From assembly GCA_022822365.1 (NCBI GenBank), contig JAJEBV010000050.1, positions 411 to 64,410 on the forward strand: a stretch of 64,000 bases of DNA, read 5' to 3'. The position numbers and the translations under genes were made by a program. This document shows positions 1 to 64,000 of this stretch, in pieces; position 1 is the first letter of the stretch; each line of letters begins with the position of its first letter. Under the pieces are notes generated by a model that searched no databases, was not told the DNA's origin, and worked only from the letters and a program-made list of their open reading frames with translations. The stretch is from Thermoanaerobaculia bacterium (lineage in GTDB: Bacteria; Acidobacteriota; Thermoanaerobaculia; Multivoradales; Multivoraceae).

Positions 1-1410
1 GGCGCCCTCCAGCCTGACCTGCAGCCAGCGGCCGCCGCCGGCCTCGTTCTTCAAGACCGTCGGTGAGCCGTCGAGGTCGTTGATCACCAGGTCGACGCGG
101 CCGTCGTTGTCGAGATCGCCCATCGCCAGGCCGCGGCTGACCCGCTGTTCGAGGAAGGCCGGACCGCCCCGTTCGGCCACTTCCTCGAACGTGCCGTCGC
201 CCAGGTTCCGGTAGAGCAGTTTGCGCTGGCGGTAGCCGGCCGAAGCGCCGAGCCGGGCGCCGTCGAGCTGGGGGTACACATGGCCGTTCACCACCACCAG
301 GTCCTCCCAGCCATCGTTGTCGTAGTCGAAGAAAGCGGTCCCCCAGCCGACGTAGGGCAGGCTCGACGCACCCGTCCTGGACCGGAAGGAGGCGTCGCTT
401 GAGTAGTCGCCTTCATTGCGGTAGAGCGCGTTGTACTCCTCGGCGAAGTTGCTGACGAACAGGCTCAGCCGGCCGCTGCCGTCGTAGTCGCCGACCGCCA
501 CGCCCATGCCTCCCTGCTCGCCGCCGTCCTCGCTCACCGCGACGCCCATGAAGAAGCCCGACTCCTCGAAGGTGCCGTCCTTGCGGTTCATGTAGAGGTA
601 GTTAGGCGTCGAGTCGTTGGCGACGTAGAGGTCGAGCCAGCCGTCGTCGTCGACGTCGACCCAGGCGATGCCGAGGCCGAAGTAGCCGTCCGGGTCGCGA
701 ACTCCGGCCTCCTCGCCGACCTCGGTGAAGGCGCCGTCCTCTTCCTGGCGGAACAGGAGGTCGGAGGTGCCCGGCAGGCCGCGCGGGCCGCACTGGACGG
801 CGACGCCGCGGTACTCGCAGGTCTTGCCGCTGCCGAACTCCGGCAGGTTGTCGAGATCGAACTCCACGTAGCGGCTCACGAACAGGTCGAGATCGCCGTC
901 GCGGTCGTAGTCGGCGAAGCCGCAGCCCGCCGACCAGCCCGAGGCCGCGACGCCAAGTTCCGTCGCCACGTCGGTGAACGCGCCCTCGCCCGAGTTGCGG
1001 TAGAGCCGGTTCCGGCCGATGCCGGTCACGTAGAGGTCCTGCCAGCCGTCGCCGTCGACGTCGGCGATGCACAGGCCCATTCCCCAGCCGGGGTGGGCGA
1101 CGCCGGCCTCGGCGGCCACGTCCCTGAACGTGCCGTCGCCGAGGTTGCGGTAGAGCGCGCTGTCCGACGACTCCGGGTCGTTCGCGGTGTCGACCGTCAG
1201 GGAATTGACGAAGTAGATGTCGAGCAGGCCGTCGCGGTCGAAGTCGAAGAGCCCGACGCCGCCGCTCATCGACTCAACGATGTACTTCTTCTCGGGCGCG
1301 GAGTTGTGGCGGAAAGTGATGCCGGTGCTTTCGGTGATGTCGCGGAAGAGAGGCGCGTCGCCGGTGGGCTGGACGAGCGCCGACACGGGCCAGACGAAGA
1401 GCGCCGCCAT
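1..1410 (-). CDS. FG-GAP repeat / ASPIC-UnbV (CRTAC1-like) family exported protein, 3'-truncated by window edge
   Basis: Reverse-strand translation from ATG at 1410-1408 gives '[27 protein letters not shown]...' then repeated 'DxDxDGxxD...NxLYRN' FG-GAP blades ('[16 protein letters not shown]', '[15 protein letters not shown]', '[15 protein letters not shown]'). The frame is open to position 1 with no stop in the window. It is missing from the ORF track only because it is incomplete. Confidence 0.7.
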
Positions 1411-1427
1411 CGCTGTCGCTGCTCCGT

Positions 1428-2351
1428 TCAAGGCTCGGCCCTCGATCCCAGCGGCGGCTGGGCGCGCAGGCGCTCGATGTGCTGTTCGATCGCGGCCTGG
1501 GCCTCCCGGGAGAACTGCAAGTGGCGTTCCGCACCCTCGCGGTCGCCGAGGCGGGCGAGGGCGAGGCTGAGCTGGTAGTGCCCCTTGATCGACTGGGTCT
1601 CGACGGCGACCGCTCGCGTGAGCGCTTCCCGGGCCTCGTCGAAGCGACCTTCCTTCACGCGAGCCGTTCCGATCGTCACCAGCGCCGTCGGATGGTCGGG
1701 ATTGACCGCGAGAGCCCGGTCCGCCAGTCGGGTTGCTTCGTCCAGGTCGCCGAGTCCCTCGACGGCCTCGGACATGGTGGCCAGCGCCTCCACGTTGCCG
1801 GGCTCCAGCCGCAGCGCCACGGCCAGCGCTTCCCGGGCCTCCTCGAAGCGGTCCACGCGGTTGAGCGCCAGCCCGAGACCGATGTGGGTCAGGGCTCGAC
1901 GCGGGTCGAGGGCCGCCGCATCCTGGAGCACCTCGGCCGCCTGCGCCATCTCGCCCACCTGCATGCGGGCCACGCCGAGCAGGTAGGCGTACTCCGCCTC
2001 TCCGGGGTGCATCCGGGCCAGCGGCTCGAGCGCCAGGATCGCCTGGATCGGGTTGCTTCGGCCGAGGGAGAAGCGGGCGTAGGCGTTGAGGACGTCCTCG
2101 GAGTTGGGCGCCAAAGTGATGGCGCGGCCGAGCGCTTCGGCGGCGGCTTCGGGTTGGTTGCGGCCGGCGAGGGTGCGGGCCTGGTCGAGGAGTGAGCGGA
2201 CGGACTCGGTCGGCGCGGCTTCGGGCTGGGCGGTGAGGGTGGTTGGGGCGAGGAGGAGGGAGAAGAGGGCTGCGCGGAGGAGGGGAACCGGCCTGCGGCC
2301 GGCGCGTTTCCTGGCCGCCTTCGGCGGCAGCGGGTCAGAGGACCCGCGCAC
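1428..2351 (-). CDS. TPR-repeat exported protein (start taken as GTG inside repeat element)
   Basis: The ORF track frame 1428..2366 shows multiple TPR-like helices (AEAL..A, YAYLLG, GLALNR, ...). The hydrophobic signal core '[24 protein letters not shown]' has no in-frame ATG or GTG downstream until about residue 118. The only plausible start is GTG at 2351-2349 inside the repeat, 10 nt after the upstream gene's stop. Confidence 0.6.
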
Positions 2352-2358
2352 CCAGCGG
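2291..2358. repeat. REP/MITE-like repeat, half-element (internal segment + F-arm 'GGCGGCAGCGGGTCAGAGGACCCGCGCACCCAG')
   Basis: Matches the right half of the full elements at 57611-57796 and 58251-58436. The arm is a hairpin GCGGGTC-AGAG-GACCCGC followed by the GCGCACCCAG tail. It lies in-frame in the 5' end of the TPR gene. Confidence 0.8.
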
Positions 2359-2362
2359 AAGG

Positions 2363-4633
2363 TCACTGGTCGGACCTTCTCTTGAGTCGCCGGAAGATCT
2401 CGAACTGCTCGCGCGCCTTCTCGCGGTCGCCGAGCTTCTGGTAGGCTAGGCCGAGCTGGTTGCGGATGTTGGGATCTTCCGGCGCCAGTTCCGCGGCCGC
2501 GAGCAACTGCGCGGCCGCCTCGTCGACGCGGCCGTCCTCGAGCAGGATCTTGCCGCGGAGGTAGCGGGCATCGACGAAGTCGGGTTCCGCGTCGAGCACG
2601 AGTTCCACTTCGCGCAACGCGGCCTGGGGCTGGTTGTCGAGTTCGAGGACGGTGGCCAGGACGTAGCGCGACTGGTGGTCGGCGGGATGGGAGACCAGTT
2701 CGGCGCGCAGCGCGGCGCCGGCTTCCTCGAGGCGGCCCTGGCGGAGATAGATGTTGCCGAGCGTGGCCTGCGCCTCGGCGACGTCGGGCCGCAGTTCGAT
2801 CGCGCGCTCCAGGTGCTCCACCGCGGCCTCGAAGTCGCCTTCCTGGGCTGCCGCCTGGCCGAGCAGCACGTTGAGTTCAGGCCAGTCCGCGTGCTCGGCG
2901 AGCAGGCGGTTGAAGATCGGCTGCGCCTCGACGGTCCGTCCGCTCCGGACCAGGGCCAGGCCGTAGGCGTACTGGAGCGAACGGTCGGCGGCGCGGGCCG
3001 GATCGGTGGCCAGCAGCTCCGCCGCGCGGTCGTAGACCTCGGCGTTGAGCCAGGCCAGAGCGAGCATCCGCCGCAGCGCGAGGTCGTCTGGCTGCCGCTC
3101 CAGCGCCGTCGACAGGGGCGTCGTCGCCTGCCCGAACTGCCCGGCGTTGAACCGGGCGACGCCCAGCGAGTACTGGACCCTCGGGAAGCCCGGATCGACC
3201 GAGGCGGCCTGCTCGAAGTGACCCGCGGCCCGGGTGAAGCGCCGGGCCTGCGTCGCCATCACGCCGAGATTGAACGAGGCGCGGGCGAGAGTCGTTCGCG
3301 CCGTTCGCACGAGCTGTGCCCGAACCTCCGGCGAGAGGCCGGAGACCGGCGTCTCGCTGAAGACGGACAGGCCGACGACCCCGGCCGACGGTTCCTTGCC
3401 ATGGCCGTCCAGGTAGTTCGACATGCGATCGCGCGAGGTCTGGGCCAGGGCCACCGAGAAGCGCTCGGCGGCCTCGAAGTGAGGCAGCGCCCGCGCCTCG
3501 TCTCCGGTGCGGCGCAGCGCCAGGGCGAGCTGGTAGTGGAGGCTCTCCATCTGGTTGGCGTTGAACGAGCCGCCGTAGCCGCCCTCCGCCAGGGCGATCG
3601 CGCTCTCGAGCGCGGTCGCCGCTTCCCCCGGCCGGTCGAGGCCGAGGAGAGCCCGGCCCAGATGGTGCAGCGCGTTGGGACGCGTGGACGTCGACTCCAC
3701 CGCGATCTCCAGAGAGGCCAGCGCCTCCTCGAAGCGCCGGGCATCGACCAGCACCATTCCCAGGTAGAGGTGGTTCACCGGATCCTCGGGCGAGATGCGG
3801 CGCTCCTCCTTGAAGTGGTCGATGGCCTCCTCGACGGCGCCGCGGCCCCGGTCCAGGAGCTCCACGGTCCCCAGGTAGAAGCGGGCACGCGGCACCCGCG
3901 GTTCTTCCTCGATGGCGCGTTCGAGCGCCTCGCGGGCCTTCCCGTACTCGCCGTAGTCGCGGTAGGTCCTGCCGATCAGAATCCAGGTCTGCGGAATCGG
4001 ACGCTCCTCGGCCACGTCCCGGAAGAGCCTCTCTGCGGCCTCCGGACGCTCCAGGCGGAGGTAGCCGCTGGCGAGGGCGAATCGGGTTTCCACGTCTTCC
4101 GGCGTGGACTCGACGGCTCGCTCCAACTGCTGCACCGCCATCTCCGGCTGGCCGCTCGCGTTGAAGGCCCGGGCGAGGAGCCGCACGGCGCGACCGTCTC
4201 CCGAACTGCGCGCCAGCAGACGCCGGAGGTGGTCCGCCGCGCCATCGGGATCGCCGCGCTCAAGCGCGAGTTCGGCGAGGGCGAGCAAGGGGCGACGCGC
4301 TTCGAGGGCGGAGACGAGGGCGCGTTCGTAGGCGGTCTCGGCCTCGGCCGGGGCGCCGCCGGCGCGCTGCAGGTCGCCGAGCAGCAGCCAGCCTTCGAGC
4401 AGGGCCTCCCGGTACCAGCTCTCGGCCGCCTGCGGTTCGTCGCGGCGAAGCATGGTCTCGGCCTCCGACAGGGCGCGCTGCATGGCGGCGTCGGGCGGCT
4501 CTTCCTGGGCCGGCGTCGACGCCGGCGCCGCGACCGCAAGAACCAGGGTCAGACCGCCAAAGCGGAGCCGGCCTGACGGCCGGCGCGTCTTTCCCGCCGC
4601 CTCCGGCGGCAGCGGGTCAGAAGACCCGCGCAC
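2363..4633 (-). CDS. large TPR-repeat exported protein (about 756 aa)
   Basis: Same frame as track ORF 2363..6391 but only the C-terminal about 750 aa is protein-like, with many TPR repeats ('AEAQATLGNIYLRQGRLEEA', 'NIRNQLGLAYQKLGDREKAREQF'). The signal core 'GGLTLVLAVAAPASTPAQEE' is preceded only by repeat-derived codons. GTG at 4633-4631 inside the repeat arm is the nearest in-frame start. The upstream 5' part of the track ORF is Arg-rich junk overlapping the VWA gene. Confidence 0.65.
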   Translation of the reverse strand: MRGSSDPLPPEAAGKTRRPSGRLRFGGLTLVLAVAAPASTPAQEEPPDAAMQRALSEAETMLRRDEPQAAESWYREALLEGWLLLGDLQRAGGAPAEAETAYERALVSALEARRPLLALAELALERGDPDGAADHLRRLLARSSGDGRAVRLLARAFNASGQPEMAVQQLERAVESTPEDVETRFALASGYLRLERPEAAERLFRDVAEERPIPQTWILIGRTYRDYGEYGKAREALERAIEEEPRVPRARFYLGTVELLDRGRGAVEEAIDHFKEERRISPEDPVNHLYLGMVLVDARRFEEALASLEIAVESTSTRPNALHHLGRALLGLDRPGEAATALESAIALAEGGYGGSFNANQMESLHYQLALALRRTGDEARALPHFEAAERFSVALAQTSRDRMSNYLDGHGKEPSAGVVGLSVFSETPVSGLSPEVRAQLVRTARTTLARASFNLGVMATQARRFTRAAGHFEQAASVDPGFPRVQYSLGVARFNAGQFGQATTPLSTALERQPDDLALRRMLALAWLNAEVYDRAAELLATDPARAADRSLQYAYGLALVRSGRTVEAQPIFNRLLAEHADWPELNVLLGQAAAQEGDFEAAVEHLERAIELRPDVAEAQATLGNIYLRQGRLEEAGAALRAELVSHPADHQSRYVLATVLELDNQPQAALREVELVLDAEPDFVDARYLRGKILLEDGRVDEAAAQLLAAAELAPEDPNIRNQLGLAYQKLGDREKAREQFEIFRRLKRRSDQ

Positions 4634-4640
4634 CCAGCAG
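4563..4640. repeat. REP/MITE-like repeat, half-element (internal segment + F-arm)
   Basis: '...gccggcctgacggccggcgcgtctttcccgccgcctccGGCGGCAGCGGGTCAGAAGACCCGCGCACCCAGCAG'. Same family as the other copies. Confidence 0.8.
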
Positions 4641-4674
4641 ACGCAGCCAGTTCGGCGGTGCACCGAACTCAACG

Positions 4675-6486
4675 TCAGTTCCCGGCCCCCTCGCCCACGG
4701 CCAGGGTGGTCGAGACGAACGCGGTCTCGCGCGTGGCGTCGTCCCGCACGCCGACCGCGACCAGGTTCAGGCCGTCCGGAATGTCGATGTTGAAGACCAG
4801 GTCGAGAAGGCGCGTGTCGCGATCCGGGGGCGCTTCCACCAGAAAGGTCTTCTCGTCCCTGACCACCCTCGAGGTCTGGGCGTGGCGGCTGGCGACCTCC
4901 ACCCGGATCTGCGCCATCTCCTTGTCCTCGAACGGCAGGAAGGCGACTCCCGCGGCCGGCACCATGACGTGGAGGGGCAGCCGCCGCTTGCCGCCGCCGG
5001 CCGCGCGAACGCGGCCCGCGCCCAGCCGCACGCCCAGCGGGTTCTCGACCAGACCGAGATAGAGCGCGCCGTCGAGCTGCTCGCTCATTCGCTGGTCGGA
5101 ACTCTTGTCGCGGTAGCCGCGGCGGTGGCGGACCTGCACGTTCCGGCCCCGGACCCGCACGCGGATCTGGTGTTCGCCGCGGTCGCCGCCATGGGGCGGG
5201 CGGTAGGCGAGCGAGTAGTAGCTCGCCATCTCGTCGGCGATCTGCTCGAGTTCGTCCGCGAACTGGTTGCGGTTGAAGATGGCGCGGCCGCCGGTCTCGT
5301 CGGCGAGCACGGCCATGCCGTCGCGTTCGGCTTCGCGAACCGAGCTGTTGAAGGGGTTCGCCCCCTGGAAGTCGATCGAGGACTGCTCCGCCGCGCTCAG
5401 GAACGCCGGGCGGAGGCCGCTGGTCTGGAGCGAGTAGACCGTCACGCGGTTCGCGTTGGCGTGACGGGTGAGCTCGTGGAATCCGCCCGACAGTTCCGCC
5501 ACCGGCGACTGCGAGCGGAACCGGTCGCCGGCGGGACACAGGCCGGTGATGAAGTCCCGCAAGTCGCTGCCGGGAGTCCGTTCGAGGGAGTCGCTGATGT
5601 AGAGCAGCGTCTTGACGCCGGGCAGCGCGGCCAGAAAGCGGACGGTCGTCGTCAGGTGATCGAGCGTCGCGCCGATCCGGTCGCGGCCGATGTGGGCGGC
5701 GTTCTCGACCTCGGGCAGCGCCTGGCGCACGAACGTTCCGCAGGGCGCCGGCGCCGAGTTCCGGCGGCTGCTGCCCGCCGAAGCGAGCGTCCTCGCGTCC
5801 TGCCAGAGCTGGTTCAACCGCCGTATCGCGAGCCGCTTCGCCTGCTGCGACTGGCCGCCCATTCCCGGCGAGGCCGCGATGCGCTCGAGCGCCGCGTCCA
5901 GGTCCTCGCGGCTGGAACCGAAGTAGGCCTCGGTGACGAGGTCGCGATCCTGGCGGAAGATGAGCACGCGTTCCGCCGGGAACCTCTCCTCGTCGAGGAA
6001 AGCTCTCAGATCCTCGATCGCCTGCTTGCGGCTGGCCGGACCGAGATGGAGTTCGTCGAAGTAGAGGACGAGATGCGCGGGTTCGGCCGCGGCCCCGGCT
6101 CCGGTTGCTTCCCGTTCGGCCGCCGGCTCGCCAGGCTCTCCAACCGGACTGGCGGACACGGCATCCGTGACCTCGCTGAAGAAGTCGATCGTCACCGGTT
6201 CGCCGTCCTCGCGCACCTCGAAGTCTTCCGGACCCAGGCCCGTCACCGGACGGCCGCGCCTGTCGCTGACCCAGACTTCGACGTTCACGAGCTGAACGTC
6301 GACGACTTCGCTGAAAGAGGGTGGCTCGGACTCCTGCGCCTGGGCGTGGGCGAAAGCCGGCCCCAGCACCGAGAACGCCATCGCCGGCCACGCGGACCAG
6401 AAACCCGGGGGTCGGCGTCGCGTCCGCGCGGCACAGGCGCGCGGGGGGGCGGCAGGAGCGCGGCCTGAACTTCTCAACATCATCAC
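4675..6486 (-). CDS. von Willebrand factor type A (VWA) domain exported protein
   Basis: 603-aa ORF with a basic N-region plus hydrophobic 'FWSAWPAMAFSVLGPAFAHAQAQE' signal. A VWA-like fold region follows ('LVLYFDELHLGPASRKQAIEDLRAFLDE...'), with a metal-ion-dependent-adhesion-site-like 'ISDSLE'. It is adjacent to TPR genes, a Bat-like arrangement. An alternative start at ATG 6381 is possible. Confidence 0.65.
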   Translation of the reverse strand: MMMLRSSGRAPAAPPRACAARTRRRPPGFWSAWPAMAFSVLGPAFAHAQAQESEPPSFSEVVDVQLVNVEVWVSDRRGRPVTGLGPEDFEVREDGEPVTIDFFSEVTDAVSASPVGEPGEPAAEREATGAGAAAEPAHLVLYFDELHLGPASRKQAIEDLRAFLDEERFPAERVLIFRQDRDLVTEAYFGSSREDLDAALERIAASPGMGGQSQQAKRLAIRRLNQLWQDARTLASAGSSRRNSAPAPCGTFVRQALPEVENAAHIGRDRIGATLDHLTTTVRFLAALPGVKTLLYISDSLERTPGSDLRDFITGLCPAGDRFRSQSPVAELSGGFHELTRHANANRVTVYSLQTSGLRPAFLSAAEQSSIDFQGANPFNSSVREAERDGMAVLADETGGRAIFNRNQFADELEQIADEMASYYSLAYRPPHGGDRGEHQIRVRVRGRNVQVRHRRGYRDKSSDQRMSEQLDGALYLGLVENPLGVRLGAGRVRAAGGGKRRLPLHVMVPAAGVAFLPFEDKEMAQIRVEVASRHAQTSRVVRDEKTFLVEAPPDRDTRLLDLVFNIDIPDGLNLVAVGVRDDATRETAFVSTTLAVGEGAGN

Positions 6487-7697
6487 GTCAGTCTACTTTC
6501 GCTGTCAGGTGAGTAGTGGTTCGGCTGCGTGTCTTCGAAGCGGCGGAGCACGCCGAAGCAGAGAGCCAGAAGAACGAGGCCGCCGACCGGAGCGACGAAG
6601 CCGGCCGCCAGCCGGTCCGGGCCGCCGGCGAGCTGCGCCGTCAGCCAGGGCAGCACGGCGCCTCCGGTGCCGGCGAGGGCGAACACCCAGCCGGTGCCGC
6701 GGGAGCGTGTCGCGGCGGTGAGCTCGGCGAGGAACGACAGGGCCAGGGGAAAGAGAGGCGCCAGTCCGGCGCCGGTTGCGGCGGCGGAAACCGCGATCCC
6801 GGCAGCCGTCCGGGCCACCATGAGTCCGACCAGCCCGCCGGCCGCCAGGAGAATGCCGGCCCCGAACAGGGTGGTTTCGGTCATCCGGCGAAGCAGGAGC
6901 GGCGCCAGTGCCCGGCTGGCCAGCAGCGCCGCCCAGAACCCCGATCCGATCAAGAGGGACGAGGCGGCGGGCGAGTCCTGGATCTGATCGGCCAGGCTGA
7001 CCAGCCAGCCGCCGACCGAGGTCTCGATGCCGACGTAGAGGAACATGATCCCGGCGATCGCGAAGAGGGCGGCCAGCCGTCGCCGGCCGGCCGACCGCCG
7101 GGACCCGGGGGCCTCGGCAGAGGCGTCCCTGCCCGGCGCCTCGCCCCGCGTGGCCACGAGAGACAGCAGGATCACTCCGGCGAACACCGCCAGGACAACC
7201 AGCACCGCGTCGCTCGACATTCCCCGAGGCCGCGCGGCGAAGAGCAGGGGGCACGTGACCGCGCCGACGCCCCAGACCAGGTTGAGCGACGACAGCGCCG
7301 CGCCGCGCCGGGCCGGCTGGGCGTGGGCGACCCACAGGTTGGTGGACGGAATCGCCAGCCCCAGGCCCAGGCCCATCGCGGCCACCGGGACCAGGGCGAC
7401 CGGCCAGTCGGCAATCGCCAGCAGCGCCAGCCCGAGAGCGATCAACAGGTAGCCGACCAACAGGCTGAGGCCGAGCCGGTAGCTCGAGACGAGCGAGCCA
7501 ACGGCACTGGCCAGGAACTGGGCTACGAAGAGCGACCTGAGTTCCTCGACCGGCAGGCGCCACTCTCCGGCCAGTTCGGGCAGCAGCGGGCCCAGCAGCA
7601 CCGTGGCCACTCCGGTGGCGAAGAAGCCCACGTAGAGCGGCACGGTGCGCCCGGCAGCCACCCCCGGGCGGGGCGACCCGGCCCTGACTTCAGCCAC
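6483..7697 (-). CDS. MFS transporter (sugar/fucose-permease-like)
   Basis: 404 aa with 12 predicted hydrophobic helices and Gly/Ala-rich MFS-like loops. It overlaps the LacI stop by 8 nt. Confidence 0.75.
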
Positions 7698-8781
7698 CGC
7701 CCCGTGCCGGACCGGTCGAATCCCGAACGACCAGTTCCGGTTCGATCGTGATCGCGGGGGGCGACTCCTCGCCCGGAGCGGCCAGCTTGCGCAGCAGCTC
7801 GGCGGCCGCCCGCCGGCCCATCTCGTGCAGCGGCTGCCGCACAGTGGTCAGGCTGGGGTTCTGGAAGGCCGCGCTCAGGATGTCGTCGAAGCCGACGACC
7901 GAGGCGTCGTCGGGAATGCGCAGGCCGCTCTCGCTGAACGCGCGCATCGCGCCGATCGCCGAGACGTCGTTGAACGCGAACAGCGCCGTGAACGGCGTGC
8001 CCACCTCGAGCAGCTTGCGGCCGAAGACGTCGCCCTCGCGATAGCCCTCCTCGGGCGAGAATTCCTCGCCCGCCGGGTCGCCGGACAACTGGAGGGTCAG
8101 CCGCGGGTCGATTTCCAGCCCGAGATCCGCCGAGGCCGCGACGATCGCCCGCCACCGCGATTCGGTGTCCGCCGAGTGGGCGTGTCCCTTGAAGAAGGCA
8201 ATGCGGCGATGGCCCAGCTCGGCGAGGTGGGCCAACGCCAGCCGAGCCGCCATCTCGTGGTCGATCACGACGTTGGTCACGCCCCCGATCTCGCGGTGGC
8301 CCGCCACCGCGACCGCCGGCAGGGCCAGAGCGTCCTCGATCGGGGTGTTGACCAGAATCAACCCCTCGACGGAGCGCTCCGTGAGGAGCTGCAGGTAGTC
8401 GTCGAAGAGGTCGGGCTTCGAGTGGTGGCCCGCAACCAGGTAGAAGTAGCCCTCCTGCAAGAGCTGGTCCTCGATACCTCCGAGGACGCCGGCCGCGTAG
8501 CCCTCGCTGATCTCCGGCAGGAGGACGCCGACCGCGAACGTGCGCTGGCGCCGGAGCGAGCGCGCGATGAAGTTCGGGCGGTAGCCGAGTTCTTCCGCCG
8601 CCGCGCGAACTCTCTCCTGGGTTTCCGGAGGAATCCCCTTGGCGGCCGGCGACCGGTTCATTACCAGGGAAACGGTGGTCGGCGACAGGCCGAGATGGGC
8701 CGCCACGTCCTTGAGCCGGGTCGGCTTCCCGGTGTTCGGCTCGTCCCGTGGGGAGCTGGTTCCTCTGGCGGGGTTCATCTT
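7690..8781 (-). CDS. LacI-family transcriptional regulator
   Basis: N-terminal HTH '[23 protein letters not shown]' followed by a periplasmic-binding-fold sugar-binding domain ('[15 protein letters not shown]', 'VVGFDD'). Start chosen at 'MNPARG'. The track ORF begins 12 codons earlier at 8817. Confidence 0.8.
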
Positions 8782-8863
8782 CCTCACGGCCGGATCCAAA
8801 AAAGTGACGCCATTCACAGGATCTTGACAACCCTACGCGGCGTGTGCAGACTCAGGCTAGCAT

Positions 8864-8879
8864 GCTAAAACGATTTAGC
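8864..8879. promoter_or_regulatory. LacI-type operator-like palindrome 'GCTAAAACGATTTAGC' in divergent promoter region
   Basis: Near-perfect 16-bp palindrome with a central CG, the hallmark of LacI/GalR operators. It lies between the divergent LacI/MFS genes and the TonB receptor operon. Confidence 0.45.
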
Positions 8880-8931
8880 CCGACCCTTCCGTCTGCAGCG
8901 GCAGGAAGCTGGGCCCTTTTCACGGCTACCG

Positions 8932-8946
8932 GCTAAATCGGTTTAC
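8932..8946. promoter_or_regulatory. second LacI-type operator-like half-palindrome 'GCTAAATCGGTTTAC'
   Basis: Related to the first site (GCTAAA-CG-TTTA) and 16 nt upstream of the TonB receptor start. The SD 'AAGGAGG' at 8951-8957 precedes ATG 8962. Confidence 0.4.
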
Positions 8947-8961
8947 CCGTCAAGGAGGACC

Positions 8962-11900
8962 ATGTCCATGGCACGAAGACTCTCCCTCATCCTCATCCTC
9001 GCGCTGCTCGCGGCGCCCCTAGCGGCGCAGCGCTTCACGGCCAGCATCCGCGGCACCGTCACCGACCCGAACGGCGACGCCCTGCCCGGCGCCACGGTGA
9101 ACCTGGAGGGGACCGAAACCGGCCTCAACCGGACGACGTTCACCAACGCGGCCGGCATCTACACCTTCGGCGACCTGCCGGTCGGCGCCTACGAGATCAC
9201 GTTCACGCTCGACGGCTTCAAGTCCTCCGTGATCAGCGACATCGAACTGCACGTAGCTGACGTACGTGAAGTGAGCGCGGCGCTCGAGCTCGGCGACGTT
9301 TCGGACACGATCACGGTCGAAGCCGAGGCCATCCCCGTCGACACGCTGAGCGGCGAAGTCTCCCGCCTGATGACCGGCGAGCAGATCCGCGAGCTGCCCC
9401 TCAACGGACGCAACTTCGTCCAGTTGACCCTCCTGCAGCCGGGCGTCAGCGCTCCCGAAGGCTTCGACACGAAGAACAAGGGTCTGCTGGCCGGCGTCGA
9501 CCTGTCGATCAGCGGCAGCGGCACGACCGGCAACCTCTGGACGATCGACGGCGCGAACAACAACGACATCGGCTCGAACCGCACGATCCTCATCTACCCC
9601 TCGGTCGACGCCATCGAGGAGTTCAAGATCCACAGCAACAGCTACAGCGCCGAGTTCGGTGGCGCGGCCGGCGGCCAGATCAACATCGTGACGCGGGGCG
9701 GCACGAACGACTTCCGCGGCAGCGCCTACACGTTCATGCGGGACGACTCCTGGAACGAGACGAACTACTTCCTGGAGCAGGCCGGGCTGGACACCGAGCC
9801 GCTCGACCGCCAGGACTACGGCTTCACCCTCGGCGGCCCGATCCAGCAGGACAAGCTGCACTTCTTCCTCTCCGGCGAGTGGAACGTGGAAGAGCGCGGC
9901 ATCGCGCGCACGGGTTTCGTTCCCACCGCGGCCGAGCGCGCGGGCGACTTCAGCGGTCCGTCGATTCCCGGGTGCACCCCGGCGATTCCGACCGATCCGA
10001 CCACCGGCCAGCCCTTCCCGGGCAACGTGATTCCCTCGGACCGAATCAACGCCGGCGGTCAGGGCATGCTGAATCTCTACCCCCTTCCCAACGTGACGCC
10101 CACGGGCGGCAGTTGCAACAACTGGGTCGAGGCCGTGGTCACGCCGATCGACTGGGACCAGGCGAACCTGCGGCTCGACTACGACGCCACGGACCGCAGC
10201 CGGCTGATGCTTCGCTACACCCGTGACAACTGGGTGAACGGCGCTCCGAACGCCGGCGAAGCGAACGGCCTGTGGGGCGACGACCCCTACCCCGCCGTCG
10301 ACACGAACTGGGATCAGCCCGGCCATTCCCTCGTCGCCCAGCTCAGCCAGACGATCGGCGACGACAGCGTCAACACGGTCACCTTCTCCTACTCGGGCAA
10401 CGAGATCAGCCTCAACCGGGGCGGCTTCCAGCCCGAGCTGAACAGCCAGATCAACGCGGCGATCCCCGCGATCTTCGACGGCAAGACGGGGGGCGCGGAC
10501 CGTAGCCACCCCGTGTTCTGGGGCGCCGCCGGCTACGGGGCGCTGTGGAACATCGCGCCCTGGGAGAACAAGCAGGACCTGATGGTGCTCAAGGACGACT
10601 ACTCGCAGGTCTTCGGCAAACACTGGCTCAAGGTGGGCGCCCTGTACAGCGAGAACAAGAAGAAGGAGTACATCGGCGGCAGTTCGGCTTCCGAGACGCC
10701 TCAGTTCTGGGGTCCGAGCACCGGCCACAACGGCTGGGGCGCCAACACCGGCAACATCCTGGCCGACTTCCTGCTCCAGGACATGACGTTCGGCTACGCG
10801 GAGAACTCGCACCAGCCGACGCCGGAGCTGAACTGGGAGGACATCGAGTTCTACGTCGCCGACTCCTGGCAGGTGAACCCCCGCCTCAACCTCGACTACG
10901 GGGTCCGCTACTCGAACTACAAGTGGCCCTACGCCAGCGACGACCTGCTCACGGCATTCGATCCGAGGACGTTCGATCCCGCCCTGGGCGGCGACCCGTG
11001 CAACGGCCTGCTCCAGGTGCCGGGAACGGATCCCTGCGGCGACGCGGGCCTGATGGGCGGCTCCACCGGTCCTGGCCGCGGGCTGGTGGACGCGGACACG
11101 GACAACTTCGCGCCGCGCCTCGGCCTGGCCTACGACCTCTTCGGCAACGGCCGGAGCGTGGTCCGGGCCGGCTTCGGTCAGTTCTTCCAGCGCGACCGCG
11201 TGAACATCCAGCTCGAGTTCGCTGGCAATCCGCCCTTCCGCTCCAGCCTGAACGGCATCCGCAAGCTGGACGAAGCGCCGGAGCCGTGCCTCGATTGCGG
11301 CCTCGGAAGACCGCAGACGGGCATCGACCCGAACTTCCAGACGCCGTACAACCTGCAGTTCAACGTGGCCTGGGAGCAGCGCCTCGGCCGGAGCAGCACG
11401 ATCGAGATCGCCTACGTCGGCACCCGCGGGCGCCACATCACGCGACGCTCCGACATGAACCAGGTGCCCTCGGGCGACAACAACGGCAACGGCATTCCCG
11501 ACCGGCTCGAGTACGTCACCGCCCCGGAAGGTGACGGCGGCGCCGCCTTCCGCGGCACCCTGCGACCGTTCTCCGTCTTCGGCGACAGCGGCATCCTGTT
11601 CTGGGAATCGAACGGCATCTCCGAGTACGACGGTCTCCAGATGCAATACGTGCATCGCTACGGCACGGGCTCGCAGTTCCAGGCCTCGTACACCCTGTCG
11701 AGTTTCAAGGCGAACGATCCGCTGAACGACGCGGGCGCCGGCGTCTTCGCCGGTCAGATCACGGACCGTGAGAACCCGGATCTCGATTTCGGCTACGCGG
11801 GCCTGCATCGGGATCACGTGTTCAACGCGAACGTGCTCCACAACCTGCCCACGCTCGAGAACCAGGGCGGCTTCGTCCGCGCCCTGTTCGGGGCCTGGCA

Positions 11901-12408
11901 GTTCGGCGGCATCGTCCAGTACTCATCGGGTCAGGCCCTGACCGTGAGGACCGGCAACCTGACAGGGATCAACGGCGCCGGCGGCACCGGTTTCACCGAC
12001 AACATGCGGCCGCTCCTCACGGGCGCCTCCTGCGGCGGCAGCGGCCTCCAGGTGGTCAACCCGGACGCCTTCACGCTGGTCGGCTGGCAGCTCGGCACGC
12101 TCAGCGGTACCCGGCCGGGCGTGTGCGAGGGCGCGGACTTCTTCCAGGTCGACTTCTCGCTGACCAAGAACATCCGCATCACCGACCGCATGACGGGCCA
12201 GTTCCGGTTCGAGGTCTTCAACGTGACGAACCGCGACAACTTCGTCGGCATCAACTCGGTGATGAACCCGAGCAGCGTCACCTACGACAGCGACGTCGCC
12301 ACCGAGCGGCGGACGATCACCGGCTACACCCTGCCGAACAACTTCGGACAGGCCCAGGCCGCTCGCGATCCGAGGCAGATTCAGGTCGGCTTCAAGCTGT
12401 TGTTCTAG
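8962..12408 (+). CDS. TonB-dependent receptor with N-terminal carboxypeptidase-regulatory-like domain
   Basis: Signal peptide 'MSMARRLSLILILALLAAPLAAQ'. 'ASIRGTVTDPNGDALPGATVNLEGTETGLNRTTFTNAAGIYTFGDLPVGAYEITF' is a CarbopepD_reg motif. 'LMTGEQIRELPLNGRNFVQLTLLQPGV' is a TonB-plug region. C-terminal beta-barrel ends in '...GFKLLF'. Confidence 0.85.
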   Translation: MSMARRLSLILILALLAAPLAAQRFTASIRGTVTDPNGDALPGATVNLEGTETGLNRTTFTNAAGIYTFGDLPVGAYEITFTLDGFKSSVISDIELHVADVREVSAALELGDVSDTITVEAEAIPVDTLSGEVSRLMTGEQIRELPLNGRNFVQLTLLQPGVSAPEGFDTKNKGLLAGVDLSISGSGTTGNLWTIDGANNNDIGSNRTILIYPSVDAIEEFKIHSNSYSAEFGGAAGGQINIVTRGGTNDFRGSAYTFMRDDSWNETNYFLEQAGLDTEPLDRQDYGFTLGGPIQQDKLHFFLSGEWNVEERGIARTGFVPTAAERAGDFSGPSIPGCTPAIPTDPTTGQPFPGNVIPSDRINAGGQGMLNLYPLPNVTPTGGSCNNWVEAVVTPIDWDQANLRLDYDATDRSRLMLRYTRDNWVNGAPNAGEANGLWGDDPYPAVDTNWDQPGHSLVAQLSQTIGDDSVNTVTFSYSGNEISLNRGGFQPELNSQINAAIPAIFDGKTGGADRSHPVFWGAAGYGALWNIAPWENKQDLMVLKDDYSQVFGKHWLKVGALYSENKKKEYIGGSSASETPQFWGPSTGHNGWGANTGNILADFLLQDMTFGYAENSHQPTPELNWEDIEFYVADSWQVNPRLNLDYGVRYSNYKWPYASDDLLTAFDPRTFDPALGGDPCNGLLQVPGTDPCGDAGLMGGSTGPGRGLVDADTDNFAPRLGLAYDLFGNGRSVVRAGFGQFFQRDRVNIQLEFAGNPPFRSSLNGIRKLDEAPEPCLDCGLGRPQTGIDPNFQTPYNLQFNVAWEQRLGRSSTIEIAYVGTRGRHITRRSDMNQVPSGDNNGNGIPDRLEYVTAPEGDGGAAFRGTLRPFSVFGDSGILFWESNGISEYDGLQMQYVHRYGTGSQFQASYTLSSFKANDPLNDAGAGVFAGQITDRENPDLDFGYAGLHRDHVFNANVLHNLPTLENQGGFVRALFGAWQFGGIVQYSSGQALTVRTGNLTGINGAGGTGFTDNMRPLLTGASCGGSGLQVVNPDAFTLVGWQLGTLSGTRPGVCEGADFFQVDFSLTKNIRITDRMTGQFRFEVFNVTNRDNFVGINSVMNPSSVTYDSDVATERRTITGYTLPNNFGQAQAARDPRQIQVGFKLLF

Positions 12409-12442
12409 GAACAACTTCACCGCCAACGCAGAGCAGCCGAAC

Positions 12443-15010
12443 GTGGTCCGACGCCTACGCGCCGCGCCCGCTGCTCTGCTCGCGGTCTCCCTGGCGGCCT
12501 GCTGCGCCGTTCCCGGATCGGCGCAGCAGGTCCCGGATGTCCGCGCCGACCTCTGGCCCGAGCTGACTCCGCCGCTGCCGGCCGATCCGGAGCTCGAGGC
12601 GCGAGTCGACGATCTGCTCGAGCGGATGACCATCCGCGAGAAGGTCGGCCAGATCATCCAGGCGGAGATCCGCTCCGTCACGCCGCGGGACGTGCGGAGG
12701 TTCGACCTCGGCTCGGTCCTGAACGGCGGCGGCTCGTTCCCCGGCAACGACAAGCACGCCGCGCCGGCGGACTGGCTGGCGCTGGCCGACGCCTTCCACG
12801 AAGCCTCCACCGACACCTCGGACGGCGGAGTCGGTATTCCCGTCATCTGGGGCGTGGACGCGGTGCACGGCCACAACAACGTGATCGGCGCGACGATCTT
12901 CCCGCACAACATCGGGCTCGGCGCGGCCCGGAATCCGGACCTGATCCGCCGCATCGGCGAGGTCACGGCCCGCGAGGTGCGCGCCACCGGCCTGGACTGG
13001 AACTTCGGGCCGACCGTCGCCGTTGCCCGGGACGATCGCTGGGGCCGCACGTACGAGAGCTACTCCGAAGACCCCGAGATCGTCACCCTGTACGCCCGCG
13101 CGCTGGTCGAAGGCCTCCAGGGCGCGGTCGGCAGCCCGGACTTCCTGGGCGAGGAGCGGGTGATCGCAACGGCGAAGCACTTCCTCGGTGACGGCGGCAC
13201 CTTCGAGGGGATCGATCAGGGAGACACGCGGGCGGGCGAGGAGGAGCTCCGCGACACCCACAACCCGCCCTACGTCGCCGCGCTCGACGCCGGCGCACAG
13301 GCGGTCATGGCCTCGTTCAGCAGTTGGCACGGCCGGAAGATGCACGGCCACGCCGGCCTGCTGACGGACGTGCTGAAAGGCCGGATGGCGTTCGACGGCT
13401 TGGTCGTCGGCGACTGGAACGGCCACGGCCAGTTGCCCGGCTGCAGCAACGACGACTGCGCCGACACGATTCAGGCCGGCCTCGATCTGTTCATGGTCCC
13501 GGAAGACTGGAGGGCGCTCCACCGGAACACGCTCCGGCAGGTGCGTTCCGGCGCGATTTCCGAGGAGCGGCTCGACGACGCAGTGCGACGCATCCTGAGG
13601 GTGAAGATCCGCGCCGGCCTGCTCGACGGCGGCCCGCCGTCGGAACGGGCGCTCGGCGGACGGTTCGAGCTGCTGGGCGCTCCCGAGCATCGCGAAGTGG
13701 CCCGGCAGGCGGTGCGCGAGTCCCTCGTCCTGCTGAAGAACAACGACGGCCTCCTGCCGCTGCCTCCGACCTCACTCGTCCTGGTCGCGGGGCCCGCGGC
13801 CGACGACATCGGCCGGCAGAGCGGCGGCTGGACGCTGACCTGGCAGGGAACGGAGAACACGAACGCCGACTTCCCCGGCGCTACGTCCATCTGGACCGGC
13901 ATCGAGCGGGCCGTCGAGGCGGCGGGCGGCCGGGCCGTCCTCTGCCAGGGCTGCGCGTACAGCGGCGAGCTGCCCGACGCGGCGATCTACGTCACCGGCG
14001 AGACGCCCTATGCCGAGGGCCAGGGCGACATCACGAGCCTCGAGTTCAGCCCGGGCGACAAGTCGGACGTCGAGCTGATGGGTCGGCTCCGGGCCGCCGG
14101 CATCCCGGTCGTCACGATCTTCCTGTCCGGGCGTCCGCTGTGGACGAACCCGGAGATCAACGCATCGGACGCCTTCGTCGCCGCCTGGCTGCCGGGCTCC
14201 GAAGGCGGCGGGGTCGCCGACGTCATCTTCGGCGCGGCCGGCGGCGGAGTCGCCCACGACTTCAAGGGCAAGCTCTCCTTCTCCTGGCCGCGCTCGCTCG
14301 ACCAGACGGTCCTCAACGTCGGCGACCCGGACTACGACCCGCTCTTCCCCTACGGCTACGGCCTGACCTACGCCGACGAGGGCGACCTCCCCGAGCTGGA
14401 CGAGACGCGGCCGGCCGGATCGTCGCCGGTTCGTACGACGGACACAACGGCCAGCGGCACAACCGACCTCGTCCTCTTCGAGGGACGGACGGCGGAAGGG
14501 TGGCAGTTCTACCTGGGCGACGAAGCGGACTGGCGCGTCTCGGCGCCCGACGGCCGCGGCCAGACCCGCCGCCGGGTGTCCGGCGTCGTGCTCTCGGCCG
14601 TCGATCGCAACGTCCAGGAGGATGCGCGGAAAGCGGAGTGGAGAGGCCGCAACGAGGCCCAGATCTACCTCCAGTCGAGTCCGATCGACCTGGACGCCGA
14701 AACGGCTGCCGGCATGACTCTGGAGATCGACTTCCTGGTGGAGCAGGCGCCCGCCGGGAGAGTCCAGATGCGGATGGATTGCGGTTTCCCCTGTACCGGC
14801 GGTCTCCTCGTCACGCCCGTCTTCTCGGGCGTTCCCGAAGGAACATGGGACACTCTGCAGATTCCCCTCCGCTGCTTCGAGGCTTCCGGCGCCGAAATGG
14901 ACCGCATCGACACGCCCTTCCTGATCACGACGGACGGGCCGTTCACCCTTCGTTTCTCACGCATCGCGATCGCGCCCGCCGATCCCGCCGCGCTGACGGC
15001 GGGTTGCTGA
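12443..15010 (+). CDS. glycoside hydrolase family 3 beta-glucosidase / glucan 1,4-beta-glucosidase (exported, with C-terminal extra domain)
   Basis: GTG start and signal 'RRLRAAPAALLAVSLAACCAVPGSAQQ'. GH3 motifs 'GIPVIWGVDAVHGHNNV', 'KHFLGDGGT', 'SFSSWHG', 'GLVVGDWNG'. The 855-aa architecture matches ExoP/BglX-like periplasmic exo-glucanases. Confidence 0.9.
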   Translation: MVRRLRAAPAALLAVSLAACCAVPGSAQQVPDVRADLWPELTPPLPADPELEARVDDLLERMTIREKVGQIIQAEIRSVTPRDVRRFDLGSVLNGGGSFPGNDKHAAPADWLALADAFHEASTDTSDGGVGIPVIWGVDAVHGHNNVIGATIFPHNIGLGAARNPDLIRRIGEVTAREVRATGLDWNFGPTVAVARDDRWGRTYESYSEDPEIVTLYARALVEGLQGAVGSPDFLGEERVIATAKHFLGDGGTFEGIDQGDTRAGEEELRDTHNPPYVAALDAGAQAVMASFSSWHGRKMHGHAGLLTDVLKGRMAFDGLVVGDWNGHGQLPGCSNDDCADTIQAGLDLFMVPEDWRALHRNTLRQVRSGAISEERLDDAVRRILRVKIRAGLLDGGPPSERALGGRFELLGAPEHREVARQAVRESLVLLKNNDGLLPLPPTSLVLVAGPAADDIGRQSGGWTLTWQGTENTNADFPGATSIWTGIERAVEAAGGRAVLCQGCAYSGELPDAAIYVTGETPYAEGQGDITSLEFSPGDKSDVELMGRLRAAGIPVVTIFLSGRPLWTNPEINASDAFVAAWLPGSEGGGVADVIFGAAGGGVAHDFKGKLSFSWPRSLDQTVLNVGDPDYDPLFPYGYGLTYADEGDLPELDETRPAGSSPVRTTDTTASGTTDLVLFEGRTAEGWQFYLGDEADWRVSAPDGRGQTRRRVSGVVLSAVDRNVQEDARKAEWRGRNEAQIYLQSSPIDLDAETAAGMTLEIDFLVEQAPAGRVQMRMDCGFPCTGGLLVTPVFSGVPEGTWDTLQIPLRCFEASGAEMDRIDTPFLITTDGPFTLRFSRIAIAPADPAALTAGC

Positions 15011-15026
15011 GCGAGGAGAACACGCC

Positions 15027-16658
15027 ATGCTGACGGCGAAGATCACGACCCTCGACTGGACCGTCGTCGCCCTCTACTTCGCCGGCGTCTTCGCCATCGC
15101 GCTCTGGGCCATCCGGCGGGTCCGGCACGGCGAACGCACCTCGTCGAGCTACTTCCTCGCCGGCCGCAACGTCGGCTGGTTCGTCGTCGGCGCTTCCCTC
15201 TTCGCCTCGAACATCGGCTCGGAGCACCTCGTCGGACTGGCCGGCACCGGCGCCCAGAGCGGCCTCGTTCTCGGCCAGTTCGAGCTCCAGGCCTCGCTGA
15301 TCCTGCTCATTCTCGGCTGGCTCTTCGTGCCGTTCTACGTCAAGAGCGGCATCTTCACGATGCCCGAGTTCCTCGAGCGGCGCTACTCGCCCGCGGCCCG
15401 CTGGTACCTCTCGGTGATCTCGGTCATCGGCTACGTCCTGACCAAGATCTCGGTGACGATCTACGCGGGCGGCGTCGTCTTCGAGACCCTGATGGGCATC
15501 AACTTCTGGACGGGCGCCCTGGTGGTCGTCGTGATCACGGGGGTCTACACCGTCCTCGGCGGTCTCCGCGCCGTCGTCTACACGGACCTCCTGCAGGCGA
15601 TCGTCCTGATCGTCGGCGCTTCCACCGTGACGATCCTCGGCCTCGCCGAACTCGGCGGCTGGCGCGTCATGGTCGAGACCGCCGGTCCCGGCTTCTTCGA
15701 CATGTGGAAGCCGATGTCCGACCCGGACTTCCCGTGGACCGGCATCGCCTTCGGCGCGCCGATCATCGCGGTCTGGTACTGGTGCACCGACCAGTTCATC
15801 GTCCAGCGGGCGCTGTCGGCCCGCGGCATCGACGACGCCCGGCGCGGCACGATTCTGGCCGGCTTCCTCAAGCAGTTGCCGCTGTTCCTGTTCGTCGTGC
15901 CGGGCGTGATCGCCTACTGCCTGGCCCAGTCCGGGAAGCTCGAACTCGCCTCCTCCGACCAGGCGCTGCCGGCCCTGGTCGTGGCGCTCCTGCCGGCGGG
16001 CTTCAGGGGCCTCGTCGTCGCCGGCCTGCTGGCGGCCCTGATGAGCAGCCTCTCCTCCGTTTTCAACTCCTGCTCGACGCTGATCACGATCGACATCTAC
16101 AAGAAGCTCCACCCCGGCGTCTCGGAACGCCGCCTGGTCCTGGTCGGGCAGACGGCGACGATCGGCCTGGTCGGCCTGGGACTGCTCTGGATCCCGCTGA
16201 TGCAGAACATCTCGGGCACGCTCTACCAGTACCTCCAGAGCGTCCAGGGGTACATCTCGCCGCCGATTACCGCGGTGTTCCTGCTGGGGCTCTTCTGGAA
16301 GCGCCTCAACGCCCAGGGCGCGATCGCGTCACTCGCCGTCGGCTTCGTCCTGGGCATGGGCCGGCTCATCGCGGAGCTGAACAAGGACAGCCTGAGCGGC
16401 TTCCTCTACACCTTCGCCGACATCAACTTCATGCACGTCGCGATCTTCCTGTTCCTGATCTGCGCCGCCGTGCTGGTCGCGGTCAGCCTCTGGTTCCCGC
16501 CGCCCTCCGAGCAGCGCGTCGCCGGCCTGACCTGGAGCCGGGCCGGCAACGCCGACCTCCTGGCCGAATCCGACCCGGCCAAGCGCCGGCTGGACCGGAC
16601 GCTGTCGGTCGTTCTGGTGCTGATCGTCGCCGCGGTGATGGTCTACTTCTCGGGGTAG
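15027..16658 (+). CDS. sodium:solute symporter (SSS family, SGLT-like sugar transporter)
   Basis: SD 'GAGGAGAA' precedes ATG. 'YFLAGR' and 'GSEHLVGLAGTGAQSG' motifs typical of SGLT/SSF, with 13-14 TM helices. Confidence 0.9.
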   Translation: MLTAKITTLDWTVVALYFAGVFAIALWAIRRVRHGERTSSSYFLAGRNVGWFVVGASLFASNIGSEHLVGLAGTGAQSGLVLGQFELQASLILLILGWLFVPFYVKSGIFTMPEFLERRYSPAARWYLSVISVIGYVLTKISVTIYAGGVVFETLMGINFWTGALVVVVITGVYTVLGGLRAVVYTDLLQAIVLIVGASTVTILGLAELGGWRVMVETAGPGFFDMWKPMSDPDFPWTGIAFGAPIIAVWYWCTDQFIVQRALSARGIDDARRGTILAGFLKQLPLFLFVVPGVIAYCLAQSGKLELASSDQALPALVVALLPAGFRGLVVAGLLAALMSSLSSVFNSCSTLITIDIYKKLHPGVSERRLVLVGQTATIGLVGLGLLWIPLMQNISGTLYQYLQSVQGYISPPITAVFLLGLFWKRLNAQGAIASLAVGFVLGMGRLIAELNKDSLSGFLYTFADINFMHVAIFLFLICAAVLVAVSLWFPPPSEQRVAGLTWSRAGNADLLAESDPAKRRLDRTLSVVLVLIVAAVMVYFSG

Positions 16659-16671
16659 TAGCGCCGCTTCC

Positions 16672-16812
16672 CACTGGGTGCGCCGGCGTCCCCGCCGGCT
16701 GCTGAGGAAACGGGTCGGCCGGAGGCCGGCTCCGCCTCCGTTTCCGCTGGGTGCGCGGGTCTTCTGACCCGCCGCCGCCGAAGGCGGCTTTGAATCGCCG
16801 GCCGAAGGCCGC
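16672..16812. repeat. REP/MITE-like repeat (B-type head 'CACTGGGTGCGCCGGCGTCCCCGCCGGC' + R-arm + internal segment)
   Basis: 'CCGCTGGGTGCGCGGGTCTTCTGACCCGCCGCCGCCGAAGGCGGCTTTGAATCGCCGGCCGAAGGCCGCC' is the reverse complement of the F-arm/internal consensus. It lies between the symporter stop and vapB. Confidence 0.8.
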
Positions 16813-16873
16813 CAATTCTCCCGCAGCCGAACGTCATCTTGACAGCTCTGGTGAATAGCATCATGATGCCTCC

Positions 16874-17161
16874 ATGCGAACCACCGTCACGCTCGACGCC
16901 GACACGGAGTCCCTGCTGCGCGAAGCGATGCGGCAACGGGGACAGACCTTCAAGCAGGCCCTGAACGACGCGGTCCGACAGGGTCTGGCGGGAATTGCCG
17001 GCGATCCGGAGCGCCCGCCGTTCGTCCAGCGGACCTTTCCCATGGGCCTGCGGGCCGGCTATGACCTCGGAAAGCTGTCCGCCCTCGAAGCCGAAATGGA
17101 TGTCGAGGCGTTCCTCGAGGTGACCCGTCGCCTGACGGCTGAAGGCTCCGGGACGGAATGA
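16874..17161 (+). CDS. vapB: type II antitoxin, VapB-like (ribbon-helix-helix)
   Basis: 95 aa. Its stop overlaps the downstream PIN gene start in 'ATGA' (17158-17161). Confidence 0.65.
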   Translation: MRTTVTLDADTESLLREAMRQRGQTFKQALNDAVRQGLAGIAGDPERPPFVQRTFPMGLRAGYDLGKLSALEAEMDVEAFLEVTRRLTAEGSGTE

Positions 17162-17610
17162 TCGTTCCGGACGCGAACCTCCTTCTGTACTCGGTCGATT
17201 CAGCCAGCCCGTTCCACGCGCCCGCGGCGAAGTGGTGGAACGGCTGCCTGAGCGGCTCGATTCCGGTCGGACTCTGCCAGCCGGTTCTCTTCGCCTTCCT
17301 CCGGATCAGCACGAACCGGCGCGCCTTCAGGGAACCGCTCCCGCTCGAGACTGCGGGCGATCTCGTGGCCGAATGGACCGCCCATCCCGTCACGCGCCTC
17401 CTGTTGCCGGGTGAAGACCACGTGCGACACGTCGTGGAACTGCTCGCCGCAGCGGGATCCGCGGGCGGCGATCTCGTCACCGACGCGCAGATTGCCGCGC
17501 TGGCCCGCGCCCATCGAGGCGAAGTGCATACCGCGGATCACGACTTCCGGCGCTTTCCGGAAGTCGTCTGCCACTATCCGCTCGCCCCCACCGGAAAGCC
17601 CGCCGCCTGA
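17158..17610 (+). CDS. vapC: type II toxin, PIN-domain ribonuclease VapC
   Basis: 150 aa with 'MIVPDANLLLY' (first acidic residue of the PIN tetrad), 'TDAQIAALA' and 'HTADHDFRRF' motifs. Confidence 0.75.
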   Translation: MIVPDANLLLYSVDSASPFHAPAAKWWNGCLSGSIPVGLCQPVLFAFLRISTNRRAFREPLPLETAGDLVAEWTAHPVTRLLLPGEDHVRHVVELLAAAGSAGGDLVTDAQIAALARAHRGEVHTADHDFRRFPEVVCHYPLAPTGKPAA

Positions 17611-17639
17611 CCACGGCCGCTACCTGTCGTCCGGAGCGG

Positions 17640-18551
17640 TCAGGAGAGCGGGGCACCTAGCTGTTGGGACTGCTCCCACTCGGCGCGCATCGCTTCTTCG
17701 TCGAAGCGGAAGTAGGACCGCGGGGGCAGTTGGCCCCAGGTGTTCGAGGCGAAGGCGTCGTCGGGGAAGTGGCGGACCTGGTGGTTCGGGCCGAGGACTT
17801 CCATGTCGGCGAAGAACTCGATGAAGGTGTCCTCCTCGGGCATCCGCCAGTAGGCGAACAGGTTCTGGGCCATGCCGTGGCGGCCCGGACCCCAGACGAT
17901 CGGCCGCCGGTGGGCCGCGAGGTGGTCGAGGCCGACCCGCATCTCGCCCCAGTCGGCCAGCTCGAAGGCGACGTGGTGGATGTGGGAGTACCCCTTGTCG
18001 AGGAAGGCCAGCACGTGGTGGTCGCGGTCGGCGTGGAGCCAGCAGGCGTCGTCGCCGATCCAGTCGGTGATCTTGAGGCCGAGCGCCTCGACGTACCACT
18101 TGACGGCGCGCGGGGTGTCGGCGGTGAGGTAGTTCACGTGCTGGAGACGGCGCGGATGGAAGCCCGGCAGGGTGTCCGACTGCTTGCAGACGTCTGGCCG
18201 CGGGTCGTCGGGCGCTGTGTGCTCGACGACGACCACGCCGTTGCCGTCCGGGTCGGCGGTGCGCAGCCCGAACCGGCGGGACGGGAGTTCGATCGGTACG
18301 GCGAGCGTCCCGGCGTCGGACAGCCGGTCGCCGGCCTCGGCCAGCGTCACGCCGGGTTCGAGTTCGTAGGCGATGTAATCGACGCAACCGCGGTCGCCCT
18401 CGGAGAGGCGGACGCAGAAGTCCTCGTAGGCGCAGCGGAGCAGCGCGCCGTCATCCGTGGCCGGGCTGAGGCCCAACAGGCGCTGCCAGCGTGCGGAAGC
18501 CTCGGCGAGGTCGGTGACGGTGAGGCCTGCGTGGTGGATGCCGCCGATCAC
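17640..18551 (-). CDS. VOC-family extradiol ring-cleavage dioxygenase (catechol 2,3-dioxygenase-like, two glyoxalase domains)
   Basis: Only the C-terminal about 300 aa of the 610-aa track ORF is protein-like. GTG start at 18551 is preceded by 'AGGAGA'. 'IGGIHHAGLTV', 'HVNYL', 'HHVAFE' are typical metal-binding His/Glu elements of type I extradiol dioxygenases. Confidence 0.65.
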   Translation of the reverse strand: MIGGIHHAGLTVTDLAEASARWQRLLGLSPATDDGALLRCAYEDFCVRLSEGDRGCVDYIAYELEPGVTLAEAGDRLSDAGTLAVPIELPSRRFGLRTADPDGNGVVVVEHTAPDDPRPDVCKQSDTLPGFHPRRLQHVNYLTADTPRAVKWYVEALGLKITDWIGDDACWLHADRDHHVLAFLDKGYSHIHHVAFELADWGEMRVGLDHLAAHRRPIVWGPGRHGMAQNLFAYWRMPEEDTFIEFFADMEVLGPNHQVRHFPDDAFASNTWGQLPPRSYFRFDEEAMRAEWEQSQQLGAPLS

Positions 18552-20080
18552 GGGCTGTCTCCTGTCGCGGTGGCCGCGAACGCGGAGGTCCGTTCGCAGA
18601 CCGTCTTCACGTCGCAGTAGAAGTCGAACGAGTGGCGGCCGCCCTCGCGGCCGATGCCCGAGTGCTTCGTGCCGCCGAACGGCGTCTCCAGGTCGCGAAC
18701 GTAGAAGCAGTTGACCCAGATCGTGCCGGCGCTGATCCGCCGCGAGAGACGGTCGGCGCGGGCCTCGTCGCCGGTGAAGATCATCGCGGCGAGCCCGTAG
18801 TCCGTCGACTCGGCGAGCGCGATCGCTTCCTCGTCGCCCTCGAACGTCTGCAGGGTGAGCACCGGCCCGAACACCTCCTCGCGGAGGATGTCGGCACCGG
18901 GCGGCACGTCGGCGAACAGGGTCGGCGGATAGTAGAGCCCGCCGCTGCTCTTCCCGCCGAAACGGAGCGCCGCCCCCTGGGCGAGCGCCTTCTCGACGTG
19001 GCTTTCGACGCGCGCCAGCGCGCGAGGATGGATCAGCGGGCCGTAGGTCGTCGCGGCTTCCCGCGGGTCGCCGACGCGGATCGCCTCGACTTCCGCCAGG
19101 AACCGCTCCATGAAGGCCTCGAGGCAGCTCCGCTCGATCAGCAGCCTGGTTCCGGCCAGGCAGACCTGGCCCGAGTTGTCGTACTGGTAAGCAGCGGTTC
19201 GGGCAGCCGCCTCGAGGTCGGCGTCGGCGAAGACGAGGAACGGCGACTTGCCGCCGAGTTCGAAGGAGACGGGAGTGAGCTCCGCCGCCGCGGCGGCCCC
19301 CACCGAGCGGGCGGTCGCCGGCGAGCCGGTGAAGGCGATCCGGTCGACGCCGGGGTGGCCGGTCAGGAGAGCCCCCGTCTCCGGCCCGCCGTGGACGATG
19401 TTCAGCACTCCCGGCGGCAGCCCGGCCTCCTCGGCCAGGTCGCCGAGCAGCGAGCAGGTCAGCGGCGCCCACTCCGGCGGCTTGAGGACGACCGTGTCGC
19501 CGGCGGCGAGCGCCGGGCCGACCCGCCAGGTCGCCAGCATGAAGGGCGCGTTCCAGGGCGTCGACACGGCGACGACCCCGGCCGGATCGTGACGGACCGT
19601 GTTCCGCTCGCCGCCGTGCAGCGTGCGGGCCGGCTCGGCCAGGCGCGACACCGCGTACTCGGCGAAGAAACGGAAGTTCATCCCGCCGCGCGGGATCACC
19701 CGCTCCCGCATCGCCTCCAGCAGGGAACCGTTGTCGACGGTCTCGACCTGGGCGATCTCGGCGGCCCTCCGCTCGACCTCGGCAGCAAGGCGCAGCAGGT
19801 ACGGCGCCCGGCCCTCAGGACCCAGCGCCGCCCAGTCCGGGAACGCGTCGCTCGCCGCCGCGACGGCGGCGTCGACCTCCGACGCCCCCGCCTCGGGAAG
19901 CTCGGCCAGCTTCCAGTCCCAGTCGATCGGCGAACGGACCTCGAAAGCGGCGCCGGCACCGACCCGCCGGCCGCCGATCAGGTGGCCCGTCGGTACGGCG
20001 ACGCCTTCGACATCGACGCGCGCCGCCGGAACGCCAGATGCCGGCCGGAAGGCCGGCGCACCCAGTGGTTCGGCCGTCAC
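18548..20080 (-). CDS. NAD(P)-dependent aldehyde dehydrogenase (hydroxymuconic-semialdehyde dehydrogenase-like)
   Basis: 'HLIGG', 'FTGSPATARSV', 'ELGGKSP' and the catalytic 'GQVCLAG' motifs. Start taken as GTG overlapping the upstream stop in 'GTGA' (20080-20077). The upstream part of the track ORF is junk. Confidence 0.8.
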   Translation of the reverse strand: MTAEPLGAPAFRPASGVPAARVDVEGVAVPTGHLIGGRRVGAGAAFEVRSPIDWDWKLAELPEAGASEVDAAVAAASDAFPDWAALGPEGRAPYLLRLAAEVERRAAEIAQVETVDNGSLLEAMRERVIPRGGMNFRFFAEYAVSRLAEPARTLHGGERNTVRHDPAGVVAVSTPWNAPFMLATWRVGPALAAGDTVVLKPPEWAPLTCSLLGDLAEEAGLPPGVLNIVHGGPETGALLTGHPGVDRIAFTGSPATARSVGAAAAAELTPVSFELGGKSPFLVFADADLEAAARTAAYQYDNSGQVCLAGTRLLIERSCLEAFMERFLAEVEAIRVGDPREAATTYGPLIHPRALARVESHVEKALAQGAALRFGGKSSGGLYYPPTLFADVPPGADILREEVFGPVLTLQTFEGDEEAIALAESTDYGLAAMIFTGDEARADRLSRRISAGTIWVNCFYVRDLETPFGGTKHSGIGREGGRHSFDFYCDVKTVCERTSAFAATATGDSP

Positions 20081-20868
20081 GAACCCGCCGCCTCCGCCGC
20101 CGCCATCACCTCGGCCTCGTCCTCGGGCACGCAGAGCGCGACATGCAGCGTGTTGCCGGTCACCTCGGGCTGCTCGCCGACCGGCTGCAGGTCCCGGTCC
20201 AGCTCGACGATCGGGTTGCGCAGCGTGCCGATCTCGTCGCAATGCACCTCGACCACGTCGCCCGGCTCGACCGGTCGCGAGTTCGCCGGCGTGCCGGTCA
20301 TGATGACGTCGCCGGGTTCGAGCGTGATCAGCCGGCTCAGGTCGGCTACCTGGTAGGCGAACGAGAACAGGAGGTCTTCGCCGGTGTTCCCCTGCTGCAC
20401 CACCTCGCCGTTGACCAGCGTGCGCAGCGTCAGGTCGTTCGGGTCGACGTCGCCGGCATCGACCAGGGCCGGCCCCATCGGCCCGAAGCCGTCCTGGCCC
20501 TTGACCCGCAGCATCGAGCCGCGGTCGGCGTGCCGGAAGTCGTGGATGCCGAAATCGTTGACCAGCGTGTAGCCGCGAACGTAGTCGAGCGCCTCCTCGA
20601 TCGCCACGCCGGTCGCCCGCCGGCCGATGACGACCGCGATCTCCCCCTCGTAGTTCAGGAAGCGGCAGCCGCGCGGCCGCGCCACGGGCGCCTCGTGAGC
20701 GCTCAGCGAGGAAGTCGGCTTCATGAAGTAGGACGGCACCTCCGGGATGCGCTCCATCTCGTACTCCACGCAGCGCGAGCGGTAGCTCAGGTGGACGCCG
20801 ATGATCTTCGAGGGCGGATCGATCGGAGGCAGCCAGGCGCCGTCGCCGGCGCGGCGCTCGTGTTTCAT
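20077..20868 (-). CDS. fumarylacetoacetate hydrolase (FAH) family protein (HpaG/NagK-like hydrolase or decarboxylase-isomerase)
   Basis: 'KIIGVHLSYRS...YFMKPTSSL...GEIAVVIGR...DYVRGYTLVNDFGI...GTPANSRPVEPGDVVEV' is the classic FAH-fold signature. Start at ATG 20868 overlaps the ADC gene stop in 'ATGA'. Confidence 0.75.
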   Translation of the reverse strand: MKHERRAGDGAWLPPIDPPSKIIGVHLSYRSRCVEYEMERIPEVPSYFMKPTSSLSAHEAPVARPRGCRFLNYEGEIAVVIGRRATGVAIEEALDYVRGYTLVNDFGIHDFRHADRGSMLRVKGQDGFGPMGPALVDAGDVDPNDLTLRTLVNGEVVQQGNTGEDLLFSFAYQVADLSRLITLEPGDVIMTGTPANSRPVEPGDVVEVHCDEIGTLRNPIVELDRDLQPVGEQPEVTGNTLHVALCVPEDEAEVMAAAEAAGS

Positions 20869-21668
20869 CGCAGTTGCTCCCGGTCGTGCGGGCCGACGAC
20901 CTCCACGCCGTCGACGCTGTAAGCGAAGGAGAACCGGAAGCCGCGGTGCACCTCGCGCGGCGCGATCGCCTGCAGGTCCTCCAGCGTGTCGCCGCCGAAG
21001 GCGAGCCTGGCCGGCCCCTCCCAGACCTCGGTCGAGTCCCGGTCGTAGCCGCCGGCCCGGACCATCTCGAACACCGTGGGTTCGAGCCCGGCCGCGGCGG
21101 GGAAGTGGCGCGTGTTGAACATCGGCGGAGCGTTCACCGTCGGTCCGGTTTCGCTGATCCCCTCGAGTTCGACGACGGCGCGGACGATCTGGCGGTCGTT
21201 CGCGGTGCAGGTCGCCCCGAAGCGGGTGCCGGGAGCGAGCCTGCACGCCGCCTTGCCGACCTCGAAGCTGCGGGTCATGTGGATCGAGCCGAGCTTCTTC
21301 GGGAAGCCCTGCACCCAGCCGCGGAACATCGCGAAGTCCTTGTCGACCCAGATGTAGACGCAGCGCGACACCGGCTCGCCGCGCCACGTCGCGCCGACGA
21401 CGACAAAGCACTCCTTGTACTGGGACTGGATCGGGTCCTCCAGCTCGTGCAGGTCGTCGGAGCAGGACTGCCAGTCGGCGAAGATGACGCAGGCCATGTC
21501 CGGCCGCTCGGCCGGTTCGAGCTCCGCCGGCAGCAGGGCCGTGATGGCGTCCGGATCGGTGCTGTACTCGACGATCAGGAAGTCGCAGGAGTAGTGCCAG
21601 GGCGGCGCCGGCACGAGGCCGCCGCGTCCGCTGGCGGAGAGCGGGCCGCTGTAGCCCTTGAGTGGCAT
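20865..21668 (-). CDS. acetoacetate decarboxylase (ADC) superfamily protein
   Basis: 267-aa ORF: 'PPWHYSCDFLIVEYSTDPDAI...' with a Lys-containing ADC-like core. Assigned by fold-family resemblance only. Confidence 0.55.
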   Translation of the reverse strand: MPLKGYSGPLSASGRGGLVPAPPWHYSCDFLIVEYSTDPDAITALLPAELEPAERPDMACVIFADWQSCSDDLHELEDPIQSQYKECFVVVGATWRGEPVSRCVYIWVDKDFAMFRGWVQGFPKKLGSIHMTRSFEVGKAACRLAPGTRFGATCTANDRQIVRAVVELEGISETGPTVNAPPMFNTRHFPAAAGLEPTVFEMVRAGGYDRDSTEVWEGPARLAFGGDTLEDLQAIAPREVHRGFRFSFAYSVDGVEVVGPHDREQLR

Positions 21669-21681
21669 GTGCGTCGAACCC

Positions 21682-22467
21682 TCAGGCCGTTGATGGATGG
21701 GATGAGCAGAAGTCGACGAGGGCGCGGAAGAGCCGGCCGCCGTCCTCCGGCGCGGTGACCTCCGGGTGCCACTGCACGCCGAGACAGAACGGGAGCCGGG
21801 GATCCTCGAGCGCCTCGATCACGCCGTCCGGCGCGGTGGCGGCCACCCGCAGGCCCTCACCCAGCCGGCCGGCGCCCTGGTGATGGTGCGATGCGATCTC
21901 GACGTCACCCTCCTGCGCGAGCGGCCCGCCCGCCTCCATCGCCGCCGCCAGGTGCGTCCCCGGCTCGATCGTCACCGTGTGTCGCGTGAACTCGCCCAGC
22001 ACGTCGCGGTGCGGCTTCATGTCGAGCCGGTCGCCGAGGTGCTGTTCCAGGTCGCCGCCGTACAGGAGGTTCAGGAGCTGGAAGCCCCGGCAGATCCCCA
22101 GGATCGGCATCCGGCGCTCGAGCGCGGCGCGGCCGATCGCCAGCTCGACGCGGTCGCGCATCTCGTCGTGCTCGTCGTTCTCCGGGTGCGGCTCCGCGCC
22201 GTAGATCTTCGCATCGAAGTCCTTGCCGCCCATGAAGACGATGCCGTCGAGACCCGCGAGCGCCGCCTCGGGGTCCTCGTCGTACGGCTCGACGCTCGGG
22301 ATGATGACCGGCGCGCCGCCGGCGGCGGCAATCGCCGACACGTAATCGTGCGGGACCATCGAGACGACCTCGTCCCACGGACCGATGATCGCGTCCCGGA
22401 CGTCGCCGACGATGCCGATCCGCGGCCGCCGGCCCCGCCCCGAGTTGTCCGCAGCGCCTCCGCTCAC
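21682..22467 (-). CDS. class I glutamine-amidotransferase-like gamma-glutamyl hydrolase (PuuD / TdnT / IpuF family)
   Basis: 'GIVFMGGKD', catalytic 'GICRGFQ' and 'WHPE' motifs. GTG start overlaps the P450 stop in 'GTGA' (22467-22464). Confidence 0.75.
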   Translation of the reverse strand: MSGGAADNSGRGRRPRIGIVGDVRDAIIGPWDEVVSMVPHDYVSAIAAAGGAPVIIPSVEPYDEDPEAALAGLDGIVFMGGKDFDAKIYGAEPHPENDEHDEMRDRVELAIGRAALERRMPILGICRGFQLLNLLYGGDLEQHLGDRLDMKPHRDVLGEFTRHTVTIEPGTHLAAAMEAGGPLAQEGDVEIASHHHQGAGRLGEGLRVAATAPDGVIEALEDPRLPFCLGVQWHPEVTAPEDGGRLFRALVDFCSSHPSTA

Positions 22468-23714
22468 CGGTAGCGAACCCCCATGTGCTTGATGCCGTTG
22501 AAGAAGTTCGAGCGCAGGCGCTCCGGCTCGGAGACCAGCTCGAGCCGGCCCAGGTGGGGCCGCAGCTCTTCCAGCGCGATCCTGATCTCGAGCCTCGCCA
22601 GGTACGCGCCGAGGCAGAAGTGCGGCCCGATGCCGAAGGTCAGGTGCCGATTCGGCCTGCGGCCGACATCGAAACGGTGGGGATCCTCGAACACGTCCTC
22701 GTCCCGGTTGGCGCTCGTGTACCACATCGCGACCTTGTCGCCGGCGCGGATGACCTCGCCGCGCATCTCGATGTCCTCGGTCGCCGTGCGCCGGAAGTGG
22801 TGAACCGCCGTCACCATCCGCAGGATCTCGTCGGCGGCCGTCGTCGCCAGATCCTCGTCGCCGGCGACGACGCGCTCCGCCTGGTCGGGGTGGCCCAGCA
22901 GCTCGTGCATGCCGCCCGACAGCGAGTGGCGCGTCGTCTCGTTGCCGGCCGCCGCCAGCAGCAGGAAGTAGAGGTCGAACTCGTGCGGCGTCAGCGGCTC
23001 GCCGTCGACCTCGGCGAACACCAGGTCGGTCACGATGTCGTCGCGCGGTTCGGCGCGGCGCGCGGCCGCCAGCTTGCGGCCGTACTCGAACATCTCCAGG
23101 CTGGCCGGGCTGGAAAACGGCAGGTGCTTGTAGCGCTCGCGCTCCGTCTCGTAGTCGTCGACGTACTCCGGGTCGGTCGCGCCGAGGATCCGGTTGCCGA
23201 TGTCGACGATGAGGCGCCGGTCCTCCTGGGGCGCGCCCAGCATCTCGGCGAACACCCGCATCGGCAGCTCGACCGCCACGTCGTCGACGAAGTCGAAGTC
23301 GCCCCGGGCGATCGCCGACTCGAGGATGCCCCGGAACAGTTGCCGGATGTGGTCCGAGAAGGCCTTCAGCGCCCGCGGCAGGAAGCGCTTGTTGATCAGG
23401 GCGCGCAGCTTGTAGTGGCGCGGCGGATCCATGTCGATCATCGACTTGCGCGCCTCGACGTGCTCCGGCTCCAGGTCCTCGAGCGACGTGCCGCCGACCT
23501 CGGACGAGAACCGCTTCGGATCCTTCGAGACGCGGACGACGTCCTCGTGCCGCGTGATCGACCAGAAGCCCGGCCCCTTCGGCTCCGGCTGCCAGTACAC
23601 CGGCGCCTCCGCCCGCAGCCGGGCGAACCACTCGTGCGGCACGCCCCGCGCGAACCGGTCGTGATCGCAGAGGTCGATCCCGGCCACGGCCGGGAGGTTG
23701 GCTGCGTGCGCCAC
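22464..23714 (-). CDS. cytochrome P450 monooxygenase
   Basis: Heme-ligand loop 'FGIGPHFCLGAYLARLE', 'ETTRHS' (ExxR) and I-helix 'AAGNETT' (AGxxT). GTG start at 23714 lies 15 nt after the GS-like stop, preceded by 'AGGAG'. Product about 416 aa. Confidence 0.85.
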   Translation of the reverse strand: MAHAANLPAVAGIDLCDHDRFARGVPHEWFARLRAEAPVYWQPEPKGPGFWSITRHEDVVRVSKDPKRFSSEVGGTSLEDLEPEHVEARKSMIDMDPPRHYKLRALINKRFLPRALKAFSDHIRQLFRGILESAIARGDFDFVDDVAVELPMRVFAEMLGAPQEDRRLIVDIGNRILGATDPEYVDDYETERERYKHLPFSSPASLEMFEYGRKLAAARRAEPRDDIVTDLVFAEVDGEPLTPHEFDLYFLLLAAAGNETTRHSLSGGMHELLGHPDQAERVVAGDEDLATTAADEILRMVTAVHHFRRTATEDIEMRGEVIRAGDKVAMWYTSANRDEDVFEDPHRFDVGRRPNRHLTFGIGPHFCLGAYLARLEIRIALEELRPHLGRLELVSEPERLRSNFFNGIKHMGVRYR

Positions 23715-23728
23715 GGCCTCGCCGACTC

Positions 23729-25045
23729 CTACAGTTGGATCCTGTACTCGTTGCGCTCCCAGTCGGTCACCCAACCGTGGTAACGCTCGAGCTCGAAGCG
23801 CTTGAGGGTCAGAAAGGCGTCGACGATCTCGCGGCCGACGCCGTCGCACAGCAGTTCGTCGGCCTCCAGCGCGTCGAGGGCCTGGTCGAGGGAGCCCGGC
23901 AGCGGCGGAAGATCCTCCCGCCGGTAGGCGTCGCCCGCGGTCGGCTCGGGGGCTTCGAGCTGCCGGCGGACGCCGTCGAGGCCGGCCTGGAGCAGGGCGG
24001 CGATCGCCAGGTGGCAGTTCGCCGTGCCGTCGCCGACGCGGATCTCCAGCCGGGCGGCCATGCCGCGCTCGGGCGGCACGCGGACGAAGGTCGTCCGGTT
24101 GTCGAGCCCCCAGGACACGTTGATCGGCGCCAGCGAGTCGGGGGCGATCCGCTTGAACGCGTTGACCGTCGGATTGAGAAAAGCCATCAGCGCCCCGGCG
24201 TGCTCCAGCACTCCGGCGATGAAGGAGAGCGCGGCGGCGCTCAGGCCGTTCGGTCCCGCCGGATCGCCGATCCGGTTGGCGCCGTCGCCGTCCTGAAGCG
24301 ACACGTGGAGGTGGAGTCCCGAGCCGCCCTGGTCGTTGAAGGGCCGGCCCATGAAGGTGGCCCGCATCTCCTCCAGCACCGCCATCTCCTTGACCGTCGC
24401 CTTGAGGCGGAAGGCCCGATCGGCGGCGTCCAGGGCGGGGCCGTGGCGGAGGTTGATCTCGTACTGCGAGTTCATGAACTCGTGGTTCGCGGCATAGGCG
24501 CCCAGCCCCATCCCGGCGCAGGCGTGGAGCATCCGGCCCGAGATGCCGCCCGGATCGCTCTCGGCGCCGACGGTGTAGACCCGCGACAGCGTGTCGACGT
24601 AGCGGACGGCGCCTTCCGGCGCGCCGTCGTCCGGCTTGAACAGGAAGAACTCGAGCTCAGGGCCCACGATCGGCGCCAGGCCGAGTTCCGCGAGACCGTC
24701 CGCGGCCCGCCGCACCGCGCCGCGCGGGTCGAACGGATGGGGGTTGCCCTCCTCGTCGACCAGGTCGACCAGGCAGGCCGCGATGTCCGGCGCCCAGGGC
24801 AGCACCGCGGCGGTCGAGAGGTCGGGCCGGGCGAAGAAGTCCGGGTAGCCGATCTCGCCGCCCATCACCGGCGTGTGCGCGAGGTCCGTCGTCATGATCG
24901 CCGAGCAGAAGGCGACCCCGTCCTCGATCTCGTGGCCGGCGTCGGCAAGCACCAGGTCCTTGCCGCGGGCGATGCCGTGGAGATCGGGGTACATCACCCG
25001 CAGCGTCCTGGCGCCCTGCTCCGTCAGCCGTTCGATGTCGCTCAT
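23729..25045 (-). CDS. glutamine-synthetase-like gamma-glutamyl-amine ligase (PuuA / IpuC / TdnQ family)
   Basis: 438 aa with GS catalytic-domain motifs ('NHEFMNSQYEIN', 'KPFNDQGGSGLHLHVSL', 'RVPPERG...RLEIRVGDGTANCHLA'). Confidence 0.85.
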   Translation of the reverse strand: MSDIERLTEQGARTLRVMYPDLHGIARGKDLVLADAGHEIEDGVAFCSAIMTTDLAHTPVMGGEIGYPDFFARPDLSTAAVLPWAPDIAACLVDLVDEEGNPHPFDPRGAVRRAADGLAELGLAPIVGPELEFFLFKPDDGAPEGAVRYVDTLSRVYTVGAESDPGGISGRMLHACAGMGLGAYAANHEFMNSQYEINLRHGPALDAADRAFRLKATVKEMAVLEEMRATFMGRPFNDQGGSGLHLHVSLQDGDGANRIGDPAGPNGLSAAALSFIAGVLEHAGALMAFLNPTVNAFKRIAPDSLAPINVSWGLDNRTTFVRVPPERGMAARLEIRVGDGTANCHLAIAALLQAGLDGVRRQLEAPEPTAGDAYRREDLPPLPGSLDQALDALEADELLCDGVGREIVDAFLTLKRFELERYHGWVTDWERNEYRIQL

Positions 25046-25073
25046 GTTCGACCCCTGTTGACGTCGCGGCTCC

Positions 25074-26534
25074 CTACGCCGCGTCCGTTGATTCGTCGAT
25101 GAAATGGCCCAGGCGTTCGTAGGCCTCGGCGTCGCGCCGGCGGATGGCGGCAGCCCAGGCGGTGCCGCACACGAAGAACAACGGCACCGCGGCCCACAAC
25201 GAGCCGACCAGGCCGGTGCTCGCCCCGGTCAGCGCGTCCCAGTTGACGACGACGAACACCATCGCCGCCGCCAGGCCGAGCGCGCCCAGCCCCGGCGCCA
25301 CCTTCGTCTGCCACGCCCGCGCGTCCAGGCCCGTCCGCCGGAAGAACGCGATGACGGAGAGCGAGGTCAGGCACTGCAGGCCGATGATCCCCAGCGCCGC
25401 GATGCCGCTCAGCCAGGCGAACAGGCCGGCGTACGGATCGAGGCCCGCGAGCACGAACACCAGCGTGATGACGAAGGCGACCTCCGCCTGCAGGATGCCG
25501 GCGAGGTACGGCGAGCCGTAGCGCGGGTGAGTGCGGGCGATCGCGCGCGGCAGCAGTCCCTCGCGGGCCATCGCGAAGAAGTAGCGCGCGGCCGCGTTGT
25601 GGAAGGCGAGCAGGGCCGCGAAGATCGAGGTGAGGATCAGCCACTCCATCACGCTCGCCGACAGCGGATGGACGTAGCTCGCGCTCGCGTCCAGGAACAG
25701 CCCGTCCGGGTTCCCGGTCGCCGCGGCGACGACCTCGTCCTCGCCGTAGGCCTGGACGATCGACCAGGAGGTCAGAGCGTAGAAGACGGTGATGATCGCC
25801 ACCGCGACGTAGGTCGCCCGTGGCACGGTGCGCTTCGGATCCCGGGTCTCCTCCCCGTAGATCGCGGTCGCCTCGAAGCCGACGAAGGTGGCGAAAGCGA
25901 AGACGAAGGTCACCCCCGGCGCTCCCGAGAAGATCTCGGCGGGGTTGAAGGAGTTGAGCTGGAGGCCGCTCGCACCGCCGGTGAACACGACGGCGACGTC
26001 GAGCACGACGAGAACCAGCACTTCAAGGATCAGCAGCACGCCCAGGACCCTGGCCGAGAGCTCGATCCCGAAGTAGCCGAGCACCGCGGTGATCGCCATC
26101 AGCGCGAAGGACCACCAGTACCAGGAGATGTCGACGCCCAGCTTCGGGTTCAGGATGTTCACGGAGAAGAAGCCGAACAGCCCCCACAGAGCGCACTGGA
26201 TCGTGTTGTAGGAGAGGACGGCGACCAGCGCGCCGCCAAGGCCCGCCGGCCGCCCCAGACCGCGCGCGATGTAGGCGTAGAACGCGCCGGCGTTCGTCAC
26301 GAACCGGCTCATCGTCGCGTAGCCGACCGCGAACAGGGTCAGCACGAGACCGGTCAGCACCCAGGCGCCGGGCGCGCCGATGCCGTTGCCGATCGACAGC
26401 GGCGGCGGCACCGCGCCCATCATCGAGGTCAGCGGCGCCGCCGAGCCGACGACCAGGAACACGATGCCCCAGAGGCCGAGCGCGCCGGAGCGCAGAGTCC
26501 CCTGACCTGGCGATTCGGGCGTACCGGCGCTCAT
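25074..26534 (-). CDS. APC-family amino acid/amine permease
   Basis: 12-TM protein with 'FAFATFVGFEA' and 'GSPYLAG' motifs typical of APC transporters. ATG 26534 overlaps the upstream stop in 'ATGA'. Confidence 0.8.
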   Translation of the reverse strand: MSAGTPESPGQGTLRSGALGLWGIVFLVVGSAAPLTSMMGAVPPPLSIGNGIGAPGAWVLTGLVLTLFAVGYATMSRFVTNAGAFYAYIARGLGRPAGLGGALVAVLSYNTIQCALWGLFGFFSVNILNPKLGVDISWYWWSFALMAITAVLGYFGIELSARVLGVLLILEVLVLVVLDVAVVFTGGASGLQLNSFNPAEIFSGAPGVTFVFAFATFVGFEATAIYGEETRDPKRTVPRATYVAVAIITVFYALTSWSIVQAYGEDEVVAAATGNPDGLFLDASASYVHPLSASVMEWLILTSIFAALLAFHNAAARYFFAMAREGLLPRAIARTHPRYGSPYLAGILQAEVAFVITLVFVLAGLDPYAGLFAWLSGIAALGIIGLQCLTSLSVIAFFRRTGLDARAWQTKVAPGLGALGLAAAMVFVVVNWDALTGASTGLVGSLWAAVPLFFVCGTAWAAAIRRRDAEAYERLGHFIDESTDAA

Positions 26535-29293
26535 TGGGCGGGTCCGATCCCCAGTTCCCGCAGGCGCGCCTCGTCTTCCGCATACTCGCGCTGGATCGCC
26601 TCCAGCTCGGCGTCGATCGCCTGCTTCGACCACCACCTGTCGCGGAACATCAGGCCGCGAATCCTACGCGCGTTGGCGATGTCGTCGAGCGGGTTCGCGT
26701 CGAGGAGCAGCACGTCGCCGCGCGCGCCCACGGCAAGCACGCCGAACTCGCCTTCCCGGTTCATGTAGCGGGCGGCCTCCGAGGTCGCGGCCTCGAGCGT
26801 CTGGTACGGCGTGAGACCCGCCTCGACGAACAGGCCCATCTCCCGGTGGACGGTGTAGCCGGCGGCCGACACGTCGGTGCCGATGAGAAGGGGCGCCCCC
26901 GCGTCGTGGAGCGCCTTGACCAGGCCGAGCCGCGCGGAGCGCGTCCCGGTGATCCCAGCCCGCTCGCGCGGTCCGTAGAGGTTGTAGAGCCACGCGATGC
27001 CGCCGGGCGTCGTCGGGTGCTCGTACTTGCCGATCTCGCCCGCGTCGCGTTCCGGCCGGTCGAACTCGGTCACCGTGCTGTCCCACAGCGCGAGGGTCGG
27101 CACGTTCCAGACCTCGTACCTCGCGGTCAGCGCCGCCAGCTCGGCCACCTTGTCCGGCGAGCACCACGCCCAGCCCTGGTAGATGTCCCGCGGAACCGGT
27201 TTCATCCTCACGTGCGGCGCCGCGCAGGCGACGTCGTAGCCGGTCAGGTGCTCGATAGAGCGCAATCCCCGCTCCAGCGCGTGTTCCAGCGGCACCCGGA
27301 TCGGCACGTGGGCAGCGACCGTCAGGCCCACTTCCGCGGCGGCGGTCATCACCGCGTCGAACACCTCCGGGCTGAGCGCGGTGTAGACCTTGGCCAGGTC
27401 GTACCCCTCCGCCGCGCTCCGGCGAATGAACTCCGCTGCTTCCCCGGGCTCCGTGAACGTCCGCGGCACCGGGAAGAGCGGCGGGTCGCCGTCCATCAGC
27501 GGCGACGAGACGAAGATCCGCGGCCCGAACAGCTCGTCGCGTTCGATCGCGTCGCGCATCTCCAGGATCAGGCGGCCGCCGGACGGATCTCTCGTCGTGG
27601 CGACGCCGAACATGACGTACTGCCTCAGGTTCTGGTCGCGCATCCGGATCCGCGAGGCATCCGTGCCGTCCCAGGCGAAGCCGCCGAAGTGGTTGTGCAT
27701 GTCGGCGAGCGCCGGTATGACGAACCTGCCGGCGCCGTCGATGACCTGGGCGCCGGCGGGCGTGCAGCCGGGACTGCTGGGGCAGATGTCGGCGATCCGC
27801 TCGTCGCGGATGACCAGGGTGTGGTCCTCGAGGACGGAAGGCGTACGCGAGGTCATCGGGATGAGGGTCGCGTGCTCGATGGCGGTCGCGGCGGTCGCGG
27901 CAGTCGTCGGGGCGGCGGTGAGCCGCACGAGCGCGCCGGGGTTGTTGAGCAGCAGGTAGAGCGCGCCGTCCGGGCCGGTCTTGATGTCGCGGATGCGGCC
28001 GTGGCCCTTGAACAGGAGTTCCTGGCGGGTGACGCGGCCGCCGTCGATCTCCAGGCGGCGGAGTTCCTCGAAGGAGAGCGACCCGACCAGCAGGTCGCCC
28101 CGCCAGCGCTCGAAGCCGGGGCTCGACACGAACTCGATCGGGCCGACGGCGAGCCCCGGTGTCCACTCGACGACGGGCGGCACGATGCCGTCGGCGTGCG
28201 TCCGGTCGCTGATCACCGAGCCGTCGTAGTTGACGCCGAACGTGACGACCGGCCAACCGTAGTTCCCGCCCGGAGCGAGGAGGTTCAGCTCGTCGCCGCC
28301 ACGCGGGCCGTGCTCGGCGGCCCAGATCGCGCCGGTCTCCGGGTGCTGGGCCATGCCCTGGACGTTCCGGTTGCCGAGGGTGAACACCGCGCCGAGCGCT
28401 CCGTCCTCGCCGGCGAAGGGGTTGTCCTCCGGGATGCCGCCGTCCGGGCGGATGCGGAAGACCTTGCCCGAGGGCATGGCGGCGTCCTGCGAGTTCATCG
28501 CCGCGCTCATGTCGCCGATCGAGAAGTACAGGAGGCCTTCGCGGTCGAAGAGCAGGCGGCCGCCCCAGTGCTTGCTGTCGGGCAGGTGGTACTCCGGACC
28601 GAGCCGGAACAGGTACTCCGTGTCCAGCCAGCGGTTGCCGTCGACGCGGCCGCGGATGATCCGCGTCAGCCCCGGGGCGTAGCGGTCGTTCGGGTCTTCC
28701 GAGTGGCTGATCGCCGCGTAGACCCATCCGTTCTCCGCGTACTCCGGGTCGAGCGCGATGTCCATCAGCCCGCCGGTCGAGGTTGCAAGGTCGACCGGCG
28801 GCAGTCCGGTGATCCGATCCGGGTCGACCCTGCCATCCCGGTACCGCAGCAGGTAGCCCGCGTCCTCCGAGATCAGCCCCTCCGCCGGCCCGGTGAACTC
28901 GATGCCCCAGGGGTTCTCCAGTTCGTCGGTGGCCAGGTACTCGACCCGCAGGGTGTAGTGCTCCGTCTCCACCGTGGACGGCAGCGGCCTGGCGATCCAG
29001 GTCGGCTCCGTCTGCCGGCTGTAGATCAGCTCGACCAGGGCCGACATTTCCTCGTCCGAGAGCTCGCCGAGGTAGCCCGGCATGTCCGTGCCCGGGATGC
29101 CATGCCGGATGTTGCTCTCGACCGAGAAACCGTCCCGGCCGAAGCGCCAGTCCGACTTGATCAGCGGCTCCGCGAGTCCGCCCTCGAGCGCCTGCCCGTG
29201 GCAGCCGCCGCAGTGGAGGCGGTAGAGGGCACGCGCGTCCGGTTCGGCCGCCGCGACGGGGGCGGCAAGGAACAGAAGCAGGACGCTTCCCAC
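26531..29293 (-). CDS. tri-domain fusion: c-type cytochrome + SGDH-like (soluble PQQ glucose/sorbosone dehydrogenase) beta-propeller + metal-dependent amidohydrolase
   Basis: One continuous frame holds 'CGGCHG' (CxxCH heme site), then SGDH-like blades ('NPWGIEF', 'GGLMDIALDPEY', 'GNYGWP'), an Ala/Thr linker 'TAAPTTAATAATA', and an amidohydrolase 'ALADMHNHFGG...' domain. Start set at GTG 29293 (signal 'GSVLLLFLAAPVAAA'). It may instead start within the upstream repeat. Confidence 0.55.
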   Translation of the reverse strand: MGSVLLLFLAAPVAAAEPDARALYRLHCGGCHGQALEGGLAEPLIKSDWRFGRDGFSVESNIRHGIPGTDMPGYLGELSDEEMSALVELIYSRQTEPTWIARPLPSTVETEHYTLRVEYLATDELENPWGIEFTGPAEGLISEDAGYLLRYRDGRVDPDRITGLPPVDLATSTGGLMDIALDPEYAENGWVYAAISHSEDPNDRYAPGLTRIIRGRVDGNRWLDTEYLFRLGPEYHLPDSKHWGGRLLFDREGLLYFSIGDMSAAMNSQDAAMPSGKVFRIRPDGGIPEDNPFAGEDGALGAVFTLGNRNVQGMAQHPETGAIWAAEHGPRGGDELNLLAPGGNYGWPVVTFGVNYDGSVISDRTHADGIVPPVVEWTPGLAVGPIEFVSSPGFERWRGDLLVGSLSFEELRRLEIDGGRVTRQELLFKGHGRIRDIKTGPDGALYLLLNNPGALVRLTAAPTTAATAATAIEHATLIPMTSRTPSVLEDHTLVIRDERIADICPSSPGCTPAGAQVIDGAGRFVIPALADMHNHFGGFAWDGTDASRIRMRDQNLRQYVMFGVATTRDPSGGRLILEMRDAIERDELFGPRIFVSSPLMDGDPPLFPVPRTFTEPGEAAEFIRRSAAEGYDLAKVYTALSPEVFDAVMTAAAEVGLTVAAHVPIRVPLEHALERGLRSIEHLTGYDVACAAPHVRMKPVPRDIYQGWAWCSPDKVAELAALTARYEVWNVPTLALWDSTVTEFDRPERDAGEIGKYEHPTTPGGIAWLYNLYGPRERAGITGTRSARLGLVKALHDAGAPLLIGTDVSAAGYTVHREMGLFVEAGLTPYQTLEAATSEAARYMNREGEFGVLAVGARGDVLLLDANPLDDIANARRIRGLMFRDRWWSKQAIDAELEAIQREYAEDEARLRELGIGPAQ

Positions 29294-29441
29294 TGGGTGC
29301 GCGGGTCTTCTGACCCGCTTCCGCCGGAGGCGGACCAAGCGCCGGCCGAAGGCCGACAGTCTCCCCGGCCTGCGCCGCACCGCGGCGCCTGGACCGGGGG
29401 GCGGGTCATAAGACCCGCGCACCCAGCGTCTGCCGCCGGCG
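29289..29441. repeat. REP/MITE-like full element (R-arm ... spacer ... degenerate F-arm)
   Basis: 'CCCACTGGGTGCGCGGGTCTTCTGACCCGC...GGCGGGTCATAAGACCCGCGCACCCAGCG'. It fills the gap between the amidohydrolase stop (29448) and the cyt-c fusion gene. Confidence 0.8.
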
Positions 29442-29447
29442 TTGCTC

Positions 29448-31250
29448 CTAGTTGCCACCGGCGGTGTACACCCTCTCACCCGCGATGAACGTCATCTCCA
29501 CCTTCGTCCGGTGGACCGCCGTCGGCTCGACGTCGAACGGGTTCTGCGACGTGACGACGAGATCCGCCTCCTTGCCGACCTCGATCGTGCCGACCTTGTC
29601 GCCCTGGCCCATCAGGCGGGCGCCGTTCCAGGTCAGGATGCGCAGCGCGTCCTCCAGCGTCACCTGCTCCTGGAGGCCGAGGGTGTCCTCGCTGCCGCCG
29701 GGAACCTGGCGGGTCACCATCGTCTCGACGGCGAGCCACGGGTCGACCAGGGGCACGACCGGCCAGTCCGAGCCGGCCGCGACCAGGGCGCCGGTTTCGA
29801 GGGCGTCCCGGATCGGCACCCAGCGCTTCATCCGCTCGTCGCCGACCGCCTTGCGAATGTCGATCGCGGCCATCGGCGTGGGGAACCAGATGTAGGGCGA
29901 GAACTCCCACGCCATGCCGAGCTCGCGCGGCCTGGGAATGTCGGCCGGGTCGGCGAAGGTGCTGTGGGCGACGTCGTGCATCGGACCGCCGAAGCCGTTC
30001 CGTTCCCGGGCCGCCGCGACTGCGTCGATCGCGGCCCGCACCGCGCCGTCGCCGGCGGCGTGCATCTTCACATGCAGTCCCTGGCGGTCGAAGGCCGTCA
30101 CGGCATTGTTCAGCGCTTCCTGCGGAACCAGGAGCAGCCCGAGCTTCGGCCGCGGATCGTCCTCGCCGGTCGTGTCCTCGTAGGGCGCGAGCATCGACGC
30201 CGTGTGGCTCTCCGTCGGCACCCCGTCCAGCATGATCTTCACGCAGTCGACCTTCAGGCGTTCGCTCTCGTAGGTCGCCCGGATCGCTAGCTGGGACTCG
30301 GCGGCGTAGGCCTGGGCCGGGTCGTGCCCCCAGGCGACGCAGGCCCGCACCCGCTGCTTCAACGTGCCCTCGCGCGCCAGTCGGGCCAGCGCGCCGAGCT
30401 GCCAGGAGTTCGCGTAGGCCACCGTGAACGAGGTGATGCCGTGGGCCAGCATCTCGTCGGTCGCGATCTTCATGCCCTCCATCTTCCGCGCGTCCGAGGC
30501 GGGAGGGATCACGGACGCCACCATGGCGTTGGCCGTCTCGCGCAGCAGGCCGTTCGGCTTGCCGTCCGGGCCGCGCTCGATGATCCCGCCCTCCGGATCC
30601 GCCGTGTCGCGGTCGATGCCGGCGACTTCCAGGGCCTTCGTGTTGACCCAGACGCTGTGGTGGGACTCGTCGTAGAGGAACACCGGGTTGTCCGGCGCCA
30701 CCGCGTCGAGGAACTGCCTCGTCTGCTGGCCGGGCTCGAACACCGCCGCCACCCAGTTGCCGCCGTTGATCCACTCCCCCGGCTCGGCCCGGGAGGCGCA
30801 GTCGCCGACCGACTCCGCGATGATGTCCGGCGTCGCCCCCGGAGGCAGGCGGCAGGAGAACTCCTGCATGCCGGCGATCAGCGGATGGACGTGGACGTCG
30901 TGGAAGCCGGGGAAGACGGTCCGGCCCGCCAGGTCGATCACGTCGGTCGAGTCCGTGCGGAACGCGGCGACGGAGGCGCTGTCGCCGACCGCGACGATGA
31001 CGCCGTCGCGGACCGCGATCGACTCCGCCCAGCCGGCCGGCGTGTAGACCTGGCCGCCGTCGAGGATCGTGTCGGCCGGGTCGTTGCGCGACGGCGCCGG
31101 TTCGCCTGCCTGGAACTGGGCGAGGGCGGGTTGGGAGGCGATCGCAGCGAGGGTCAGGCTGAGGATGTGCGCGGCAAGACGGAGTCGGCCTGACGGCCGA
31201 CGCGCGTTTCCGGCCGCCTTCGGCGGCAGCGGGTCGGAAGACCCGCGCAC
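29448..31250 (-). CDS. amidohydrolase-3 family (YtcJ-like) exported metal-dependent hydrolase
   Basis: 'PGFHDVHVHP', 'VKMHAAGDGAV', 'GSDWPV' amidohydrolase signatures. The hydrophobic core 'LAAHILSLTLAAIASQPALAQ' has no downstream in-frame ATG or GTG. The only plausible start is GTG 31250-31248 inside the repeat arm, giving the leader '[24 protein letters not shown]'. Confidence 0.65.
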   Translation of the reverse strand: MRGSSDPLPPKAAGNARRPSGRLRLAAHILSLTLAAIASQPALAQFQAGEPAPSRNDPADTILDGGQVYTPAGWAESIAVRDGVIVAVGDSASVAAFRTDSTDVIDLAGRTVFPGFHDVHVHPLIAGMQEFSCRLPPGATPDIIAESVGDCASRAEPGEWINGGNWVAAVFEPGQQTRQFLDAVAPDNPVFLYDESHHSVWVNTKALEVAGIDRDTADPEGGIIERGPDGKPNGLLRETANAMVASVIPPASDARKMEGMKIATDEMLAHGITSFTVAYANSWQLGALARLAREGTLKQRVRACVAWGHDPAQAYAAESQLAIRATYESERLKVDCVKIMLDGVPTESHTASMLAPYEDTTGEDDPRPKLGLLLVPQEALNNAVTAFDRQGLHVKMHAAGDGAVRAAIDAVAAARERNGFGGPMHDVAHSTFADPADIPRPRELGMAWEFSPYIWFPTPMAAIDIRKAVGDERMKRWVPIRDALETGALVAAGSDWPVVPLVDPWLAVETMVTRQVPGGSEDTLGLQEQVTLEDALRILTWNGARLMGQGDKVGTIEVGKEADLVVTSQNPFDVEPTAVHRTKVEMTFIAGERVYTAGGN

Positions 31251-31450
31251 CCGGAGCACGCGCTTGGCCGGAAGGAGAGTGTCTGCTGTAAGCGCATCGA
31301 TCGCAGTGACGCCATGACGGTTGCAGAACAGAAGCGGGCTCCCGGCGAGATGGCTCTCTGGGTGCGCGGGTCTTCTGACCCGCCTCCGGGCGGAGCCGCG
31401 AAGCGGCGCAGCCCGGACAACAGGGCCGCCGGCCGAAGGTCGGCGACGAT
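31181..31450. repeat. composite REP/MITE-like repeat (F-arm + about 95-bp spacer-2 + R-arm)
   Basis: F-arm 'GGCGGCAGCGGGTCGGAAGACCCGCGCACCCGGAG' at about 31221-31255 and R-arm 'CTCTGGGTGCGCGGGTCTTCTGACCCGCC' at about 31355-31383. The spacer ('...agtgacgccatgacggttgcagaacagaagcgggc...') is homologous to the spacer of the composites at 47.1 kb and 50.4 kb. Confidence 0.8.
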
Positions 31451-31467
31451 TCTCGCGGCGAGGACTC

Positions 31468-33165
31468 CTACTTCTCATGGACGATCTCTCCTGCGTAGAG
31501 GGTCAACTCGACGGTCGTGTCGCTGACGTCCTCGACCGGCACCTCGAAGAGGTTGCGGTCGAGGACGATCAGGTCGGCGGACTTGCCGGCGGCGATCGTT
31601 CCGGCTCGCGACTCGACGCCCAGCAGGCGTGCACCGGCCAGCGTGTAGAGCTCGATCGCTTCTTCCAGGGTCACGGCCTGCTCCGGCGCCAGGGTGCCGG
31701 GATACCCGCCCCAGGGGTCGGCGCGGGTGACCAGCGCCTCCATGCCGGGCCAGGGGTTCATGTCCGGGATGACGGCGGGCCAGTCCGAGCCGACGATGAC
31801 GTGGGCGCCGGCGTCGAGCAGTTCCCGCACCGGCCAGGAGCGGTCGGCGCGGTCACCGATGGCGGCGCGGATGGAGTCGGAGATCAACGACGGGTACCAG
31901 ATCGCCGGCGACATGTCGGCGATGGCGCCGAGCTCGGCGAAGCGCGGCACGTCTTCGACCGCAACGAAGCCGGTATGGGCGAGCTGGTGCATCAGCCCGG
32001 AGTCGCCGTTCTGCTCGCGCGCGAACTCGACCGCGTCGAGCGCGACCCGGACCGACCGGTCGCCCGCGGTGTGGATGTTCACCGTAACGCCGAGCGCGTC
32101 GAGCTGCTGCAGCCAGACGTTCAGCGCTTCCGGCGGCACCAGCAGTTCGCCGTTGTGGCTCGGGCCTCCCGGCACTTCCGGCTCGTAGTCGTCGAGCATC
32201 GCCGCCGTCCGCGCGATGGACGGCACGCCGTCCAGGAAGATCTTCACGTGGTCGACGTCCAGGTTGGCGGCCCGGTTCTCCTCGCGCAGACGCTCCAGGG
32301 CGTCGACGTCCAGGTCGAGCGTGCCGGCGACCAGCGGAATCGCGATCGAGGCGGCCATGTGGACGGTCAGCGCGCCCTCGTCGGCCAGCGCCTTGTAGGC
32401 GGCGACGCCCGTGCCCTCGTCGCCCGCTTCCTTGAGGCCGACGATGCCGAAGCCGTTCGCCGTCCGGATCGACTCGCGGGCGGCGCGCAGGAACTGCTCC
32501 GCCGTCTTCTCGGGGATCGCCTGGAACACCGGGTACATCGCCGCCTCGAGCAGCAGGCCGTTCGGCTCGCCGGTGTGCTCGTCCAGCACGACATCGCCGC
32601 CTTCGACGGCCGTGCTGGCGTCGATACCGGCAAGCTCGAGCGCCCTGCTGTTCACCCAGCGGTTGTGGCCCGTGTCGTCCGCGAGGCTGATCGCCACGCC
32701 GCCCGAGAGCCGGTCCAGCCACTCGCGCGGCGAGCCGATCTCGTGGTCGACGAAGAAGTTGCTCGTCCAGCGTCCGCCCTCGATCCAGGCCGCGTCCGGA
32801 TCGGCGGCGACGCAGGCGGAGAGCGTCTCCTCGATCTCCGTTGGTCCGGCGGTCGGCGGGAACAGGCACTGGAGCAGCACCTCCGTGCCTCCCAGCACCG
32901 GATGGACGTGGACGTCGTAGATGCCCGGCATCGCCATTCGGCCTTCGAGATCGCGGACTTCGGTGTCCGGGCCGCGGTGCTCGAGTGCGCCGGCGGTCGA
33001 GCCGACGAACGTGAACTCGCCGCCCGCGATCGCGACCGCTTCCGCCCAGGGCCGGGCGTCGTCGAGGGTGTAGACGCGGCCGTTGGTCAGGATCAGGTCG
33101 ACGTCGCCGTCGCCCGAGGGAGCGCAGGCGAGGGCCAGGGCGATCAGCAGCAGGAGCGGCCGCAC
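31468..33165 (-). CDS. amidohydrolase-3 family lipoprotein (paralog of 29448..31250)
   Basis: GTG start at 33165 gives 'MRPLLLLIALALACAPSG' (lipobox LALAC). 'IYDVHVHP', 'VNIHTAGD', 'GSDWPA' motifs. The start codon abuts the tail of the B-type repeat. Confidence 0.75.
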   Translation of the reverse strand: MRPLLLLIALALACAPSGDGDVDLILTNGRVYTLDDARPWAEAVAIAGGEFTFVGSTAGALEHRGPDTEVRDLEGRMAMPGIYDVHVHPVLGGTEVLLQCLFPPTAGPTEIEETLSACVAADPDAAWIEGGRWTSNFFVDHEIGSPREWLDRLSGGVAISLADDTGHNRWVNSRALELAGIDASTAVEGGDVVLDEHTGEPNGLLLEAAMYPVFQAIPEKTAEQFLRAARESIRTANGFGIVGLKEAGDEGTGVAAYKALADEGALTVHMAASIAIPLVAGTLDLDVDALERLREENRAANLDVDHVKIFLDGVPSIARTAAMLDDYEPEVPGGPSHNGELLVPPEALNVWLQQLDALGVTVNIHTAGDRSVRVALDAVEFAREQNGDSGLMHQLAHTGFVAVEDVPRFAELGAIADMSPAIWYPSLISDSIRAAIGDRADRSWPVRELLDAGAHVIVGSDWPAVIPDMNPWPGMEALVTRADPWGGYPGTLAPEQAVTLEEAIELYTLAGARLLGVESRAGTIAAGKSADLIVLDRNLFEVPVEDVSDTTVELTLYAGEIVHEK

Positions 33166-33272
33166 ACTGGGTGCGCCGGCACCCTCGCCGGCTCTCGGGC
33201 GACGCCGCGGAGCGGTGGCGACCGAGGTCAACTCGCGAGGCCGCAGGCCTCTCCTTCGCACCCAGTGGCGCC
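33163..33272. repeat. B-type REP-like element ('CACTGGGTGCGCCGGCACCCTCGCCGGC ... GCACCCAGTGGCGCC')
   Basis: Shares the 'CTGGGTGCGC' head. It lies between the TonB receptor stop (33272) and the amidohydrolase start. Confidence 0.7.
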
Positions 33273-35635
33273 TAGAACTTGTAACCGACGGAAACGCCAT
33301 AGGTCGCCGGCATGCCGTTCAGCCGGATCGTCGTGCTGTTGCTGGACGAGGTGGAGTGCCAGTACTCCTCGTCCGTCACGTTGCGGCCCCAGACCTCCAC
33401 ATCCCAGCGGCCGAGCACGTCGCCGAAGCCGATCCTCAGGTTCATGATCGTGTAGTCCGGGATGTAGAACAGGCTGAGAGCCGTCGGCGCCGCGCCGCTG
33501 CCCTCGTTGTCGTCCTTGTAGCTCACGTCCGCGGCCAGGTTCATGAAGTGGCTGCTGCCGACGGACCAGGTGTAGCTCAGCGTGCTCGCGATCTGCCACT
33601 CCGGCGCGTTGTCGAGCCGGTTGCCCGAGGCGTCGAAGGTCAGCACGTTGCCGAAGGAACTCGGCGCCGGGCAGCCCACCGGCAGCGACTCGGGCGGCGG
33701 CGGGAAGAACAGCCCGGCCGGGCAGTTGCCGATGAACTCGAGGATCTCGCTGTCGAGGTAGGCGATGCCCAGATCCCAGCGCAGGCCCGTCGCGAGGTAC
33801 CACGCGGACTCGATCTCGATGCCGAAGACCTCGGACTCCGGCACGTTGTTGATGCCGACGACGTCGCCGACGGGCGAGATGAAGTTGAACAGCTCCTGCT
33901 TGTCCGTGTAGTCGTACATGAACGCGGCGGCGTTGAGCTGCAGCGCGCTTCCCAGCAACGTCGACTTGAGGCCCAGTTCGTAGGAGGTCAGCTCCTCCTT
34001 GTCGTAGGGCTGCAACTGGGAGTGGGTCAGAGCGCCGGCGCCGTTGAAGCCGCCCGACTTGAAGCCGCTCGAGATCGTCCCGTAGAGGAGCACGTCGTCG
34101 TTCGGGCTGTAGTTCAGCGAGACCTTCGTCATCAGGTCGTCCGTGCTGATCGAGTCGTCGAACGCGGCGAACTGCCCGTAGCCGGGCGTGCCCGCGAGGT
34201 CGTTGAACACGCCGCAGTCGCCCGGCGCCAGCGGCGACGGGTTGAAGCCCAGCGGATTGAAGAAGAAGGGCGTGACGAAGAAGTTGTAGAAGCCGGCGAT
34301 CAGGCCGTCGCCCGTGTCGTAGGTGCAGCCGCGGAAGCTGCGTTCCTCTTCGGTGAAGCGCGCCCCGAGCGTAAGCTGGAACCGGTCGGCGAGCGGCACC
34401 TCGACGTGCCCGAAGGCCGCGAGCGAATCGCTCTCCTGCACGTAGCGGTTGTCGAAGTGGAGACCCTGGAACGCCGTGAAGTCCATCTCGTAGCTCTCCG
34501 TGATCTCGTCCTCGGAGTAGAAGACGCCGGCTGTCCAGTAGGTGCCGCCGTCCGTCGTCGACTCGAGCCGCAGCTCCTGCGAGAAGACGTCGATCTCCGA
34601 GTCGTTCGTGATGTCGGCGTCGGACTCCGGCACCGCCGACGTGTCGTACAGCGCATCCCGCTCGAACTTGTCGAAGGCGGTGATGCTGGTGATGCTGACG
34701 TTGCCCGCGTTGGCCGAGAGGGTGGCCGAGGCGCCCTGAATCACGGCGTCGTTCGTCGGCCGGTGGTGAGGCGTCCAGTCGGCGTCCTCGTTGCCGTAGT
34801 CCGCCGCCACCGGCACGCCGAAGATGCTGGTCGGCGTCCCCGCGATGTTGTCCGACCTGTTCTGGTAGCTGTGGACGTTGAGCCGCAGCACGGCGCTCTC
34901 GCTCAGGTCGAAATCGAAGAGGGCGCGGGCGCCCAGTTCGTCGCGCTCGCCGAGTTCGTCGCCGGGGCGGGTGATGCTCTTCTGCCAGCCCTCGCCGGAC
35001 TGGGTCGACCTGACCGCGACCCGCGCCCGGGCCCGCTCGCCCAGGGAGCCGCCCGCGAACGCCTCGAGGTCGACGGTCTCGTAGGTGCCGTAGCCCAGCT
35101 TGACGCCGGCCTCGGTCGCCGCCGTCGGCTGGTTCGTGATCATGTTGATCTGGCCCGCCGTCGTGTTCCGGCCGTAGAGGTCGCCCTGGGGACCCTTCAG
35201 CACCTCGATCCGGTCGATGTCGAACAGCGCGCCGCGGCTCATCACCGGATAGAGGATGGAGACGCCGTCGTTGTAGATGCCGACCGTGCTCGACGACGAG
35301 GTCGAGAAGTCGTTGAAGCCGACGCCGCGGATCGTGTAGACGGGCGCGCCCGAAGGCTGGGAGTTCGTGACGGTGAGCCCCGGCACCAGCTTCTCCAGTT
35401 CCTCCGCGTTGTCGACGCCGTAGTTCTCGAGCTGCTCGGCCGAGAAGGCGTTCACCGTGATGCCGACATCGTTGATGCCCTGCTCGCGCTTCTGGGCGGT
35501 GACGACGACCTCCTCGATCACGGTGCCGACCGGCGACTCCGCCCCGGCCTGCGCGTCTTCGGTCGCGGTGTCCTGGGCGCTCAGGCCCGCGGCGGCCAGC
35601 GCCACGAGCAAGGCTATGAACAGGATTCGTCTCAT
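33272..35635 (-). CDS. TonB-dependent outer-membrane receptor
   Basis: Signal 'MRRILFIALLVALAAAGLSAQ'. TonB box/plug 'EEVVVTAQKREQGINDVG'. C-terminal '...TYGVSVGYKF' barrel terminus. Confidence 0.85.
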   Translation of the reverse strand: MRRILFIALLVALAAAGLSAQDTATEDAQAGAESPVGTVIEEVVVTAQKREQGINDVGITVNAFSAEQLENYGVDNAEELEKLVPGLTVTNSQPSGAPVYTIRGVGFNDFSTSSSSTVGIYNDGVSILYPVMSRGALFDIDRIEVLKGPQGDLYGRNTTAGQINMITNQPTAATEAGVKLGYGTYETVDLEAFAGGSLGERARARVAVRSTQSGEGWQKSITRPGDELGERDELGARALFDFDLSESAVLRLNVHSYQNRSDNIAGTPTSIFGVPVAADYGNEDADWTPHHRPTNDAVIQGASATLSANAGNVSITSITAFDKFERDALYDTSAVPESDADITNDSEIDVFSQELRLESTTDGGTYWTAGVFYSEDEITESYEMDFTAFQGLHFDNRYVQESDSLAAFGHVEVPLADRFQLTLGARFTEEERSFRGCTYDTGDGLIAGFYNFFVTPFFFNPLGFNPSPLAPGDCGVFNDLAGTPGYGQFAAFDDSISTDDLMTKVSLNYSPNDDVLLYGTISSGFKSGGFNGAGALTHSQLQPYDKEELTSYELGLKSTLLGSALQLNAAAFMYDYTDKQELFNFISPVGDVVGINNVPESEVFGIEIESAWYLATGLRWDLGIAYLDSEILEFIGNCPAGLFFPPPPESLPVGCPAPSSFGNVLTFDASGNRLDNAPEWQIASTLSYTWSVGSSHFMNLAADVSYKDDNEGSGAAPTALSLFYIPDYTIMNLRIGFGDVLGRWDVEVWGRNVTDEEYWHSTSSSNSTTIRLNGMPATYGVSVGYKF

Positions 35636-35675
35636 CGTCTGTCTCCCTCTGGTATTGAGTCGTTGAGTTGCACGA

Positions 35676-38246
35676 TCAGAAAACGGTCGCCGCCGGCTTG
35701 ACCTCGAAGGTCACGTCGCGCGGCGGCTCGACGCCGAGCAGGTGCTCGACGAAGTAGTCCCAGGTGCGGAGCAGGGCGTACGGCTCGGCGCCGCCGCCGT
35801 GGTTGCGGTTCGGAAGGTAGAGCAGGTCGTAGGGCTTGTTCGCCTTGATCAGCGCGTCGACCATCCGGAAGGCCTGGGCCGGGGGCACGTTCTCGTCCAT
35901 GTCGCCGTAGACGAGCAGCAGGCGCCCCTCGAGTTTCCCGGCCATTGCCGTGATGTCGAGCGGTTCCCAGCTCTTCGGGGCCTCGTCGGGCCGCGTCCGG
36001 GTCCTGCCGCCGTCTGAGTAGACGGCAGGTCCCGTGAACGCCTCGAATCCGGGGTAGATCGCCGCGTAGTCGTAGACGCCGGCGCCTGAGACGGCCACGT
36101 CGTAGAAGTCCGGCCGGCTGAGGATGGCCTGGGCGGTGAACGTCCCGCCCCAGGACCAGCCGTAGATGCCGACCCGCTCCGGGTCCATCTCGGGCTTGAG
36201 CTCCGCCCACTGGCGGATCGCGGCCACGTGGTCTTCAATGGCGACCTGCGTGAACTCCGGGTAGCCCGCGTCGCGGAAGGCGCTGGAGCGGCCCGGGGTG
36301 CCGCGGCCGTCCGTGACGACGACGGCGAAGCCCAGGCGCGCCAGCGCCGGCTCGGCCGACGGGTTGCGCGCTCCCACGGCCTGCACGAAGTTCCGCGGCG
36401 CCACGTACACCTGCGGGCCGCCGTAGACCGCGTCGATCACCGGGTGCCGGCCGCCCTCGACCTCGCGCTGCGGCGCGAAGTAGACCGAGTACACCTTCGT
36501 CTCCCCGTCGGCGGCGAGGAAGGCCCGGCGTTCCGGCGGCACGAATCCGGCCGCGAACAGCGCCGAGGCGTCCGTCTGCTCGACCTCGGCCAGCACCTTT
36601 CCGTCTTCCGTCGAGCGCAGTACCGTGATCGGCGGGCGATCCACGGTCGAGTGGGTGTCGAGGAAGACGCCGAGGTCGGGGCGGATCCGGGGCGGCGGCG
36701 GAGCGAGGCCGAAGAGGGCCTCCATCATCGGCACCGGCGCCGGCTCGAAGTGGTGGTCGGCATCGTTCGCGGTCAGCAGCACGACTTCGCCTGCCCGAGG
36801 CGATGCGGGATCGAACGACGCCCGGTAGAGATGGCGCAGGTACGGGTCGCGGCCGGGCTCGCGGCCGCCGCCCGTGAAGTAGACCTGCTGGCCGGCCTCG
36901 TCGACGTGGATGATGTCGAGCACCGTCCAGTCGCCGGACGTCACCTTGCCGACGAGATCGGCCGAGTCGTCGTCCGCCAGCTCGTAGACGTAGAGGTGCC
37001 CCCAACCGCTGCGGTCCGAGTACCAGAGCACCCGACGCTCGTCCTCCGGCCCACGCACCAGCCGGACGTTGGGACGGTTGTACATGTGGGTGTTCGACTC
37101 CACCCGCGTCTCGTTCGTCTCCCAGATCACGGGCGTCGCCTTGCCTGACTCGACGTCGATCGCGACCAGGGCGCCGCTCTTGCCGGCGTAGCCCCCGGCC
37201 CGGAGGTAGACCCGGTTCCGCTCCAGATCCCAGCCGATGACGGCGCCGAGCCCGGGCCTGTCGGTTTCGTCGGGCAGCGAAGCACCCTCGAAGTCGACCA
37301 GGACCCTCCCGCCCTTCTTCGTGTCGAAGAGGAACCAGTCCACGTTCATCTCGTCTTCGTCGCCCGCGATCGGTTCGCGCAACAGGTGCACGACCGGCCG
37401 GCGGCTGCCGTCGGTCGGCACCCATTCGACGAACGGCACGGCCTCGAGCAGCCGCTCGTCCATGCGCGGCGCGAGCAGGAAGCGGCCGTCCGGCGACCAG
37501 CTCGACAGGTAGGGCGGCTGGCGCAGGCCCGTCTTCCTGGCGGCGACCGTCAGCAGCGAGGAGTCGGGCCACTTGCCGTAGGAGAAGTAGGTCTTGCCGT
37601 CGTGGGTGAGGCGGGTTTCCTCGCCGGTCTCGAGATGGCGCACGAACAGGTTGTCGTCGCGGGTGAAGGCCGCGCGGGTTCCGTCCGGCGACGGCAGCAG
37701 GCCGGGCTCGGGCGGCTTGATCGCCTGCGCGGCGCAGTCGAAGTCGGCTACCGAGCAGGTGACCCGCTGGGCGCCTTGACGGGCGGTCAGCGTCGCCAGG
37801 TCGTCCGAGAGCGAGAGTCCCGGCAGCCCCTCCAGGGTCGGGGTGCTCTCCCCGCCTTCCTCGTCGCCCTCCGCCGCGCTCCCGCCGGCGGTCGCCAGGG
37901 CCTCGGCGATCGACGCCGCCATCCGCGCATGATCGAAGGCAGGCCGGCGCGACCGCGCCTCCAGGTCGAACACGACGAGTTCGGGGCCGGCTTCGCCGTC
38001 GCGGCCGTACCAGAAGCCGGTCGTCTCGAGGTCGGCGTCCAGCCAGTGCGGCGTGATCTCCGCGTTGCGGAGCAGGGCCAGCAGGTTGCCTTCGACCAGC
38101 GCCGCCGCGGCCCGGTAGTCCTCCGCGTCCGGGCCGGCCGTCTCCTGGGCGCCGGCGCTGCCAACCGCCAGACCGAGGACCAGAGCCGGCGCAAGCACTC
38201 CGCAGGCCCAACGGCTGCGGTACACTCGCGCGGATCCGGACTTCAT
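35676..38246 (-). CDS. S9-family serine peptidase (dipeptidyl-peptidase/prolyl oligopeptidase type with N-terminal beta-propeller)
   Basis: Signal peptide. Catalytic 'GWSWGG' nucleophile elbow, then '...DENVP...' and 'NRNHG' Asp/His region in the C-terminal alpha/beta-hydrolase domain. Confidence 0.85.
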   Translation of the reverse strand: MKSGSARVYRSRWACGVLAPALVLGLAVGSAGAQETAGPDAEDYRAAAALVEGNLLALLRNAEITPHWLDADLETTGFWYGRDGEAGPELVVFDLEARSRRPAFDHARMAASIAEALATAGGSAAEGDEEGGESTPTLEGLPGLSLSDDLATLTARQGAQRVTCSVADFDCAAQAIKPPEPGLLPSPDGTRAAFTRDDNLFVRHLETGEETRLTHDGKTYFSYGKWPDSSLLTVAARKTGLRQPPYLSSWSPDGRFLLAPRMDERLLEAVPFVEWVPTDGSRRPVVHLLREPIAGDEDEMNVDWFLFDTKKGGRVLVDFEGASLPDETDRPGLGAVIGWDLERNRVYLRAGGYAGKSGALVAIDVESGKATPVIWETNETRVESNTHMYNRPNVRLVRGPEDERRVLWYSDRSGWGHLYVYELADDDSADLVGKVTSGDWTVLDIIHVDEAGQQVYFTGGGREPGRDPYLRHLYRASFDPASPRAGEVVLLTANDADHHFEPAPVPMMEALFGLAPPPPRIRPDLGVFLDTHSTVDRPPITVLRSTEDGKVLAEVEQTDASALFAAGFVPPERRAFLAADGETKVYSVYFAPQREVEGGRHPVIDAVYGGPQVYVAPRNFVQAVGARNPSAEPALARLGFAVVVTDGRGTPGRSSAFRDAGYPEFTQVAIEDHVAAIRQWAELKPEMDPERVGIYGWSWGGTFTAQAILSRPDFYDVAVSGAGVYDYAAIYPGFEAFTGPAVYSDGGRTRTRPDEAPKSWEPLDITAMAGKLEGRLLLVYGDMDENVPPAQAFRMVDALIKANKPYDLLYLPNRNHGGGAEPYALLRTWDYFVEHLLGVEPPRDVTFEVKPAATVF

Positions 38247-38262
38247 CTGCGGGAGGGTAGCG

Positions 38263-39552
38263 ATGACGAGTCGACGCCTGGTTGGTTTTGCGTTCTGCCT
38301 GGTCTTTGCCGCGGCGGCCCACGGCGCTGCTGACGCGGAAGGGCCGACATTCTATGAGGATGTCCTGCCCATCCTGCAGCAGAACTGCCAGGAGTGTCAC
38401 CGGCCGTCGGGCAGCAAGATCTACCGGGGCGGCGTGCCCATGTCGCTCACGACGTACGAGGAGGCCCGGCCCTGGGCGCGCTCGATCGTCCGCATGACGG
38501 CGTCGAAGGAGATGCCGCCGTGGGACGCCTCCGAGCACTTCGACGGCGTGTTCCGGAACGAGCGCGGCCTGACCGACGGGGAGATCGCAACGCTGAAGCG
38601 CTGGGTCGAGGCGGGCGCGCAGTCCGGCCGTCCCGAGAACGGCCCCGCGCCCATCGAGTGGCCCGACGACGACGGCTGGGTGTTCACCGATCCCGACCTC
38701 GTGCTCAAGATGCCCGAGCCCTACTACGTCGAGGACGACATCAAGGACGTCTACACCAAGCACCGCCTGATCCTGACTCCGGACCTCCTGCCCGAGGACA
38801 AGTGGGTGCAGGAGATCGAGTTCCGCCGCGGCAGCGAGCTCGTCCACCACTTCAACATCTTCGTCAAGAGTCCGGACGACGAGGAGACCCGCGGCGACGG
38901 GAACTACCTCGGCGGCGCCACGTCAGGCTCGCCGCCGCACGTGTGGCCGGAGGGCTACGGCTCGCTGCTGCGGACCGGCGACACGCTGACCTTCGACCTG
39001 CACTACCACAAGGAGCCGGGCCCCGGCAGCGGCGGCTGGGACCAGTCGTCCATCGCGCTCAAGTTCGCGACGAAGCCGGTCGAGCACCCGATCCACTTCT
39101 TCCCGATCAGCAACTTCGAGTTCGAGATTCCGGCCAACCACGACTACTGGCACGACACGGCCGAACGGACGTTCGAACGCGACGTGACGATCCTCGGCAT
39201 GCTCCCCCACATGCACATGCGCGGCCGCGAGGCGAAGTACACCGTCCTCTACCCGGACGGCCGCGAGGAGCAGATCCTCCACGTGCCGGACTGGGACTTC
39301 GACTGGCAGGAGATCTACTGGTACGACGAGCCGAAGGTACTGCCCGCGGGCAGCACCCTGCGCATCGACATGTGGTTCGACAACTCGCCCGAGGAGGCGG
39401 AGCGCTGGGGCTTCAACCCGGACCGCGTCGTGACGTTCGGGCCGGAGTCGACCGACGAGATGCTGATGGGCTTCATCTCCTGCGTCTACAACGACGAGGA
39501 GCCGCCCAGGGCGCGCCTGCCCGGCGTGATCGAGACGACCGGCGGGGAGTAG
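38263..39552 (+). CDS. exported c-type cytochrome domain protein with C-terminal PHM/DBH-like (copper monooxygenase-like) domain, tentative
   Basis: SD 'GGGAGGG' precedes ATG and a signal peptide. Single 'CQECH' heme motif. C-terminal 'HFNIFV...HYHKEPG...HMHMRGR...DWDFDWQ' resembles the His-rich/Met copper sites of the peptidylglycine monooxygenase fold. This is fold-level inference only. Confidence 0.5.
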   Translation: MTSRRLVGFAFCLVFAAAAHGAADAEGPTFYEDVLPILQQNCQECHRPSGSKIYRGGVPMSLTTYEEARPWARSIVRMTASKEMPPWDASEHFDGVFRNERGLTDGEIATLKRWVEAGAQSGRPENGPAPIEWPDDDGWVFTDPDLVLKMPEPYYVEDDIKDVYTKHRLILTPDLLPEDKWVQEIEFRRGSELVHHFNIFVKSPDDEETRGDGNYLGGATSGSPPHVWPEGYGSLLRTGDTLTFDLHYHKEPGPGSGGWDQSSIALKFATKPVEHPIHFFPISNFEFEIPANHDYWHDTAERTFERDVTILGMLPHMHMRGREAKYTVLYPDGREEQILHVPDWDFDWQEIYWYDEPKVLPAGSTLRIDMWFDNSPEEAERWGFNPDRVVTFGPESTDEMLMGFISCVYNDEEPPRARLPGVIETTGGE

Positions 39553-39587
39553 GCGGAAGCGGGTCAGAGGACCCGCGCACCCAGCAG
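39552..39587. repeat. solo repeat arm (F-arm hairpin) between convergent genes, possible bidirectional terminator
   Basis: 'GGCGGAAGCGGGTCAGAGGACCCGCGCACCCAGCAG' starts at the stop codon of 38263..39552 and ends 8 nt before the stop of the minus-strand SBP gene. Confidence 0.6.
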
Positions 39588-39594
39588 GGCCGTG

Positions 39595-40773
39595 TCAGTA
39601 GGACAGGTTCTCGGTCACGCGGACCCACCGTCCGTCCTGCACCTGGGAGAGGAAGGACTCGTTCGTGCCGAGGTGTTTCTCCGGCCCGAAGCTCAGGACG
39701 GGGCCGCCGAAGATGTCCTGGTAGTCGTCTACCGACTCGATCGCGGCGACCAGCCCGTCGACCGTGAGGTCCGGCCCGGCGTCGCGCAGCGCACGGACCG
39801 TGAAGTCGGCCAGCACCCAGCCGAAGAGCGAGCCGGTGTTGGGCTCCTGGCCGTAGCGTTCGTCGTAAGCGGCGACGAAGTCTCGGACCTCCTGGCGGGG
39901 ATGATCGGGGTAGGGGAACTCGAACGAGGTCATCGCGTAGAAGCCGTTCGTCACACCGCCCTCCGCCTCCGCGACCTCGGACTCGAACGCCGCGATCGTG
40001 CCGACGAAGTCGACGTCCCAGTCGATCCCCCGTGCCGCCGAGATCGCCAGGATCGTGTCGCCGATGATCGTTCCGAGCAGGATCAGGTCGCAGTCGGCCT
40101 GCCGGAGCTTGAGGATCGCCGCGCTGAAATCGGTGTCGAGAGGCCTGTGGGCGGTCGAGTCGGTGACCTCCCGTCCCATCTCGCCGAGCTGATCGTTCGC
40201 CGCGTCGGTCAGCTCCGTTCCGAAGTCCGTGTCCTGGGCCATCGTGCAGATGCGCTCCTTGCCCCTCTCCTCGATGAAGTACTTCGTGGCGGCGCGTATC
40301 TGTTCGTAGTAGGTGGAGATACCGGCGAACTTCAGCGGATGCAGCGGTTCCGCCATCGAACGCGCGCCCGAGAGCGGGAAGATGTTGGGAACGCCCGCCT
40401 CGAACTGGCTGCTCATGACGGCGTTGTTCATCGGCGTCCCGAGGGCGCCCACCATGGCGAAGATGTTGTCGCGGTGGATCAGCTTGTTGGCCGCCTGGAC
40501 CGCGCGAGGCACCTGGTACTGACCGTCCTCGACGACGAAGCGGATCTGGCGGCCATGGATGCCGCCTTCCGCGTTCGCGCGATCGAAGATCATTCGCGCC
40601 GCGTTCACGCTGCCGACACCAATGGCCGCGGCCGGACCGGACAGGTCACTGTAGGTGCCGAGCACGATCTCCCCGGCGGCCTCCGAAGTCTCGGGATCGG
40701 AGCCCCCGCATCCCGCCAGGACGGCGCCGATCAACATGCAAGCGACGGTGAGGGAACGGTGTCTGTCGGTCAT
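39595..40773 (-). CDS. ABC transporter substrate-binding lipoprotein (Liv/branched-chain-amino-acid-type family)
   Basis: SD 'GGAGGA' precedes ATG 40773. Lipobox 'LAGCGG'. Type I periplasmic-binding-fold motifs. The upstream 99 codons of the track ORF are junk overlapping the acyl-CoA synthetase gene. Confidence 0.8.
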   Translation of the reverse strand: MTDRHRSLTVACMLIGAVLAGCGGSDPETSEAAGEIVLGTYSDLSGPAAAIGVGSVNAARMIFDRANAEGGIHGRQIRFVVEDGQYQVPRAVQAANKLIHRDNIFAMVGALGTPMNNAVMSSQFEAGVPNIFPLSGARSMAEPLHPLKFAGISTYYEQIRAATKYFIEERGKERICTMAQDTDFGTELTDAANDQLGEMGREVTDSTAHRPLDTDFSAAILKLRQADCDLILLGTIIGDTILAISAARGIDWDVDFVGTIAAFESEVAEAEGGVTNGFYAMTSFEFPYPDHPRQEVRDFVAAYDERYGQEPNTGSLFGWVLADFTVRALRDAGPDLTVDGLVAAIESVDDYQDIFGGPVLSFGPEKHLGTNESFLSQVQDGRWVRVTENLSY

Positions 40774-42665
40774 GCCTGCTGTCCTCCGTACATCGAATCG
40801 ATCAGGGGGCGGTACTTCTCGTTCACGAACTTGCGCTTGAGCTTCATCGTCGGCGTGAGCTCGTCGTCCTCGGGGGTCAGCTCCTGGTCGATGAGGCGGA
40901 ACTTCTTCACCTGTTCGACGCGCGCGAACTTCGCGTTGACGGCCTCCACCTGTCCGTGGATCAGCTCGACGATCTGCTCCGCGGCGCACAGACTCTGGTA
41001 GTTGGTGAAGGGCACATGATGATCCTGAGCGTACTTGACGACGTTGTCGTGGTCGATCATCACGAGACACGTCAGGAACTTGCGCTTGTCGCCGATCACC
41101 ACCGCGTCGGCGATGTAGGGCGAGAACTTGAGCTGGTTCTCGATCTCGCTCGGCGTGATGTTCTTGCCGCCGGCCGTGATGATGATGTCCTTCATGCGGT
41201 CGGTGATCCTGAGGAAGCCCTCGTCGTCGATCTCGCCGACGTCGCCGGTGTGGAGCCAGCCGTCACGAATCGTCTCGGCCGTCTTCTCCGGCTGGTTGAG
41301 GTAACCCATGAAGACGAACTCTCCGCGGATCAGGATCTCGCCCTCCTCGGAGATCTTCACTTCGCCGTAGGGAACGGAGCGGCCCACCGTGCCGGGCTTG
41401 ATGTCGTCCGGCCGAAGGATGGAGGCGATGCCGGTGTTCTCGGTCTGGCCGTAGCCCTCCACCATGTCGATGCCGAGCGCGAGATACCAGCGGATCAGAT
41501 CGGGTGAGATCGGCGCGGCCCCGGTGCCGATCCAGCGGCAGCGGTCGAGGCCCAGGAACCTGCGGATGTTGCGTAGCACGAGCGCGTCGCCGACGCGGTA
41601 GGCGAGCTCCAGGACCGCCCCGGGCTTCTTGCCCGCGAGGCGTCTGTCCGCCCGTTTGAAGCCGATCCCTATCGCCTTTCCATACGCCCATCGCTGCAGG
41701 AAGGTGGCGTCGGAGAGGGCGATGCTGATGGCCGAGTAGAACTTCTCCCACACGCGCGGAACCGAGAAGAACAGCGTCGGCTGGATCTCCTGGGCGTTCT
41801 CGGGCACCGTTTCCGGGTTCTCGACGAAGTTGAGTTTCGTGCCGGTGTAGAGGGAGCCGTAGACGAAGATCCGCTCGGCGATGTGGCACAGGGGCAGGAA
41901 GGCCATGCGCTCGTCGTCCTCGTCCTGCGAGAGGACGTGCGGGGCGTTGACGCACTGGAACACGAGGTTGTGGTGGCTGATCATCGCCCCCTTCGGAGGC
42001 CCGGTGGTGCCGGAGGTGTAGACGAGGATCGCGAGGTCCTCGGGCTTCGCCAGCTCCAGGCACTCGGCCCAGGCCCCGGGGTGGAGCTCGTCCTGTTCGC
42101 GTCCGAGAGCGAGCAGGTCGTCGTAGCTCATGGCCCGCGGATCCTCGAAGTCCCGCAGGCCCTCCATGTCGAAGATGACGATCTGCTCGAGCGTGGGGCA
42201 CTTCTCGCGCACCTCGAGCACCTTGTCGAGTTGCTCCTCGTCTTCGACGAACATCACCTTGCAGCCCGAGTCGTTGACCAGGTAGTCCACCTGCTCGGCC
42301 GCATCCGTCGGGTAGATCCCCGCGCACACGCCGCCGACGCCGAGCACCCCCATGTCGGCGAACATCCACTCGACGATCGTGTTGGAGAGGATGCAGGCGA
42401 CGTCGCCCTTGCCGAAGCCGAGCGACCGCAGCCCCAGCCCCGTGTGGCGCGCCTTCTCGCCGAAGGTGCGCCAGGAGACGTCCTGCCAGATGCCGAAGTC
42501 CTTCTCGCGCATCGCGATGCGGTCGCCGTACCTCTCGACGCGGCTCCAGAACATCGTCGGTACGGTGCCGGCGAAGCTCGTGTCGCGCCAGATCTCGAGC
42601 TCGCGGCCGTCGTCGGCCGTGCGCGTCTCACGCACGAGATCGGGGTTCGATTCGGGGCCGGCCAT
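40770..42665 (-). CDS. long-chain acyl-CoA synthetase (AMP-binding family)
   Basis: AMP-binding motif 'YTSGTTGPPKGAMISH', 'GYGQTENTG', 'TGDVGEIDDEGFLRITDRMKD'. Start at ATG 42665 with SD 'GGAGGTGA', 2 nt after the livF stop. Its stop overlaps the SBP start in 'ATGA'. Confidence 0.8.
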   Translation of the reverse strand: MAGPESNPDLVRETRTADDGRELEIWRDTSFAGTVPTMFWSRVERYGDRIAMREKDFGIWQDVSWRTFGEKARHTGLGLRSLGFGKGDVACILSNTIVEWMFADMGVLGVGGVCAGIYPTDAAEQVDYLVNDSGCKVMFVEDEEQLDKVLEVREKCPTLEQIVIFDMEGLRDFEDPRAMSYDDLLALGREQDELHPGAWAECLELAKPEDLAILVYTSGTTGPPKGAMISHHNLVFQCVNAPHVLSQDEDDERMAFLPLCHIAERIFVYGSLYTGTKLNFVENPETVPENAQEIQPTLFFSVPRVWEKFYSAISIALSDATFLQRWAYGKAIGIGFKRADRRLAGKKPGAVLELAYRVGDALVLRNIRRFLGLDRCRWIGTGAAPISPDLIRWYLALGIDMVEGYGQTENTGIASILRPDDIKPGTVGRSVPYGEVKISEEGEILIRGEFVFMGYLNQPEKTAETIRDGWLHTGDVGEIDDEGFLRITDRMKDIIITAGGKNITPSEIENQLKFSPYIADAVVIGDKRKFLTCLVMIDHDNVVKYAQDHHVPFTNYQSLCAAEQIVELIHGQVEAVNAKFARVEQVKKFRLIDQELTPEDDELTPTMKLKRKFVNEKYRPLIDSMYGGQQA

Positions 42666-42667
42666 GC

Positions 42668-43432
42668 TCACCTCCAGGTCTTGCGCTTCTTCCACCGGCG
42701 GACCCCCCTCGGCATCTGGTCCTTCATGCCGAGGTAGAACTCCTGGATGTCCGGCGAGCTCTCGAGCTTCTCGCAGGTGTCGTCCATGACCACCCTGCCG
42801 TTCTCGAGCACGTAGCCGTAGTGCGAGTGTCGCAGCGCGACGTGGGCGTTCTGCTCGACGACGAGGATCGTCATGCCCGCCTCCTCGTTGATGCGCCTGA
42901 TGATCTCGAAGATCTGGTGGACCAGGATCGGAGACAGGCCGAGCGACGGCTCGTCGAGCAGCAGCATCTTCGGATGCGCCATCAGGGCGCGTCCGATGGC
43001 GAGCATCTGCTGCTCGCCGCCGGATAGCTGGCTCGCCGGCTGCGAGCCCCGATCGGCGAGCGCCGGGAAGTAGTCGTAGACGCGGTCGAGATCGCCGGCG
43101 ATGCCGGCGCGGTCGCGGCGGCTGAAGGCGCCCATGCGCAGGTTCTCGTTCACCGAGAGGAAGGGAAAGACCTCCCGGCCCTCCGGCACGTGGCTCAGGC
43201 CGAGACGCATGACGGCGTCGGGATCGCGACGCGCGATGTCCTCGCCGGCGAAGAGGATCTCGCCCTTCTGGGGATCCATCACGCCGGAGATCGTCCGGAG
43301 GATGGTCGTCTTGCCCGCGCCGTTGGCGCCCAGCACGGCGACGATCCGGCCTTCGGGCACCGCGAGGCTGACGCCGCGGATCGCCATGATCGGACCGTAG
43401 TAGGTCTCGACGTTCTTGAGCTCGAGCAGCAC
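42668..43432 (-). CDS. livF: ABC transporter ATP-binding protein (LivF-like)
   Basis: Walker A 'GANGAGKTT', signature 'LSGGEQQML', Walker B 'LLLDEPS'. Confidence 0.85.
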   Translation of the reverse strand: MLLELKNVETYYGPIMAIRGVSLAVPEGRIVAVLGANGAGKTTILRTISGVMDPQKGEILFAGEDIARRDPDAVMRLGLSHVPEGREVFPFLSVNENLRMGAFSRRDRAGIAGDLDRVYDYFPALADRGSQPASQLSGGEQQMLAIGRALMAHPKMLLLDEPSLGLSPILVHQIFEIIRRINEEAGMTILVVEQNAHVALRHSHYGYVLENGRVVMDDTCEKLESSPDIQEFYLGMKDQMPRGVRRWKKRKTWR

Positions 43433-43433
43433 C

Positions 43434-44195
43434 TCAGTCCGCTCCCAGGTAGGCGTCGACGACGGCGGGATTCTTCTGCACCTCCGCGGGGCTGCCCTCC
43501 GCGATCACGCGACCCTCGTTGAGGGCGAGCACCCGCCCCGCCACCCGGCTCACGAGACCCATGTCGTGCGCCACCATGACGACCGTGACGCCGAGGTCGC
43601 GGTTGATGTCCTCGATCCAGAACCCCATGTCCTCGCTCTCCTCGGGGTTGAGCCCCGAGGTCGGCTCGTCGAGGAGCAGCAGCTTCGGCTCCAGGCAGAG
43701 CGCGCGGCCCACCTCGACGACCTTGCGCACCCCGTAGGGCAGGTTCGCGATCCTCTGCTCGCGGTAGTGGGCGAGCTCGAGGAGGTCGATGACGTCTTCC
43801 ACGCGGCGCCGGTGTTCGAGCTCCTCCCGCCTCACCGCGGGGAGAAACAGGAGATGGGACAGCGCCGTCGAGCGCCGGTGGACATGACGGCCGATCAGGA
43901 GGTTCTGCAGAACGGTGGCGTGCTCGAAGAGCTCGATGTTCTGGAACGTCCGCGCGAGGCCGAGCGGTGCGATGCGATGCGCCGGCAGCGAGGTGATGTC
44001 GCGGCCCGCGAAGCGAACGCTCCCGCCGTCGGGGAAGTAGATGCCGCTCACCAGGTTGAAGAGCGTCGTCTTGCCGGCTCCGTTCGGTCCGATGATGGCG
44101 AAGACCTCGCCCTCCTCGACCTCGAAGCTCACGTCGTCGACGGCACGAATGCCGCCGAAGCTGATCGACAGGTCCGTAACGGCGAGGTAGCTCAC
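43434..44195 (-). CDS. livG: ABC transporter ATP-binding protein (LivG-like)
   Basis: Walker A 'GPNGAGKTT' and 'LLLDEPTSGLNPEE'. GTG start overlaps the livM stop in 'GTGA'. The remainder of the 794-aa track ORF is out-of-context junk. Confidence 0.8.
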   Translation of the reverse strand: MSYLAVTDLSISFGGIRAVDDVSFEVEEGEVFAIIGPNGAGKTTLFNLVSGIYFPDGGSVRFAGRDITSLPAHRIAPLGLARTFQNIELFEHATVLQNLLIGRHVHRRSTALSHLLFLPAVRREELEHRRRVEDVIDLLELAHYREQRIANLPYGVRKVVEVGRALCLEPKLLLLDEPTSGLNPEESEDMGFWIEDINRDLGVTVVMVAHDMGLVSRVAGRVLALNEGRVIAEGSPAEVQKNPAVVDAYLGAD

Positions 44196-45268
44196 CGCAG
44201 TCGCTCCGTGCGCAGGTAGGTCTTCTGGCGGCGGTGCGTCGCCCGGCGGTAGAGCGGGAACAACTGGAAGTAGCTCTTGATCTTGAGCCAGCGGCCGAAG
44301 ATGCCCTGGGGCTCGAAGAGGATCACCAGCACGAGGATGAGGCCGAAGATCCCCGGCTCGAGGCCGGGCGCCTGAGCGATCTGCGGCGGCAGCGTGTCGC
44401 GGGCGATGGCGAGGAGCTGAGGCAGGAAGCCGATGAAGAGCGCGCCGTAGATGACGCCCCGCATCGAGCCGACCCCGCCGACCACCACCATCAGGAGGAG
44501 TTGCAGCGAGATGAGGAACGTGAAGGCGTCGGGCGAGAGGTAGCCGAGGCGATGCGCGAAGAGAGCACCGGCGAGGCCGGTGATGCCGGCGCTGAGAGCG
44601 AAAGCGAGGGTCTTGTAGACGGCCAGGTTGATGCCGACGCTCTCGGCCGAGATCTCCGAGTCGCGGATGGCGACCATGGCTCTTCCCGTCGAGGACCGCA
44701 GGATGTTGAGCGCCGCAAGGAGCGTCACGACGAGGAGCGCAAGCGTCAGGTAGTAGCGCTGCCAGCCTTCCGTGAGCGGCATCCCGAAGAGGCTCGGCTG
44801 CGGAACGGCGAGGCCGCGAAAGCCCCCGGTGAGCCACTCGGCGCGCGAAATCGTCTGCTCGGTGAGCATGGCGAAGGCCAGGGTGGCGATGGCGAGATAG
44901 ATGCCCGTCATCCGGAGGGCGATCCACCCCACGCCGGCGCCGACGAGCGCCGAGACCAGGACCGCCGCGACGAGCGAGAGGAGGAACGGGAGACCGGCGC
45001 CCAGAAGCAGCGAGTGGGTGTAGGCGCCGATCGCCAGAAACGCCGCGTGGCCCAGGCTCACCTGGCCGGTGTAGCCCACGAGCAGCATCAGGCCGACGCC
45101 GGCGATGGCGTAGATCATCACCAGGTTGAGCTCGCCCAGGTAGAAGGTGCCGAGCGCCGCCGGCGCCGCGGCGACCAGCAGGAGGAGCAGGCCGTACCAG
45201 AACCGGTCGCCACCGTGCTTCAGGTGGTCGATGTCCTGGTTGTAGTGGGTCTTGAAGAGGAACCGCAT
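44192..45268 (-). CDS. livM: branched-chain-amino-acid-type ABC permease (LivM-like)
   Basis: 358 aa with 8-10 TM segments and a LivM-like conserved 'GYTGQVSLGHAAF' region. Confidence 0.8.
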   Translation of the reverse strand: MRFLFKTHYNQDIDHLKHGGDRFWYGLLLLLVAAAPAALGTFYLGELNLVMIYAIAGVGLMLLVGYTGQVSLGHAAFLAIGAYTHSLLLGAGLPFLLSLVAAVLVSALVGAGVGWIALRMTGIYLAIATLAFAMLTEQTISRAEWLTGGFRGLAVPQPSLFGMPLTEGWQRYYLTLALLVVTLLAALNILRSSTGRAMVAIRDSEISAESVGINLAVYKTLAFALSAGITGLAGALFAHRLGYLSPDAFTFLISLQLLLMVVVGGVGSMRGVIYGALFIGFLPQLLAIARDTLPPQIAQAPGLEPGIFGLILVLVILFEPQGIFGRWLKIKSYFQLFPLYRRATHRRQKTYLRTERLR

Positions 45269-45283
45269 GATGCTCGCCGGCCG

Positions 45284-46156
45284 TCAGACTTTCTTGCGCT
45301 GAATCTGCGCGAACAGGCCTTCGGGCCGCAGGATCAGGGCCACGATGAGAATGCCGTAGGCGGCCATCTCCTGGAAGCCGGCGGGCAGGTAGACCCCCGC
45401 GAACTGCTCGGAGACGCCGATGATCCAGCCGCCGAGCAACGCGCCCGGGATCGACCCGAAGCCGCCGATCACCGCGGCCGCGAAGGCCTTGATCCCGATG
45501 AATCCCATCCCGGGCTGGACGAGCGAGACGGGCGCCAGGAGGATCCCGGCCACGGCGGCGACTCCGGCGGAGATCGCCCACACCAGGGAGAAGACCCGCT
45601 TGACCGGGATGCCGACGTAGTAGGCCGCGAGCTGGTTCTGCGACGTGGCCTGCATGCCGATGCCCAGCCGCGTGTGGCGGAAGAAGAGGAACAGCACGAC
45701 GCAGAGGACGAGGGTGCCCAGCAGGATCGCGAGGTTCTCGTAGCTCACGACGACTCCGCCGACCCGCAGCGACTCGCCGGTGTAGGGAGTGGGAAAGCTC
45801 CGCGGGTCGTAGCCCCACACGAGTCCCGCCACGGCGCGGAAGATGAAGCCCAGCCCGATCGTCAGCATCACGATGGCGAACTGCGGTTCACCCAGAACCC
45901 GGCGCAGCACGAAGGCGTCGAGCAGATAGCCGAAGACCGCCAGCGCCAGGACCGACAGGAACAGCCCCAGCACCCAGGGCATACCGACGTCGCCGATCAG
46001 GGTCACCGCCATGAAGGCGCCCAGCATCATCAGATCGCCCTGGGCGAAGTTCACCATCTCGGTCGCCTTGTAGACGAGGACGAAGCCGAGAGCGATCAGG
46101 CCGTAGATGCAGCCGACGGCCAGACCATTGACGAGAACCTGCAGGAGCTGACTCAG
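45284..46156 (-). CDS. livH: branched-chain-amino-acid-type ABC permease (LivH-like)
   Basis: 'LSQLLQVLVNGLAVGCIYGLIALGFVLVYKATEMVNFAQGD' aligns with LivH N-termini. No in-frame ATG or GTG is available. A CTG or other non-canonical start near 46156, overlapping the TauD 3' end, is assumed, so the start is uncertain. Confidence 0.65.
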   Translation of the reverse strand: MSQLLQVLVNGLAVGCIYGLIALGFVLVYKATEMVNFAQGDLMMLGAFMAVTLIGDVGMPWVLGLFLSVLALAVFGYLLDAFVLRRVLGEPQFAIVMLTIGLGFIFRAVAGLVWGYDPRSFPTPYTGESLRVGGVVVSYENLAILLGTLVLCVVLFLFFRHTRLGIGMQATSQNQLAAYYVGIPVKRVFSLVWAISAGVAAVAGILLAPVSLVQPGMGFIGIKAFAAAVIGGFGSIPGALLGGWIIGVSEQFAGVYLPAGFQEMAAYGILIVALILRPEGLFAQIQRKKV

Positions 46157-47010
46157 AGTGTCTCCTGGCCCTCGCGCGCCAGCACCTGGCAACGCTTCAT
46201 CAGCCGCCGCAGGTGGTCGGGGAACGCGTCCCGGCGATGAAGAACGCGACGGTTGTCCCAGATGAGCACGTCGCCGACCGTCCATTTCTGGGTCCAGACG
46301 TTCTCGGGTAGCGCCGCGTAGCTCCAGAGTTCGTCGAGCAGCGCCTCGCTCTCGTCGACTTCCATTCCCATCACGTAAGCCCACTCGCGCCGGCCGAGAT
46401 AGAGGCCCTCGCGGCCGGTCTCCGGGTGACGCAGGATCGCCGGATGGACCGCGCCGGGCGACTCTCTCGGGCTGTCCACTTCCTCGAAGCCGACGCGCAA
46501 CTGGCCGATGCTGGTGTGGGCGGCGTCGTGCTTGATCTCGATCGTCTCCGCCTGCTCGCGGAGCGCCGGCGGCAGGGACGCGAGCGCGGCCTGCTGGCAG
46601 GCGAACTGGGTGTCGCCGCCCTCCTCCGGCACCTCGATGCTGAGCAGGACGCTGGCCGGCGGCGGCGTCTCCTCGTACGTCATGTCCGAGTGCCATCTGG
46701 CCTCCGCGTTGCCGAGACCGCCGATCGGCTTGCCGTTCTTCCTGATGTTCGAGAGCGGCGTGACGTACAGGCTGTCGAACATCTTCCTCAGCTTCTCTTC
46801 CGGCAGCTTGACGGGGATCTTCTCGAGCGGCCCGAAGCGCGCGCTGAAGCGCTCCAGTTGCGGGTCGTCGAGGCTCTGGCCGCGGATGCGCAGGACGCCG
46901 TGGTCGAGCCACGCCTGGTAGATCGTCTCGAACTCCGCGTCGGAGATCGCGGCCAGGTCGACGCCGTCGATGTTGGCGCCGAGGGCGGGGGAGAGCGGCG
47001 TGATGTTCAT
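46153..47010 (-). CDS. TauD/TfdA-family Fe(II)/2-oxoglutarate-dependent dioxygenase
   Basis: 'MNITPLSPALGANIDGVDLAAISDAEFETIYQAWLDHGVLRIRGQ', 'WHSDMTYEETPP' (HxD facial triad), '...HRRDAF'. The 54 N-terminal codons of the track ORF are repeat read-through. Confidence 0.8.
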   Translation of the reverse strand: MNITPLSPALGANIDGVDLAAISDAEFETIYQAWLDHGVLRIRGQSLDDPQLERFSARFGPLEKIPVKLPEEKLRKMFDSLYVTPLSNIRKNGKPIGGLGNAEARWHSDMTYEETPPPASVLLSIEVPEEGGDTQFACQQAALASLPPALREQAETIEIKHDAAHTSIGQLRVGFEEVDSPRESPGAVHPAILRHPETGREGLYLGRREWAYVMGMEVDESEALLDELWSYAALPENVWTQKWTVGDVLIWDNRRVLHRRDAFPDHLRRLMKRCQVLAREGQETL

Positions 47011-47029
47011 GCGGCCGATGCTAGCGCTA

Positions 47030-47372
47030 GCGGGGCGGAGCCGGCCTTCGAAGCGGAGCCGGCCTGGCGGCCGGCGCGAGTAGATGGCGCACCCAACGGA
47101 GCGGAGCCGGCCTGACAGCCGGCGCGTGTTCCTGGCCGCCTGCGGCGGCAGCGGGTCAGAGGACCCGCGCACCCGGAGATAGGGCTGGGTGCGGGCGTGG
47201 TTCTGTTCTGGAACCGTCAGGGCGTCACTTCGAGCGGTGGGCTTGCAGTAGAGATGCTGGCTGCGGGAAGGGCCGTGCTCTGGGTGCGCGGGTCTTCTGA
47301 CCCGCTTCGGGCGCAGTCGCGGAGCGACGAAGCCCGAGACAAACAGCCACCGGCCGCAGGCCGGTGACCTTC
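47030..47372. repeat. composite REP/MITE-like repeat array (degenerate half + F-arm + about 100-bp spacer-2 + R-arm + tail), inverted partner of 50334..50600
   Basis: F-arm 'GGCGGCAGCGGGTCAGAGGACCCGCGCACCCGGAG' at about 47140-47175. R-arm 'CTCTGGGTGCGCGGGTCTTCTGACCCGC' at about 47278-47306. The spacer and tail are near-exact reverse complements of 50393-50550 and 50335-50395. Confidence 0.85.
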
Positions 47373-47388
47373 AAGGGGGCGCCTACCC

Positions 47389-48660
47389 TCAGATGTAGGG
47401 CTCGACGCCGGGCATCAACTGGTCCATGTAGACCCGGGGGACCATGGCGCGGCGGCCGAACATGCCGAGCGCCCGGTGTTCCGAGCCGGCGAGTCGCACG
47501 GCGGCGGCGCCGATCAGCCGTGCCAGCGCCGTCTCGCGCCAGAACCAGTCGCGGAGCTCGAGTGAGGTCGCACGGCCGGGCCGGCCCTGGGCCGCTTCCA
47601 TGTACCAGGTGCGCAGGTCGTCGCAGCCCAGGCGCACCCACTCGGGGAGCGGCAGGTTCGTGGCGACCGAGGGGTCGTTGGCGCCGCCGGCCAGTTCGCC
47701 CAGACCGCGCACGATCTGCTCGTGGCTGAGGCCGCTCGCCGCGGGCGCCGACCGGCCGCGGTGCGCCGCGTAGACCTCCTGCCACGGTGCGAGGCGGCGC
47801 AGTTCCGCGAGGACCTCGCCCACCAGCACCGAATCGTCGGCGGCAGCCCCGGCGAACGAGACCGGGCAGGACCAGCCGCCGGCGTCGTCATCGTGAACAA
47901 CGGGCGCGTCGTCCGGAAAGTCCTCAAGAATGACCGGGCCGTCCCGCCGCTCCAGCAAGCCGAGCGCGGCCCGCAGGACCCGGCGCTGGAAGTCCGGCTC
48001 ATGGGGCGCGCCGAACGGCCGCCCCAGCTCGAACGGCACCCACAGGAACCGGGGCAGTTCCATCCGCTCCGTGTTGATCCGCACCAGGCTGATGCCCGTC
48101 GTCGCGATGCCTTCGTCTTCGAGAAAGTGACTCACCGCGCCCACGGCGCGGGTGCAGTTCGGTCACACGGGACAGAGGCAGACCGCCTCCACCTCGTCCT
48201 CCCTGAGCCGCGCCGCGAGCTCGCGCACCGTGTCTTCGATCGCCTCTGGCGGCCAGCCGGCGCCCATCAGCGAGTAGTGGAAGTCGGCCACCGAGCCGAT
48301 CTCCCCCTCGCTCTCCAGTTCGCGCAGCCGATCCAGCGGGAAGACCACGTTCACGTCCTCGCGGAATCCGGTCCGGTCGAAGTGGACGGACGAGTGCGTC
48401 ATCGTCAGCTCGCGCGTCGAGATCGAGCCGGGAATCACGCGATAGCTCAGGTCGACCGTCGAGAACGCGCGATCGCCCACCCGGTGCAGGCCGGCCGAGG
48501 TCACCAGCGCGACCCGCCGCTCGGAAAGCGGCGGACCCTCGACCCAGGGCTTCGTCGCGAACGGCACGCACTCCTTCGCCACCACGTGGGCGGCTTCGAC
48601 TTCGGCCATGTCGGACAAACGGACCATCGCGTCTCCTCGTGCAGCCAGAGGCTGACACAA
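47389..48660 (-). CDS. GrdB/PrdB-family (glycine/betaine/D-proline reductase component B-like) protein with in-frame TGA, putative selenoprotein
   Basis: Track ORFs 48163..48660 and 47389..48144 are in the same frame (774 nt apart) and separated only by TGA at 48165-48163. The continuous translation is '...EVEAVCLCPV-U-PNCTRAVGAVSHFLEDEGIATTGISLVRINTERM...' with a Cys-rich redox-type motif around the TGA. A GC-rich hairpin 'CACCCGCGCC-GUG-GGCGCGGUG' begins 10 nt 3' of the UGA. Confidence 0.55.
48133..48154 (-). ncRNA. SECIS-like stem-loop immediately downstream of in-frame UGA (cis-acting mRNA element)
   Basis: mRNA 'UGA CCGAACUG CACCCGCGCC GUG GGCGCGGUG' forms a 9-bp stem with one bulge and a G/U-containing apical loop at the spacing typical of bacterial SECIS. 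Confidence 0.45.
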
Positions 48661-48712
48661 TCGAGCCGCCTTGCCACCCAGCGCGGGCGTCGCAGCTGCT
48701 CTATAGGATCAA

Positions 48713-48795
48713 ACTGGGTGCGCCGGCGCCCCCGCCGGCTGTGGCCGCGGGTCTTCTGACCCGCGGAGGACAACGCGCCGCGAAGCGGCGACCAT
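48713..48795. repeat. B-type REP-like element + hairpin ('AAACTGGGTGCGCCGGCGCCCCCGCCGGC...GCCGCGGGTCTTCTGACCCGCGG...')
   Basis: Shared head and TTCT-loop hairpin. Lies upstream of gabD. Confidence 0.7.
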
Positions 48796-48821
48796 TTCGG
48801 CCAACCGACAGGAAGTGACCC

Positions 48822-50324
48822 ATGAGCATCGCCGCCTCCGAACCCACCAGCGTCCCCACGTCCCCTCCCGACCTGGACGACCCCGATCTGCTCCGAGCCC
48901 AGGCCTACATCGACGGCCAGTGGGTCGACGCGGACTCCGGCGAGACCTTCGCCGTCGAGAACCCGGCCACGGGCGAAACCCTGGCCGAGGTCGCCTGCAG
49001 CGGCGCCGCCGAAACGAGGCGCGCCATCGAGGCCGCCGCCAGGGCCTTCGAGCAGTGGCGGCACACGACGGCCAAGGAGCGCGCCGCGTTGCTGCGGCGC
49101 TGGTTCGACCTGATGATGGAGAGCCAGGAAGACCTGGCGCAGATGATGACGGCCGAACAGGGCAAGCCCCTCTTCGAGGCCCGCGGGGAGATCGCCTACG
49201 GCGCCAGCTACGTCGAGTGGTTCGCCGAAGAGGCCAAGCGGGTGTACGGCGACACGATCCCCCAGCCTTCCAACGACAAGCGCGTCGTCTGCATCAAGCA
49301 GCCGGTGGGAGTGGTGGCCTGCATCACGCCCTGGAACTTCCCCAACGCCATGCTCGCGCGCAAGATCGCACCGGCCCTTGCCGCCGGCTGCACGGTGGTC
49401 TGCAAGCCGGCCAACGAGACGCCGCTGTCGGCCAATGCCCTGGCCGAGCTGGCGGAGAGGGCGGGCATCCCGGCTGGCGTGATCAACATCCTCTGCGGCC
49501 AGACCGAGGAGATCGGCAAGGAACTGACGTCCAACCCGACGGTTCGCAAGCTCACCTTCACCGGCTCGACCGCGGTGGGCAAGCTGCTCATGACCCAATG
49601 CGCGGGCACGATGAAGCGGATGTCGATGGAACTGGGCGGCAACGCGCCCTTCATCGTGTTCGACGACGCCGACCTGGATGCGGCGGTGGCCGGCGCGATG
49701 ATCTGCAAGTTCCGCAACGCCGGCCAGACCTGCGTCTGCGCCAACCGCATCCTGGTCCAGGAAGGCGTCTACGACGAGTTCGCCGAGAAGCTCGCTGCGG
49801 CGGTGGCCGGGATCAAGATGGGCGACGGCACCGAGGACGGCGTCACCGTGGGGCCGCTGATCAGCACCGAGGCCGTTGCGAACGTGACGAGTCGCGTCAC
49901 CGACGCGGTCGACCGCGGCGCCACGGTCGAGATCGGCGGCGGCCCGTCCGATCTCGGCGATTGCTTCGTCCAGCCCACGATCCTCACCGGCGTGACGGAC
50001 GACATGCGGGTCTTCCGTGAAGAGATCTTCGGCCCCATCGCGCCGCTCTTGAAGTTCAGCACGGAAGAGGAAGCGATCGCCATGGCCAACGACACCGAGT
50101 TCGGCCTGGCCAGCTACTTCTACGCCCGCGACGTCGGCCGCATCTGGCGCGTCAGCGAGGCGCTGGAGTACGGCATCGTCGGCATCAACGAAGGCATCAT
50201 CTCCAACGAAATGGCCCCCTTCGGCGGCATGAAGGAATCCGGCCACGGTCGCGAAGGGTCGAAGTACGGGCTGGATGACTATCTGGAGATCAAGTACATG
50301 TGTATTGGTGGGATTGAGGCGTAG
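48822..50324 (+). CDS. gabD: NAD(P)+-dependent succinate-semialdehyde dehydrogenase
   Basis: 500 aa with 'ACITPWNFP', 'FTGSTAVGK', 'ELGGNAPFIVF', catalytic 'GQTCVCANR', and 'EGIISNEMAPFGGMKESG'. Closest to the GabD/SSADH subfamily. Confidence 0.85.
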   Translation: MSIAASEPTSVPTSPPDLDDPDLLRAQAYIDGQWVDADSGETFAVENPATGETLAEVACSGAAETRRAIEAAARAFEQWRHTTAKERAALLRRWFDLMMESQEDLAQMMTAEQGKPLFEARGEIAYGASYVEWFAEEAKRVYGDTIPQPSNDKRVVCIKQPVGVVACITPWNFPNAMLARKIAPALAAGCTVVCKPANETPLSANALAELAERAGIPAGVINILCGQTEEIGKELTSNPTVRKLTFTGSTAVGKLLMTQCAGTMKRMSMELGGNAPFIVFDDADLDAAVAGAMICKFRNAGQTCVCANRILVQEGVYDEFAEKLAAAVAGIKMGDGTEDGVTVGPLISTEAVANVTSRVTDAVDRGATVEIGGGPSDLGDCFVQPTILTGVTDDMRVFREEIFGPIAPLLKFSTEEEAIAMANDTEFGLASYFYARDVGRIWRVSEALEYGIVGINEGIISNEMAPFGGMKESGHGREGSKYGLDDYLEIKYMCIGGIEA

Positions 50325-50333
50325 GGGAGGAAG

Positions 50334-50600
50334 GTCACCGGCCTGCGGCCGGTGGCTGTTTGCCTCGGGCTACGTCGCTTCGCGACTTCGCCCGAAGCGG
50401 GTCGGAAGACCCGCGCACCCAGAGCACAGCCTTCCCAAAGCCAGCATCTCTACTGCAAACACACCGCTCGAGGTGACGCCCTGACGGTTCCAGAACAGAA
50501 CCGCGCCCGCACCCACGCCCTATCTCTGGGTGCGCGGGTCTTCTGACCCGCTCGCCGCCGAAGGCGGCCAGAGAACACGCCGGCCGAAGGCCGACCCTCA
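50334..50600. repeat. composite REP/MITE-like repeat array, inverted copy of 47030..47372
   Basis: '...CGAAGCGGGTCGGAAGACCCGCGCACCCAGAGC...spacer...CTCTGGGTGCGCGGGTCTTCTGACCCGCTCGCCGCCGAAGGCGGCC...'. Begins 10 nt after the gabD stop and runs to the PrpD-family gene stop. Confidence 0.85.
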
Positions 50601-51956
50601 AGCCGCCTCGCGCGAACCGGCGATGAAGCCGGCGAGGTCGCGCACATCCCCCACCGACTCCAGCCGCAGCGAAACCTCCCGCAGCCGATCACTCGCCTCC
50701 GCGCCAAGCAATGGCGCCGTCAGCCCGGTCATCTTCGCCGCCAGCTTCGCCCCCTGCGCTTCCAGGTCCGTCGCCGGAATCCCCGTGTCATAGAACTCCT
50801 CAAGTGAATGTCCATTCGCCCGCAGCTCCACCCGCGCCTGCGTGTGCCCAAGCCCGCGATCCGTCCGCACCTCGATCCTGTCGATCATCCGCGCGACATC
50901 CGGGTTGTCGAGCGTCTCGTCAACGAAGGTCCTGGTATCCGTCGTGTCGATCCCCAGCATCGCCAGCGACGTCGTCGCAACCAGGCTGAACTTCGCCTCC
51001 AGCCCCGTCTTGGGCTCCGGAATGCCGCAGACATCCAGCAAGCCCGGATGCACCGTCACGATCGTCTTCTCGACGTCCCCCGCCGCGACGCCCGCGGCCG
51101 CCAACCGCGGCCGCAGACGCCCCACCGACTCGATCGCCGCATGCGTCAGGTAGCAGGCCGCGTGGTACTTGAACAGCGTGTCTTCGATAAGGAAGCGCCC
51201 GTCCTGCTCCTCCAGCCGCTCCCAGTTGACCTCCTCGTGGCCTGAAGCCGCCGCGTCGGCGTAGCCCTGCCGCCCGTCGACGGCCTCGGGGTTCGAGGTG
51301 AAGCCCCGCATCGCCAGCCGCGCCGACAGCAGACCGCGCTCGGCGGCGTGACCGGCATGGAACGGCTTTGTCATCGTGCCGAAGTTCGCCTTGAGACCGC
51401 TCGCCTGCGACGCCGCGAGCCCAAGCGCGTGCGCGAACTGCTCGTTGCTCGCTCCCATCAGATGGCATGCCGCGGCCGCGGCGCCGTGGACGCCGATCGT
51501 CGACGTCGAGTGCCAGCCCTTCTTGTAAGCCGACGGCCCGACCAGCGCACCGACCCGCGACTCCACCTCGATGCCGACGATGAACGCGACCAGCAACCGT
51601 TCGCCGCTCGCGCCCATCTCCTGAGCCTGCGCCAGCGCAGCCGGGAACACCGGCACCGTGGGATGGCCGCCCATCATGCTGTGCGTGTCGTCGAAGTCGA
51701 GCGCGTGGCCCGCCGCGCCGTTGACGAGCGCGGCGACGCCGGGTGCGCAGTGCAGATCCGTACCCACGATGGAGCACGGTCCGGCCTGGCCGCCCAGCTC
51801 ATCGCGCAGGATCTCCGAAAGCGGCTCGCGGCTACCGACCAGCGCGCAGCCGAACCAGTCGAGCACGCACTGGCCGGCCACGGTACGGGCCGACTCGGGA
51901 ATGTCGTCGAGCGTCAGGCGACCGAAACGGTCCCAGAGATGGTTGGCGAGTCTCAT
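50598..51956 (-). CDS. MmgE/PrpD-family protein (2-methylcitrate dehydratase / cis-aconitate decarboxylase family)
   Basis: 452 aa covering both MmgE/PrpD N- and C-domains ('GSREP', 'HALDFDDTH', 'GAAAAA..LMG'). Confidence 0.8.
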   Translation of the reverse strand: MRLANHLWDRFGRLTLDDIPESARTVAGQCVLDWFGCALVGSREPLSEILRDELGGQAGPCSIVGTDLHCAPGVAALVNGAAGHALDFDDTHSMMGGHPTVPVFPAALAQAQEMGASGERLLVAFIVGIEVESRVGALVGPSAYKKGWHSTSTIGVHGAAAAACHLMGASNEQFAHALGLAASQASGLKANFGTMTKPFHAGHAAERGLLSARLAMRGFTSNPEAVDGRQGYADAAASGHEEVNWERLEEQDGRFLIEDTLFKYHAACYLTHAAIESVGRLRPRLAAAGVAAGDVEKTIVTVHPGLLDVCGIPEPKTGLEAKFSLVATTSLAMLGIDTTDTRTFVDETLDNPDVARMIDRIEVRTDRGLGHTQARVELRANGHSLEEFYDTGIPATDLEAQGAKLAAKMTGLTAPLLGAEASDRLREVSLRLESVGDVRDLAGFIAGSREAA

Positions 51957-51974
51957 GGCAAGTCCTCTCTCACA

Positions 51975-52135
51975 GTCCGACTGTCGGTGCGCCGGCCTTC
52001 TGGCCGGCTGCCGCCGATGGCGGCCAGGTCTGAGCGCCGGCCGGAGGCCGGCACCGCTCCGACGGGTTCGGGCTCGTCGCTCCGCGACATCGCGCTCGAT
52101 GCCGGCCAGAAGGCCGGCGCACCGACAGTCGGCTC
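51975..52135. repeat. B-type palindromic element: 30-bp inverted termini 'GACTGTCGGTGCGCCGGCCTTCTGGCCGGC' ... 'GCCGGCCAGAAGGCCGGCGCACCGACAGTC' with about 100-bp spacer
   Basis: Perfect 30-bp terminal inverted repeats, each a GCCGGCC-TTCT-GGCCGGC hairpin plus a GGTGCGC head. Lies between the PrpD-family start and the ACAD stop. Confidence 0.85.
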
Positions 52136-52160
52136 CGCGAAGGTCCCGAAACGCAAGCGG

Positions 52161-53354
52161 CTAGCTCCTCCTCGACGGCTTCCCCAGCAACGCGTCCGAC
52201 ACGATCTTCAGCATGATCTCCGACGTCCCCTCGAAGATCTTCGTCAGCCGCGCGTCGCGCCAGTAGCGCTCCACCGGGTAGTCCGTCGTGTAGCCCGCGC
52301 CGGCGAGCACCTGCAGCGCGTCCGAGCACACCCGCTCCGACATCTCGGCGGCGTAGTACTTCACCATCGCCGCTTCCTTGGCGCAGGACACGCCGGTGTC
52401 GATCTTGGCGCACACCGAGTAGTTCAACTGCCGGGCCGCCTCGACCTCGGCCGCCATGTTCGCGATCTTGAAGCGGATCGCCTGGAAGTCGGCGATCGGC
52501 CGCCGGAACTGGATGCGTTCCTTGGAGTACGCGATCGCCTGCTCCAGCGCGCCCTGGGCGAGGCCGATCGACCGTGCCGCCGTGTGGGCCCGGGCCGACT
52601 GCAGGCCGCGCGTCATGCCGTAGAACGCCTGGCCCTTGGACTCTCGCTGCTGCTTCGTGACCGGCACCCGCACGTTCTCGAAGTGGAGCTCCCAGGTCTT
52701 CCAGCCGTGGTAGCCGATCTTCGGGATCGGCGAGCCCGTGACGCCCTCCGGCAGCTCGCCGGGCGGCTTCTCGATCCCGATGCCGGTCAGCGCCGCGTGG
52801 CGCTTCGACGGGTCGCCCTCCGTCCGCGCGATGACCTGGATGAAGTTCGCGCCGTCGGCGAACGTGCACCAGTACTTGTTGCCGGTGATCACCCAGTGGT
52901 CGTCCTCCATCCGCGCCCGGCAGGTGATCGACGAAATGTCCGACCCGACCTCCGGCTCCGACATCGCGAGCGCGCCGAGGTACTTGCCCTCCGCCATCAG
53001 CCGGATCCGCTTCAGGCGCTCCTCGCCTTCGAACGGAATCGAGCGGTAGAACCCGTTGCCGCGGGCAATGATGCTCGCCACGCTCATCCAGCCCCGCGCC
53101 AGCTCCTCGGCGACCAGGCAGTACTCGAAGGCGCCCAGCCCTGCACCGCCGTACTCCTCCGGGATCACGATGCCGAAGAAGCCCAACTCGCCCATCTTGT
53201 CGATCAGCGACTGCGGGATCGTCTCCTTCTTCGGGTCGAGCTCGTTGGCAACCGGGAGGACCTCCTTGTCCGTGAAGTCCCGGGCGATCCGGCGGAGCAT
53301 CTCGCGCTCCGGGGTCATGTAGCCGACGGTCTGGGTGGGTGTGACGTCGTTCAT
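52161..53354 (-). CDS. acyl-CoA dehydrogenase
   Basis: 397 aa with 'YWCTFADGAN'-type and C-terminal 'IFEGTSEI' ACAD signatures. Putative catalytic Glu in 'YPVERYWRDAR'. Confidence 0.85.
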   Translation of the reverse strand: MNDVTPTQTVGYMTPEREMLRRIARDFTDKEVLPVANELDPKKETIPQSLIDKMGELGFFGIVIPEEYGGAGLGAFEYCLVAEELARGWMSVASIIARGNGFYRSIPFEGEERLKRIRLMAEGKYLGALAMSEPEVGSDISSITCRARMEDDHWVITGNKYWCTFADGANFIQVIARTEGDPSKRHAALTGIGIEKPPGELPEGVTGSPIPKIGYHGWKTWELHFENVRVPVTKQQRESKGQAFYGMTRGLQSARAHTAARSIGLAQGALEQAIAYSKERIQFRRPIADFQAIRFKIANMAAEVEAARQLNYSVCAKIDTGVSCAKEAAMVKYYAAEMSERVCSDALQVLAGAGYTTDYPVERYWRDARLTKIFEGTSEIMLKIVSDALLGKPSRRS

Positions 53355-53431
53355 GCGGTGGTCAACTGGTGGCGAGCACTACGGCGACCCCTGCTAGCGT
53401 CGCGAGCCACGGGGCCTAGGGAGTGGAGTCA

Positions 53432-53608
53432 ATGGAAGACCTGAGTGTACGTCGCCTGGAGGTGCGTGAGGAGAGCGAACCTTCCTTCGCCTCCCGGTGG
53501 AGGGGCAAGTTCCGGGAGTCACGCCGGGACGATGTGCGGTACAAGGTGCTCGCCGGCAAGTACCTTGCCGGTGCCACACGCGGGCGCTCGGCAGAGAAGG
53601 CCGAATGA
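53432..53608 (+). CDS. small basic hypothetical protein (58 aa) translationally coupled to HicB-like gene, possible toxin partner
   Basis: SD 'GGAGTGGAG' then ATG 53432. Its stop overlaps the HicB-like start in 'ATGA'. No similarity to HicA recognised. Confidence 0.3.
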   Translation: MEDLSVRRLEVREESEPSFASRWRGKFRESRRDDVRYKVLAGKYLAGATRGRSAEKAE

Positions 53609-53835
53609 AGTACAAGGGCTACATCGCCGCCGTCGACTACGACGACTCGGAAGGTCGTCTACAAGGCTGGACGGCCAACACCAGCCCCTATCCCATCGCG
53701 ACCTTTGAAGCGAACGACGCCGACGCGATGCGAAGCGAGTTCGAGCGTTCCATCGACGAGTACCTGGTGTCGTGCGAGGAGGACGGCGTGGAACCTCGAG
53801 CACCGCTTCCGGCTGTCTCCGTCCTGCGACGCTGA
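53605..53835 (+). CDS. HicB-like (UPF0150 family) antitoxin-type protein
   Basis: 'MKYKGYIAAVDYDDSEGRLQGWTANTSPYPIATFEANDADAMRSEFERSIDEYLVSCEEDGVEP' matches the characteristic HicB_lk_antitox N-terminus (KGY..V.YD.E.G...G). Confidence 0.6.
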   Translation: MKYKGYIAAVDYDDSEGRLQGWTANTSPYPIATFEANDADAMRSEFERSIDEYLVSCEEDGVEPRAPLPAVSVLRR

Positions 53836-54005
53836 TTCATGTGACGGCCGACGCCCAGCACTCTCGCCTCATCGGTCACATCAGACCGAGCGGTTGGAGG
53901 CAGTTCTCACGGATACTGTGGCCTGGATGGGGAGGGTTGATCATCGTTCATGTTTCAGTCTCCATGCGACCCGAGAGGTTCTGTCCCCCTGAGCTGGGGT
54001 CCTTG

Positions 54006-54419
54006 CTACGCCGGAGGGATGATGACCCAGTTCGAGTGCTTCGCAAACCATCTCCGGCGGCTCCTCGTCTTCGGACCGCAGACCAAGGCGTGGGCGGTTT
54101 CGTCAGGAAGCGGATCGGGATGGACCGTCTGCTGTTTCTGGCGGAACCTCTTGGCAGTGGTCGACACTAGACCGAAGCCCGGATGCCCGGCCATCACCCG
54201 GTCCGGGCGGCCGCCTTCCGCCACGATGATGTCCTCGCGATAGACAGACATGGGATCCTCGCGACGGTCGTCGTAGAAGGCTGCCGAAGAAAGCCGACGA
54301 CGTCCGCTGTTCTTGTCGGGCACGAAGTGCCTTGGTGGAATCCGCCTCAGCAGGTTCACGTCGTCGTCGATCTCTGGATCGTCGGGAAACCGCGCCCGGC
54401 ACTCTTCGGGCGATGTCAC
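54006..54419 (-). CDS. hypothetical protein (lower-GC islet)
   Basis: Protein-like composition only from about 54419 downward ('VTSPEECRARFPDDPEIDDDVNLLRRIPPRHFVPDK...'). GTG start lies 4 nt after the upstream stop. The 5' part of the track ORF overlaps the previous gene out of frame. Confidence 0.3.
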   Translation of the reverse strand: MTSPEECRARFPDDPEIDDDVNLLRRIPPRHFVPDKNSGRRRLSSAAFYDDRREDPMSVYREDIIVAEGGRPDRVMAGHPGFGLVSTTAKRFRQKQQTVHPDPLPDETAHALVCGPKTRSRRRWFAKHSNWVIIPPA

Positions 54420-54423
54420 GAGG

Positions 54424-54960
54424 TCAGTCTGAAGCCCGAGCCAACCACACGCGAAGGGCGGCGTCATTGGGGGCAAGGACCTCGTCCGCTGTCTCGCCGC
54501 TTGCCACATCTTCGGCAAACCAAGACGGCGGGATGTCGGGGCAGAACTCAACTTCGATATCCACTCCGCCTTGGTGCCATTCGAGTTGGATTCCCCCCGG
54601 AGCCGTCGGTACGACGGCGGGTGACGCCAAGTTCGGGATCGTTGTTGCGGCCTCGAGGAGGAACGTGAGTGCCTCCCTAAGGGACTCCTGAGAGATGGGC
54701 GCGGCATCGTAGGAGTTCCAGCCCCGAGGGAGTTGCAGTAGCTCGGCTGCCCGACGGATCGCCTCAAGTACGGGCTTCGACGGGAGTTGAGCCGCGTCGA
54801 TCAAGACGCGATACGGTCCACTATCAACTCGGAACCGCACCCCGGGCAGAGCAGGATCGCTCGCAAGTTGGCTCGACGCGCTCCACGATGTCGTGTGCTC
54901 GTCCGGCGAACCAAGCGGTTCAGAGAGAATCATGTGGCCCGATTGGGCTGTGTCAAGCAT
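54424..54960 (-). CDS. hypothetical protein (lower-GC islet)
   Basis: 178 aa with balanced composition ('LPRGWNSYDAAPISQESLREALTFLLEAATTIPNL...'). Overlaps the upstream gene by 8 nt. Confidence 0.45.
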   Translation of the reverse strand: MLDTAQSGHMILSEPLGSPDEHTTSWSASSQLASDPALPGVRFRVDSGPYRVLIDAAQLPSKPVLEAIRRAAELLQLPRGWNSYDAAPISQESLREALTFLLEAATTIPNLASPAVVPTAPGGIQLEWHQGGVDIEVEFCPDIPPSWFAEDVASGETADEVLAPNDAALRVWLARASD

Positions 54961-55771
54961 CTGTTCGCTCCCATAGACGATGCATCAAGCCAGTCGTCAG
55001 ATCCGCGAATCCGCGGACGACCCACTCTCGGCCCACGTCGAGAAACCCAAAGGCGCCTTCCAGTCCCTCCCCGGTCGGACGACCCCGCGCCATGAGCCGG
55101 AATGCCCATAGGCGTTTTCCGCTGGAATCCCATGCTGGCTGGACGAAGACGTGTAAGCGGCCGGCTTCATCCGGCATTCGGAATCGCCAGCTCAACGACA
55201 GGTCCTCTGGGACGGGCAGGAAGGAGGACTTCCGAAGCGGCTGCCAGTTCGCGACCAGCTTCTCCACGCGACTGAACTCCGGCTCATCCAGATCGACGTG
55301 GTTCACGTAGGTGACCTCGCACTGGTTGATCGAAAGGCCGTCCAGGCGTTGCTCGTTGAGGAATCCGACAAGAGCACGGACTTCACGCTTGAACTGGTCC
55401 CGAATCGTCTCGTACCGCGGATAGTGGTCCTGTGCACCCGTCTTGCGCCAGTTGTGGACGAATCGGTCAGGCTGAATCTGGAGCAGCTCTGTCTTCTCCT
55501 CGTTCAGAAACCACACACGCGGTGCAGGCGGTTTGTTGCCGAAGGCGATCGAGACCCCCTGGGGAGCAGGCGGGCCGAAATCTTCTTTGGCCGACTCGAG
55601 CGGAGGATGTTCTTCGATAAGAGGAAGTTGCTGCCGGTAGTTGCTCTGCCAGAGGAGCCCGACGTGAGCCGTTGTCAGTCCGGGCAAGGGCTCGAACTGT
55701 ACCGATAGCGCGACCTCCACAAGCGGCGGCTTGCGGAAGTCAGGCAGTCCGGGAGGCCGGCCCTTGGTCAC
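54953..55771 (-). CDS. hypothetical protein, resembles sporadically distributed TIGR04255-type family
   Basis: 272 aa with N-terminal 'PPLVEVALSVQFEP'. The family call rests on memory of the motif only. Confidence 0.45.
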   Translation of the reverse strand: MTKGRPPGLPDFRKPPLVEVALSVQFEPLPGLTTAHVGLLWQSNYRQQLPLIEEHPPLESAKEDFGPPAPQGVSIAFGNKPPAPRVWFLNEEKTELLQIQPDRFVHNWRKTGAQDHYPRYETIRDQFKREVRALVGFLNEQRLDGLSINQCEVTYVNHVDLDEPEFSRVEKLVANWQPLRKSSFLPVPEDLSLSWRFRMPDEAGRLHVFVQPAWDSSGKRLWAFRLMARGRPTGEGLEGAFGFLDVGREWVVRGFADLTTGLMHRLWERTDA

Positions 55772-55906
55772 AGTTCAGATGACGAGCGTTGCGGGGGCAC
55801 GTGCCGAAGCCGAGTACAGCAGAGCTTGAACCCTACCGAGCGAATCAAGACGGTATCACTTGGGCGAAGAGGCGCTGCGCCAGCCCCAAAACGGTCCGTG
55901 CGCCCG

Positions 55907-56800
55907 TCATCGAGCACGCGGATGCCAGTCCGGCGAACCCAGCCGCGTCTGATCGCCGACAATCTCCGCCAGCACCGGCTCGATGTACCCGAAGAACCGC
56001 TCCGGGTCCTCCGACATCGGGAAGTGGCCTAGGCCCTCCATCGTCCGGTACGTCGCGCCCTTGATCTGGCTCGCGACTTCTTCGGACGCCTCCGGCGGCG
56101 TCGCAGCGTCATACTCGCCGGTCAGCAGGAACACCCGCGTCTGCGAGGTGTCGATCTCCGACGCCCGGTCGCCCAGATCGTGGTCGGTGCCCCAGTAGAA
56201 GAGGTCGCCCCGGAACACCCGCGGCGCGCCCTGGCTGTAGCACCAGCCGACCTCGCGGCGGAAGGCCTCCGGCGCCTTGGGCGAGGTGATCCCGATCATC
56301 AGGTCGCTCTTGTAGCCGTTGTTGATCTCGGGGTGGTCGAGCAGGTCGATGTTGCCGGGGTCCGACTTGATCGCTGCCTCCAGCCCGATGACGGCCTGGA
56401 ACAGGCCTGGCCGGTGCAGCGCCAGGTCGAGGGCCAGGTGGCCGCCGATCGAGCTGCCCATGTAGACCGGGTCTTCGAGCTGGAGTTCGCCAACGAAGCC
56501 GGCGACGAAGTCGAGCAGGAAGCTCTTCGTCAGCCTGTACTCCTGCTTCCACCACTCGACGCCCGTGGGCGGCACGGACTTGGCGTGGTAGGGCAGGTCG
56601 TAGGCCAGCAGGTGGTAGTGCCGGCCGATCCGCTCGTCCTCTAGCTGGTGGCGCCACTGGCGGCCGTCGGAACCGGCGGTGTGCTGCAGGACCAGCGGAA
56701 TACCGTCCGGGTTCCCGGCCGACTCGAAGTAGACCTCGTAGGAAACGCCCTGGACTTCGAGGTCCAGGTAGCGGCCGACCCGCTTCGCGAACGTGGGCAT
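55907..56800 (-). CDS. alpha/beta-fold hydrolase
   Basis: 'VLQHTAGSDGRQW' and nucleophile elbow 'GSSIGG'. Asp/His later ('GEYD', 'GHFPMSEDP'). Confidence 0.8.
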   Translation of the reverse strand: MPTFAKRVGRYLDLEVQGVSYEVYFESAGNPDGIPLVLQHTAGSDGRQWRHQLEDERIGRHYHLLAYDLPYHAKSVPPTGVEWWKQEYRLTKSFLLDFVAGFVGELQLEDPVYMGSSIGGHLALDLALHRPGLFQAVIGLEAAIKSDPGNIDLLDHPEINNGYKSDLMIGITSPKAPEAFRREVGWCYSQGAPRVFRGDLFYWGTDHDLGDRASEIDTSQTRVFLLTGEYDAATPPEASEEVASQIKGATYRTMEGLGHFPMSEDPERFFGYIEPVLAEIVGDQTRLGSPDWHPRAR

Positions 56801-56858
56801 CAGGCACGTCTCCCGGTTGTCGCGGCGGCGTACGCCCGGCGGCGCGCGAACGTAGGCA

Positions 56859-57203
56859 TCAGGCCGCCGCCCGTTGGTCGCCGAGCAGCATCCGCTTCAC
56901 GTCGCCGTCCGTCTTCTGGCTCAGGATGAAGAGGTAGAGCGTCAGGAACGGCACGCCGAAGAAGAGAGCGACGACGGCGAGCAGGAGGCCGCCCGGGGAG
57001 AAACCGTTGCGCCACGCGACCCACAGCCCCGACAGGGTGAGGAATCCCATGAAGTCGAGGTTGAACTGGCCGTTCCAGGTCATCGCGGCGATGTCGCCGA
57101 AGAAGATCTGGAGCAGGCCCAGGCCGTGCTCCATGGCGACGAACACCGTGTAGACGACGATCACGCCGAAGACGGCGCCGAGAAACAGGCGAAACGCGTT
57201 CAT
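56859..57203 (-). CDS. small integral membrane protein (3 TM)
   Basis: 'MNAFRLFLGAVFGVIVVYTVFVAMEHGLGLLQIFFGDIAAMTWNGQFNLDFMGFLTLSGLWVAW...'. ATG overlaps the upstream stop in 'ATGA'. Confidence 0.5.
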   Translation of the reverse strand: MNAFRLFLGAVFGVIVVYTVFVAMEHGLGLLQIFFGDIAAMTWNGQFNLDFMGFLTLSGLWVAWRNGFSPGGLLLAVVALFFGVPFLTLYLFILSQKTDGDVKRMLLGDQRAAA

Positions 57204-57586
57204 GCGGAAGCTCCCTCGGTTGGGTTGGACATCTCGCGCAGCACCCCGACCAGCCGGCGCAGCGCCGGGTAGTACGCGGCGTACGCGAGCTGATCGTGGT
57301 TCATCTCGATGCCGTGGTGCACGCTGGCGAAGAACGGGTCCTGGTAGAAGGGCCGCGGCACCTTGCGCAGCAGTTCGCGCCACTCCTCCTCCGGTCCGGC
57401 GAGGAACACGTCGGACGCCGTGTCCGCCTCGCACGGCTCGAGCGCGGCGACCGCGCCGTCCTCGAAGCGGATCGCGTGGTGCGTGTCGCCCACGCTGAGG
57501 CGCAGGCTCGCCGTCCAGTGCCGGATCGTGTACCGGAACTCGGCGTCCTGCTCCAGGGTCGATTTCAGGTTGTTCCAGGGAATCAT
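57200..57586 (-). CDS. hypothetical cytoplasmic protein (128 aa)
   Basis: Starts 'MIPWNNLKSTLEQDAEFRYTIRHW...'. The upstream 68 codons of the track ORF are read-through of the full repeat element. Confidence 0.45.
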   Translation of the reverse strand: MIPWNNLKSTLEQDAEFRYTIRHWTASLRLSVGDTHHAIRFEDGAVAALEPCEADTASDVFLAGPEEEWRELLRKVPRPFYQDPFFASVHHGIEMNHDQLAYAAYYPALRRLVGVLREMSNPTEGASA

Positions 57587-57610
57587 CCGGGAATCGTAGC
57601 GCGGCAACCT

Positions 57611-57796
57611 CCGCTGGGTACGCGGGTCTTCTGACCCGCCCCGGGTGAAGCCGCGGAGCGGCGGAGCCCGGAGCAAGGCGGCCGCCGGCGAAGCCGGCGA
57701 CGATACTGAAGCCGCCCGGAGGGAAGGTCGGCCCTCCGGCCGGCGTTTCAAAGCCGCCTTCGGCGGCAGCGGGTCAGAAGACCCGCGCACCCAGCA
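57611..57796. repeat. REP/MITE-like full element (R-arm + about 125-bp spacer-1 + F-arm), direct copy of 58251..58436
   Basis: 'CCGCTGGGTACGCGGGTCTTCTGACCCGCCCCGGGTGAAGCCGCGGAGCGGCGGAGCCCGGAG...GGCCGGCGTTTCAAAGCCGCCTTCGGCGGCAGCGGGTCAGAAGACCCGCGCACCCAGCAG', about 95% identical to the second copy. Confidence 0.9.
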
Positions 57797-57803
57797 GAAC
57801 TTC

Positions 57804-58166
57804 TCAGCCGGCGCGGGCGCCGTTCGGGACCGGGCGCTCGGGAGTCAGCAACGCTGGAAGAAGACCATCCTCATAGCCGACATCGAACAGCATGCCCTGC
57901 GAGGTGATCCCCATCATCTTCCTCGGCTCCAGGTTGACGATGAACAACGCCTGCCGACCTTCGATCTCGGTCGGGTCCTCGCGCTCCTGTTTCATCCCCG
58001 CGAGGATCGTCCGCTTGTGGTCGCCGAAATCGACCTCGAGTCGCACGAGCCTCGTCGATCCTTCGACCTCGCTGACGCTCTCGATCGTGCCGACGCGGGC
58101 GTCCACCTGATTGACGACACCGATGTCGATGGCGGGCTTCACCGGTGCGGGCTTCATCTCTTCCAA
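57804..58166 (-). CDS. tRNA-binding domain protein (CsaA / Myf-domain type)
   Basis: SD 'GGGAGA' precedes ATG. 'IDIGVVNQVD...LVRLEVDFGD...ILAGM' is typical of the OB-fold tRNA-binding (EMAP/CsaA) domain. Confidence 0.7.
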   Translation of the reverse strand: MEEMKPAPVKPAIDIGVVNQVDARVGTIESVSEVEGSTRLVRLEVDFGDHKRTILAGMKQEREDPTEIEGRQALFIVNLEPRKMMGITSQGMLFDVGYEDGLLPALLTPERPVPNGARAG

Positions 58167-58250
58167 GACCGATCCTCCCTTGTGGCCGTTCGAGCCGGCG
58201 AAGCGTACCGGGAGACCGAGGCATGAGTAGCTGGGCGTGCGGGGTCCACT

Positions 58251-58436
58251 TCCGCTGGGTGCGCGGGTCTTCTGACCCGCCCCGGGCGGAGCCGCGGAGC
58301 GGCGGAGCCCGGAGGAAACTGCCGCCGGCGAAGCCGGCGACGATACTGAAGCCGCCCGGAGGAAGGTCGGCCTTCGGCCGGCGTTTCAAGGCCGCCTTCG
58401 GCGGCAGCGGGTCAGAAGACCCGCGCACCCAGCAGA
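58251..58436. repeat. REP/MITE-like full element (direct repeat of 57611..57796)
   Basis: Same arms and spacer as the first copy. The two copies bracket the csaA-like gene. Confidence 0.9.
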
Positions 58437-58488
58437 GGCAGCCAGCGGAGGGGCGATCGCCACCCCTCGTGGTAGAAACTTCGCCGCA

Positions 58489-58983
58489 ATGCCAGACCCT
58501 GACTTCTCCACCTTCCCCCTCAAGAAGAAGGGCAACCGCTACCAGGACTTCGAGGAAGGCCGCACCTTCCAGCACCACTGGGGCCGCACCCTCACCGAGG
58601 CGGACAACGCGCTCTTCGCCACGTCGACGATGCGGTTCACGCCGCTCTACTTCAACGCCGAGTACGCGCGCGCCCATGGCCACGACTCGGTCGTCATCGA
58701 CCCGCTGCTCGTGCTTTGCACCGTGGTCGGCATGTCGGTCGAAGACCTCTCCGAGGGCGGCGGGCCGTTCCTCGGCGTCAACCAGGTGAAGTTCCACCGG
58801 CCGGTCTACCCGGGCGACACGATCACCGCCACGAGCCGCGTCGTCGGCCGCCGCGAGTCCGGCTCGCGCCCCGCCTTCGGCATCGTCACCTGGGAAACCG
58901 AGGCCCTCAACCAGCACGGCGACATCGTCGTCAGCTACCAGCGCACCAACCTCGTCGCCAAGCGCCGGGAGCCCGCGTCATGA
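58489..58983 (+). CDS. MaoC-like (R)-hydratase/dehydratase (enoyl-CoA hydratase, hot-dog fold)
   Basis: 164 aa with hot-dog hydratase signature around 'HGDIVVSYQRT'. Confidence 0.75.
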   Translation: MPDPDFSTFPLKKKGNRYQDFEEGRTFQHHWGRTLTEADNALFATSTMRFTPLYFNAEYARAHGHDSVVIDPLLVLCTVVGMSVEDLSEGGGPFLGVNQVKFHRPVYPGDTITATSRVVGRRESGSRPAFGIVTWETEALNQHGDIVVSYQRTNLVAKRREPAS

Positions 58984-59053
58984 CGGCCGCCACTGGGTGC
59001 GCCGGCCTTCTGGCCGGCTTTCCGGCCTCCGCACCGTGCGTGGAACCAACGCC

Positions 59054-59527
59054 ATGACCGCGACGCTCACCTCCGGCACGACCTACTTCGAAGACTTCAC
59101 CGCCGGCCAGAAGATGCGGCACGCCCGCAGCACCACCATCGAAGAAGTCGAAAGCCAGCTCCTCACCAAGCTCGTCATGAACACCGCCGACGGCCACTTC
59201 GACGAGCACAAGATGAAGGCGTCCCCCTTCGGCCAGCGCCTCGTCTTCGGCCTCGTCACCGGCTCCACCGTCATCGGCCTGGCCACCCAGGACACGGCCG
59301 AGAACGCGCTCGCCGAGCTCGGCCTCGACAGGATGCGCTTCCGCGCGCCGGTCTTCCTCGGCGACTCGCTGACTGCCTACACCGAGGTGCTCGAGGTCCG
59401 CGACGCCGACCGCGACGACGCCGGCGTCGTCCGCTTCAAGCACTGGGGCACGAAGCAGGACGGCACGATCGTCTTCGAAGGCGAGCGCGAGGTCCTGATC
59501 AAGCGCCGCTCGCACTGGGGGTCGTAG
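59054..59527 (+). CDS. MaoC-like hot-dog fold protein (second hydratase subunit)
   Basis: Start at ATG 59054 ('MTATLTSGTTYFEDFTAGQ'). Short B-type repeat 58991-59040 lies immediately upstream. The track ORF starts 19 codons earlier inside the repeat. Confidence 0.7.
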   Translation: MTATLTSGTTYFEDFTAGQKMRHARSTTIEEVESQLLTKLVMNTADGHFDEHKMKASPFGQRLVFGLVTGSTVIGLATQDTAENALAELGLDRMRFRAPVFLGDSLTAYTEVLEVRDADRDDAGVVRFKHWGTKQDGTIVFEGEREVLIKRRSHWGS

Positions 59528-60759
59528 TGGGCCCAGCCACAGGCCCCCTCTCCGACATCGTCATCATCGACTGCACGATGGCGCTCGCCGGGCCATTCGG
59601 CTCGGCCATCCTCGCCGACCTCGGGGCCGACGTGATCAAGGTCGAGCCGCCGACGGGCGACATGTCGCGGCCGTCCCCGCCGATCCCCGAGGACTTCATC
59701 CACCCCGCCCAGGGCAAGGCCGGGGTCGACGGGGGCTGCGACTTCGGCGGCTACTTCGGCAGCATCAACCGCAACAAGCGCAGCATCGCCCTCAACCTGA
59801 AGGACGAAGCCGACCGCGAGACCTTCCTCCGCCTGTGCGAGCAGGCCGACGCCGTGCTCGAGAACATGCGCGCCGGCGTGATGGACCGGCTCGGGCTGAG
59901 CTACGAGGTCATCCGCGAGCGCAACGCGCGAATCGTCTACGCGGCGCTCCGCGGCTTCGGCGACCCGCGGACCGGCGAGAGCCCCTACGCCGACTGGCCC
60001 GCCTTCGACATCGTGGCCCAGGCGATGGGCGGCTTCGCCCACGTCAACGGCCCCCGGGGCGACGGCGACCGTCCCGGCGGCGGCTACCCCGGCGGCGCCT
60101 CCGTCGGCGACCTGTTCCCCGGGGCGCTGATGGCGCTCGGCGTCGTCGCCGGGGTGCACCACGCGCGGCGGACCGGCAAGGGCCAGTTCATGGACGTCGC
60201 CATGATCGACGGCGTCAACCTCCTGTGCGAGTCCGTGTTCGCGAACTACGGCTCCGCCAGGCGCCACCAGCTCCCGCCGCGCGGCAAGCACCACCACAGC
60301 CTGAGCCCGTTCGGCATCTACGACGCGAAGGACGGCGGCGTGGCCATCGCCGCGCCCCTGCCGGCGCAGTGGGAGATCCTGTGCCGGGAGATGGGACGGC
60401 CCGACCTGGTCGACGACGAACGCACCAGCGACTTCGCCGCCCGCCGCGACAACCGGGACTACGTCGAAGGCGTCGTCGCCGGGTGGACCGGCTCGCTCAC
60501 CCGCGCCGAGGTCGTCGACGCGCTGGCCGGCCGGGTCCCCTGCGGCCCCGTGCAGACCGCGGCCGACATCTTCGAGAGCCCCCACACCGCGGTCCGCGAG
60601 ATGGTCGCCGAGATCGAGCTCCCGGGCGACAACGCGCCGGTCAAGATCGTCGGCAGCCCGATCAAGTACACCGAAACGAAGACCGGCGTGCGCCGGCGGG
60701 CGCCCCTGCTCGACGAGCACCACGACGAGATCCTCGCCCAGTTCGGGATCAAGGCCTGA
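59527..60759 (+). CDS. family III CoA-transferase (CaiB/BaiF)
   Basis: GTG start overlaps the upstream stop. 'IIDCTMALAGPFGSAILADLGADVIKVE' N-terminus and the conserved Asp region 'GRPDLVDDER' characteristic of family III. Confidence 0.85.
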   Translation: MGPATGPLSDIVIIDCTMALAGPFGSAILADLGADVIKVEPPTGDMSRPSPPIPEDFIHPAQGKAGVDGGCDFGGYFGSINRNKRSIALNLKDEADRETFLRLCEQADAVLENMRAGVMDRLGLSYEVIRERNARIVYAALRGFGDPRTGESPYADWPAFDIVAQAMGGFAHVNGPRGDGDRPGGGYPGGASVGDLFPGALMALGVVAGVHHARRTGKGQFMDVAMIDGVNLLCESVFANYGSARRHQLPPRGKHHHSLSPFGIYDAKDGGVAIAAPLPAQWEILCREMGRPDLVDDERTSDFAARRDNRDYVEGVVAGWTGSLTRAEVVDALAGRVPCGPVQTAADIFESPHTAVREMVAEIELPGDNAPVKIVGSPIKYTETKTGVRRRAPLLDEHHDEILAQFGIKA

Positions 60760-60778
60760 GATCAAGGAGTAAGGACAC

Positions 60779-61681
60779 ATGCGACTGAGACGCTCCGAAC
60801 TGGCCGTGCCCGCCAGCAACCCGCGGATGGTCGAGAAGTCGGCGCAGAGCGACGCCGACCTCGTCTTCCTCGACCTGGAAGACGCCGTCGCCCCCGACAG
60901 GAAGGAAGGCGCGCGCCAGATCGCCATCGACGGCCTGAACGACCTCGACTGGGGCAGCAAGGTGCGCTCCGTGCGCGTCAACGACCACACCACCCGCTGG
61001 GCCGTCGACGACATGATCAGCATGGTCGAAGGCGCGGGCGAGAACATCGACGTCATCATCCTGCCCAAGGTCAAGCAGCCCCGCGACGTCTGGTTCTTCG
61101 AGACGATGCTCGACGGCCTCGAACAGAAGCTCGGTCTTACGCGCCAAATCGGCCTAGAAGCGCTGATCGAAGAAGCCGAAGGCCTCGCCAACGTGGAGGC
61201 CATCGCCACCTGCTCACCCCGCCTCGAAGCCCTGATCCTCGGCTTCGGCGACCTCTCCGCCAGCATGGGCATGCGCTTCGGCCACGAGCTCGACAAGGAC
61301 TTCCGCTACCCCGGCGACATGTGGTCCGCCCACCGCGTCCGCATGATCGCCGCCTGCCGCGCCGCCGGCATCGACGCCATCGACGGCCCCTTCGGCGACT
61401 TCAGGAACGACAAGGCCTACCTCAAGCAGGCCACCTGGTCCGCCAGCCTAGGCGCCGTCGGCAAGTGGTGCATCCATCCCGACCAGATTCCGCTGGCCAA
61501 CGACGTCTTCGCCCCGTCGCCCAGGGAGATCGAGCAGGCGCAGAAGATGGTCGATCTCTACAACGAGTCCGTGGCGAAGGGGGCCGGGGCTGGAGGCAAG
61601 GGGGGGCAGTTGGTGGATGCGGCTACGTTGCGGATCTATGAGCCGGTGTTGGAGAGGGCGCGGGCTACTGGGCGGTTGTAG
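60779..61681 (+). CDS. HpcH/HpaI-CitE-family acyl-CoA lyase (malyl-/citramalyl-CoA lyase-like)
   Basis: 300 aa. 'LDLEDAVAPDRKEGAR' and 'LILGFGDLSASMG' CitE-like motifs. Confidence 0.8.
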   Translation: MRLRRSELAVPASNPRMVEKSAQSDADLVFLDLEDAVAPDRKEGARQIAIDGLNDLDWGSKVRSVRVNDHTTRWAVDDMISMVEGAGENIDVIILPKVKQPRDVWFFETMLDGLEQKLGLTRQIGLEALIEEAEGLANVEAIATCSPRLEALILGFGDLSASMGMRFGHELDKDFRYPGDMWSAHRVRMIAACRAAGIDAIDGPFGDFRNDKAYLKQATWSASLGAVGKWCIHPDQIPLANDVFAPSPREIEQAQKMVDLYNESVAKGAGAGGKGGQLVDAATLRIYEPVLERARATGRL

Positions 61682-61750
61682 GGCTGGCGCTTGGCGTCTC
61701 TGCGGCAACAACCAAGTGCGCCGGCACCCTCGTCGTCCCACGAAACGGCG

Positions 61751-62500
61751 TCACGCCCTCGCGGCTCGACTCACCAATTCGAACAGCTCTCTAGGGAGCG
61801 CCGTGTGACCGTCCCCCTGCCGCTCAAGCGTGTCCTTCTTCTCCTTCTCCGTAGAACTAGCAGTATAGATAATCAACGGCGTCTGATCCCCGTCCTTCCT
61901 CAACTTGCTGAGCAAGGCGTAGCCCGCCTGCTTGTCCTCCGGCCGGCCCATATCTGAGATGATCACGCCAGCACGTCGAAGCTTATGCTTCTCTAGAGCC
62001 TCCTGAGTCGAGCGGGCACAAGTGACGCTCCAGCCCAGGCTCTCAAACAACTCTCGCTCGAAAGCGTTATTGTCTGGTTTGTCATCAACCCACAGAATCT
62101 CCCGACGCGTCTCGTGGCCGCCCGTGAACCAAGGGGTCGAGAAGAGAATCGAACTCACTAGAGGCTCGATACTCTCCGGCCTGTTGGCGGCGCTTGTGCC
62201 CTTCGTCGTCGCGGCACCTAGAGAGACACTTGCTCTGATGAGATTCGCCAAGTCCTCGGGGCCATAGAGCTTCTCACTGTGCTTGGAGACCAACCACACA
62301 AATGTCGTAAGTACTGCCACCGGGAACGCCACCACGAAGTAAACGAGGGGAACGCGCTCCGGAACTGTGAGGAACTCACCCTGTATTATCGTCACTCCCG
62401 CCACGACCTCCACGAGACCAAGCGAGATCGCCACGATGGCGAGCGGGTTGAGAGGCAAACGGGAGCTGATGGCGCGGGAACGCTCTCTGATTGGATTCAC
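61751..62500 (-). CDS. membrane-anchored stand-alone receiver (REC) domain protein
   Basis: SD 'GGAGGAGG' then GTG. Two N-terminal TM helices, then 'ILWVDDKPDN...VIISDMGRP...PLIIYTAS' (acidic pair, phospho-acceptor Asp, conserved Thr) and no output domain. Lower-GC region. Confidence 0.5.
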   Translation of the reverse strand: MNPIRERSRAISSRLPLNPLAIVAISLGLVEVVAGVTIIQGEFLTVPERVPLVYFVVAFPVAVLTTFVWLVSKHSEKLYGPEDLANLIRASVSLGAATTKGTSAANRPESIEPLVSSILFSTPWFTGGHETRREILWVDDKPDNNAFERELFESLGWSVTCARSTQEALEKHKLRRAGVIISDMGRPEDKQAGYALLSKLRKDGDQTPLIIYTASSTEKEKKDTLERQGDGHTALPRELFELVSRAARA

Positions 62501-62707
62501 GGACCTCCTCCAGAGGACACAGGTATGGCGCTTCGAGCGAGCTCAGCACATCTGGGCACGACTCGTCATCGAGCGGGATAATCGCATCCCCTTAGGCAGT
62601 GACTATCGCCCCGTCGTCGGCAGCCTCTTGCTCATGTCATGGACTCTGCCATTCAAGCGCGGACTACGGAGAAGCTGAGGAGACGTAGCTGATCTCCGCC
62701 ACGGGCA

Positions 62708-63124
62708 TCACGCCGCCGTCAGACGCACCCGTTCCCCGTCCAGTTCGACCGTGGTCTTGGAGTAGGTCAGCTTCTGCACGATCTTGCCGTCCCTGAAGTG
62801 CAGAATATCGAGGCCGCGTCTGGCTTCGTGTTTGTCTCCCTGGCCCTTCTCGAACGAGGGTGAGTCGAGCTGCCAGCGGAAGAGCATCTTCTGTTCGACT
62901 TCGTCGATGAAGGTCTCTTCGGTCGTGAACTTGAAGTCTCCATGATTGGCGAACCATGGTGCCCATGCCGCACGGAGATTCTCCTTGCCGCGGACCGAGG
63001 CTCCGGTCCAGTTCTCGAAGTAGATCTCGTCGTCAAACAGGTCCATCACCCCGTCGAGGTCGTGCTCGTTCCAGGCGGCGCCCCATCTGGCGAACGCGCT
63101 GAACATTTCGTCTCGTGTCAGCAT
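62708..63124 (-). CDS. NTF2-like / SnoaL-like fold protein
   Basis: Strong SD 'AAGGAGGA' before ATG 63124. 'MLTRDEMFSAFARWGAAWNEHDLDGVMDLFDDEIYFENWTG...' is typical of the SnoaL_2/NTF2 fold. Confidence 0.6.
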   Translation of the reverse strand: MLTRDEMFSAFARWGAAWNEHDLDGVMDLFDDEIYFENWTGASVRGKENLRAAWAPWFANHGDFKFTTEETFIDEVEQKMLFRWQLDSPSFEKGQGDKHEARRGLDILHFRDGKIVQKLTYSKTTVELDGERVRLTAA

Positions 63125-63508
63125 GGTCTTCCTCCTTGGTGGCGGCACGGGCAACTCGCTGCGCCAGGAGTGTAGTCGACCGGCCCCACGGAGATCGGCT
63201 TGCAGCAGCGCGACGATGACGCCGACGCGATGCAGGGCGTCGCGTCGCGCGCACGCCGGGTTCGCCAGCGGCTCGGCCTGACCGGCGCGACGCGCGCTCT
63301 GCTCCGGCTACTCGGCAGATCGCCCTAGACCGCGCTGTGAGCGCCGTCCTGAAAGGCCGGAGTCCCGCGGCGGTGGCACGGCGGTAAAGGGAGCACTTCG
63401 TGGATGCGGGCACTTTCCGGGGCCATCAGCCGGTGTCGGATCCCCCGTGCGTTCCATCGTCCTCTTCCCTTCCAGTTCGCCGCGCGATACGGCGAGTTCC
63501 AAGAGGTC

Positions 63509-64000
63509 TCAATCTTCTCGGGCCGCTTGCCGAAGATAGTCCAGCAAGCTCTGCGGGAAGAGCACCGCGCCATTCGAGAAGCCGCTAGGCCCAACCGCCT
63601 TGTGCGCCACGCGAATGGCAGTACGGCAACAATCCGCAGCCTCTTCCTCTGTAACGCTCGGTGACCAATCGTGGAGGACCCTCCTTCGCCAGTCCTTCAA
63701 CTGGCGAAGATCACTGATTAGAGACTCGTCTACCCCGGCGCTCTCCATCTCATTGATGCGACCGGCAAACCACGGCGCATCTTTGCCATCCTTGCCGGGA
63801 TTCTCTACCGACCACCAGAGCATGGTAATCATCTCGGCCGCCATCCCACACATCGCAACAGCGGCAGTCTTGTCACCGAGTCCAAACGCCACCACCGCCG
63901 AACGGAGGGGCCAGACTATCCTGCTTATGATCCCCTCTTCGGCCGGCACGAACGCAAGCGTCGACCCGTCGGGAGCGACCTGGCGCCAGCGTTCGGCGAT
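63509..64000 (-). CDS. hypothetical protein, probably 5'-truncated by window end
   Basis: The frame stays open upstream of the annotated Met to the window end ('...RWRQVAPDGSTLAFVPAEEGIISRIVWP...'). Confidence 0.3.
   Translation of the reverse strand: MAERWRQVAPDGSTLAFVPAEEGIISRIVWPLRSAVVAFGLGDKTAAVAMCGMAAEMITMLWWSVENPGKDGKDAPWFAGRINEMESAGVDESLISDLRQLKDWRRRVLHDWSPSVTEEEAADCCRTAIRVAHKAVGPSGFSNGAVLFPQSLLDYLRQAARED

Follow-up and report, generated by a model that had tools for sequence, protein, structure and literature searches.

What kind of repeat fills the gaps between the genes of this stretch of a Thermoanaerobaculia genome, and does it move? The whole stretch of 64 kb that was analysed is referred to here as the window. 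A sequence-only reading had placed one hairpin family at 15 loci, all of which were found to be occupied. The window contains 18 exact occurrences of CTGGGTGCGC, where shuffles give an expectation of 0.27, and the 36-nt arm matched seven times with at most three mismatches, against none expected. A strict search (head with at most one mismatch, then a perfect hairpin) yielded 21 units, to which degenerate and variant copies are added; in all, about two dozen copies lie within the window. The elements are:

2291-2358, minus strand: half element of three hairpins and head; unit 2330-2355, GCGGGTC stem, CTCT loop
4563-4640, minus strand: half element; unit 4612-4637 (GCGGGTC/TTCT), sense to both flanking minus-strand genes
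16672-16821, plus strand: two direct-orientation units with accessory hairpins, 16674-16699 (GCCGGCG/TCCC) and 16747-16772 (GCGGGTC/TTCT), directly after the stop of gene 15027-16658
20040-20065, minus strand: solo B-type unit (GCCGGCC/TTCC) within the annotated first codons of an aldehyde dehydrogenase gene
29289-29441, unstranded: heads-out inverted doublet; units 29293-29318 (plus) and 29401-29426 (minus)
31181-31450, unstranded: head-to-head composite; units 31229-31254 (minus) and 31358-31383 (plus), 103-nt spacer 31255-31357; ORF 29448-31478 (676 aa) runs through it
33163-33272, unstranded: doublet; unit 33167-33192 (plus) with 6-bp stem GCCGGC, degenerate inverted head 33256-33265; the CAC in its CACTGGGTGC provides the GTG start of gene 31468-33165
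39552-39587, minus strand: solo A-type unit 39559-39584, occupying the gap between two convergent stop codons
47030-47372, unstranded: composite; units 47151-47176 (minus) and 47280-47305 (plus), spacer 47177-47279; also degenerate extra arms, with a head-like sequence at 47087-47096
48713-48795, plus strand: unit 48714-48739 (GCCGGCG/CCCC), then a headless GCGGGTC-TTCT hairpin and a GCGCCGC-GAA hairpin
50334-50600, unstranded: composite; units 50397-50422 (minus) and 50526-50551 (plus), spacer 50423-50525; an inverted copy of the 47-kb composite, 93% complementary
51975-52135, unstranded: inverted doublet of B-type hairpins; both arms carry the variant head CTGTCGGTGC
57611-57796, unstranded: full 186-bp heads-out doublet; units 57614-57639 (plus) and 57769-57794 (minus)
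58251-58436, unstranded: full 186-bp heads-out doublet; units 58255-58280 (plus) and 58407-58432 (minus)
58991-59040, plus strand: solo B-type unit 58993-59018 between two MaoC-hydratase genes

The unit measures 26 nt and consists of the head CTGGGTGC, a perfect 7-bp GC stem and an all-pyrimidine tetraloop. The decamer proposed earlier as the shared motif is indeed repeated, but the conserved head is the octamer, which is unpaired and directly abuts the hairpin; the GC that follows is the stem base. Both arms of 51975-52135 carry a variant head, and the second arm of 33163-33272 is degenerate. Besides the two stems already noticed, GCGGGTC (A-type) and GCCGGCC (B-type), there is a third common version, GCCGGCG (at 16674 and 48714), and a 6-bp variant at 33167. 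The versions are mutually compensating, and stem positions 3, 5, 6 and 7 vary solely as compensating pairs. TTCT is one of several loops (TCCC, TTCT, TTCC, TCCT, CTCT, CCCC and CCCT); in the window and related loci 184 of 191 loops are free of purines. A perfect 7+4+7 hairpin was found directly after 184 of 272 exact heads, the remaining 81 exact heads equalling chance expectation. The unit is a single-strand-asymmetric signal, with the 4-nt loop pyrimidine on the head strand. The two recurring peptides noted earlier are direct translations of the A-type arm, one per strand.

The half, full and composite arrangements described before are all present. Units stand singly or next to accessory hairpins, form inverted doublets of 134–186 bp, or flank the 103-nt spacer in head-to-head composites; tandem arrays with a period of 33–54 nt were found in relatives. 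Half elements (60–80 nt) comprise a unit and a few types of accessory GC hairpin, and element sizes range overall from 60 to 340 bp. The length of ∼185 bp given for full elements applies only to 57611-57796 and 58251-58436; 29293-29426 spans 134 bp and 51977-52133 ∼157 bp. Full elements are predicted to fold into one long hairpin (58251-58436: −142 and −147 kcal/mol, z = −9 and −10), and half elements into separate hairpins with the head free (4563-4640: three hairpins, z = −3.6). Each full element is a mosaic, assembled from independent hairpin modules that copies exchange with one another. Stretches of 86–107 nt are 93% identical between copies, and in some copies hairpin 1 has been swapped between an unchanged head and an unchanged hairpin 2.

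As the sequence-only reading had it, the family sits at gene boundaries, as interspersed palindromes. Copies accumulate directly 3' of stop codons in sense orientation: of 215 heads, 157 face a stop codon, at a median distance of 28 nt. Between co-directional genes 36 solo units are sense and 10 antisense, and 43 solo units lie between convergent genes versus 11 between divergent ones. Unit ends supply start or stop codons to adjoining genes. A few genes tolerate a copy within their first codons; this small minority of copies lies at extreme N-termini, adjoining overlapping stop/start codons.

The family multiplies and turns over within Thermoanaerobaculia genomes. In strains 88–98% identical to the window several copies are missing, other versions occupy the same sites, or extra copies are present; the copies are therefore not strictly syntenic and identical, and the family is dynamic rather than fixed. 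Related loci are designated by L numbers. L116 keeps the unit 20040-20065 (at 19248-19273), has only a half element at the site of 29289-29441 and lacks, as does L119, both 33163-33272 and the TonB-receptor gene 33272-35611. The composite 31181-31450 is whole in L119 and represented by a single unit in Scaffold_21 (L116/L117); compared with L116, the extra modules sit between head and hairpin. At the position of 39552-39587, L116 and L119 have 4.5 kb with three extra genes. In L113 the site of 47030-47372 holds a 62-nt solo element (L240: empty site TAG-9 nt-ATG), 48713-48795 has a similar copy (L240: none), the site of 50334-50600 holds a 185-nt full element of the GCCGGCG type, that of 51975-52135 an unrelated palindrome, and that of 58251-58436 a half element (GCCGGCG type; in L115, GTCGGCG). 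Both 57611-57796 and 58991-59040 are missing from L113 and L115, where the genes flanking the latter overlap by ATGA. A TraB gene insertion in L113 is flanked by a 48-nt duplication of head, hairpin 1 and hairpin 2. The copy 2291-2358 is 100% identical over ∼72 nt to its orthologue in L086, with differing flanks.

Two types of insertion junction were observed. In the first, the insertion lies exactly 3' of a pre-existing head and no target sequence is duplicated: the empty site for 57611-57796 in L113/L115 retains CTGGGTGC, the 177-nt insert lying exactly 3' of it, and in the comparison of L188 with L198 an insertion likewise lies exactly 3' of a retained head. In the second, direct target duplications of 6–20 nt, mostly spanning the neighbour's start or stop codon, are seen in about nine filled/empty pairs (8–9 nt for L086 and L024; at least 6 nt, CATGAC(GGCC), at 58991-59040). 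Target-site duplications thus exist but are absent from some clean events, and none of the lengths seen (0, 6, 8, 9, 10, 15 and ∼20 nt) is fixed. Over all copies, flanking exact direct repeats exceed mismatched controls only slightly in frequency, and some "empty" sites, e.g. L186 versus L230, may have arisen by deletion between short repeats and not be the ancestral state. Single arms insert on their own, and across the clade the majority of copies consist of one arm with the head at one end only.

The unit is present in many Thermoanaerobaculia, in 'Ca. Multivorans' and in sponge-associated acidobacterial MAGs. It was found at more than 111 genome loci, nearly all from Acidobacteriota/Thermoanaerobaculia, and at 120 metagenome loci; complete Thermoanaerobaculia chromosomes such as OY762911.1, OZ220688.1 and OZ244786.1 are rich in it, and viral contigs are essentially devoid of it (three single matches in 2.9 million). 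Extrapolation from the window density gives about 1,500 copies per genome.

We assign a probability of roughly 0.55 to the reading that the repeat belongs with the REP/BIME/REPIN type of repetitive extragenic palindromes, as a family spread across the lineage. Such elements, with their RAYTs, are described from Enterobacteria, Pseudomonas and Stenotrophomonas, the REPs being GTAG-tagged (Di Nocera et al. 2013, PMC3733652; Bertels and Rainey 2011, PMC3116915). The likeness extends to a unit of 20–40 nt with a short conserved single-stranded tag adjoining a GC-rich hairpin; to hundreds or more copies per genome; to singlets, clusters and inverted doublets that fold as one long hairpin; to the extragenic location, mainly between co-directional and convergent genes, with ends that donate start and stop codons; and to vertical persistence in a clade with diversified stems and strain-to-strain turnover. 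The REP label, offered earlier as an alternative, fits anatomy and distribution better than the MITE label. The described REP superfamilies, however, are defined by a GTAG or CGTC tag (PMC3733652), and the octamer CTGGGTGC is neither; the stem here is short and perfect with a constrained loop, the elements are strings of several independent modules, many insertions carry duplications, and the host belongs to an uncultured Acidobacteriota class. The best reading is a new REP/BIME-like family, apparently undescribed before and filling intergenic gaps in this one class, for which no mobilising enzyme was found in the ∼1.8 Mb sampled.

How such a family would move is a more tentative matter. Possibly, a trans-acting enzyme, encoded by a single gene elsewhere in the genome, recognises head and hairpin in single-stranded DNA; the likeliest candidate would be a RAYT/TIRYT-type HUH/Y1 transposase that acts where head and hairpin meet. 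IS200/IS605 ends, PATEs and the IS608/ISDra2 mechanism offer a parallel in their strand-specific hairpin adjoining a short conserved single-stranded motif, and in at least two insertions here lying exactly 3' of a sequence retained in the empty site. They differ in that the full-element ends here repeat each other in true inverted orientation instead of being similar hairpins on a single strand, that the "target" would be 8 nt rather than 4–5 nt, and that other insertions show duplications and lack a pre-existing head. The 6–20-nt duplications count against the REP-like reading because Y1 "peel-and-paste" transposition does not predict them. The mosaics, stem-type swaps, tandem arrays and insertions of genes between duplicated units would then come from gene conversion, slippage and homologous recombination among the copies. 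When transcribed, copies probably serve as 3'-UTR or intercistronic stem-loops, which would explain the sense bias.

Acidobacteria encode Y1 transposases of TIRYT and class-3 types (PMC3733652, PMC6006769); in the literature consulted, the only Y1 genes described from Acidobacteriota are TIR-flanked. Neither the window nor ∼1.8 Mb around ∼400 units yielded a Y1/RAYT/TIRYT homologue, and none of these units adjoins a RAYT; with only ∼0.8 matches expected by our estimate, this is weak evidence, the sample being too small to decide on the cognate transposase that the sequence-only reading had suggested looking for. The ORFs flanked by units in this sample were ordinary genes without transposase domains, and no IS was seen whose ends match the unit.

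A less likely alternative dispenses with a dedicated transposase. The units would be host-useful signals (mRNA 3' stem-loops, U-tract-less terminators as in high-GC bacteria, or host-protein binding sites), spread by replication template switching, slippage and homologous recombination, with selection maintaining head, stem and loop. The strong sense and stop-proximal bias, the compensated stems and pyrimidine loops, the identical orthologue in L086, the tandem arrays, the hairpin 1 swaps and the missing transposase all agree with this, and variable duplications together with junctions at shared 8-nt heads are expected of microhomology-guided templated insertion. Template switching alone, however, does not account for the extrapolated copy number or for a head invariant across many genera; a sequence-specific partner would still be required, and gain or loss between 95% identical strains is fast for a selected regulatory site.

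The MITE with ∼30-bp terminal inverted repeats favoured earlier is not supported, and we consider it improbable. Here the elements would be deletion derivatives of an IS with CTGGGTGC-hairpin termini, mobilised in trans by a DDE transposase with target-site duplication. Sizes, intergenic sites, presence/absence polymorphism and the inverted termini of full elements (complementary over ∼44 nt at 84%) resemble Correia, ERIC/IRU, RUP and Nezha elements, and several insertions do carry direct duplications. Against this, duplication length varies, single arms are autonomous insertion units, two clean events retain the head in the empty site, no parent IS was identifiable in the ∼1.8 Mb, and one head conserved class-wide with several stem types indicates persistence as in REPs, whereas MITEs derived from an IS typically arise in short-lived bursts. 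The idea that the likeness is no more than generic GC-rich low complexity or chance palindromes, for which the ∼70% G+C genome with its many short GC hairpins and some weak candidate families (chance matches within coding sequence) might speak, is refuted by the repeat counts, the long similar stretches and the recurrence of the unit at hundreds of loci in one clade.

Mycobacterial MIRUs likewise lie between operon genes, overlap stop and start codons of their neighbours, form direct tandem arrays and allow ORF read-through; unlike the present family, they are direct repeats and are not known to have a head-plus-hairpin unit or to form palindromic doublets. CGTC-tagged REPs and Rickettsia palindromic elements (RPEs; PMC3733652) are likewise tagged palindromes in high copy number with no known dedicated transposase, and share some in-frame copies within genes (here the amidohydrolase of L116, the aldehyde dehydrogenase N-terminus and the 676-aa ORF); tag and structure differ, and the in-gene copies here are few and restricted to extreme N-termini. 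In the L116 amidohydrolase, the unit falls within the signal-peptide region.

All fifteen loci at which the sequence-only reading had placed a palindromic repeat family were found to be occupied, by 21 units recovered in a strict search of the 64-kb window (head at ≤1 mismatch, followed by a perfect hairpin) together with degenerate or variant copies. In this DNA of ~70% G+C the decamer CTGGGTGCGC has 18 exact matches (0.27 expected) and the 36-nt arm 7 matches at ≤3 mismatches (0 expected). Equivalent families were recovered by a repeat finder, including stretches of 86–107 nt that the copies at 47 kb and 50 kb share at 93% identity. The recurring peptides of the six-frame translation were explained as well; they correspond to the A-type arm (stem GCGGGTC) translated on its two strands. 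The proposed anatomy, a decamer head with a TTCT loop, required revision: the conserved head is the octamer CTGGGTGC, and the loop is one of several all-pyrimidine tetranucleotides. Both proposed stems, GCGGGTC and GCCGGCC (B-type), are present, but GCCGGCG is a third main stem, and the head is not common to all copies, 51975-52135 having a variant head on both arms.

The unit thus described spans 26 nt. In the window and ~1 Mb of related loci (numbered L002 upwards), 272 exact heads were counted, and 184 of them precede a hairpin with a perfect 7-bp stem and a 4-nt loop; 81 heads lack a hairpin, compared with ~83 expected by chance from the base composition. Stem variation consists of compensating pairs only: position 3 is CG or GC (122 and 67 cases), position 5 GC or AT (185 and 6), position 6 CG or TA (131 and 60) and position 7 CG or GC (86 and 100). 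The loop is free of purines in 184 of 191 cases. With its free head, symmetric stem and asymmetric loop, the unit is therefore strand-asymmetric. The hairpin has CTGGGTGC on one side and variable sequence on the other (TGCC, ATCC, TTCT, CCCG), and a GTAG or CGTC tag beside it is absent on both strands. A few accessory hairpins recur 3' of the unit (e.g. GCCGCC-GAA-GGCGGC, GCGCCGC-GAA-GCGGCG and the nested CCGGGC..GCCGC-GGAG-GCGGC..GCCCGG), and the unit with its accessory hairpins makes up a half element of 60–80 nt.

Most copies across the clade are single arms. Inverted half elements with the heads outward form doublets of 134–186 bp, the full elements, whose termini are complementary over ~44 nt at 84%, that is, terminal inverted repeats. 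On either strand, the 186-bp doublet at 58251-58436 folds into a single long hairpin containing internal ones (−142 and −147 kcal/mol; z = −9 and −10), and the same inverted-arm layout is read from the sequence at 57611-57796, 29289-29441 and 51975-52135. In three composites two arms face each other, heads inward, around a 103-nt spacer, which occurs three times in the window (31255-31357, 47177-47279 and 50423-50525), once in the related locus L119 and in no other locus among L002–L120. The spacer is a repeat in its own right: its ends, GCACCCAGAG...CTCTGGGTGC, are inverted over 10 nt, and it encloses a palindrome, GGTTCCAGAACAGAACC. Two further arrangements, direct tandem arrays of head and hairpin (period 33–54 nt) and a subfamily enclosed by an outer palindrome, occur in the relatives:

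Tandem arrays and outer-palindrome subfamily in related loci
L107, 3957-4120: tandem array, no unique spacers
L069, 1913-2060: tandem array, no unique spacers
L199, 8211-8335: tandem array, no unique spacers
L035, L141 and L164: tandem arrays, no unique spacers
L012, L015, L016, L036, L075, L079, L099, L100 and L060: units inside the outer palindrome GCGCGGCAGAA...TTCTGCCGCGC
L198, 3459-3553: unit inside the same outer palindrome

CTAG or TAG is frequent at the edges of the outer palindrome. A comparison of L060 with L200 makes its left arm look target-derived and its right arm look like an inverted copy of the left.

The distribution of the family was assessed with a degenerate pattern of the unit. 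More than 111 stretches of species-representative genomes matched, and nearly all of the genome matches listed are from Acidobacteriota, among them Thermoanaerobaculia MAGs, several 'Candidatus Multivorans' species and sponge-associated 'Holophagales' and 'Acidobacteria' bins; isolated single matches outside the phylum look like chance. Complete chromosomes bearing the unit include OY762911.1, OZ220688.1, OZ244786.1, OZ246956.1 and OZ242353.1. At least 120 stretches matched in the metagenome collection, and there were 3 single matches among 2.9 million viral contigs. The window makes up most of a 71-kb metagenome scaffold (KELL22-1 scaffold_715; ENA ERZ23491076). The closest named relative in the genome collection is the Thermoanaerobaculia MAG JAJEHN01 (locus L086), ~94% identical over 3.7 kb. 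The family does not extend to the whole class, since 21.7 kb of a 4.4-Mb relative (orthologous gene ~80% identical) contains no unit. The density in the window, roughly one locus per 4 kb, extrapolates to ~1,500 units per genome. Nowhere in the window does a curated RNA family of Rfam 15 reach its gathering score, and no tRNA was detected. A full-text literature search with 10-mers and 18-mers returned unrelated papers only, and the family appears to be undescribed in the literature searched, though of a familiar kind.

Orthologous DNA of close strains (L113, L115, L116/L117, L119/L120, L086 and L240; 88–98% identical) differs from the window at many sites, so the copies are not strictly syntenic and identical in relatives, and the family is therefore dynamic. 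The doublet 57611-57796 is missing in L113 and L115, as is the copy 58991-59040, where the hydratase genes of these strains overlap by ATGA. The composite 31181-31450 is kept in L119, and L116 has a single unit only; 33163-33272 is missing in L116 and L119 together with a TonB-receptor gene. The site of 47030-47372 holds a 62-nt solo element in L113 and is empty in L240 (TAG-9 nt-ATG). Elements of another stem type occupy the sites of 50334-50600 (in L113) and 58251-58436 (in L113 and L115), and L086 carries an element of ~70 nt where the window has 17 nt (1411-1427). A further dozen differences of this kind were found in other pairs of related loci. Other copies are shared: over 72 nt, 2291-2358 and its counterpart in L086 are identical despite differing flanks, and 20040-20065 is conserved in L116. 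At the site of 51975-52135, L113 (14190-14290) carries another kind of palindromic repeat, based on GCGACCATTCC/GGAATGGTCGC, which may be a second repeat family of the lineage.

Pairs of filled and empty sites revealed two kinds of junction. In class 1 the head is already present in the empty site, and the inserted DNA begins immediately 3' of this head, without a duplication. At 57611-57796 the window reads TCTG-CTGGGTGC-[177 nt]-GGTT, compared with TCTG-CTGGGTGC-GGTT in L113 and L115; likewise, L198 reads CTGGGTGA-GAGG and L188 CTGGGTGC-[62 nt]-GAGG. At 31181-31450 extra modules lie between a head and a hairpin that are joined directly in L116, and the empty site at 33163 has a head-like GCACTCCAG, which is suggestive only. 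A chance head would occur only ~1 per 12 kb per strand, which makes accidental adjacency very unlikely. In class 2 a head is missing from the empty site, and a direct target duplication of ~5–20 nt, often holding the start or stop codon of the neighbouring gene, is seen at the filled one; the non-coding copy has often decayed. About nine such events were found, with lengths that are estimates, some of them imperfect or with uncertain bounds.

Target duplications at class 2 junctions (estimated lengths)
Window, 58991-59040: ≥6 nt
L031: 6–7 nt
L086: 8–9 nt
L024: 9 nt
L113 compared with L240: ~10–12 nt
L186: 12–15 nt, possibly a deletion between repeats instead
L060: 14–20 nt
L014 and L067: 15 nt each
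L198: ~5–6 nt, at an atypical element with a head but no standard hairpin

The duplication length is thus variable, from 0 nt to about 5–20 nt, rather than fixed and family-specific as in MITEs. Exact direct repeats flanking 201 copies were only slightly in excess over mismatched controls; therefore most copies are old or did not arise through class 2 insertion. Flanking inverted repeats of the same 201 copies were enriched about ten-fold, largely owing to the GCGCGGCAGAA...TTCTGCCGCGC subfamily.

Y1 transposases are known from Acidobacteria, where they belong to the TIR-flanked 'TIRYT' and the 'class 3' kinds (PMC3733652, PMC6006769). Searches with 14 RAYT/TIRYT sequences from the supplementary alignment of PMC3733652, 5 of them from Acidobacteria, by phmmer and by a profile HMM, gave none in 1.0 Mb of related loci or in another 0.76 Mb from metagenomes, where only ~0.8 matches would be expected, an estimate for a single-copy gene flanked by a few units at ~1,500 units per genome. 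A weak phmmer match in L157 was rejected as a chance pattern match in an apparently unrelated housekeeping gene of another organism. Regular expressions for the Y..NP and HUH...Y motifs found none in six-frame translations, and in a Pfam scan of 51 window proteins there was no transposase among the 25 families listed of 95 matched. Ten ORFs bracketed by units or gained beside them have no transposase domain, and no insertion sequence with matching termini was found among unit-bounded ORFs or in ~1.8 Mb. The ORFs flanked by units are ordinary genes, encoding an exonuclease/phosphatase-family protein, a methyltransferase, a cytochrome c, a Mo-oxidoreductase, MoaA, a secreted protein of unknown function and an AAA/DUF4143 ATPase.

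Gene context was taken from a GC3-based gene call. Solo units in co-directional gaps are sense in 36 of 46 cases and antisense in 10, and they are more numerous in convergent gaps (43) than in divergent gaps (11). A stop codon lies on the head side in 157 of 215 units, at a median distance of 28 nt. The sense bias suggests that transcribed copies may matter to the host or may be better tolerated in sense.

Taken together, the data led us to file the family as one of the REP/BIME/REPIN kind. It resembles REPs in the size of its palindromic unit (26 nt; REPs have 20–40 nt), in its high copy number and in its extragenic position, favouring co-directional and convergent gaps, whereas it differs from them in having no GTAG or CGTC tag. 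The inverted doublet that folds into one long hairpin (58251-58436) is as in REPIN–RAYT systems. With REP/BIME/REPIN elements at large the family shares a tag and hairpin with a strand-specific loop, the occurrence as singlets, inverted doublets and clusters, the post-stop position, the clade-wide persistence with diversified stems and the turnover between strains. It is kept apart from the described superfamilies because the GTAG/CGTC tag is absent and no linked RAYT was found in ~1.8 Mb. Integron attC sites, dif/Xer sites and CRISPR were dropped; there are no conserved core sites and no spacers, and the flanks are syntenic housekeeping genes.

As regards the mechanism, class 1 junctions suggest an activity that would join DNA at the head–hairpin boundary, in a manner resembling single-strand HUH enzymes that act next to hairpins. 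Insertion 3' of a retained sequence, without duplication (57611-57796; L188 compared with L198), would be a likeness to IS200/IS605 (PATE-like) elements; it is suggested also at 31181-31450 and 33163, but about nine other events have duplications and no prior head. Such duplications are not predicted by HUH-like joining and thus keep two rivals alive. The first, which we retain beside an HUH-like activity, is that the unit is a selected structural signal, spread via template switching and recombination; class 2 duplications favour keeping it. They do so also for the second, a DDE-type MITE, which has the terminal inverted repeats of the full elements in its favour and is less likely, there being no fixed duplication length. 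Of the earlier proposal, the REP-like, mobile character is supported, and the MITE with 30-bp terminal inverted repeats is not. It is also conceivable, though we consider it improbable, that the family is driven by neither RAYT nor DDE enzymes and that DNA is joined at the head by an insertion process, directed by the head itself, that has yet to be described, e.g. hairpin-primed templated insertion or the action of an unknown nuclease of single strands. Such a process would add hairpin modules, and at times entire genes, exactly at CTGGGTGC, and elsewhere long duplications of variable length would regenerate the start or stop codon of the neighbour. If such a process operated, the repeats would drive, throughout the Thermoanaerobaculia, the remodelling of intergenic regions and the gain and loss of genes.

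Most of the REP-like elements known so far come from Proteobacteria. A REP-like assignment would make the present family, with its different tag and modular build, an abundant one in an uncultured, environmentally widespread acidobacterial class. The insertion mechanism is the aspect most worth following, and the conserved 8-nt head, together with the two types of junction, provides a handle for finding the enzyme responsible; if no Y1 transposase is found, the family would be a test case for the transposase-free spread of tagged palindromes, as for the CGTC-type REPs. The repeats mark the positions between genes at which close strains diverge, some of them by gaining or losing genes, and therefore bear on MAG assembly, strain typing and the annotation of gene starts.

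Gene callers run through elements. The second amidohydrolase ORF (29448-31478, minus strand) is open through the whole 270-nt composite, and its product is called at 676 aa in the window and L119, compared with 591 aa in L116; the ~85 extra residues, seemingly spurious, almost certainly reflect either faulty annotation or an unusual extension of the N-terminus. A few units fall within the first codons of annotated genes that begin in overlap with the stop codon before them. The annotated start of an ALDH gene overlaps the previous stop (GTGA), and the gene is read through a B-type unit in both strains (window 20040-20065; L116, 19248-19273). At the L116 ortholog of the 31181-31450 site, a unit in frame (11713-11738) codes for a portion of a signal-peptide n-region, with GCAA (Arg-Lys) in place of a pyrimidine loop.

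A TraB/PrgY/GumN-family gene of L113 (8600-9903), absent from L115 and the window, lies between two identical 48-nt direct copies of the head and the first two hairpins, and looks like a gene integrated by recombination at a unit. Several other differences in gene content adjoin units. The window has genes that are extra relative to ~95% identical strains: a TonB-dependent receptor (33272-35611), an acetoacetate decarboxylase (20865-21668) and an amino-acid permease with a longer GSDH-type gene (25139-27918). At 39552-39587 it has a solo unit only, where L116 has a 4.5-kb block (1619-6153; DUF3604, a hypothetical gene and a sulfatase). Two of these four differences abut repeat units. In L039 (7129-7561), compared with L108, an insertion of ~430 nt beside a conserved unit looks, from its sequence, like a Fic/Doc-type gene. 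Two stretches of the window, 53400-55900 and 61700-64000, are of lower G+C (~62–63%, compared with 70%), have short ORFs without Pfam matches and may be a variable island; L113 has other genes in place of the 53.8–55.9 kb block. An Mrr_N gene and a Gp49/HTH_37 pair, taken here to be a HigB/HigA-like toxin–antitoxin pair, lie on the scaffold just beyond the window.

Follow-up and report, generated by a model that had tools for sequence, protein, structure and literature searches.

In the 64,000-nucleotide stretch of Thermoanaerobaculia DNA analysed here (the window), the 5' ends of three genes for exported proteins contain, in frame, an arm of the same GC-rich repeat. This raises the question of whether the arm supplies these genes with a start codon and a signal-peptide n-region, as a preliminary description had proposed, or is simply read through. 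The answer that we consider likely, on comparison with related genomes, is that the repeat is a selfish, non-autonomous family, REP/MITE-like and made up of GC-rich hairpin modules, which is tolerated in gene starts and translated as a harmless basic extension, rather than a dedicated start or signal-peptide module. The features concerned are:

1428..2366, reverse strand: TPR1 gene, 312 aa, TPR repeats, exported (Pfam; orthologue signal peptides)
2287..2355, reverse strand: repeat arm (head CTGGGTGCGC and three hairpins) in the TPR1 5' end, frame 0
2364..2366, reverse strand: GTG, probable start of TPR1, overlapping the TPR2 TGA stop as GTGA, four codons upstream of the arm
2363..4672, reverse strand: TPR2 gene, exported TPR protein, 769 aa counted from TTG (Pfam; orthologues)
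4568..4637, reverse strand: repeat arm in the TPR2 5' end, frame 0
4661..4672, reverse strand: candidate TPR2 starts TTG 4672..4670 and GTG 4663..4661, 9-12 codons upstream of the arm
29448..31259, reverse strand: amidohydrolase 1, YtcJ-like, Amidohydro_3, exported (Pfam; about 100 orthologues with classic Sec signal peptides)
31180..31253, reverse strand: forward arm in the amidohydrolase 1 5' end, frame 0
31248..31259, reverse strand: GTG CTC CGG GTG, with two repeat-derived GTGs, the first at the end of the composite core, the second in the head
31254..31440, no strand assigned: rest of the composite element (105-bp core 31254-31358 and oppositely oriented arm 31359-31440), separating amidohydrolase 1 from the end of amidohydrolase 2
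31476..31478, reverse strand: ATG that overlaps the amidohydrolase 2 3' end and follows GGAGAG; in frame and 75 codons upstream of the arm head

The three arms exist and are in frame with their genes (TGG GTG CGC, i.e., WVR...), as previously described, and the peptide strings given for them are correct. Far from lying idle between genes, the arms belong to the reading frame of these three genes and give most of the basic n-region.

Repeat anatomy and distribution

The head, whose conserved form is written (C)ACTGGGTGCGC, is followed by a tetraloop hairpin with a 7-bp stem (GCGGGTC-TTCT-GACCCGC in the window) and by two further hairpins, which are optional. A 33-nt core pattern has nine matches in the window versus none in shuffles, and about 24 heads are located within its 64 kb. 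Copies are solo, in tandem, in inverted pairs or flanking a 105-bp core, with modular units of 25 to about 190 nt in a host of 69% GC; tandem arrays of variable copy number, with periods of 28-40 nt, are found in L017, L022, L080 and L092. The repeat is present in over 100 stretches, drawn from some 25 MAGs, and is very abundant in sponge-associated Acidobacteria (Thermoanaerobaculia / 'Ca. Multivorans'-type Acidobacteriota). Copies turn up in all kinds of context, mid-gene and between convergent genes included; the majority are intergenic, and the intragenic ones are concentrated in first codons and the signal-peptide n-region.

The hairpins of the arms are predicted to be stable (-47 to -69 kcal/mol; -46.8 kcal/mol for the three hairpins of the TPR1 arm). 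Hairpins this close to a start (within 10-30 nt) would be expected to impede initiation, except where it is coupled to upstream termination, a point that sits uneasily with a tolerated repeat.

Hairpin variants are discrete and their stems fully compensated (181 GCGGGTC/GACCCGC, 37 GCCGGCG/CGCCGGC and 6 GCCGGCC/GGCCGGC), and hairpin 3 also varies with compensation. At one site in the TPR1 orthologues, GGGTC/GACCC or CCGGCC/GGCCGG stems are found, compensated inside coding sequence. Such variants could mean selection for structure, and hence a function, rather than copy-to-copy conversion, which would also speak against mere tolerance.

Syntenic relatives (92-97% identity) have empty sites at 16660-16858, 20027-20074 and 57604-57794, and other repeat forms at 33168-33265 and 39553. 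One example of mobility is the following:

57604..57794, no strand assigned: whole intergenic element, cleanly absent in relative L071

These presence/absence differences show the element to be mobile or unstable, and comparison of the relatives shows copies to have been gained, lost and exchanged among closely related genomes. Target-site duplication is not consistent, there being none at the L071 empty site and one of about 33 nt in L014. A search for a transposase with E. coli RayT as query gave no match in 0.9 Mb of fragments.

Translation starts of TPR1 and TPR2

The probable native initiator of TPR1 is GTG 2366..2364, which is kept in all 11 genomes compared, repeat-bearing or repeat-free. 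The distance from this start to the ESVR anchor is 72, 87, 159, 168, 204 or 216 nt among these genomes, always in frame and stop-free. For TPR2, the native initiator is probably TTG 4672, which sits two nucleotides past the TGA of the upstream gene, or GTG 4663; in 10 of 10 genomes the homologous TTG/GTG beside the upstream stop is open and in frame, despite eight different lengths. All start-to-anchor lengths, six in TPR1 and eight in TPR2, are multiples of three and stop-free (10-11 genomes). Among the variants are an extra hairpin of 51 nt in L110, a nested insertion of 21 nt in L109 and, in L113, an unrelated arm read in frame 1, whose head-GTG frame meets a stop; repeat remnants are found in L108, L110, L112 and L114. 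Genomes with truncated public gene calls were chosen deliberately as possible counter-examples, and these are also frame-preserving.

Orthologues from insertion-free genomes were compared, as had been proposed earlier. The arm is lacking in TPR1 of L107 and L111 (MSDRLLGAALFVLLLAP, MKKALFSLLLLP) and in TPR2 of L106, L107, P0131 and P0134. These repeat-free orthologues have short classic signal peptides (MSDRLLGAALFVLLLAP and MKKALFSLLLLPAALVAQP for TPR1, MVARRFHAGALVLALALALA and MSDRPCWALALVLAAVLPAP for TPR2), and the native starts upstream of the arm are kept.

The preliminary description found no start between the repeat and the first motif of each protein. This stands in so far as none of the three genes has an ATG, GTG or TTG between arm head and hydrophobic core, and TPR1 has no ATG, GTG, TTG, CTG or ATH codon from the arm to the end of the core; yet in TPR2 an in-frame ATG (MQRAL), chosen by several public gene calls, precedes the first TPR motif. 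Internal starts are called for the TPR2 orthologues P0123, P0124, P0126, P0128 and P0130. Given the arms are in frame directly before the hydrophobic cores, with no canonical start between, they must be translated. The further claim that the head GTG is the only plausible initiator is contradicted by in-frame canonical starts just upstream in all three genes, which for amidohydrolase 1 are GTG 31259..31257 and ATG 31478..31476.

Amidohydrolase 1 and other repeat-bearing loci

Initiation at a repeat GTG is not supported for TPR1 and TPR2, whose native upstream start is conserved in every relative, but is probable for amidohydrolase 1. The composite element there is stop-free throughout and in frame with ATG 31478, which is the ancestral start position and is also present in the Holophagales orthologue L105. 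In a 98% relative (L117) this ATG is lost, and the repeat GTGs are the sole canonical starts in 81 open codons. This suggests that ATG 31478 is probably dispensable and that a repeat-derived GTG is the probable initiator of amidohydrolase 1. The public gene call P0001 begins at these GTGs. A repeat-free orthologue has the signal peptide MKRTIGLAIAG...

Three other loci of the window bear on the question:

29293..29426, no strand assigned: whole element bounded by a pair of inverted heads, separating the cyt-c/GSDH/amidohydrolase fusion gene from the stop of amidohydrolase 1
33168..33265, no strand assigned: whole element, between the TAG stop of the upstream gene and the start of amidohydrolase 2 (GTG 33165..33163, MRPLLLLIALALAC)
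20027..20074, reverse strand: short arm (head and GCCGGCC hairpin variant) in a cytoplasmic aldehyde dehydrogenase (Aldedh by Pfam), read in frame 2

The cyt-c fusion gene was said to read an entire element in frame. The element is indeed open in the frame of the gene, but GTG 29293..29291, at its end, stands immediately before the hydrophobic core. Other repeat forms occupy this locus in L105 (reversed arm) and L117 (forward arm in frame 1). At the amidohydrolase 2 site, L080 has only the head and hairpin 1, giving (M)RGSSDPLLLLIALALAC, and the head GTG is probably the best start candidate for this orthologue; the alternative is an in-frame ATG 12 codons upstream, which overlaps the preceding gene. 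In the Tgt gene of L027, a stop is found three codons ahead of the head, and 34 residues separate the head from the start of the TGT domain; no canonical start candidate other than the head GTG exists there.

The aldehyde dehydrogenase arm adds exactly 48 nt (16 codons) in frame, two codons past a GTGA-overlap start, and the site is empty in L036. In-frame copies are also found in other cytoplasmic enzymes, namely a phosphoglucomutase/GlmM-like protein, whose domain I is split by the arm, ThiE and Tgt, and, mid-gene, a zinc alcohol dehydrogenase. A module dedicated to exported proteins, as had been suggested, is not supported, given these copies in cytoplasmic enzymes, which the preliminary description itself had named as potential counter-evidence.

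Frame use and relation to export

For arms pointing into a same-strand gene, frames 0:1:2 are used 20:20:13 (type A) and 7:10:4 (type B) over 105 sequences, which does not differ from uniform. Although 9-10 of the 12 gene-facing arms within the window are in frame 0, this excess is taken as chance, given the larger sample is uniform. The preliminary description held that a single arm frame is used; frame 2, however, is read in the aldehyde dehydrogenase of the window (20064) and in L038, and frame 1 in orthologues of the same genes (L113, L114, L105 and the cyt-c gene of L117). Signal-peptide-like N-termini are not significantly enriched beside repeats in a crude test (53 of 118 versus 144 of 391, p = 0.13). 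The supposed Tat-like character of the leaders was not borne out, since no twin-arginine motif was found, and repeat-free orthologues carry ordinary Sec-type signal peptides. The resulting n-region of 27-40 residues (about 100 for amidohydrolase 1 if counted from ATG 31478) is unusually long for Sec, which counts against the tolerated-repeat reading.

Comparison with known repeat families

The repeat resembles REP/MITE elements, and its behaviour is that of Rickettsia palindromic elements (RPEs) and MIRUs. RPEs are short palindromic hairpin repeats that sit in frame within unrelated protein-coding genes and are translated with them (PMC10969869). Likewise, copies are in frame here in TPR1, TPR2, amidohydrolase 1, the aldehyde dehydrogenase, the GlmM-like mutase, ThiE, Tgt and the alcohol dehydrogenase. 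There is, however, no sequence relationship; the host is an acidobacterium of 69% GC, the modular units are smaller and mostly intergenic, and the intragenic copies cluster in first codons and the n-region. Given all three frames are used, no single conserved peptide results, unlike in RPEs. MIRUs are short mobile repeats at gene junctions and start codons in operons, with downstream translation kept (PMC12548453). Variable-copy tandem arrays are common to both, but MIRUs carry their own small ORF coupled by a 4-nt overlap, whereas here the repeat is fused past the native start and has hairpins and inverted-pair forms.

REP/BIME/REPIN elements with RAYT combine a short linear motif with an imperfect palindrome, reach hundreds of copies, some as inverted doublets, sit in short intergenic spacers in either orientation and form discrete sequence families (PMC3116915, PMC3337134). 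The motif-plus-palindrome layout, copy numbers in the hundreds, inverted doublets, spacer sites in either orientation and discrete families recur here. In contrast with REPs, which are extragenic by definition and have a cognate RAYT, some copies here are intragenic and translated, no RAYT turned up in the limited sequence searched, and the head motif is unlike GTAG-type REP heads. MITEs, for example Correia (Neisseria) and ERIC (enterobacteria), are small and non-coding, with terminal inverted repeats and presence/absence polymorphism, and can alter gene ends or create fusions (PMC10969869). The present repeats share these traits, yet they have no consistent target-site duplication, no known parent insertion sequence, and a structure of short hairpins stacked together instead of a single long palindrome.

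Alternative explanations

That the arm is a portable module, with its own head GTG as initiator and a dedicated basic n-region read in a single frame for Sec/Tat-exported proteins, would account for the near-identical frame-0 leaders on three exported proteins in the window, for the L117 amidohydrolase 1 and L080 amidohydrolase 2 starts, for a lipoprotein with RGSSDPHQARCRAAASPRYPLALILLLIAC in L043, and for an ACG-to-ATG change within the arm of L109, which gives MRRPSGRLLFGGLALVLAF. We regard it as quite improbable, given the TPR1 and TPR2 upstream starts are conserved across 10-11 genomes and stay in frame in each of them despite many indels, frame-1 orthologues have the head GTG out of frame or followed by a stop, the aldehyde dehydrogenase arm uses frame 2, overall frame use is uniform, and insertions occur in cytoplasmic proteins and mid-gene. 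Moreover, association with signal-peptide-like N-termini is not significant, a Tat consensus is missing, the head is not preceded by any Shine-Dalgarno-like sequence, and just 1 nt past the head GTG a stable hairpin begins. It is less probable still that the arms are an untranslated leader or spacer, with initiation downstream at a non-canonical codon or an internal Met (MQRAL... in TPR2). Gene callers did pick internal starts in several TPR2 orthologues, and CTG and ATC codons lie within the TPR2 and amidohydrolase hydrophobic cores, but initiation there would remove the n-region or the entire signal peptide, conserved in repeat-free orthologues; TPR1 lacks even CTG and ATH codons from arm to core end, and the frame kept through every repeat variant would be left unexplained.

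It is also possible, though unlikely, that the hairpins were recruited for a role played by the RNA or DNA itself, and that selection, not tolerance, places them at gene starts; they might tune translational coupling or initiation at gene junctions, slow early elongation of exported proteins, stabilise mRNA or bind protein. Effects of REP elements on mRNA stability and translation are known, and recruitment would agree with the compensated stems, hairpin 3 and coding sequence included, and with copies kept at corresponding gene starts in species of 75-95% identity. On the other hand, sites are often empty or reduced to hairpin-less remnants with the gene retained (L107, L108, L110-L112, L114), copies occur in all contexts, convergent genes and mid-gene positions among them, and replacement of whole variants is more simply explained by conversion from other copies.

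Proposed explanation

Comparison of sequences shows the anatomy of the repeat, its mobility, the continuous frame, the conserved upstream starts, the use of all three frames and the cytoplasmic targets, whereas the codon that initiates, the near-neutrality of the insertions and the way they transpose are inferred. Under the tolerated-repeat reading, copies may survive mainly in tiny spacers and first codons because the genome is gene-dense, with many adjacent genes overlapping by GTGA, ATGA or TTGA. Insertions past a start codon would persist only if the frame is kept and no stop is introduced, and would then be translated. TPR1 would thus start at the GTG overlapping the TPR2 stop, by translational coupling, and TPR2 at the conserved TTG/GTG beside the upstream stop, each reading through its arm. 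Where the native start is displaced or outlived by the insertion, a repeat GTG (TGG-GTG-CGC, or GTG-CTC before it) could become the initiator, as has probably happened in amidohydrolase 1, in the L027 Tgt and in the L080 amidohydrolase 2. In exported proteins, the Arg/Lys/Pro/Gly/Ser-rich peptide would just lengthen the positively charged n-region, presumably at small cost, since the n-region is removed by signal peptidase; cytoplasmic enzymes would gain a disordered tail or loop.

Anatomy and copy number of the repeat

The window has a G+C content of 68.8%, and the genes near the arms of interest are all on the minus strand. Each arm begins with a conserved head, (C)ACTGGGTGCGC, which contains the motif TGG-GTG-CGC and is followed directly by a 7-bp stem and tetraloop, GCGGGTC-TTCT-GACCCGC (hairpin 1). 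Longer arms continue with hairpin 2 (GCCGCC-GAAG-GGCGGC), a short A-rich spacer and hairpin 3 (GCCGGCC-NNN-GGCCGGC), and the predicted arm fold consists of three successive hairpins, with energies of -47 to -69 kcal/mol. A 33-nt core of the repeat has nine matches in the window versus none in 100 shuffles, a looser scan yielded about 24 heads in the 64-kb window, and 238 units of the head GGGTGCGC plus a 7-bp stem hairpin were counted in 0.9 Mb. Variants of hairpin 1 are discrete and their stems fully compensated (181 GCGGGTC/GACCCGC, 37 GCCGGCG/CGCCGGC and 6 GCCGGCC/GGCCGGC); compensated variation is present in hairpin 3 too.

Units are arranged solo, in tandem (the two heads at 16675 and 16748, for instance), or as inverted pairs that make up elements of 100-190 nt. 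Inverted heads with hairpin 1 terminate both ends of these elements, which therefore have terminal inverted repeats, and the elements carry no coding capacity of their own.

Composite repeat elements in the window
29293-29426, whole element with inverted heads (inverted doublet)
33168-33265, whole element with inverted heads
51984-52125, whole element with inverted heads
57604-57794, whole element with inverted heads
58249-58436, whole element with inverted heads
31254-31358, 105-bp core between two outward-pointing arms
47186-47271, 105-bp core between two outward-pointing arms
50430-50515, 105-bp core between two outward-pointing arms

Two of the 105-bp cores, at 47186 and 50430, show 93% similarity, and the one at 31254 is less close at about 75%. 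A hairpin, GTGGTTCTG-TTC-TGGAACCGT, lies within the core, which ends in GTGCT directly before the head and presents neither an Rfam match nor a promoter-like site. Rfam gave no match for the whole window at gathering thresholds or for 47000-47420 at E <= 1, and a promoter and terminator consensus scan of 31100-31520 found nothing.

In the compared loci of related genomes (L-numbers), three or four head-plus-hairpin units also form arrays that resemble variable-number tandem repeats.

Tandem arrays in related genomes
L022, 1900-2090, period 40 nt
L017, 2800-2910, period 28 nt
L080, 470-620, period 31 nt
L092, about 6190-6300, period 35 nt

With its usual CAC flank (CACTGGGTG) the head is nearly self-complementary, and whichever way the element is turned its outer end carries a GTG, as TGG-GTG forwards and as CCA-GTG reversed. 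The reversed form is used at 29293 and adjoins the start at 33165. In the predicted RNA fold of 2346-2366, CCAGUG of the TPR1 start region is paired with CGCUGG of the repeat head.

Arms translated as part of signal peptides

Three genes, identified by Pfam, carry arms in frame at their 5' ends.

In-frame arms in the window
2355..2287, minus strand, arm in TPR1 (1428..2366)
4637..4568, minus strand, arm in TPR2 (2363..4672)
31253..31180, minus strand, arm in amidohydrolase 1 (YtcJ-like, 29448..31259)

The preliminary description was right that these arms are in frame with the three genes and that the stretch separating head and hydrophobic core contains no ATG, GTG or TTG, and the peptides it quoted are correct. 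It went too far in stating that no in-frame ATG precedes the first TPR motif, given that TPR2 has one (MQRAL).

Repeat-free orthologues of TPR1 (MSDRLLGAALFVLLLAPSAPRAQ in L107, MKKALFSLLLLPAALVAQP in L111) and of TPR2 (MVARRFHAGALVLALALALAAELPAAT in L107, MSDRPCWALALVLAAVLPAPTQSQ in L106) have short classic signal peptides, and those of the amidohydrolase begin with MKRTIGLAIAGVMVCAALALTSTTAKAQA or one of about 100 similar N-termini. Hence, the proteins are exported, and a start is needed upstream of the hydrophobic core. In the window genes such starts exist only inside the arm or upstream of it. On this comparison of sequences, the arms in TPR1, TPR2 and amidohydrolase 1 are taken to be translated as n-region material. 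As judged by inspection, the orthologues keep the features of a Sec signal (basic n-region, hydrophobic core and small-x-small cleavage site). A Tat signal, which had been put forward as a possibility, was rejected: RRPSGRL and RRPVPLL depart from the S/T-R-R-x-F-L-K consensus of the n-/h-region boundary, and the repeat-free forms (MSDRLLG..., MKKALF..., MSDRPCW...) lack paired arginines.

Reading frames and host genes

The frames were counted in the window and 104 loci, which together contain 212 arms, with frame 0 being that of the head GTG (WVR...). Among arms pointing into a coding region on the same strand, frames 0, 1 and 2 are represented by 20, 20 and 13 arms of type A (chi-square about 1.9, 2 degrees of freedom) and by 7, 10 and 4 arms of type B. 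The frame-0 bias seen in the window, where it involves 9-10 of 12 gene-facing arms, disappears across the 105 sequences and was treated as chance. In other genomes (L029, L038, L042, L043 and L094), frame-1 and frame-2 leaders are found ahead of signal peptides, often downstream of a start that has a good Shine-Dalgarno sequence or overlaps a stop.

Cytoplasmic proteins with in-frame copies
20027-20074, short arm in an aldehyde dehydrogenase (cytoplasmic), an exact 48-nt in-frame insertion two codons past the GTGA start, with an empty site in L036
P0243 (public protein prediction), phosphoglucomutase/GlmM-like, domain I (PGM_PMM_I) split by an arm, second copy further on
L075 and L096, ThiE with an in-frame repeat
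L014, minus strand, head at about +2990, zinc alcohol dehydrogenase with a solo head and hairpin 1 mid-gene, in frame, between ADH_N and ADH_zinc_N

The claim that a single arm frame is used does not hold, given that the aldehyde dehydrogenase arm is read in a different frame from the arms of TPR1, TPR2 and amidohydrolase 1 and that frames are uniform over the 105 sequences. Nor is the repeat a start-supplying module specific to export, since cytoplasmic hosts carry in-frame arms as well. Signal-peptide-like N-termini were detected in 53 of 118 repeat-adjacent genes (45%) versus 144 of 391 others (37%), which is not a significant difference (odds ratio 1.4, p = 0.13), yet the hydrophobic-stretch detector is crude and weak, and a modest enrichment among truly embedded copies could escape it. 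By eye, about 11 of 16 truly embedded copies are in exported proteins, an apparent preference of the kind that tolerance of insertions in the n-region would predict.

Start codons of TPR1 and TPR2

The GTG of TPR1 at 2366 is in frame upstream of the head and overlaps the TGA of TPR2 as GTGA, and each of the 11 genomes compared has this overlapping GTG. Six distances separate it from the conserved ESVR anchor (72, 87, 159, 168, 204 and 216 nt), all of them stop-free multiples of three. The differences consist of the arm itself, 9-nt and 27-nt changes between start and head, an extra 51-nt hairpin unit (L110) and a 12-nt head-like remnant (L108). This last stretch, GAC TGG GTG CGT (MKDWVRSAALF...), lies in a repeat-free TPR1 start of native length (L108, 3759-3800) in place of CGC CTC CTC GGC in L107, perhaps left behind by excision or else produced by conversion.

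TPR2 has two in-frame upstream starts, a TTG at 4672, two nucleotides past the upstream stop, and a GTG at 4663. In 10 of 10 genomes, with eight different lengths, a TTG or GTG no more than 11 nt from the upstream stop is in frame and open.

Forms of the TPR2 start region
L106 and L107, no repeat
L108, solo hairpin after MVARR
Window, window-type arm
L109, window-type arm carrying a nested 21-nt insertion plus an ACG-to-ATG change
L110 and L112, hairpin-less remnants, MLRVRGSSLGLVLVAGLAAAQ
L114, frame-1 remnant
L111, two arms, in frames 0 and 1
L113, unrelated frame-1 arm, whose head-GTG frame hits a stop

L112, L113 and L114 were selected as possible counter-examples because their public gene calls are truncated, and none of them departs from the upstream-start pattern. 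Public predictions disagree on the TPR2 start: some use the TTG, others an ATG within the repeat, and others again an internal Met whose use removes the signal peptide.

Initiation inside the arm would leave unexplained why the segment between upstream start and arm stays in frame, which makes the native upstream starts the likely initiators. Thus, TPR1 very likely initiates at its native GTG with the arm read through, and the same reading, from the native upstream start, is likely for TPR2. The head GTG had been regarded as the only plausible initiator; all three genes, however, have further in-frame canonical starts just upstream.

Starts probably derived from the repeat

For amidohydrolase 1, the in-frame upstream candidates are a GTG at 31259 and an ATG at 31478. 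In L105, a Holophagales orthologue (88%), the ATG follows AGGAGG and overlaps the end of an upstream amidohydrolase, and a frame-1 arm lies between it and the hydrophobic core. The window ATG at 31478 is the same codon, in frame through 75 stop-free codons that span a reversed arm, the core and a forward arm. It was rejected as an obligatory start because in L117, a 98% relative, the codon has been abolished by a CAT-to-CAC change that is synonymous in the upstream gene, and there no canonical start occurs over 81 open codons up to GTG CTC TGG GTG. Both GTGs in this stretch are repeat sequence, and GTGCTCTGGGTGCGC is also found at the core-arm junctions 47281 and 50421. The initiator of amidohydrolase 1 is probably repeat-derived, as far as these sequences can indicate.

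Two genes in other genomes lean in the same direction. The amidohydrolase-2 orthologue in L080 can be read from the head GTG as (M)RGSSDPLLLLIALALAC, with an alternative in-frame ATG 12 codons upstream that overlaps the preceding gene. In the Tgt gene of L027 the frame is closed by a stop three codons ahead of the head, the conserved TGT domain begins 34 residues past the head, and the head GTG is the sole canonical start before that domain. A perfect 21-nt inverted copy of the first codons of Tgt flanks this arm (GAAGCGGTTTGCATGGAACTG ... CAGTTCCATGCAAACCGCTTC; minus strand, head at about +3572).

In the cyt-c/GSDH/amidohydrolase fusion gene, GTG 29293..29291 lies directly before the hydrophobic core. 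Its product has 920 aa in the window, including a C-terminal amidohydrolase domain (26531-27921), and 963 aa in L105; the 97%-identity relatives L076 and L117 (464 aa) are without the 1.4-kb amidohydrolase part. The difference is a recent domain fusion or loss.

Taken as a whole, the proposal of a portable start and n-region module survives in part: the arms provide n-region material in all three genes and the start probably in one, without being a frame-specific and export-specific module for supplying starts.

Occurrence and mobility

Among the matches listed, the exact 24-nt pattern of head and hairpin 1 is present in more than 100 stretches from about 25 MAGs, labelled Thermoanaerobaculia, Holophagales, Acidobacteria or 'Candidatus Multivorans'. 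The isolate names suggest a sponge origin for several of these MAGs. Synteny with the window, at 92-97% identity, is seen in some of the stretches. Independent assemblies show the same arrangement with their ORFs intact, and sequencing frameshift or pseudogene was rejected on that account.

Relatives have empty sites where the window carries tandem arms (16660-16858), the short arm (20027-20074) and a whole element (57604-57794), and differ from the window in their repeat forms at 33168-33265 and 39553. Such presence/absence polymorphism is seen in L036 and L071, whose sites are empty, and in L080, L104 and L106-L114, which have variant forms. Given that orthologous sites are empty or variant, the repeat is mobile or recombinationally unstable on the time scale over which these species diverged. 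The filled and empty pairs window-L071 and window-L036 present no clear target-site duplication. A direct host duplication of about 33 nt (GACCGGGCCGG.CTCGC...CGAG) flanks the mid-gene copy in L014, and other sites lack an evident duplication. The solo hairpin between convergent genes at 39552-39584 is about 100 nt longer in L104 (7132-7233), where further hairpins are nested.

REP/REPIN systems are defined by a cognate RAYT (Y1 transposase) gene; when E. coli RayT served as tblastn query, the window and 114 loci, amounting to 0.9 Mb of fragments, yielded no match with an E-value under 0.28. Searching 1.84 billion representatives with HMMER for the 31-aa arm peptide, a query that is too short, returned only six hits, the informative one being the GlmM-like protein. 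Two public 'proteins', P0241 and P0246, are almost wholly made up of a related variant of the repeat, translated in arrays ([24 protein letters not shown]), and are probably spurious ORFs.

Comparison with known repeats

Rickettsia palindromic elements (RPEs), palindromic repeats that occur in frame within many genes unrelated to one another (PMC10969869), are the closest in behaviour, with in-frame insertion and a preserved ORF in the aldehyde dehydrogenase, P0243, the alcohol dehydrogenase, TPR1, TPR2 and the amidohydrolase. Each RPE family encodes one peptide, however, whereas three frames are translated here; the present repeat is set apart on this ground, its acidobacterial host and the absence of an Rfam match. 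MIRUs insert at start codons and preserve translation of the host gene (PMC12548453), and the tandem arrays at gene junctions in L017, L080, L092 and L022 (periods of 28, 31, 35 and 40 nt) are MIRU-like. MIRUs nevertheless have a coupled ORF of their own whose ends overlap the flanking stop and start, whereas the present repeat is fused into the downstream ORF past its start, without a separate ORF. The architecture resembles that of REP/BIME/REPIN sequences, with a conserved head and palindrome, high copy number, inverted doublets and discrete families (PMC3116915, PMC3337134). REPs are extragenic, and most copies here are likewise intergenic, yet several are inside ORFs and necessarily translated. 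MITE-like features are the terminal inverted repeats, the small size, the lack of coding capacity and the presence/absence polymorphism. A full-text literature search found no paper matching the repeat sequence, and a search under the lineage name found none on such a repeat; the family appears to be undescribed.

Proposed mechanism

The sequences show the anatomy and mobility of the repeat, the unbroken frames, the conservation of upstream starts, the use of every frame and the cytoplasmic hosts. From these we propose a selfish REP/MITE-like element that would spread, or be exchanged among copies, by means of a mobilising enzyme and would be nearly neutral to its hosts. Where genes are densely packed and many stop and start codons overlap, copies would be retained in very short spacers and within the opening codons of genes, and past a start codon only those that keep the frame and contain no stop would persist. 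The GC-rich hairpins would encode peptides rich in Arg, Gly, Pro, Ala and Ser, which in an exported protein would lengthen the basic n-region and later be cut off by signal peptidase. Where the original start had been separated or lost, a repeat GTG could take over as initiator.

Several points count against selfish spread and tolerance: the n-regions are very long, the stable hairpins near starts probably require translational coupling, no transposase was found in 0.9 Mb, and target duplications are inconsistent. Stem compensation could also mean that the structure is selected. Alternatively, the repeat may now serve as a recruited cis-element at gene starts throughout the genome, donating start codons and Arg-rich n-regions, with its stable, structure-conserved hairpins setting translational coupling, initiation rate or early elongation pausing for many exported proteins, possibly via a factor that recognises the head. 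Insertion into n-regions would then be selected and not merely tolerated. We regard this as very improbable and favour a selfish element tolerated by its hosts.

Significance

The acidobacterial repeat adds a new phylum to the small set of bacterial repeats translated inside genes, such as RPEs, and suggests that a selfish repeat can furnish a new initiator for genes whose own start has been displaced or lost (amidohydrolase 1, Tgt). Around the repeat, annotated gene starts disagree, and predictions of signal peptides and localisation for sponge-associated Acidobacteriota will inherit the errors. The repeat also constitutes a natural insertion experiment, in which two signal peptides in about ten related genomes have received from 0 to about 45 extra repeat-encoded n-region residues in differing frames, showing how much the n-region tolerates. 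The main value of the finding lies in the correction of gene starts in these genomes and in this natural evidence on tolerance of n-region insertions.

Follow-up and report, generated by a model that had tools for sequence, protein, structure and literature searches.

A conserved ligase, P450 and extradiol dioxygenase gene cluster of soil bacteria and its possible role in gamma-glutamyl-protected aromatic amine catabolism

The aniline route is defined by a deaminating Rieske dioxygenase, and the homoprotocatechuate pathway, in which HpaE serves as the 5-carboxymethyl-2-hydroxymuconate semialdehyde dehydrogenase, turns a -CH2COO- side chain into succinic semialdehyde. Extradiol cleavage also has its place in biosynthesis, with lincomycin/pyrrolobenzodiazepine precursor formation and betalamic-acid-type chemistry as the models, and cyclisation of the extradiol products of DOPA and dopamine is established chemistry. 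Here we consider a gene cluster in a 64-kb stretch of acidobacterial DNA (the window) that joins a gamma-glutamyl ligase, a P450 and extradiol cleavage, a combination that the original prediction had called uncharacterised and for which we too found no published description in the searchable literature, most subscription journals lying outside its coverage. A glutamate-capped breakdown of aromatic amines is a route that has apparently not been described before.

The cluster comprises nine co-directional minus-strand genes at 17640-29293, numbered here g1 to g9 in order of transcription. A third-position GC frame plot, a start-codon scan and Pfam searches bear out the genes, domains, overlaps and short gaps first reported for it, and genes called independently on the source scaffold have matching lengths. 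Stops and starts overlap by 4 nt (ATGA or GTGA) at g1/g2 (ATGA), g4/g5, g6/g7, g7/g8 and g8/g9, and the other gaps measure 28 nt (g2/g3), 14 nt (g3/g4) and 13 nt (g5/g6); we infer that the genes are co-transcribed. The nine packed genes are thus real, but the conserved module is g2-g9 rather than the nine-gene unit that had been proposed. The first gene, g1 (26531-29293, minus strand, 920 aa; Pfam Cytochrome_CBB3, GSDH and Amidohydro_1), encodes a fusion of a haem-c domain with the motif CGGCH, a PQQ-type glucose/sorbosone-dehydrogenase beta-propeller and an amidohydrolase; the protein carries a signal peptide and is periplasmic. It lies outside the conserved module because it is confined to this acidobacterial lineage, occurring in our census only in loci L009-L012.

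That census covered 47 loci from other species, each 15 kb or more in length and carrying the ligase, the P450 and either the FAH or the ADC-like protein; most are from Thermoleophilia, several phyla are represented, and many come from MAGs. Four related acidobacterial genomes preserve the arrangement, and about 47 further species-level genomes have it with the genes reordered, which is far more than chance would give: this is a real, packed cluster, conserved across dozens of soil bacterial species. The FAH protein is found in all 47 long loci, an extradiol dioxygenase in 45 (41 VOC-type, 4 LigB-type), the ADC-like protein in 42 and an ALDH in 41. Gene order is free to vary, FAH often lying upstream and VOC-ADC-ALDH downstream of the ligase-P450 pair; ligase and P450 themselves share a strand in 63 of 63 loci and are adjacent, in either order, in 60. 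One might nonetheless see two unrelated neighbours here, an Ipu/Pip-type aliphatic-amine module (ligase, alkyl-hydroxylating P450, hydrolase) beside an aromatic-acid meta-cleavage module, since the closest characterised relatives of the P450 are aliphatic omega-hydroxylases, the permease is similar to one from an alkylamine cluster, and the sister loci L007, L015, L019 and L022, which carry a Rieske-P450, a GS with 33-35% identity and SDRs, lack ring-cleavage genes. Yet the halves occur together in 45 of the 47 long loci, in several phyla and despite extensive reshuffling, no other oxygenase in the cluster could supply the dioxygenase with a catechol, and the dioxygenase, where it changes, has been displaced and not lost. 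We therefore consider an association of two independent modules quite unlikely.

The amine probably enters through g2 (25074-26534, minus strand, 486 aa; AA_permease, PF00324), an APC-family permease by sequence that shares 38% identity with its APC counterpart in an Ipu-like alkylamine cluster and 23% with PuuP; a permease is found in 25 of the 47 loci. The product of g3 (23729-25045, minus strand, 438 aa; Gln-synt_C, PF00120, 321 bits) is predicted to be a glutamine-synthetase-like, ATP-dependent gamma-glutamyl-amine ligase of a new, cluster-specific clade. The metal and ATP ligands of GS are invariant among its homologues, and it is 29-36% identical to PuuA, GlnA, GlnT, IpuC-like and aniline-type enzymes, groups with none of them and scores below every NCBIfam equivalog cut-off. 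In a neighbour-joining tree, a distance tree without support values, ligases of the g3 type form their own clade, outside those of PuuA and GlnA, and the surroundings of g3 and g5 are not of the polyamine type. Its presumed counterpart g5 (21682-22467, minus strand, 261 aa; Peptidase_C26/GATase, PF07722, 197 bits) is a predicted gamma-glutamyl amide hydrolase of class-I GATase fold and the PuuD family: PuuD is its best NCBIfam match (105 bits; the cut-off is 266), it is 33% identical to E. coli PuuD, and a Cys126-His234-Glu236 triad is conserved and invariant among homologues. Elsewhere a different class-I GATase or an HDAC-like amidohydrolase takes the place of g5, so that three different amidohydrolase types provide a gamma-glutamyl-type hydrolase function in 28 of the 47 loci; in the other 19 none is seen within the sequence covered per locus.

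The original prediction joined the GS-like ligase, the P450, the class-I GATase-type hydrolase and the meta-cleavage-type enzymes into one cluster for aromatic amine catabolism, and to this extent we agree with it. It further proposed a gamma-glutamyl anilide made from an aniline-type amine, with the P450 in place of the Rieske dioxygenase, and this we hold to be highly improbable. The assembly of ligase, class-I GATase-fold hydrolase and extradiol cleavage does resemble the Tdn/Atd/Dca gene sets, and a c11-type GATase, which a tblastn scan located in 27 loci and the census in 17 of its 47 long ones, falls under the broad heading of 'type 1 glutamine amidotransferase'. At the same time, g3 is 33% identical to the aniline-type ligase and falls outside its clade, g5 does not match the aniline-type GATase significantly, and the Rieske dioxygenase is absent; the P450 would have to turn an anilide into a catechol and shed the nitrogen in a single step, which by established chemistry lies beyond a monooxygenase. 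A group-II PLP amino-acid decarboxylase recurs in 26 of the 47 loci, and a PuuC-like/PuuD-like pair in Streptomyces-type variants implies that the route ends in a gamma-glutamyl amino-aldehyde or amino acid of aliphatic type. Ligase clade, missing Rieske enzyme, decarboxylase and PuuC/PuuD-like pair all speak instead for an arylalkylamine, the side chain of which would end up as a gamma-glutamyl aminoaldehyde.

The sole monooxygenase of the cluster, g4 (22464-23714, minus strand, 416 aa; Pfam p450), belongs to the CYP125/124/142 clan, and its nearest characterised relatives, CYP125, CYP124 and CYP142, act on sterols and lipids, where they hydroxylate aliphatic ends and not aromatic rings. The family is large, and some members are fused to a Rieske domain. 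Redox partners (ferredoxin and ferredoxin reductase, or a Rieske protein) accompany it in 30 of the 47 related loci; as first reported for ferredoxin and reductase, none lies in the 64-kb window, which was searched by tblastn with cluster-linked partners and by Pfam scans of the remaining genes. Variants without the ligase retain the P450, a LigB dioxygenase, FAH, ADC and two ALDHs, which is consistent with a P450 clade that makes catechols from para-substituted phenols.

The last four genes have as their best characterised matches the four activities of the homoprotocatechuate pathway or known substitutes for them (HpaD, HpaE, HpcE/HpaG and Sbi00515/MppR). From its sequence, g9 (17640-18551, minus strand, 303 aa; Pfam two-domain Glyoxalase/VOC) is a VOC-fold extradiol dioxygenase resembling homoprotocatechuate 2,3-dioxygenase (HPCD): its H138, H193 and E245 align with the metal ligands H155, H214 and E267, and its H179, Y234, H225 and N140 with H200, Y257, H248 and N157, so that the full extradiol triad and the acid-base His and Tyr are present, and these residues are invariant among 52 homologues. 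In loci without the VOC enzyme, its place is taken by a dioxygenase of LigB type that best matches the HPC 2,3-dioxygenase model, and this non-orthologous displacement speaks for ring opening as an obligatory step. The predicted NAD(P)-dependent aldehyde dehydrogenase g8 (18548-20080, minus strand, 510 aa; Aldedh) is closest to HpaE (470 bits, cut-off 638) and shares 59% identity with the HpaE-like ALDH encoded on plasmid pSLUN1 and 40% with PuuC. First labelled an FAH hydrolase, g7 (20077-20868, minus strand, 263 aa; FAA_hydrolase, PF01557) belongs to the FAH family and is nearest to the HpcE/HpaG decarboxylase-isomerase (211 bits to the HpaG C-terminal model, 232 bits to E. coli HpcE, 1gtt). 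The fourth, g6 (20865-21668, minus strand, 267 aa; ADC, PF06314), is an acetoacetate-decarboxylase superfamily protein of the Sbi00515/MppR type (189 and 184 bits, respectively), the lysine of its GFPKKLG motif aligning in that comparison; K124, Y84, E86, R116 and Q120, the Schiff-base lysine among them, are invariant in 56 homologues. It probably supplies the hydratase-aldolase step, acting as a Schiff-base hydratase/retro-aldolase that releases pyruvate, and an aldolase role has been proposed for phenol-induced MppR-like proteins that lie beside a catechol 2,3-dioxygenase (PMC7820114).

Overall, we lean with moderate confidence towards g2-g9 as a pathway for the catabolism of an aromatic (aryl-alkyl) amine whose nitrogen stays gamma-glutamyl-protected throughout; tyramine or a closely related amine is the likeliest substrate. 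Consider a cell that meets tyramine. The amine would be taken up by g2 and joined to glutamate by g3 at the expense of ATP, giving gamma-glutamyl-tyramine, which g4, served by a ferredoxin or Rieske protein encoded elsewhere in the genome, would hydroxylate next to the phenol to gamma-glutamyl-dopamine. The catechol ring would then be opened by g9, the ring-fission semialdehyde oxidised by g8 and its product isomerised and decarboxylated by g7, after which g6 would hydrate and retro-aldol-cleave the 2-oxo-enoate to pyruvate and gamma-glutamyl-gamma-aminobutyraldehyde, the product expected because a -CH2CH2NH-gammaGlu side chain is carried through homoprotocatechuate chemistry. An ALDH would oxidise this to gamma-glutamyl-GABA, from which g5 would free GABA and glutamate. 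We infer every chemical step from homology and gene context, and likewise the substrate, the regiochemistry of P450 and dioxygenase, and the stage at which glutamate leaves.

Glutamate might instead leave straight after the P450 step, with free dopamine as the ring-cleavage substrate and the gamma-glutamyl group serving hydroxylation only. The hydrolase gene directly follows that of the P450 with a 4-nt overlap, Ipu-type clusters likewise keep the two side by side, and the 19 loci with no linked hydrolase suggest that hydrolysis need not be bound to the last step. Since gene order varies so freely, however, and since extradiol cleavage of a free arylethylamine would leave an amine in one molecule with an aldehyde or keto acid, a product that should cyclise instead of entering an HpaE/HpaG-type route, such early removal seems unlikely to us. 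The Streptomyces lunaelactis plasmid pSLUN1 also accords with late hydrolysis: its second ALDH has PuuC as best match (50.5% identical), is encoded by a gene overlapping that of a PuuD-like hydrolase, and has orthologues in Actinomadura and Actinocrinis loci, a pair that links the cluster to the predicted end product.

The link to aromatic amino acids comes from the recurrent PLP decarboxylase, from the pSLUN1 decarboxylase, which scores highest against tyrosine decarboxylases, and from one locus whose phenylalanine 4-monooxygenase clears the equivalog cut-off; with its PuuC-like and tyrosine-decarboxylase-like genes, the Streptomyces plasmid variant agrees with the tyramine route. For the commonest, L004-like decarboxylase, aromatic models score no better than those for diaminobutyrate, aspartate and cysteine-sulfinate decarboxylases. 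The proposed pathway as a whole also has to be set against the aliphatic-acting P450 relatives, a window with neither decarboxylase nor redox partner, a single ALDH in the cluster, the loci in which no hydrolase is seen, the failure of any cluster protein to reach an NCBIfam equivalog cut-off, the many MAGs and the unsupported ligase tree.

We find it very unlikely that the cluster is biosynthetic and uses extradiol cleavage to turn tyrosine or DOPA into a small N-heterocycle or a pigment, glutamate being a temporary handle. MppR-type enzymes are biosynthetic, F420-dependent LLM oxidoreductases accompany 12 of the 47 loci, and the Streptomyces copies are plasmid-borne, one of them with an NRPS gene some 10 kb away. 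That neighbour is not conserved, however, and the conserved block holds a complete degradative set (HpaE-like ALDH, HpcE-like FAH and aldolase-type enzyme) together with permeases and GntR, MarR, LysR or TetR regulators, lacks scaffold-building enzymes and is widespread among Thermoleophilia MAGs.

Upstream of g1, the minus-strand run extends as far as 38246, through an Amidohydro_3 protein (29448-31259), an Amidohydro_3 lipoprotein (31468-33165), a TonB-dependent receptor (33272-35635) and a DPP-IV-type S9 peptidase (35676-38246), assigned from Pfam, gene calls and inspection of signal and lipoprotein leaders. Gaps of 154 nt and about 208 nt, which hold REP-like repeats, set these genes off from g1 and from one another. 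They probably make up a module of their own for uptake and hydrolysis, and any link to g2-g9 is hypothetical. A REP-like palindromic repeat of family D2, recognised from sequence context at 29287..29333, abuts the g1 start and marks the gap between the envelope genes and g1-g9.

The nine minus-strand genes at 17640-29293, g1 to g9 in order of transcription, emerged from a start-codon scan with the junctions given in the original prediction: 4-nt ATGA or GTGA overlaps at five junctions, and gaps of 28, 14 and 13 nt at the remaining three. Because the G+C content of the window is about 70%, plain ORF lists are swamped by shadow frames, and third-codon-position GC frame analysis was used instead; the resulting plot shows minus-strand coding that is continuous from about 17.6 kb to beyond 38 kb. 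Protein lengths are identical in an independent gene call on KELL22-1 scaffold_715 (ENA ERZ23491076), and Pfam upheld all nine predicted domain assignments: haem-c, GSDH and amidohydrolase domains in g1, AA_permease in g2, Gln-synt_C in g3, p450 in g4, Peptidase_C26/GATase in g5, ADC in g6, FAA_hydrolase in g7, Aldedh in g8 and a two-domain VOC protein in g9. No curated NCBIfam equivalog cut-off is reached by any of the nine, and thus, in terms of specific function, none counts as a recognised member of any characterised enzyme family. The overlaps, the short gaps and a gene order that is kept in four related genomes are indirect signs of a possible co-transcription of g1 to g9. A promoter scan of the window found none, and terminator-like matches scored no higher than in shuffled controls.

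The co-directional run extends upstream through two Amidohydro_3 proteins (u1, 29448-31259, and u2, 31468-33165, both on the minus strand), a TonB-dependent receptor and a DPP-IV-type S9 peptidase. All four carry signal or lipoprotein leaders, as does g1, which also has a CGGCH haem-c site, and these features mark the five as envelope proteins; g3 to g9 are cytoplasmic-type enzymes. The 920-aa g1 (26531-29293, minus strand) has an unusual periplasmic three-domain architecture that combines a haem-c domain, a PQQ-type glucose/sorbosone-dehydrogenase beta-propeller and an amidohydrolase, and it is restricted to acidobacterial relatives. We considered these five as conserved parts of the pathway and rejected them, given their export signals and their confinement to four closely related acidobacterial genomes. 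Thus the nine genes stand as originally predicted, but the conserved unit is not the same nine: the window holds a compact, eight-gene version, g2 to g9.

The extent of that unit was established by comparison. The P450 family of g4 is very large (57-76% identity outside this lineage among the 120 best database matches listed), and we could confirm 592 of 600 candidate P450 stretches from species-representative genomes. A scan of these genomes with the P450 alignment returned 80 loci, four of which, with P450s 95-98% identical, come from organisms closely related to that of the window, acidobacterial MAGs that carry the name 'Ca. Multivorans' or Holophagales; the genus 'Ca. Multivorans' is placed by NCBI under Thermoanaerobaculia. 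Nearly all the others belong to Actinomycetota: Solirubrobacterales, Gaiellales, Conexibacter, Rubrobacter, Acidimicrobiia, and some Streptomyces, Actinomadura and Actinocrinis. Every cluster protein, together with accessory proteins from the first metagenomic loci, was then searched against all loci by tblastn, with the 47 long loci that encode a ligase, a P450 and either FAH or ADC as the census denominator; most of these derive from MAGs. FAH is present in all 47, an extradiol dioxygenase in 45 (41 VOC-type, four LigB-type), the ADC-like protein in 42, ALDH in 41 and a ferredoxin/reductase or Rieske partner in 30. A candidate gamma-glutamyl-type hydrolase occurs in 28 loci (C26 in eight, another class-I GATase in 17, an HDAC-like protein in six, with two types in some), a group-II PLP decarboxylase in 26, a permease in 25, a GntR regulator in 23 and a second P450 in 15, while g1 and the Amidohydro_3 genes are confined to the acidobacterial loci. 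The census therefore defines a conserved unit of ligase, P450 (at times with a redox partner), extradiol dioxygenase, ALDH, FAH and ADC-like protein, whose further members, present in part of the loci, are the hydrolase, the permease and the decarboxylase.

Gene order is heavily reshuffled from lineage to lineage, with ligase and P450 on the same strand in 63 of 63 loci and adjacent, in either order, in 60 of the 63. We weighed the possibility that the cluster is merely two unrelated modules lying side by side, and we disfavour it: the modules co-occur in 45 of 47 loci in spite of the reshuffling, and the dioxygenase has been displaced non-orthologously, the sole NCBIfam match of the LigB-type replacements being the HPC 2,3-dioxygenase model. 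A biosynthetic role is likewise disfavoured, as the loci hold a full degradative set, permeases and catabolic-type regulators, and have no scaffold enzymes. As for origin, the window cluster proteins are 56-75% identical to those of the actinobacterial-type loci, and the remaining Acidobacteriota loci in the set (L080 and L086) hold only distant, ligase-less variants, which together suggest that this acidobacterium acquired the cluster from Actinomycetota.

The ligase, g3, belongs to the glutamine synthetase superfamily (PF00120, 321 bits) and retains all metal and ATP ligands, with E130, E132, E189, E196, H245, E334, R317, R322 and R336 invariant in 70 homologues. It scores below the cut-offs of the PuuA equivalog NF045547 (252 against 650 bits), the GlnA model TIGR00653 (279 against 429) and the GlnT/GmaS model TIGR03105 (298 against 470). 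Our reference systems were the E. coli puu genes, a Variovorax chloroaniline-type ligase/GATase/Rieske cluster and a Paenarthrobacter Ipu-like cluster (ligase/SDR/hydrolase/P450/Fdx/FdR on an atrazine plasmid), plus GlnT and GlnA. Identity to g3 is 28.9% for PuuA, 30.3% for GlnA, 33.3% for the aniline-type ligase, 34.0% for the IpuC-like enzyme and 35.7% for GlnT, and it rises to 48-50% for Streptomyces orthologues in the same cluster type. In a neighbour-joining tree without support values, the cluster-linked ligases form a clade of their own, apart from PuuA, GlnA, GlnT, the aniline-type and the IpuC-like enzymes. With g3 outside the PuuA and GlnA clades, and its identities low, the original prediction of a novel amine pathway comes through these sequence-based checks. 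The hydrolase, g5, is a Peptidase_C26 protein (PF07722, 197 bits) with a conserved C126-H234-E236 triad; it is 33-35% identical to PuuD (33.5% for that of E. coli) and to the Ipu-like hydrolase, and it scores 105 bits against the PuuD equivalog NF008471, below the cut-off of 266.

The g4 P450 has a normal acid-alcohol pair, in an AGNETTRH motif, and its nearest solved relatives are CYP125, CYP124, CYP142 and a reconstructed CYP125 ancestor (453 bits to the ancestor and 292 bits to CYP125A1 by phmmer). CYP125, CYP124 and CYP142 are aliphatic omega-hydroxylases of sterols and lipids, so homology is silent on ring hydroxylation by g4; sterol catabolism, which the likeness to CYP125 brought to mind, was rejected on gene context. 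We assign g4 the role of ring hydroxylase because it is the only oxygenase available to supply a catechol to the conserved dioxygenase. The predicted absence from the window of a ferredoxin or ferredoxin reductase for this P450 was borne out over the full 64 kb, which likewise lacks a Rieske protein, an amino-acid decarboxylase and a dedicated regulator. Several g4 relatives among the matches listed carry an N-terminal Rieske domain; these natural Rieske [2Fe-2S]-P450 fusions (P0037, P0093, P0104 and P0111, and positions 10001-11635 of locus L008) indicate that a Rieske-type ferredoxin is one native redox partner in the family.

The remaining enzymes resemble those of homoprotocatechuate (HPC) degradation. 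The two-domain VOC protein g9 (PF00903 and PF13669) has the complete extradiol metal triad on which the original prediction depended, along with the catalytic His and Tyr: in a HMMER alignment with HPC 2,3-dioxygenase (HPCD), H138, H193 and E245 fall on the metal ligands H155, H214 and E267, and H179, Y234, H225 and N140 on H200, Y257, H248 and N157. All seven residues show no variation across 52 homologues. Where HPCD has Arg243, a residue that helps hold the substrate carboxylate, the g9 family has an invariant Trp, a replacement that would suit a side chain without a carboxylate. Against the HpaD/HPCD equivalog TIGR02295 g9 scores 104 bits, below the cut-off of 321. The best match of the g8 aldehyde dehydrogenase is HpaE (470 bits, below the cut-off of 638), and the FAH protein g7 is closest to E. 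coli HpcE/HpaG (1gtt, 232 bits), scoring 211 bits against the HpaG C-terminal model, below the cut-off of 276. Pfam detects neither the HpaH hydratase nor the HpaI aldolase in the cluster, and the only HpcH/HpaI-fold protein of the window, at 60779-61681, lies 40 kb off in a CoA-ester cluster. The ADC-like g6 (PF06314, 180 bits) is closest to Sbi00515 (189 bits) and MppR (184 bits); its K124 aligns with Lys122 of Sbi00515 in a GFPKKLG motif, and this Schiff-base Lys and its neighbours are invariant. Against the MppR equivalog TIGR04460 it scores 212 bits, below the cut-off of 380. According to work cited in PMC7820114, MppR carries out pyruvate aldol and dehydration chemistry, and in Saccharolobus, phenol-induced MppR-like proteins encoded beside a catechol 2,3-dioxygenase were proposed as the meta-pathway aldolase (PMC7820114).

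Overall, the sequences point to a gamma-glutamyl-mediated amine catabolic pathway fused to an HPC-type meta-cleavage pathway. We tentatively go further, to a reading that we consider a serious possibility though somewhat short of probable: that the cluster encodes a widespread, unrecognised route by which biogenic arylethylamines (tyramine, or phenylethylamine where there is a second P450) are degraded wholly as gamma-glutamyl conjugates, with the nitrogen capped throughout, a CYP125-clan P450 serving as the aromatic hydroxylase, and the pathway converging on Puu intermediates; in this acidobacterium, it would most likely have arrived by inter-phylum transfer from Actinomycetota. Consider the homoprotocatechuate pathway, in which a -CH2COO- side chain ends up as succinic semialdehyde by way of ring opening, oxidation, decarboxylation, hydration and aldol cleavage. 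The same steps, on a catechol with a -CH2CH2-NH-gammaGlu side chain, would yield pyruvate, CO2 and gamma-glutamyl-gamma-aminobutyraldehyde. The latter is the substrate of PuuC, and its predicted oxidised product, gamma-glutamyl-GABA, that of PuuD. Such a Puu-converging route would account for all the conserved genes and for a PuuC-like/PuuD-like pair. An alternative is that glutamate is removed before ring cleavage, in the manner of Ipu; such early hydrolysis is less likely and chemically less attractive, since the free aminoethyl ring-fission product should cyclise. On the capped-conjugate reading, glutamate would find a new use as a protecting group, stopping the ring-fission product from cyclising, and the ADC superfamily a catabolic hydratase-aldolase role beside the new ligase clade.

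Natural variants bear on this proposal, in which the substrate, the regiochemistry, the timing of hydrolysis and the assignment of each variant are inferred. Tyramine would be the starting compound for loci with one P450, phenylethylamine for those with two, and dopamine or DOPA for a P450-less variant. On pSLUN1, an annotated plasmid of a cultured strain, S. lunaelactis (L089), are GS, a permease, MarR, ADC, FAH and a LigB-type dioxygenase; the stretch examined contains no P450. Its PLP enzyme has tyrosine decarboxylases as its best NCBIfam matches, and beside an HpaE-like ALDH it encodes a second one with PuuC as its top-scoring match (50.5% identity to the E. coli enzyme) and with a gene that overlaps that of a PuuD-like hydrolase; orthologues of this PuuC-like ALDH occur in the Actinomadura and Actinocrinis loci. 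A plasmid of S. canus NBC_00633 is arranged as GS-P450, Fdx-FdR-ADC-ALDH-(LigB-type 'HPC 2,3-dioxygenase')-FAH, TetR, a second P450-Fdx, F420-LLM and APC permease, and one metagenomic locus encodes a phenylalanine 4-monooxygenase above the equivalog cut-off. Ligase-less loci (L080, L081, L084, L086 and L088) hold a P450, a LigB dioxygenase, FAH, ADC and two ALDHs, together with another type of decarboxylase; they may run an acid (4-hydroxyphenylacetate) route, in which a P450 of this same clade would act as 3-hydroxylase. The commonest (L004-type) decarboxylase was set aside as a guide to substrate, as its scores against the cysteine-sulfinate, tryptophan, lysine/DABA and DOPA decarboxylases are much the same. 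Inside the cluster in L027, L029, L034, L043, L072 and L073 lies an HDAC/acetylpolyamine-amidohydrolase-family protein (PF00850), a candidate for a third kind of conjugate hydrolase, because four of these six loci have no C26/GATase hydrolase.

The original prediction had envisaged ring hydroxylation and cleavage of an aromatic amine by way of a gamma-glutamyl anilide-type intermediate, and it is this part that the data do not support. The aniline, chloroaniline and 1-naphthylamine systems (TdnQ/AtdA1/DcaQ/NpaA1) do share with the present cluster the gamma-glutamylation of an aromatic amine before oxygenation and a later extradiol cleavage. Yet g3 lies outside the aniline-type clade, g5 is not TdnT-like, PLP decarboxylases recur in the loci, the tail is Puu-like, and a P450 monooxygenase is found where the aniline route has its deaminating Rieske dioxygenase, which is absent: the Rieske domains of related loci are small ferredoxin-type partners or P450 N-terminal fusions. 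The aniline route loses its nitrogen early, whereas here the nitrogen would be kept through ring cleavage. We therefore disfavour the anilide and return to the capped arylethylamine as our preferred reading.

Three other characterised systems each supply part of the picture. As judged from an Ipu-like cluster on the Paenarthrobacter sp. AT5 plasmid (L093), the pathways for isopropylamine (Ipu) and for related alkylamines or cyclic amines share ATP-dependent gamma-glutamylation, a P450 acting on the conjugate and a class-I GATase-fold hydrolase; g3, g4 and g5 are the same gene trio, consecutive here, and the APC permease of the Ipu-like cluster is 38% identical to g2. However, the identities are low (ligase 34%, P450 32%, hydrolase 35%), the Ipu-like cluster has a linked Fdx/FdR that the window lacks, and the hydroxylated product of the Ipu-type system is an amino alcohol formed without ring cleavage, whereas here the trio has an extradiol dioxygenase and three meta-cleavage enzymes as fixed companions. 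The homoprotocatechuate pathway provides the best characterised matches of g9, g8 and g7 (HpaD of VOC type, HpaE and HpcE/HpaG), but HpaF, HpaH and HpaI are absent, with an ADC-superfamily enzyme in their place, and the predicted substrate side chain is gamma-glutamyl-aminoethyl rather than carboxymethyl. That enzyme conserves the Schiff-base Lys and adjoining active-site residues of Sbi00515 and MppR, although in a catabolic meta-cleavage context rather than enduracididine biosynthesis. The E. coli Puu pathway likewise protects its amine with a gamma-glutamyl group, and PuuC and PuuD act on the last intermediates predicted here; g5 belongs to the PuuD family, and the Streptomyces-type variants add the PuuC-like ALDH. 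In contrast to Puu, the ligase forms a separate clade, a PuuB-type oxidase is absent, the context is not one of polyamines, and the proposed aminoaldehyde would come from aromatic ring degradation and not from amine oxidation.

The gamma-glutamylation routes that we found in the literature concern polyamines, ethanolamine, isopropylamine, aniline and 1-naphthylamine. In the openly accessible papers searched, we found no arylethylamine gamma-glutamyl route, nothing relevant on gamma-glutamyl-tyramine or -dopamine catabolism or on the host lineage, and no description of a P450 coupled to extradiol cleavage, a combination that had been predicted to be uncharacterised. If our proposal is correct, this would be a fourth design for gamma-glutamyl amine catabolism, after the polyamine/ethanolamine, alkylamine and aniline-type routes, and the first to carry the conjugate through aromatic ring cleavage. 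With it, a large, uncharacterised CYP125-clan P450 subfamily, the GS-like ligase clade and catabolic members of the ADC superfamily would each gain a function, and the use of tyrosine-derived amines by abundant, poorly cultured soil Thermoleophilia and some Acidobacteriota would be explained. Since several carriers are in culture (Conexibacter sp. DBS9H8 and CPCC 205762, S. canus NBC_00633, Actinomadura meridiana JCM 17440 and S. lunaelactis MM109), the idea is directly testable, and the natural variants, without P450, without ligase, with two P450s or with LigB for VOC, would provide built-in controls.

A sister system (L007, L015, L019, L022, L028, L030 and L033) pairs a Rieske partner and a P450 of the g4 family with a GS-like ligase that differs from g3 (33-35% identity), as well as SDRs, a Zn-ADH, an APC permease and a conserved protein of about 490 aa without a Pfam domain. 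Ring-cleavage genes are missing from this system, which in L007 adjoins diol-dehydratase genes and is probably another uncharacterised gamma-glutamyl/P450 amine pathway.

Within the window, a PIN-domain toxin gene (17158-17610, plus strand) and an overlapping upstream 95-aa partner (16874-17161, plus strand) converge on the end of g9, the stop codons lying only 29 nt apart. A sugar-utilisation locus adjoins the cluster (8962-16658, plus strand), with a divergent LacI regulator, an MFS transporter, a GH3 glycosidase, an SSF sodium:solute symporter and a 1148-aa CarboxypepD_reg-type TonB-dependent outer-membrane barrel. A separate acyl-CoA/C5-dicarboxylate-type cluster at 48822-61681 encodes ALDH, PrpD/MmgE, an acyl-CoA dehydrogenase, a family III CoA-transferase, two MaoC/mesaconyl-CoA-hydratase halves and the HpcH/HpaI-fold lyase; directly upstream of it is a GRDB-like fragment of 165 aa (48163-48660). 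Four coding frames well supported by high third-position GC have no Pfam match: 38263-39552 (plus strand, 429 aa), and, on the minus strand, 4675-6486 (603 aa), 47389-48144 (251 aa) and 56859-57434 (191 aa).

A REP-like palindromic repeat occurs in at least 15 intergenic copies in the window, in both orientations. Its core is a hairpin, GGGTGCGCGGGTCTTCTGACCCGC, followed by a second, GC-rich hairpin, GCCGCCGAAGGCGGC, and copies lie at 2281-2368, 4563-4650, 16741-16809, 29287-29333, 31180-31267, 31352-31398, 47102-47189, 47274-47320, 50348-50435, 50520-50566, 51977-52023, 57608-57654, 57720-57807, 58249-58295 and 58358-58445. They mark the borders of gene clusters, at times in pairs, and are present in the u2/u1 and u1/g1 gaps, where one directly abuts the start of g1. 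A 676-aa ORF for u1 was rejected, as its first 70-125 or so codons are copies of the repeat; the external gene call gives 603 aa.
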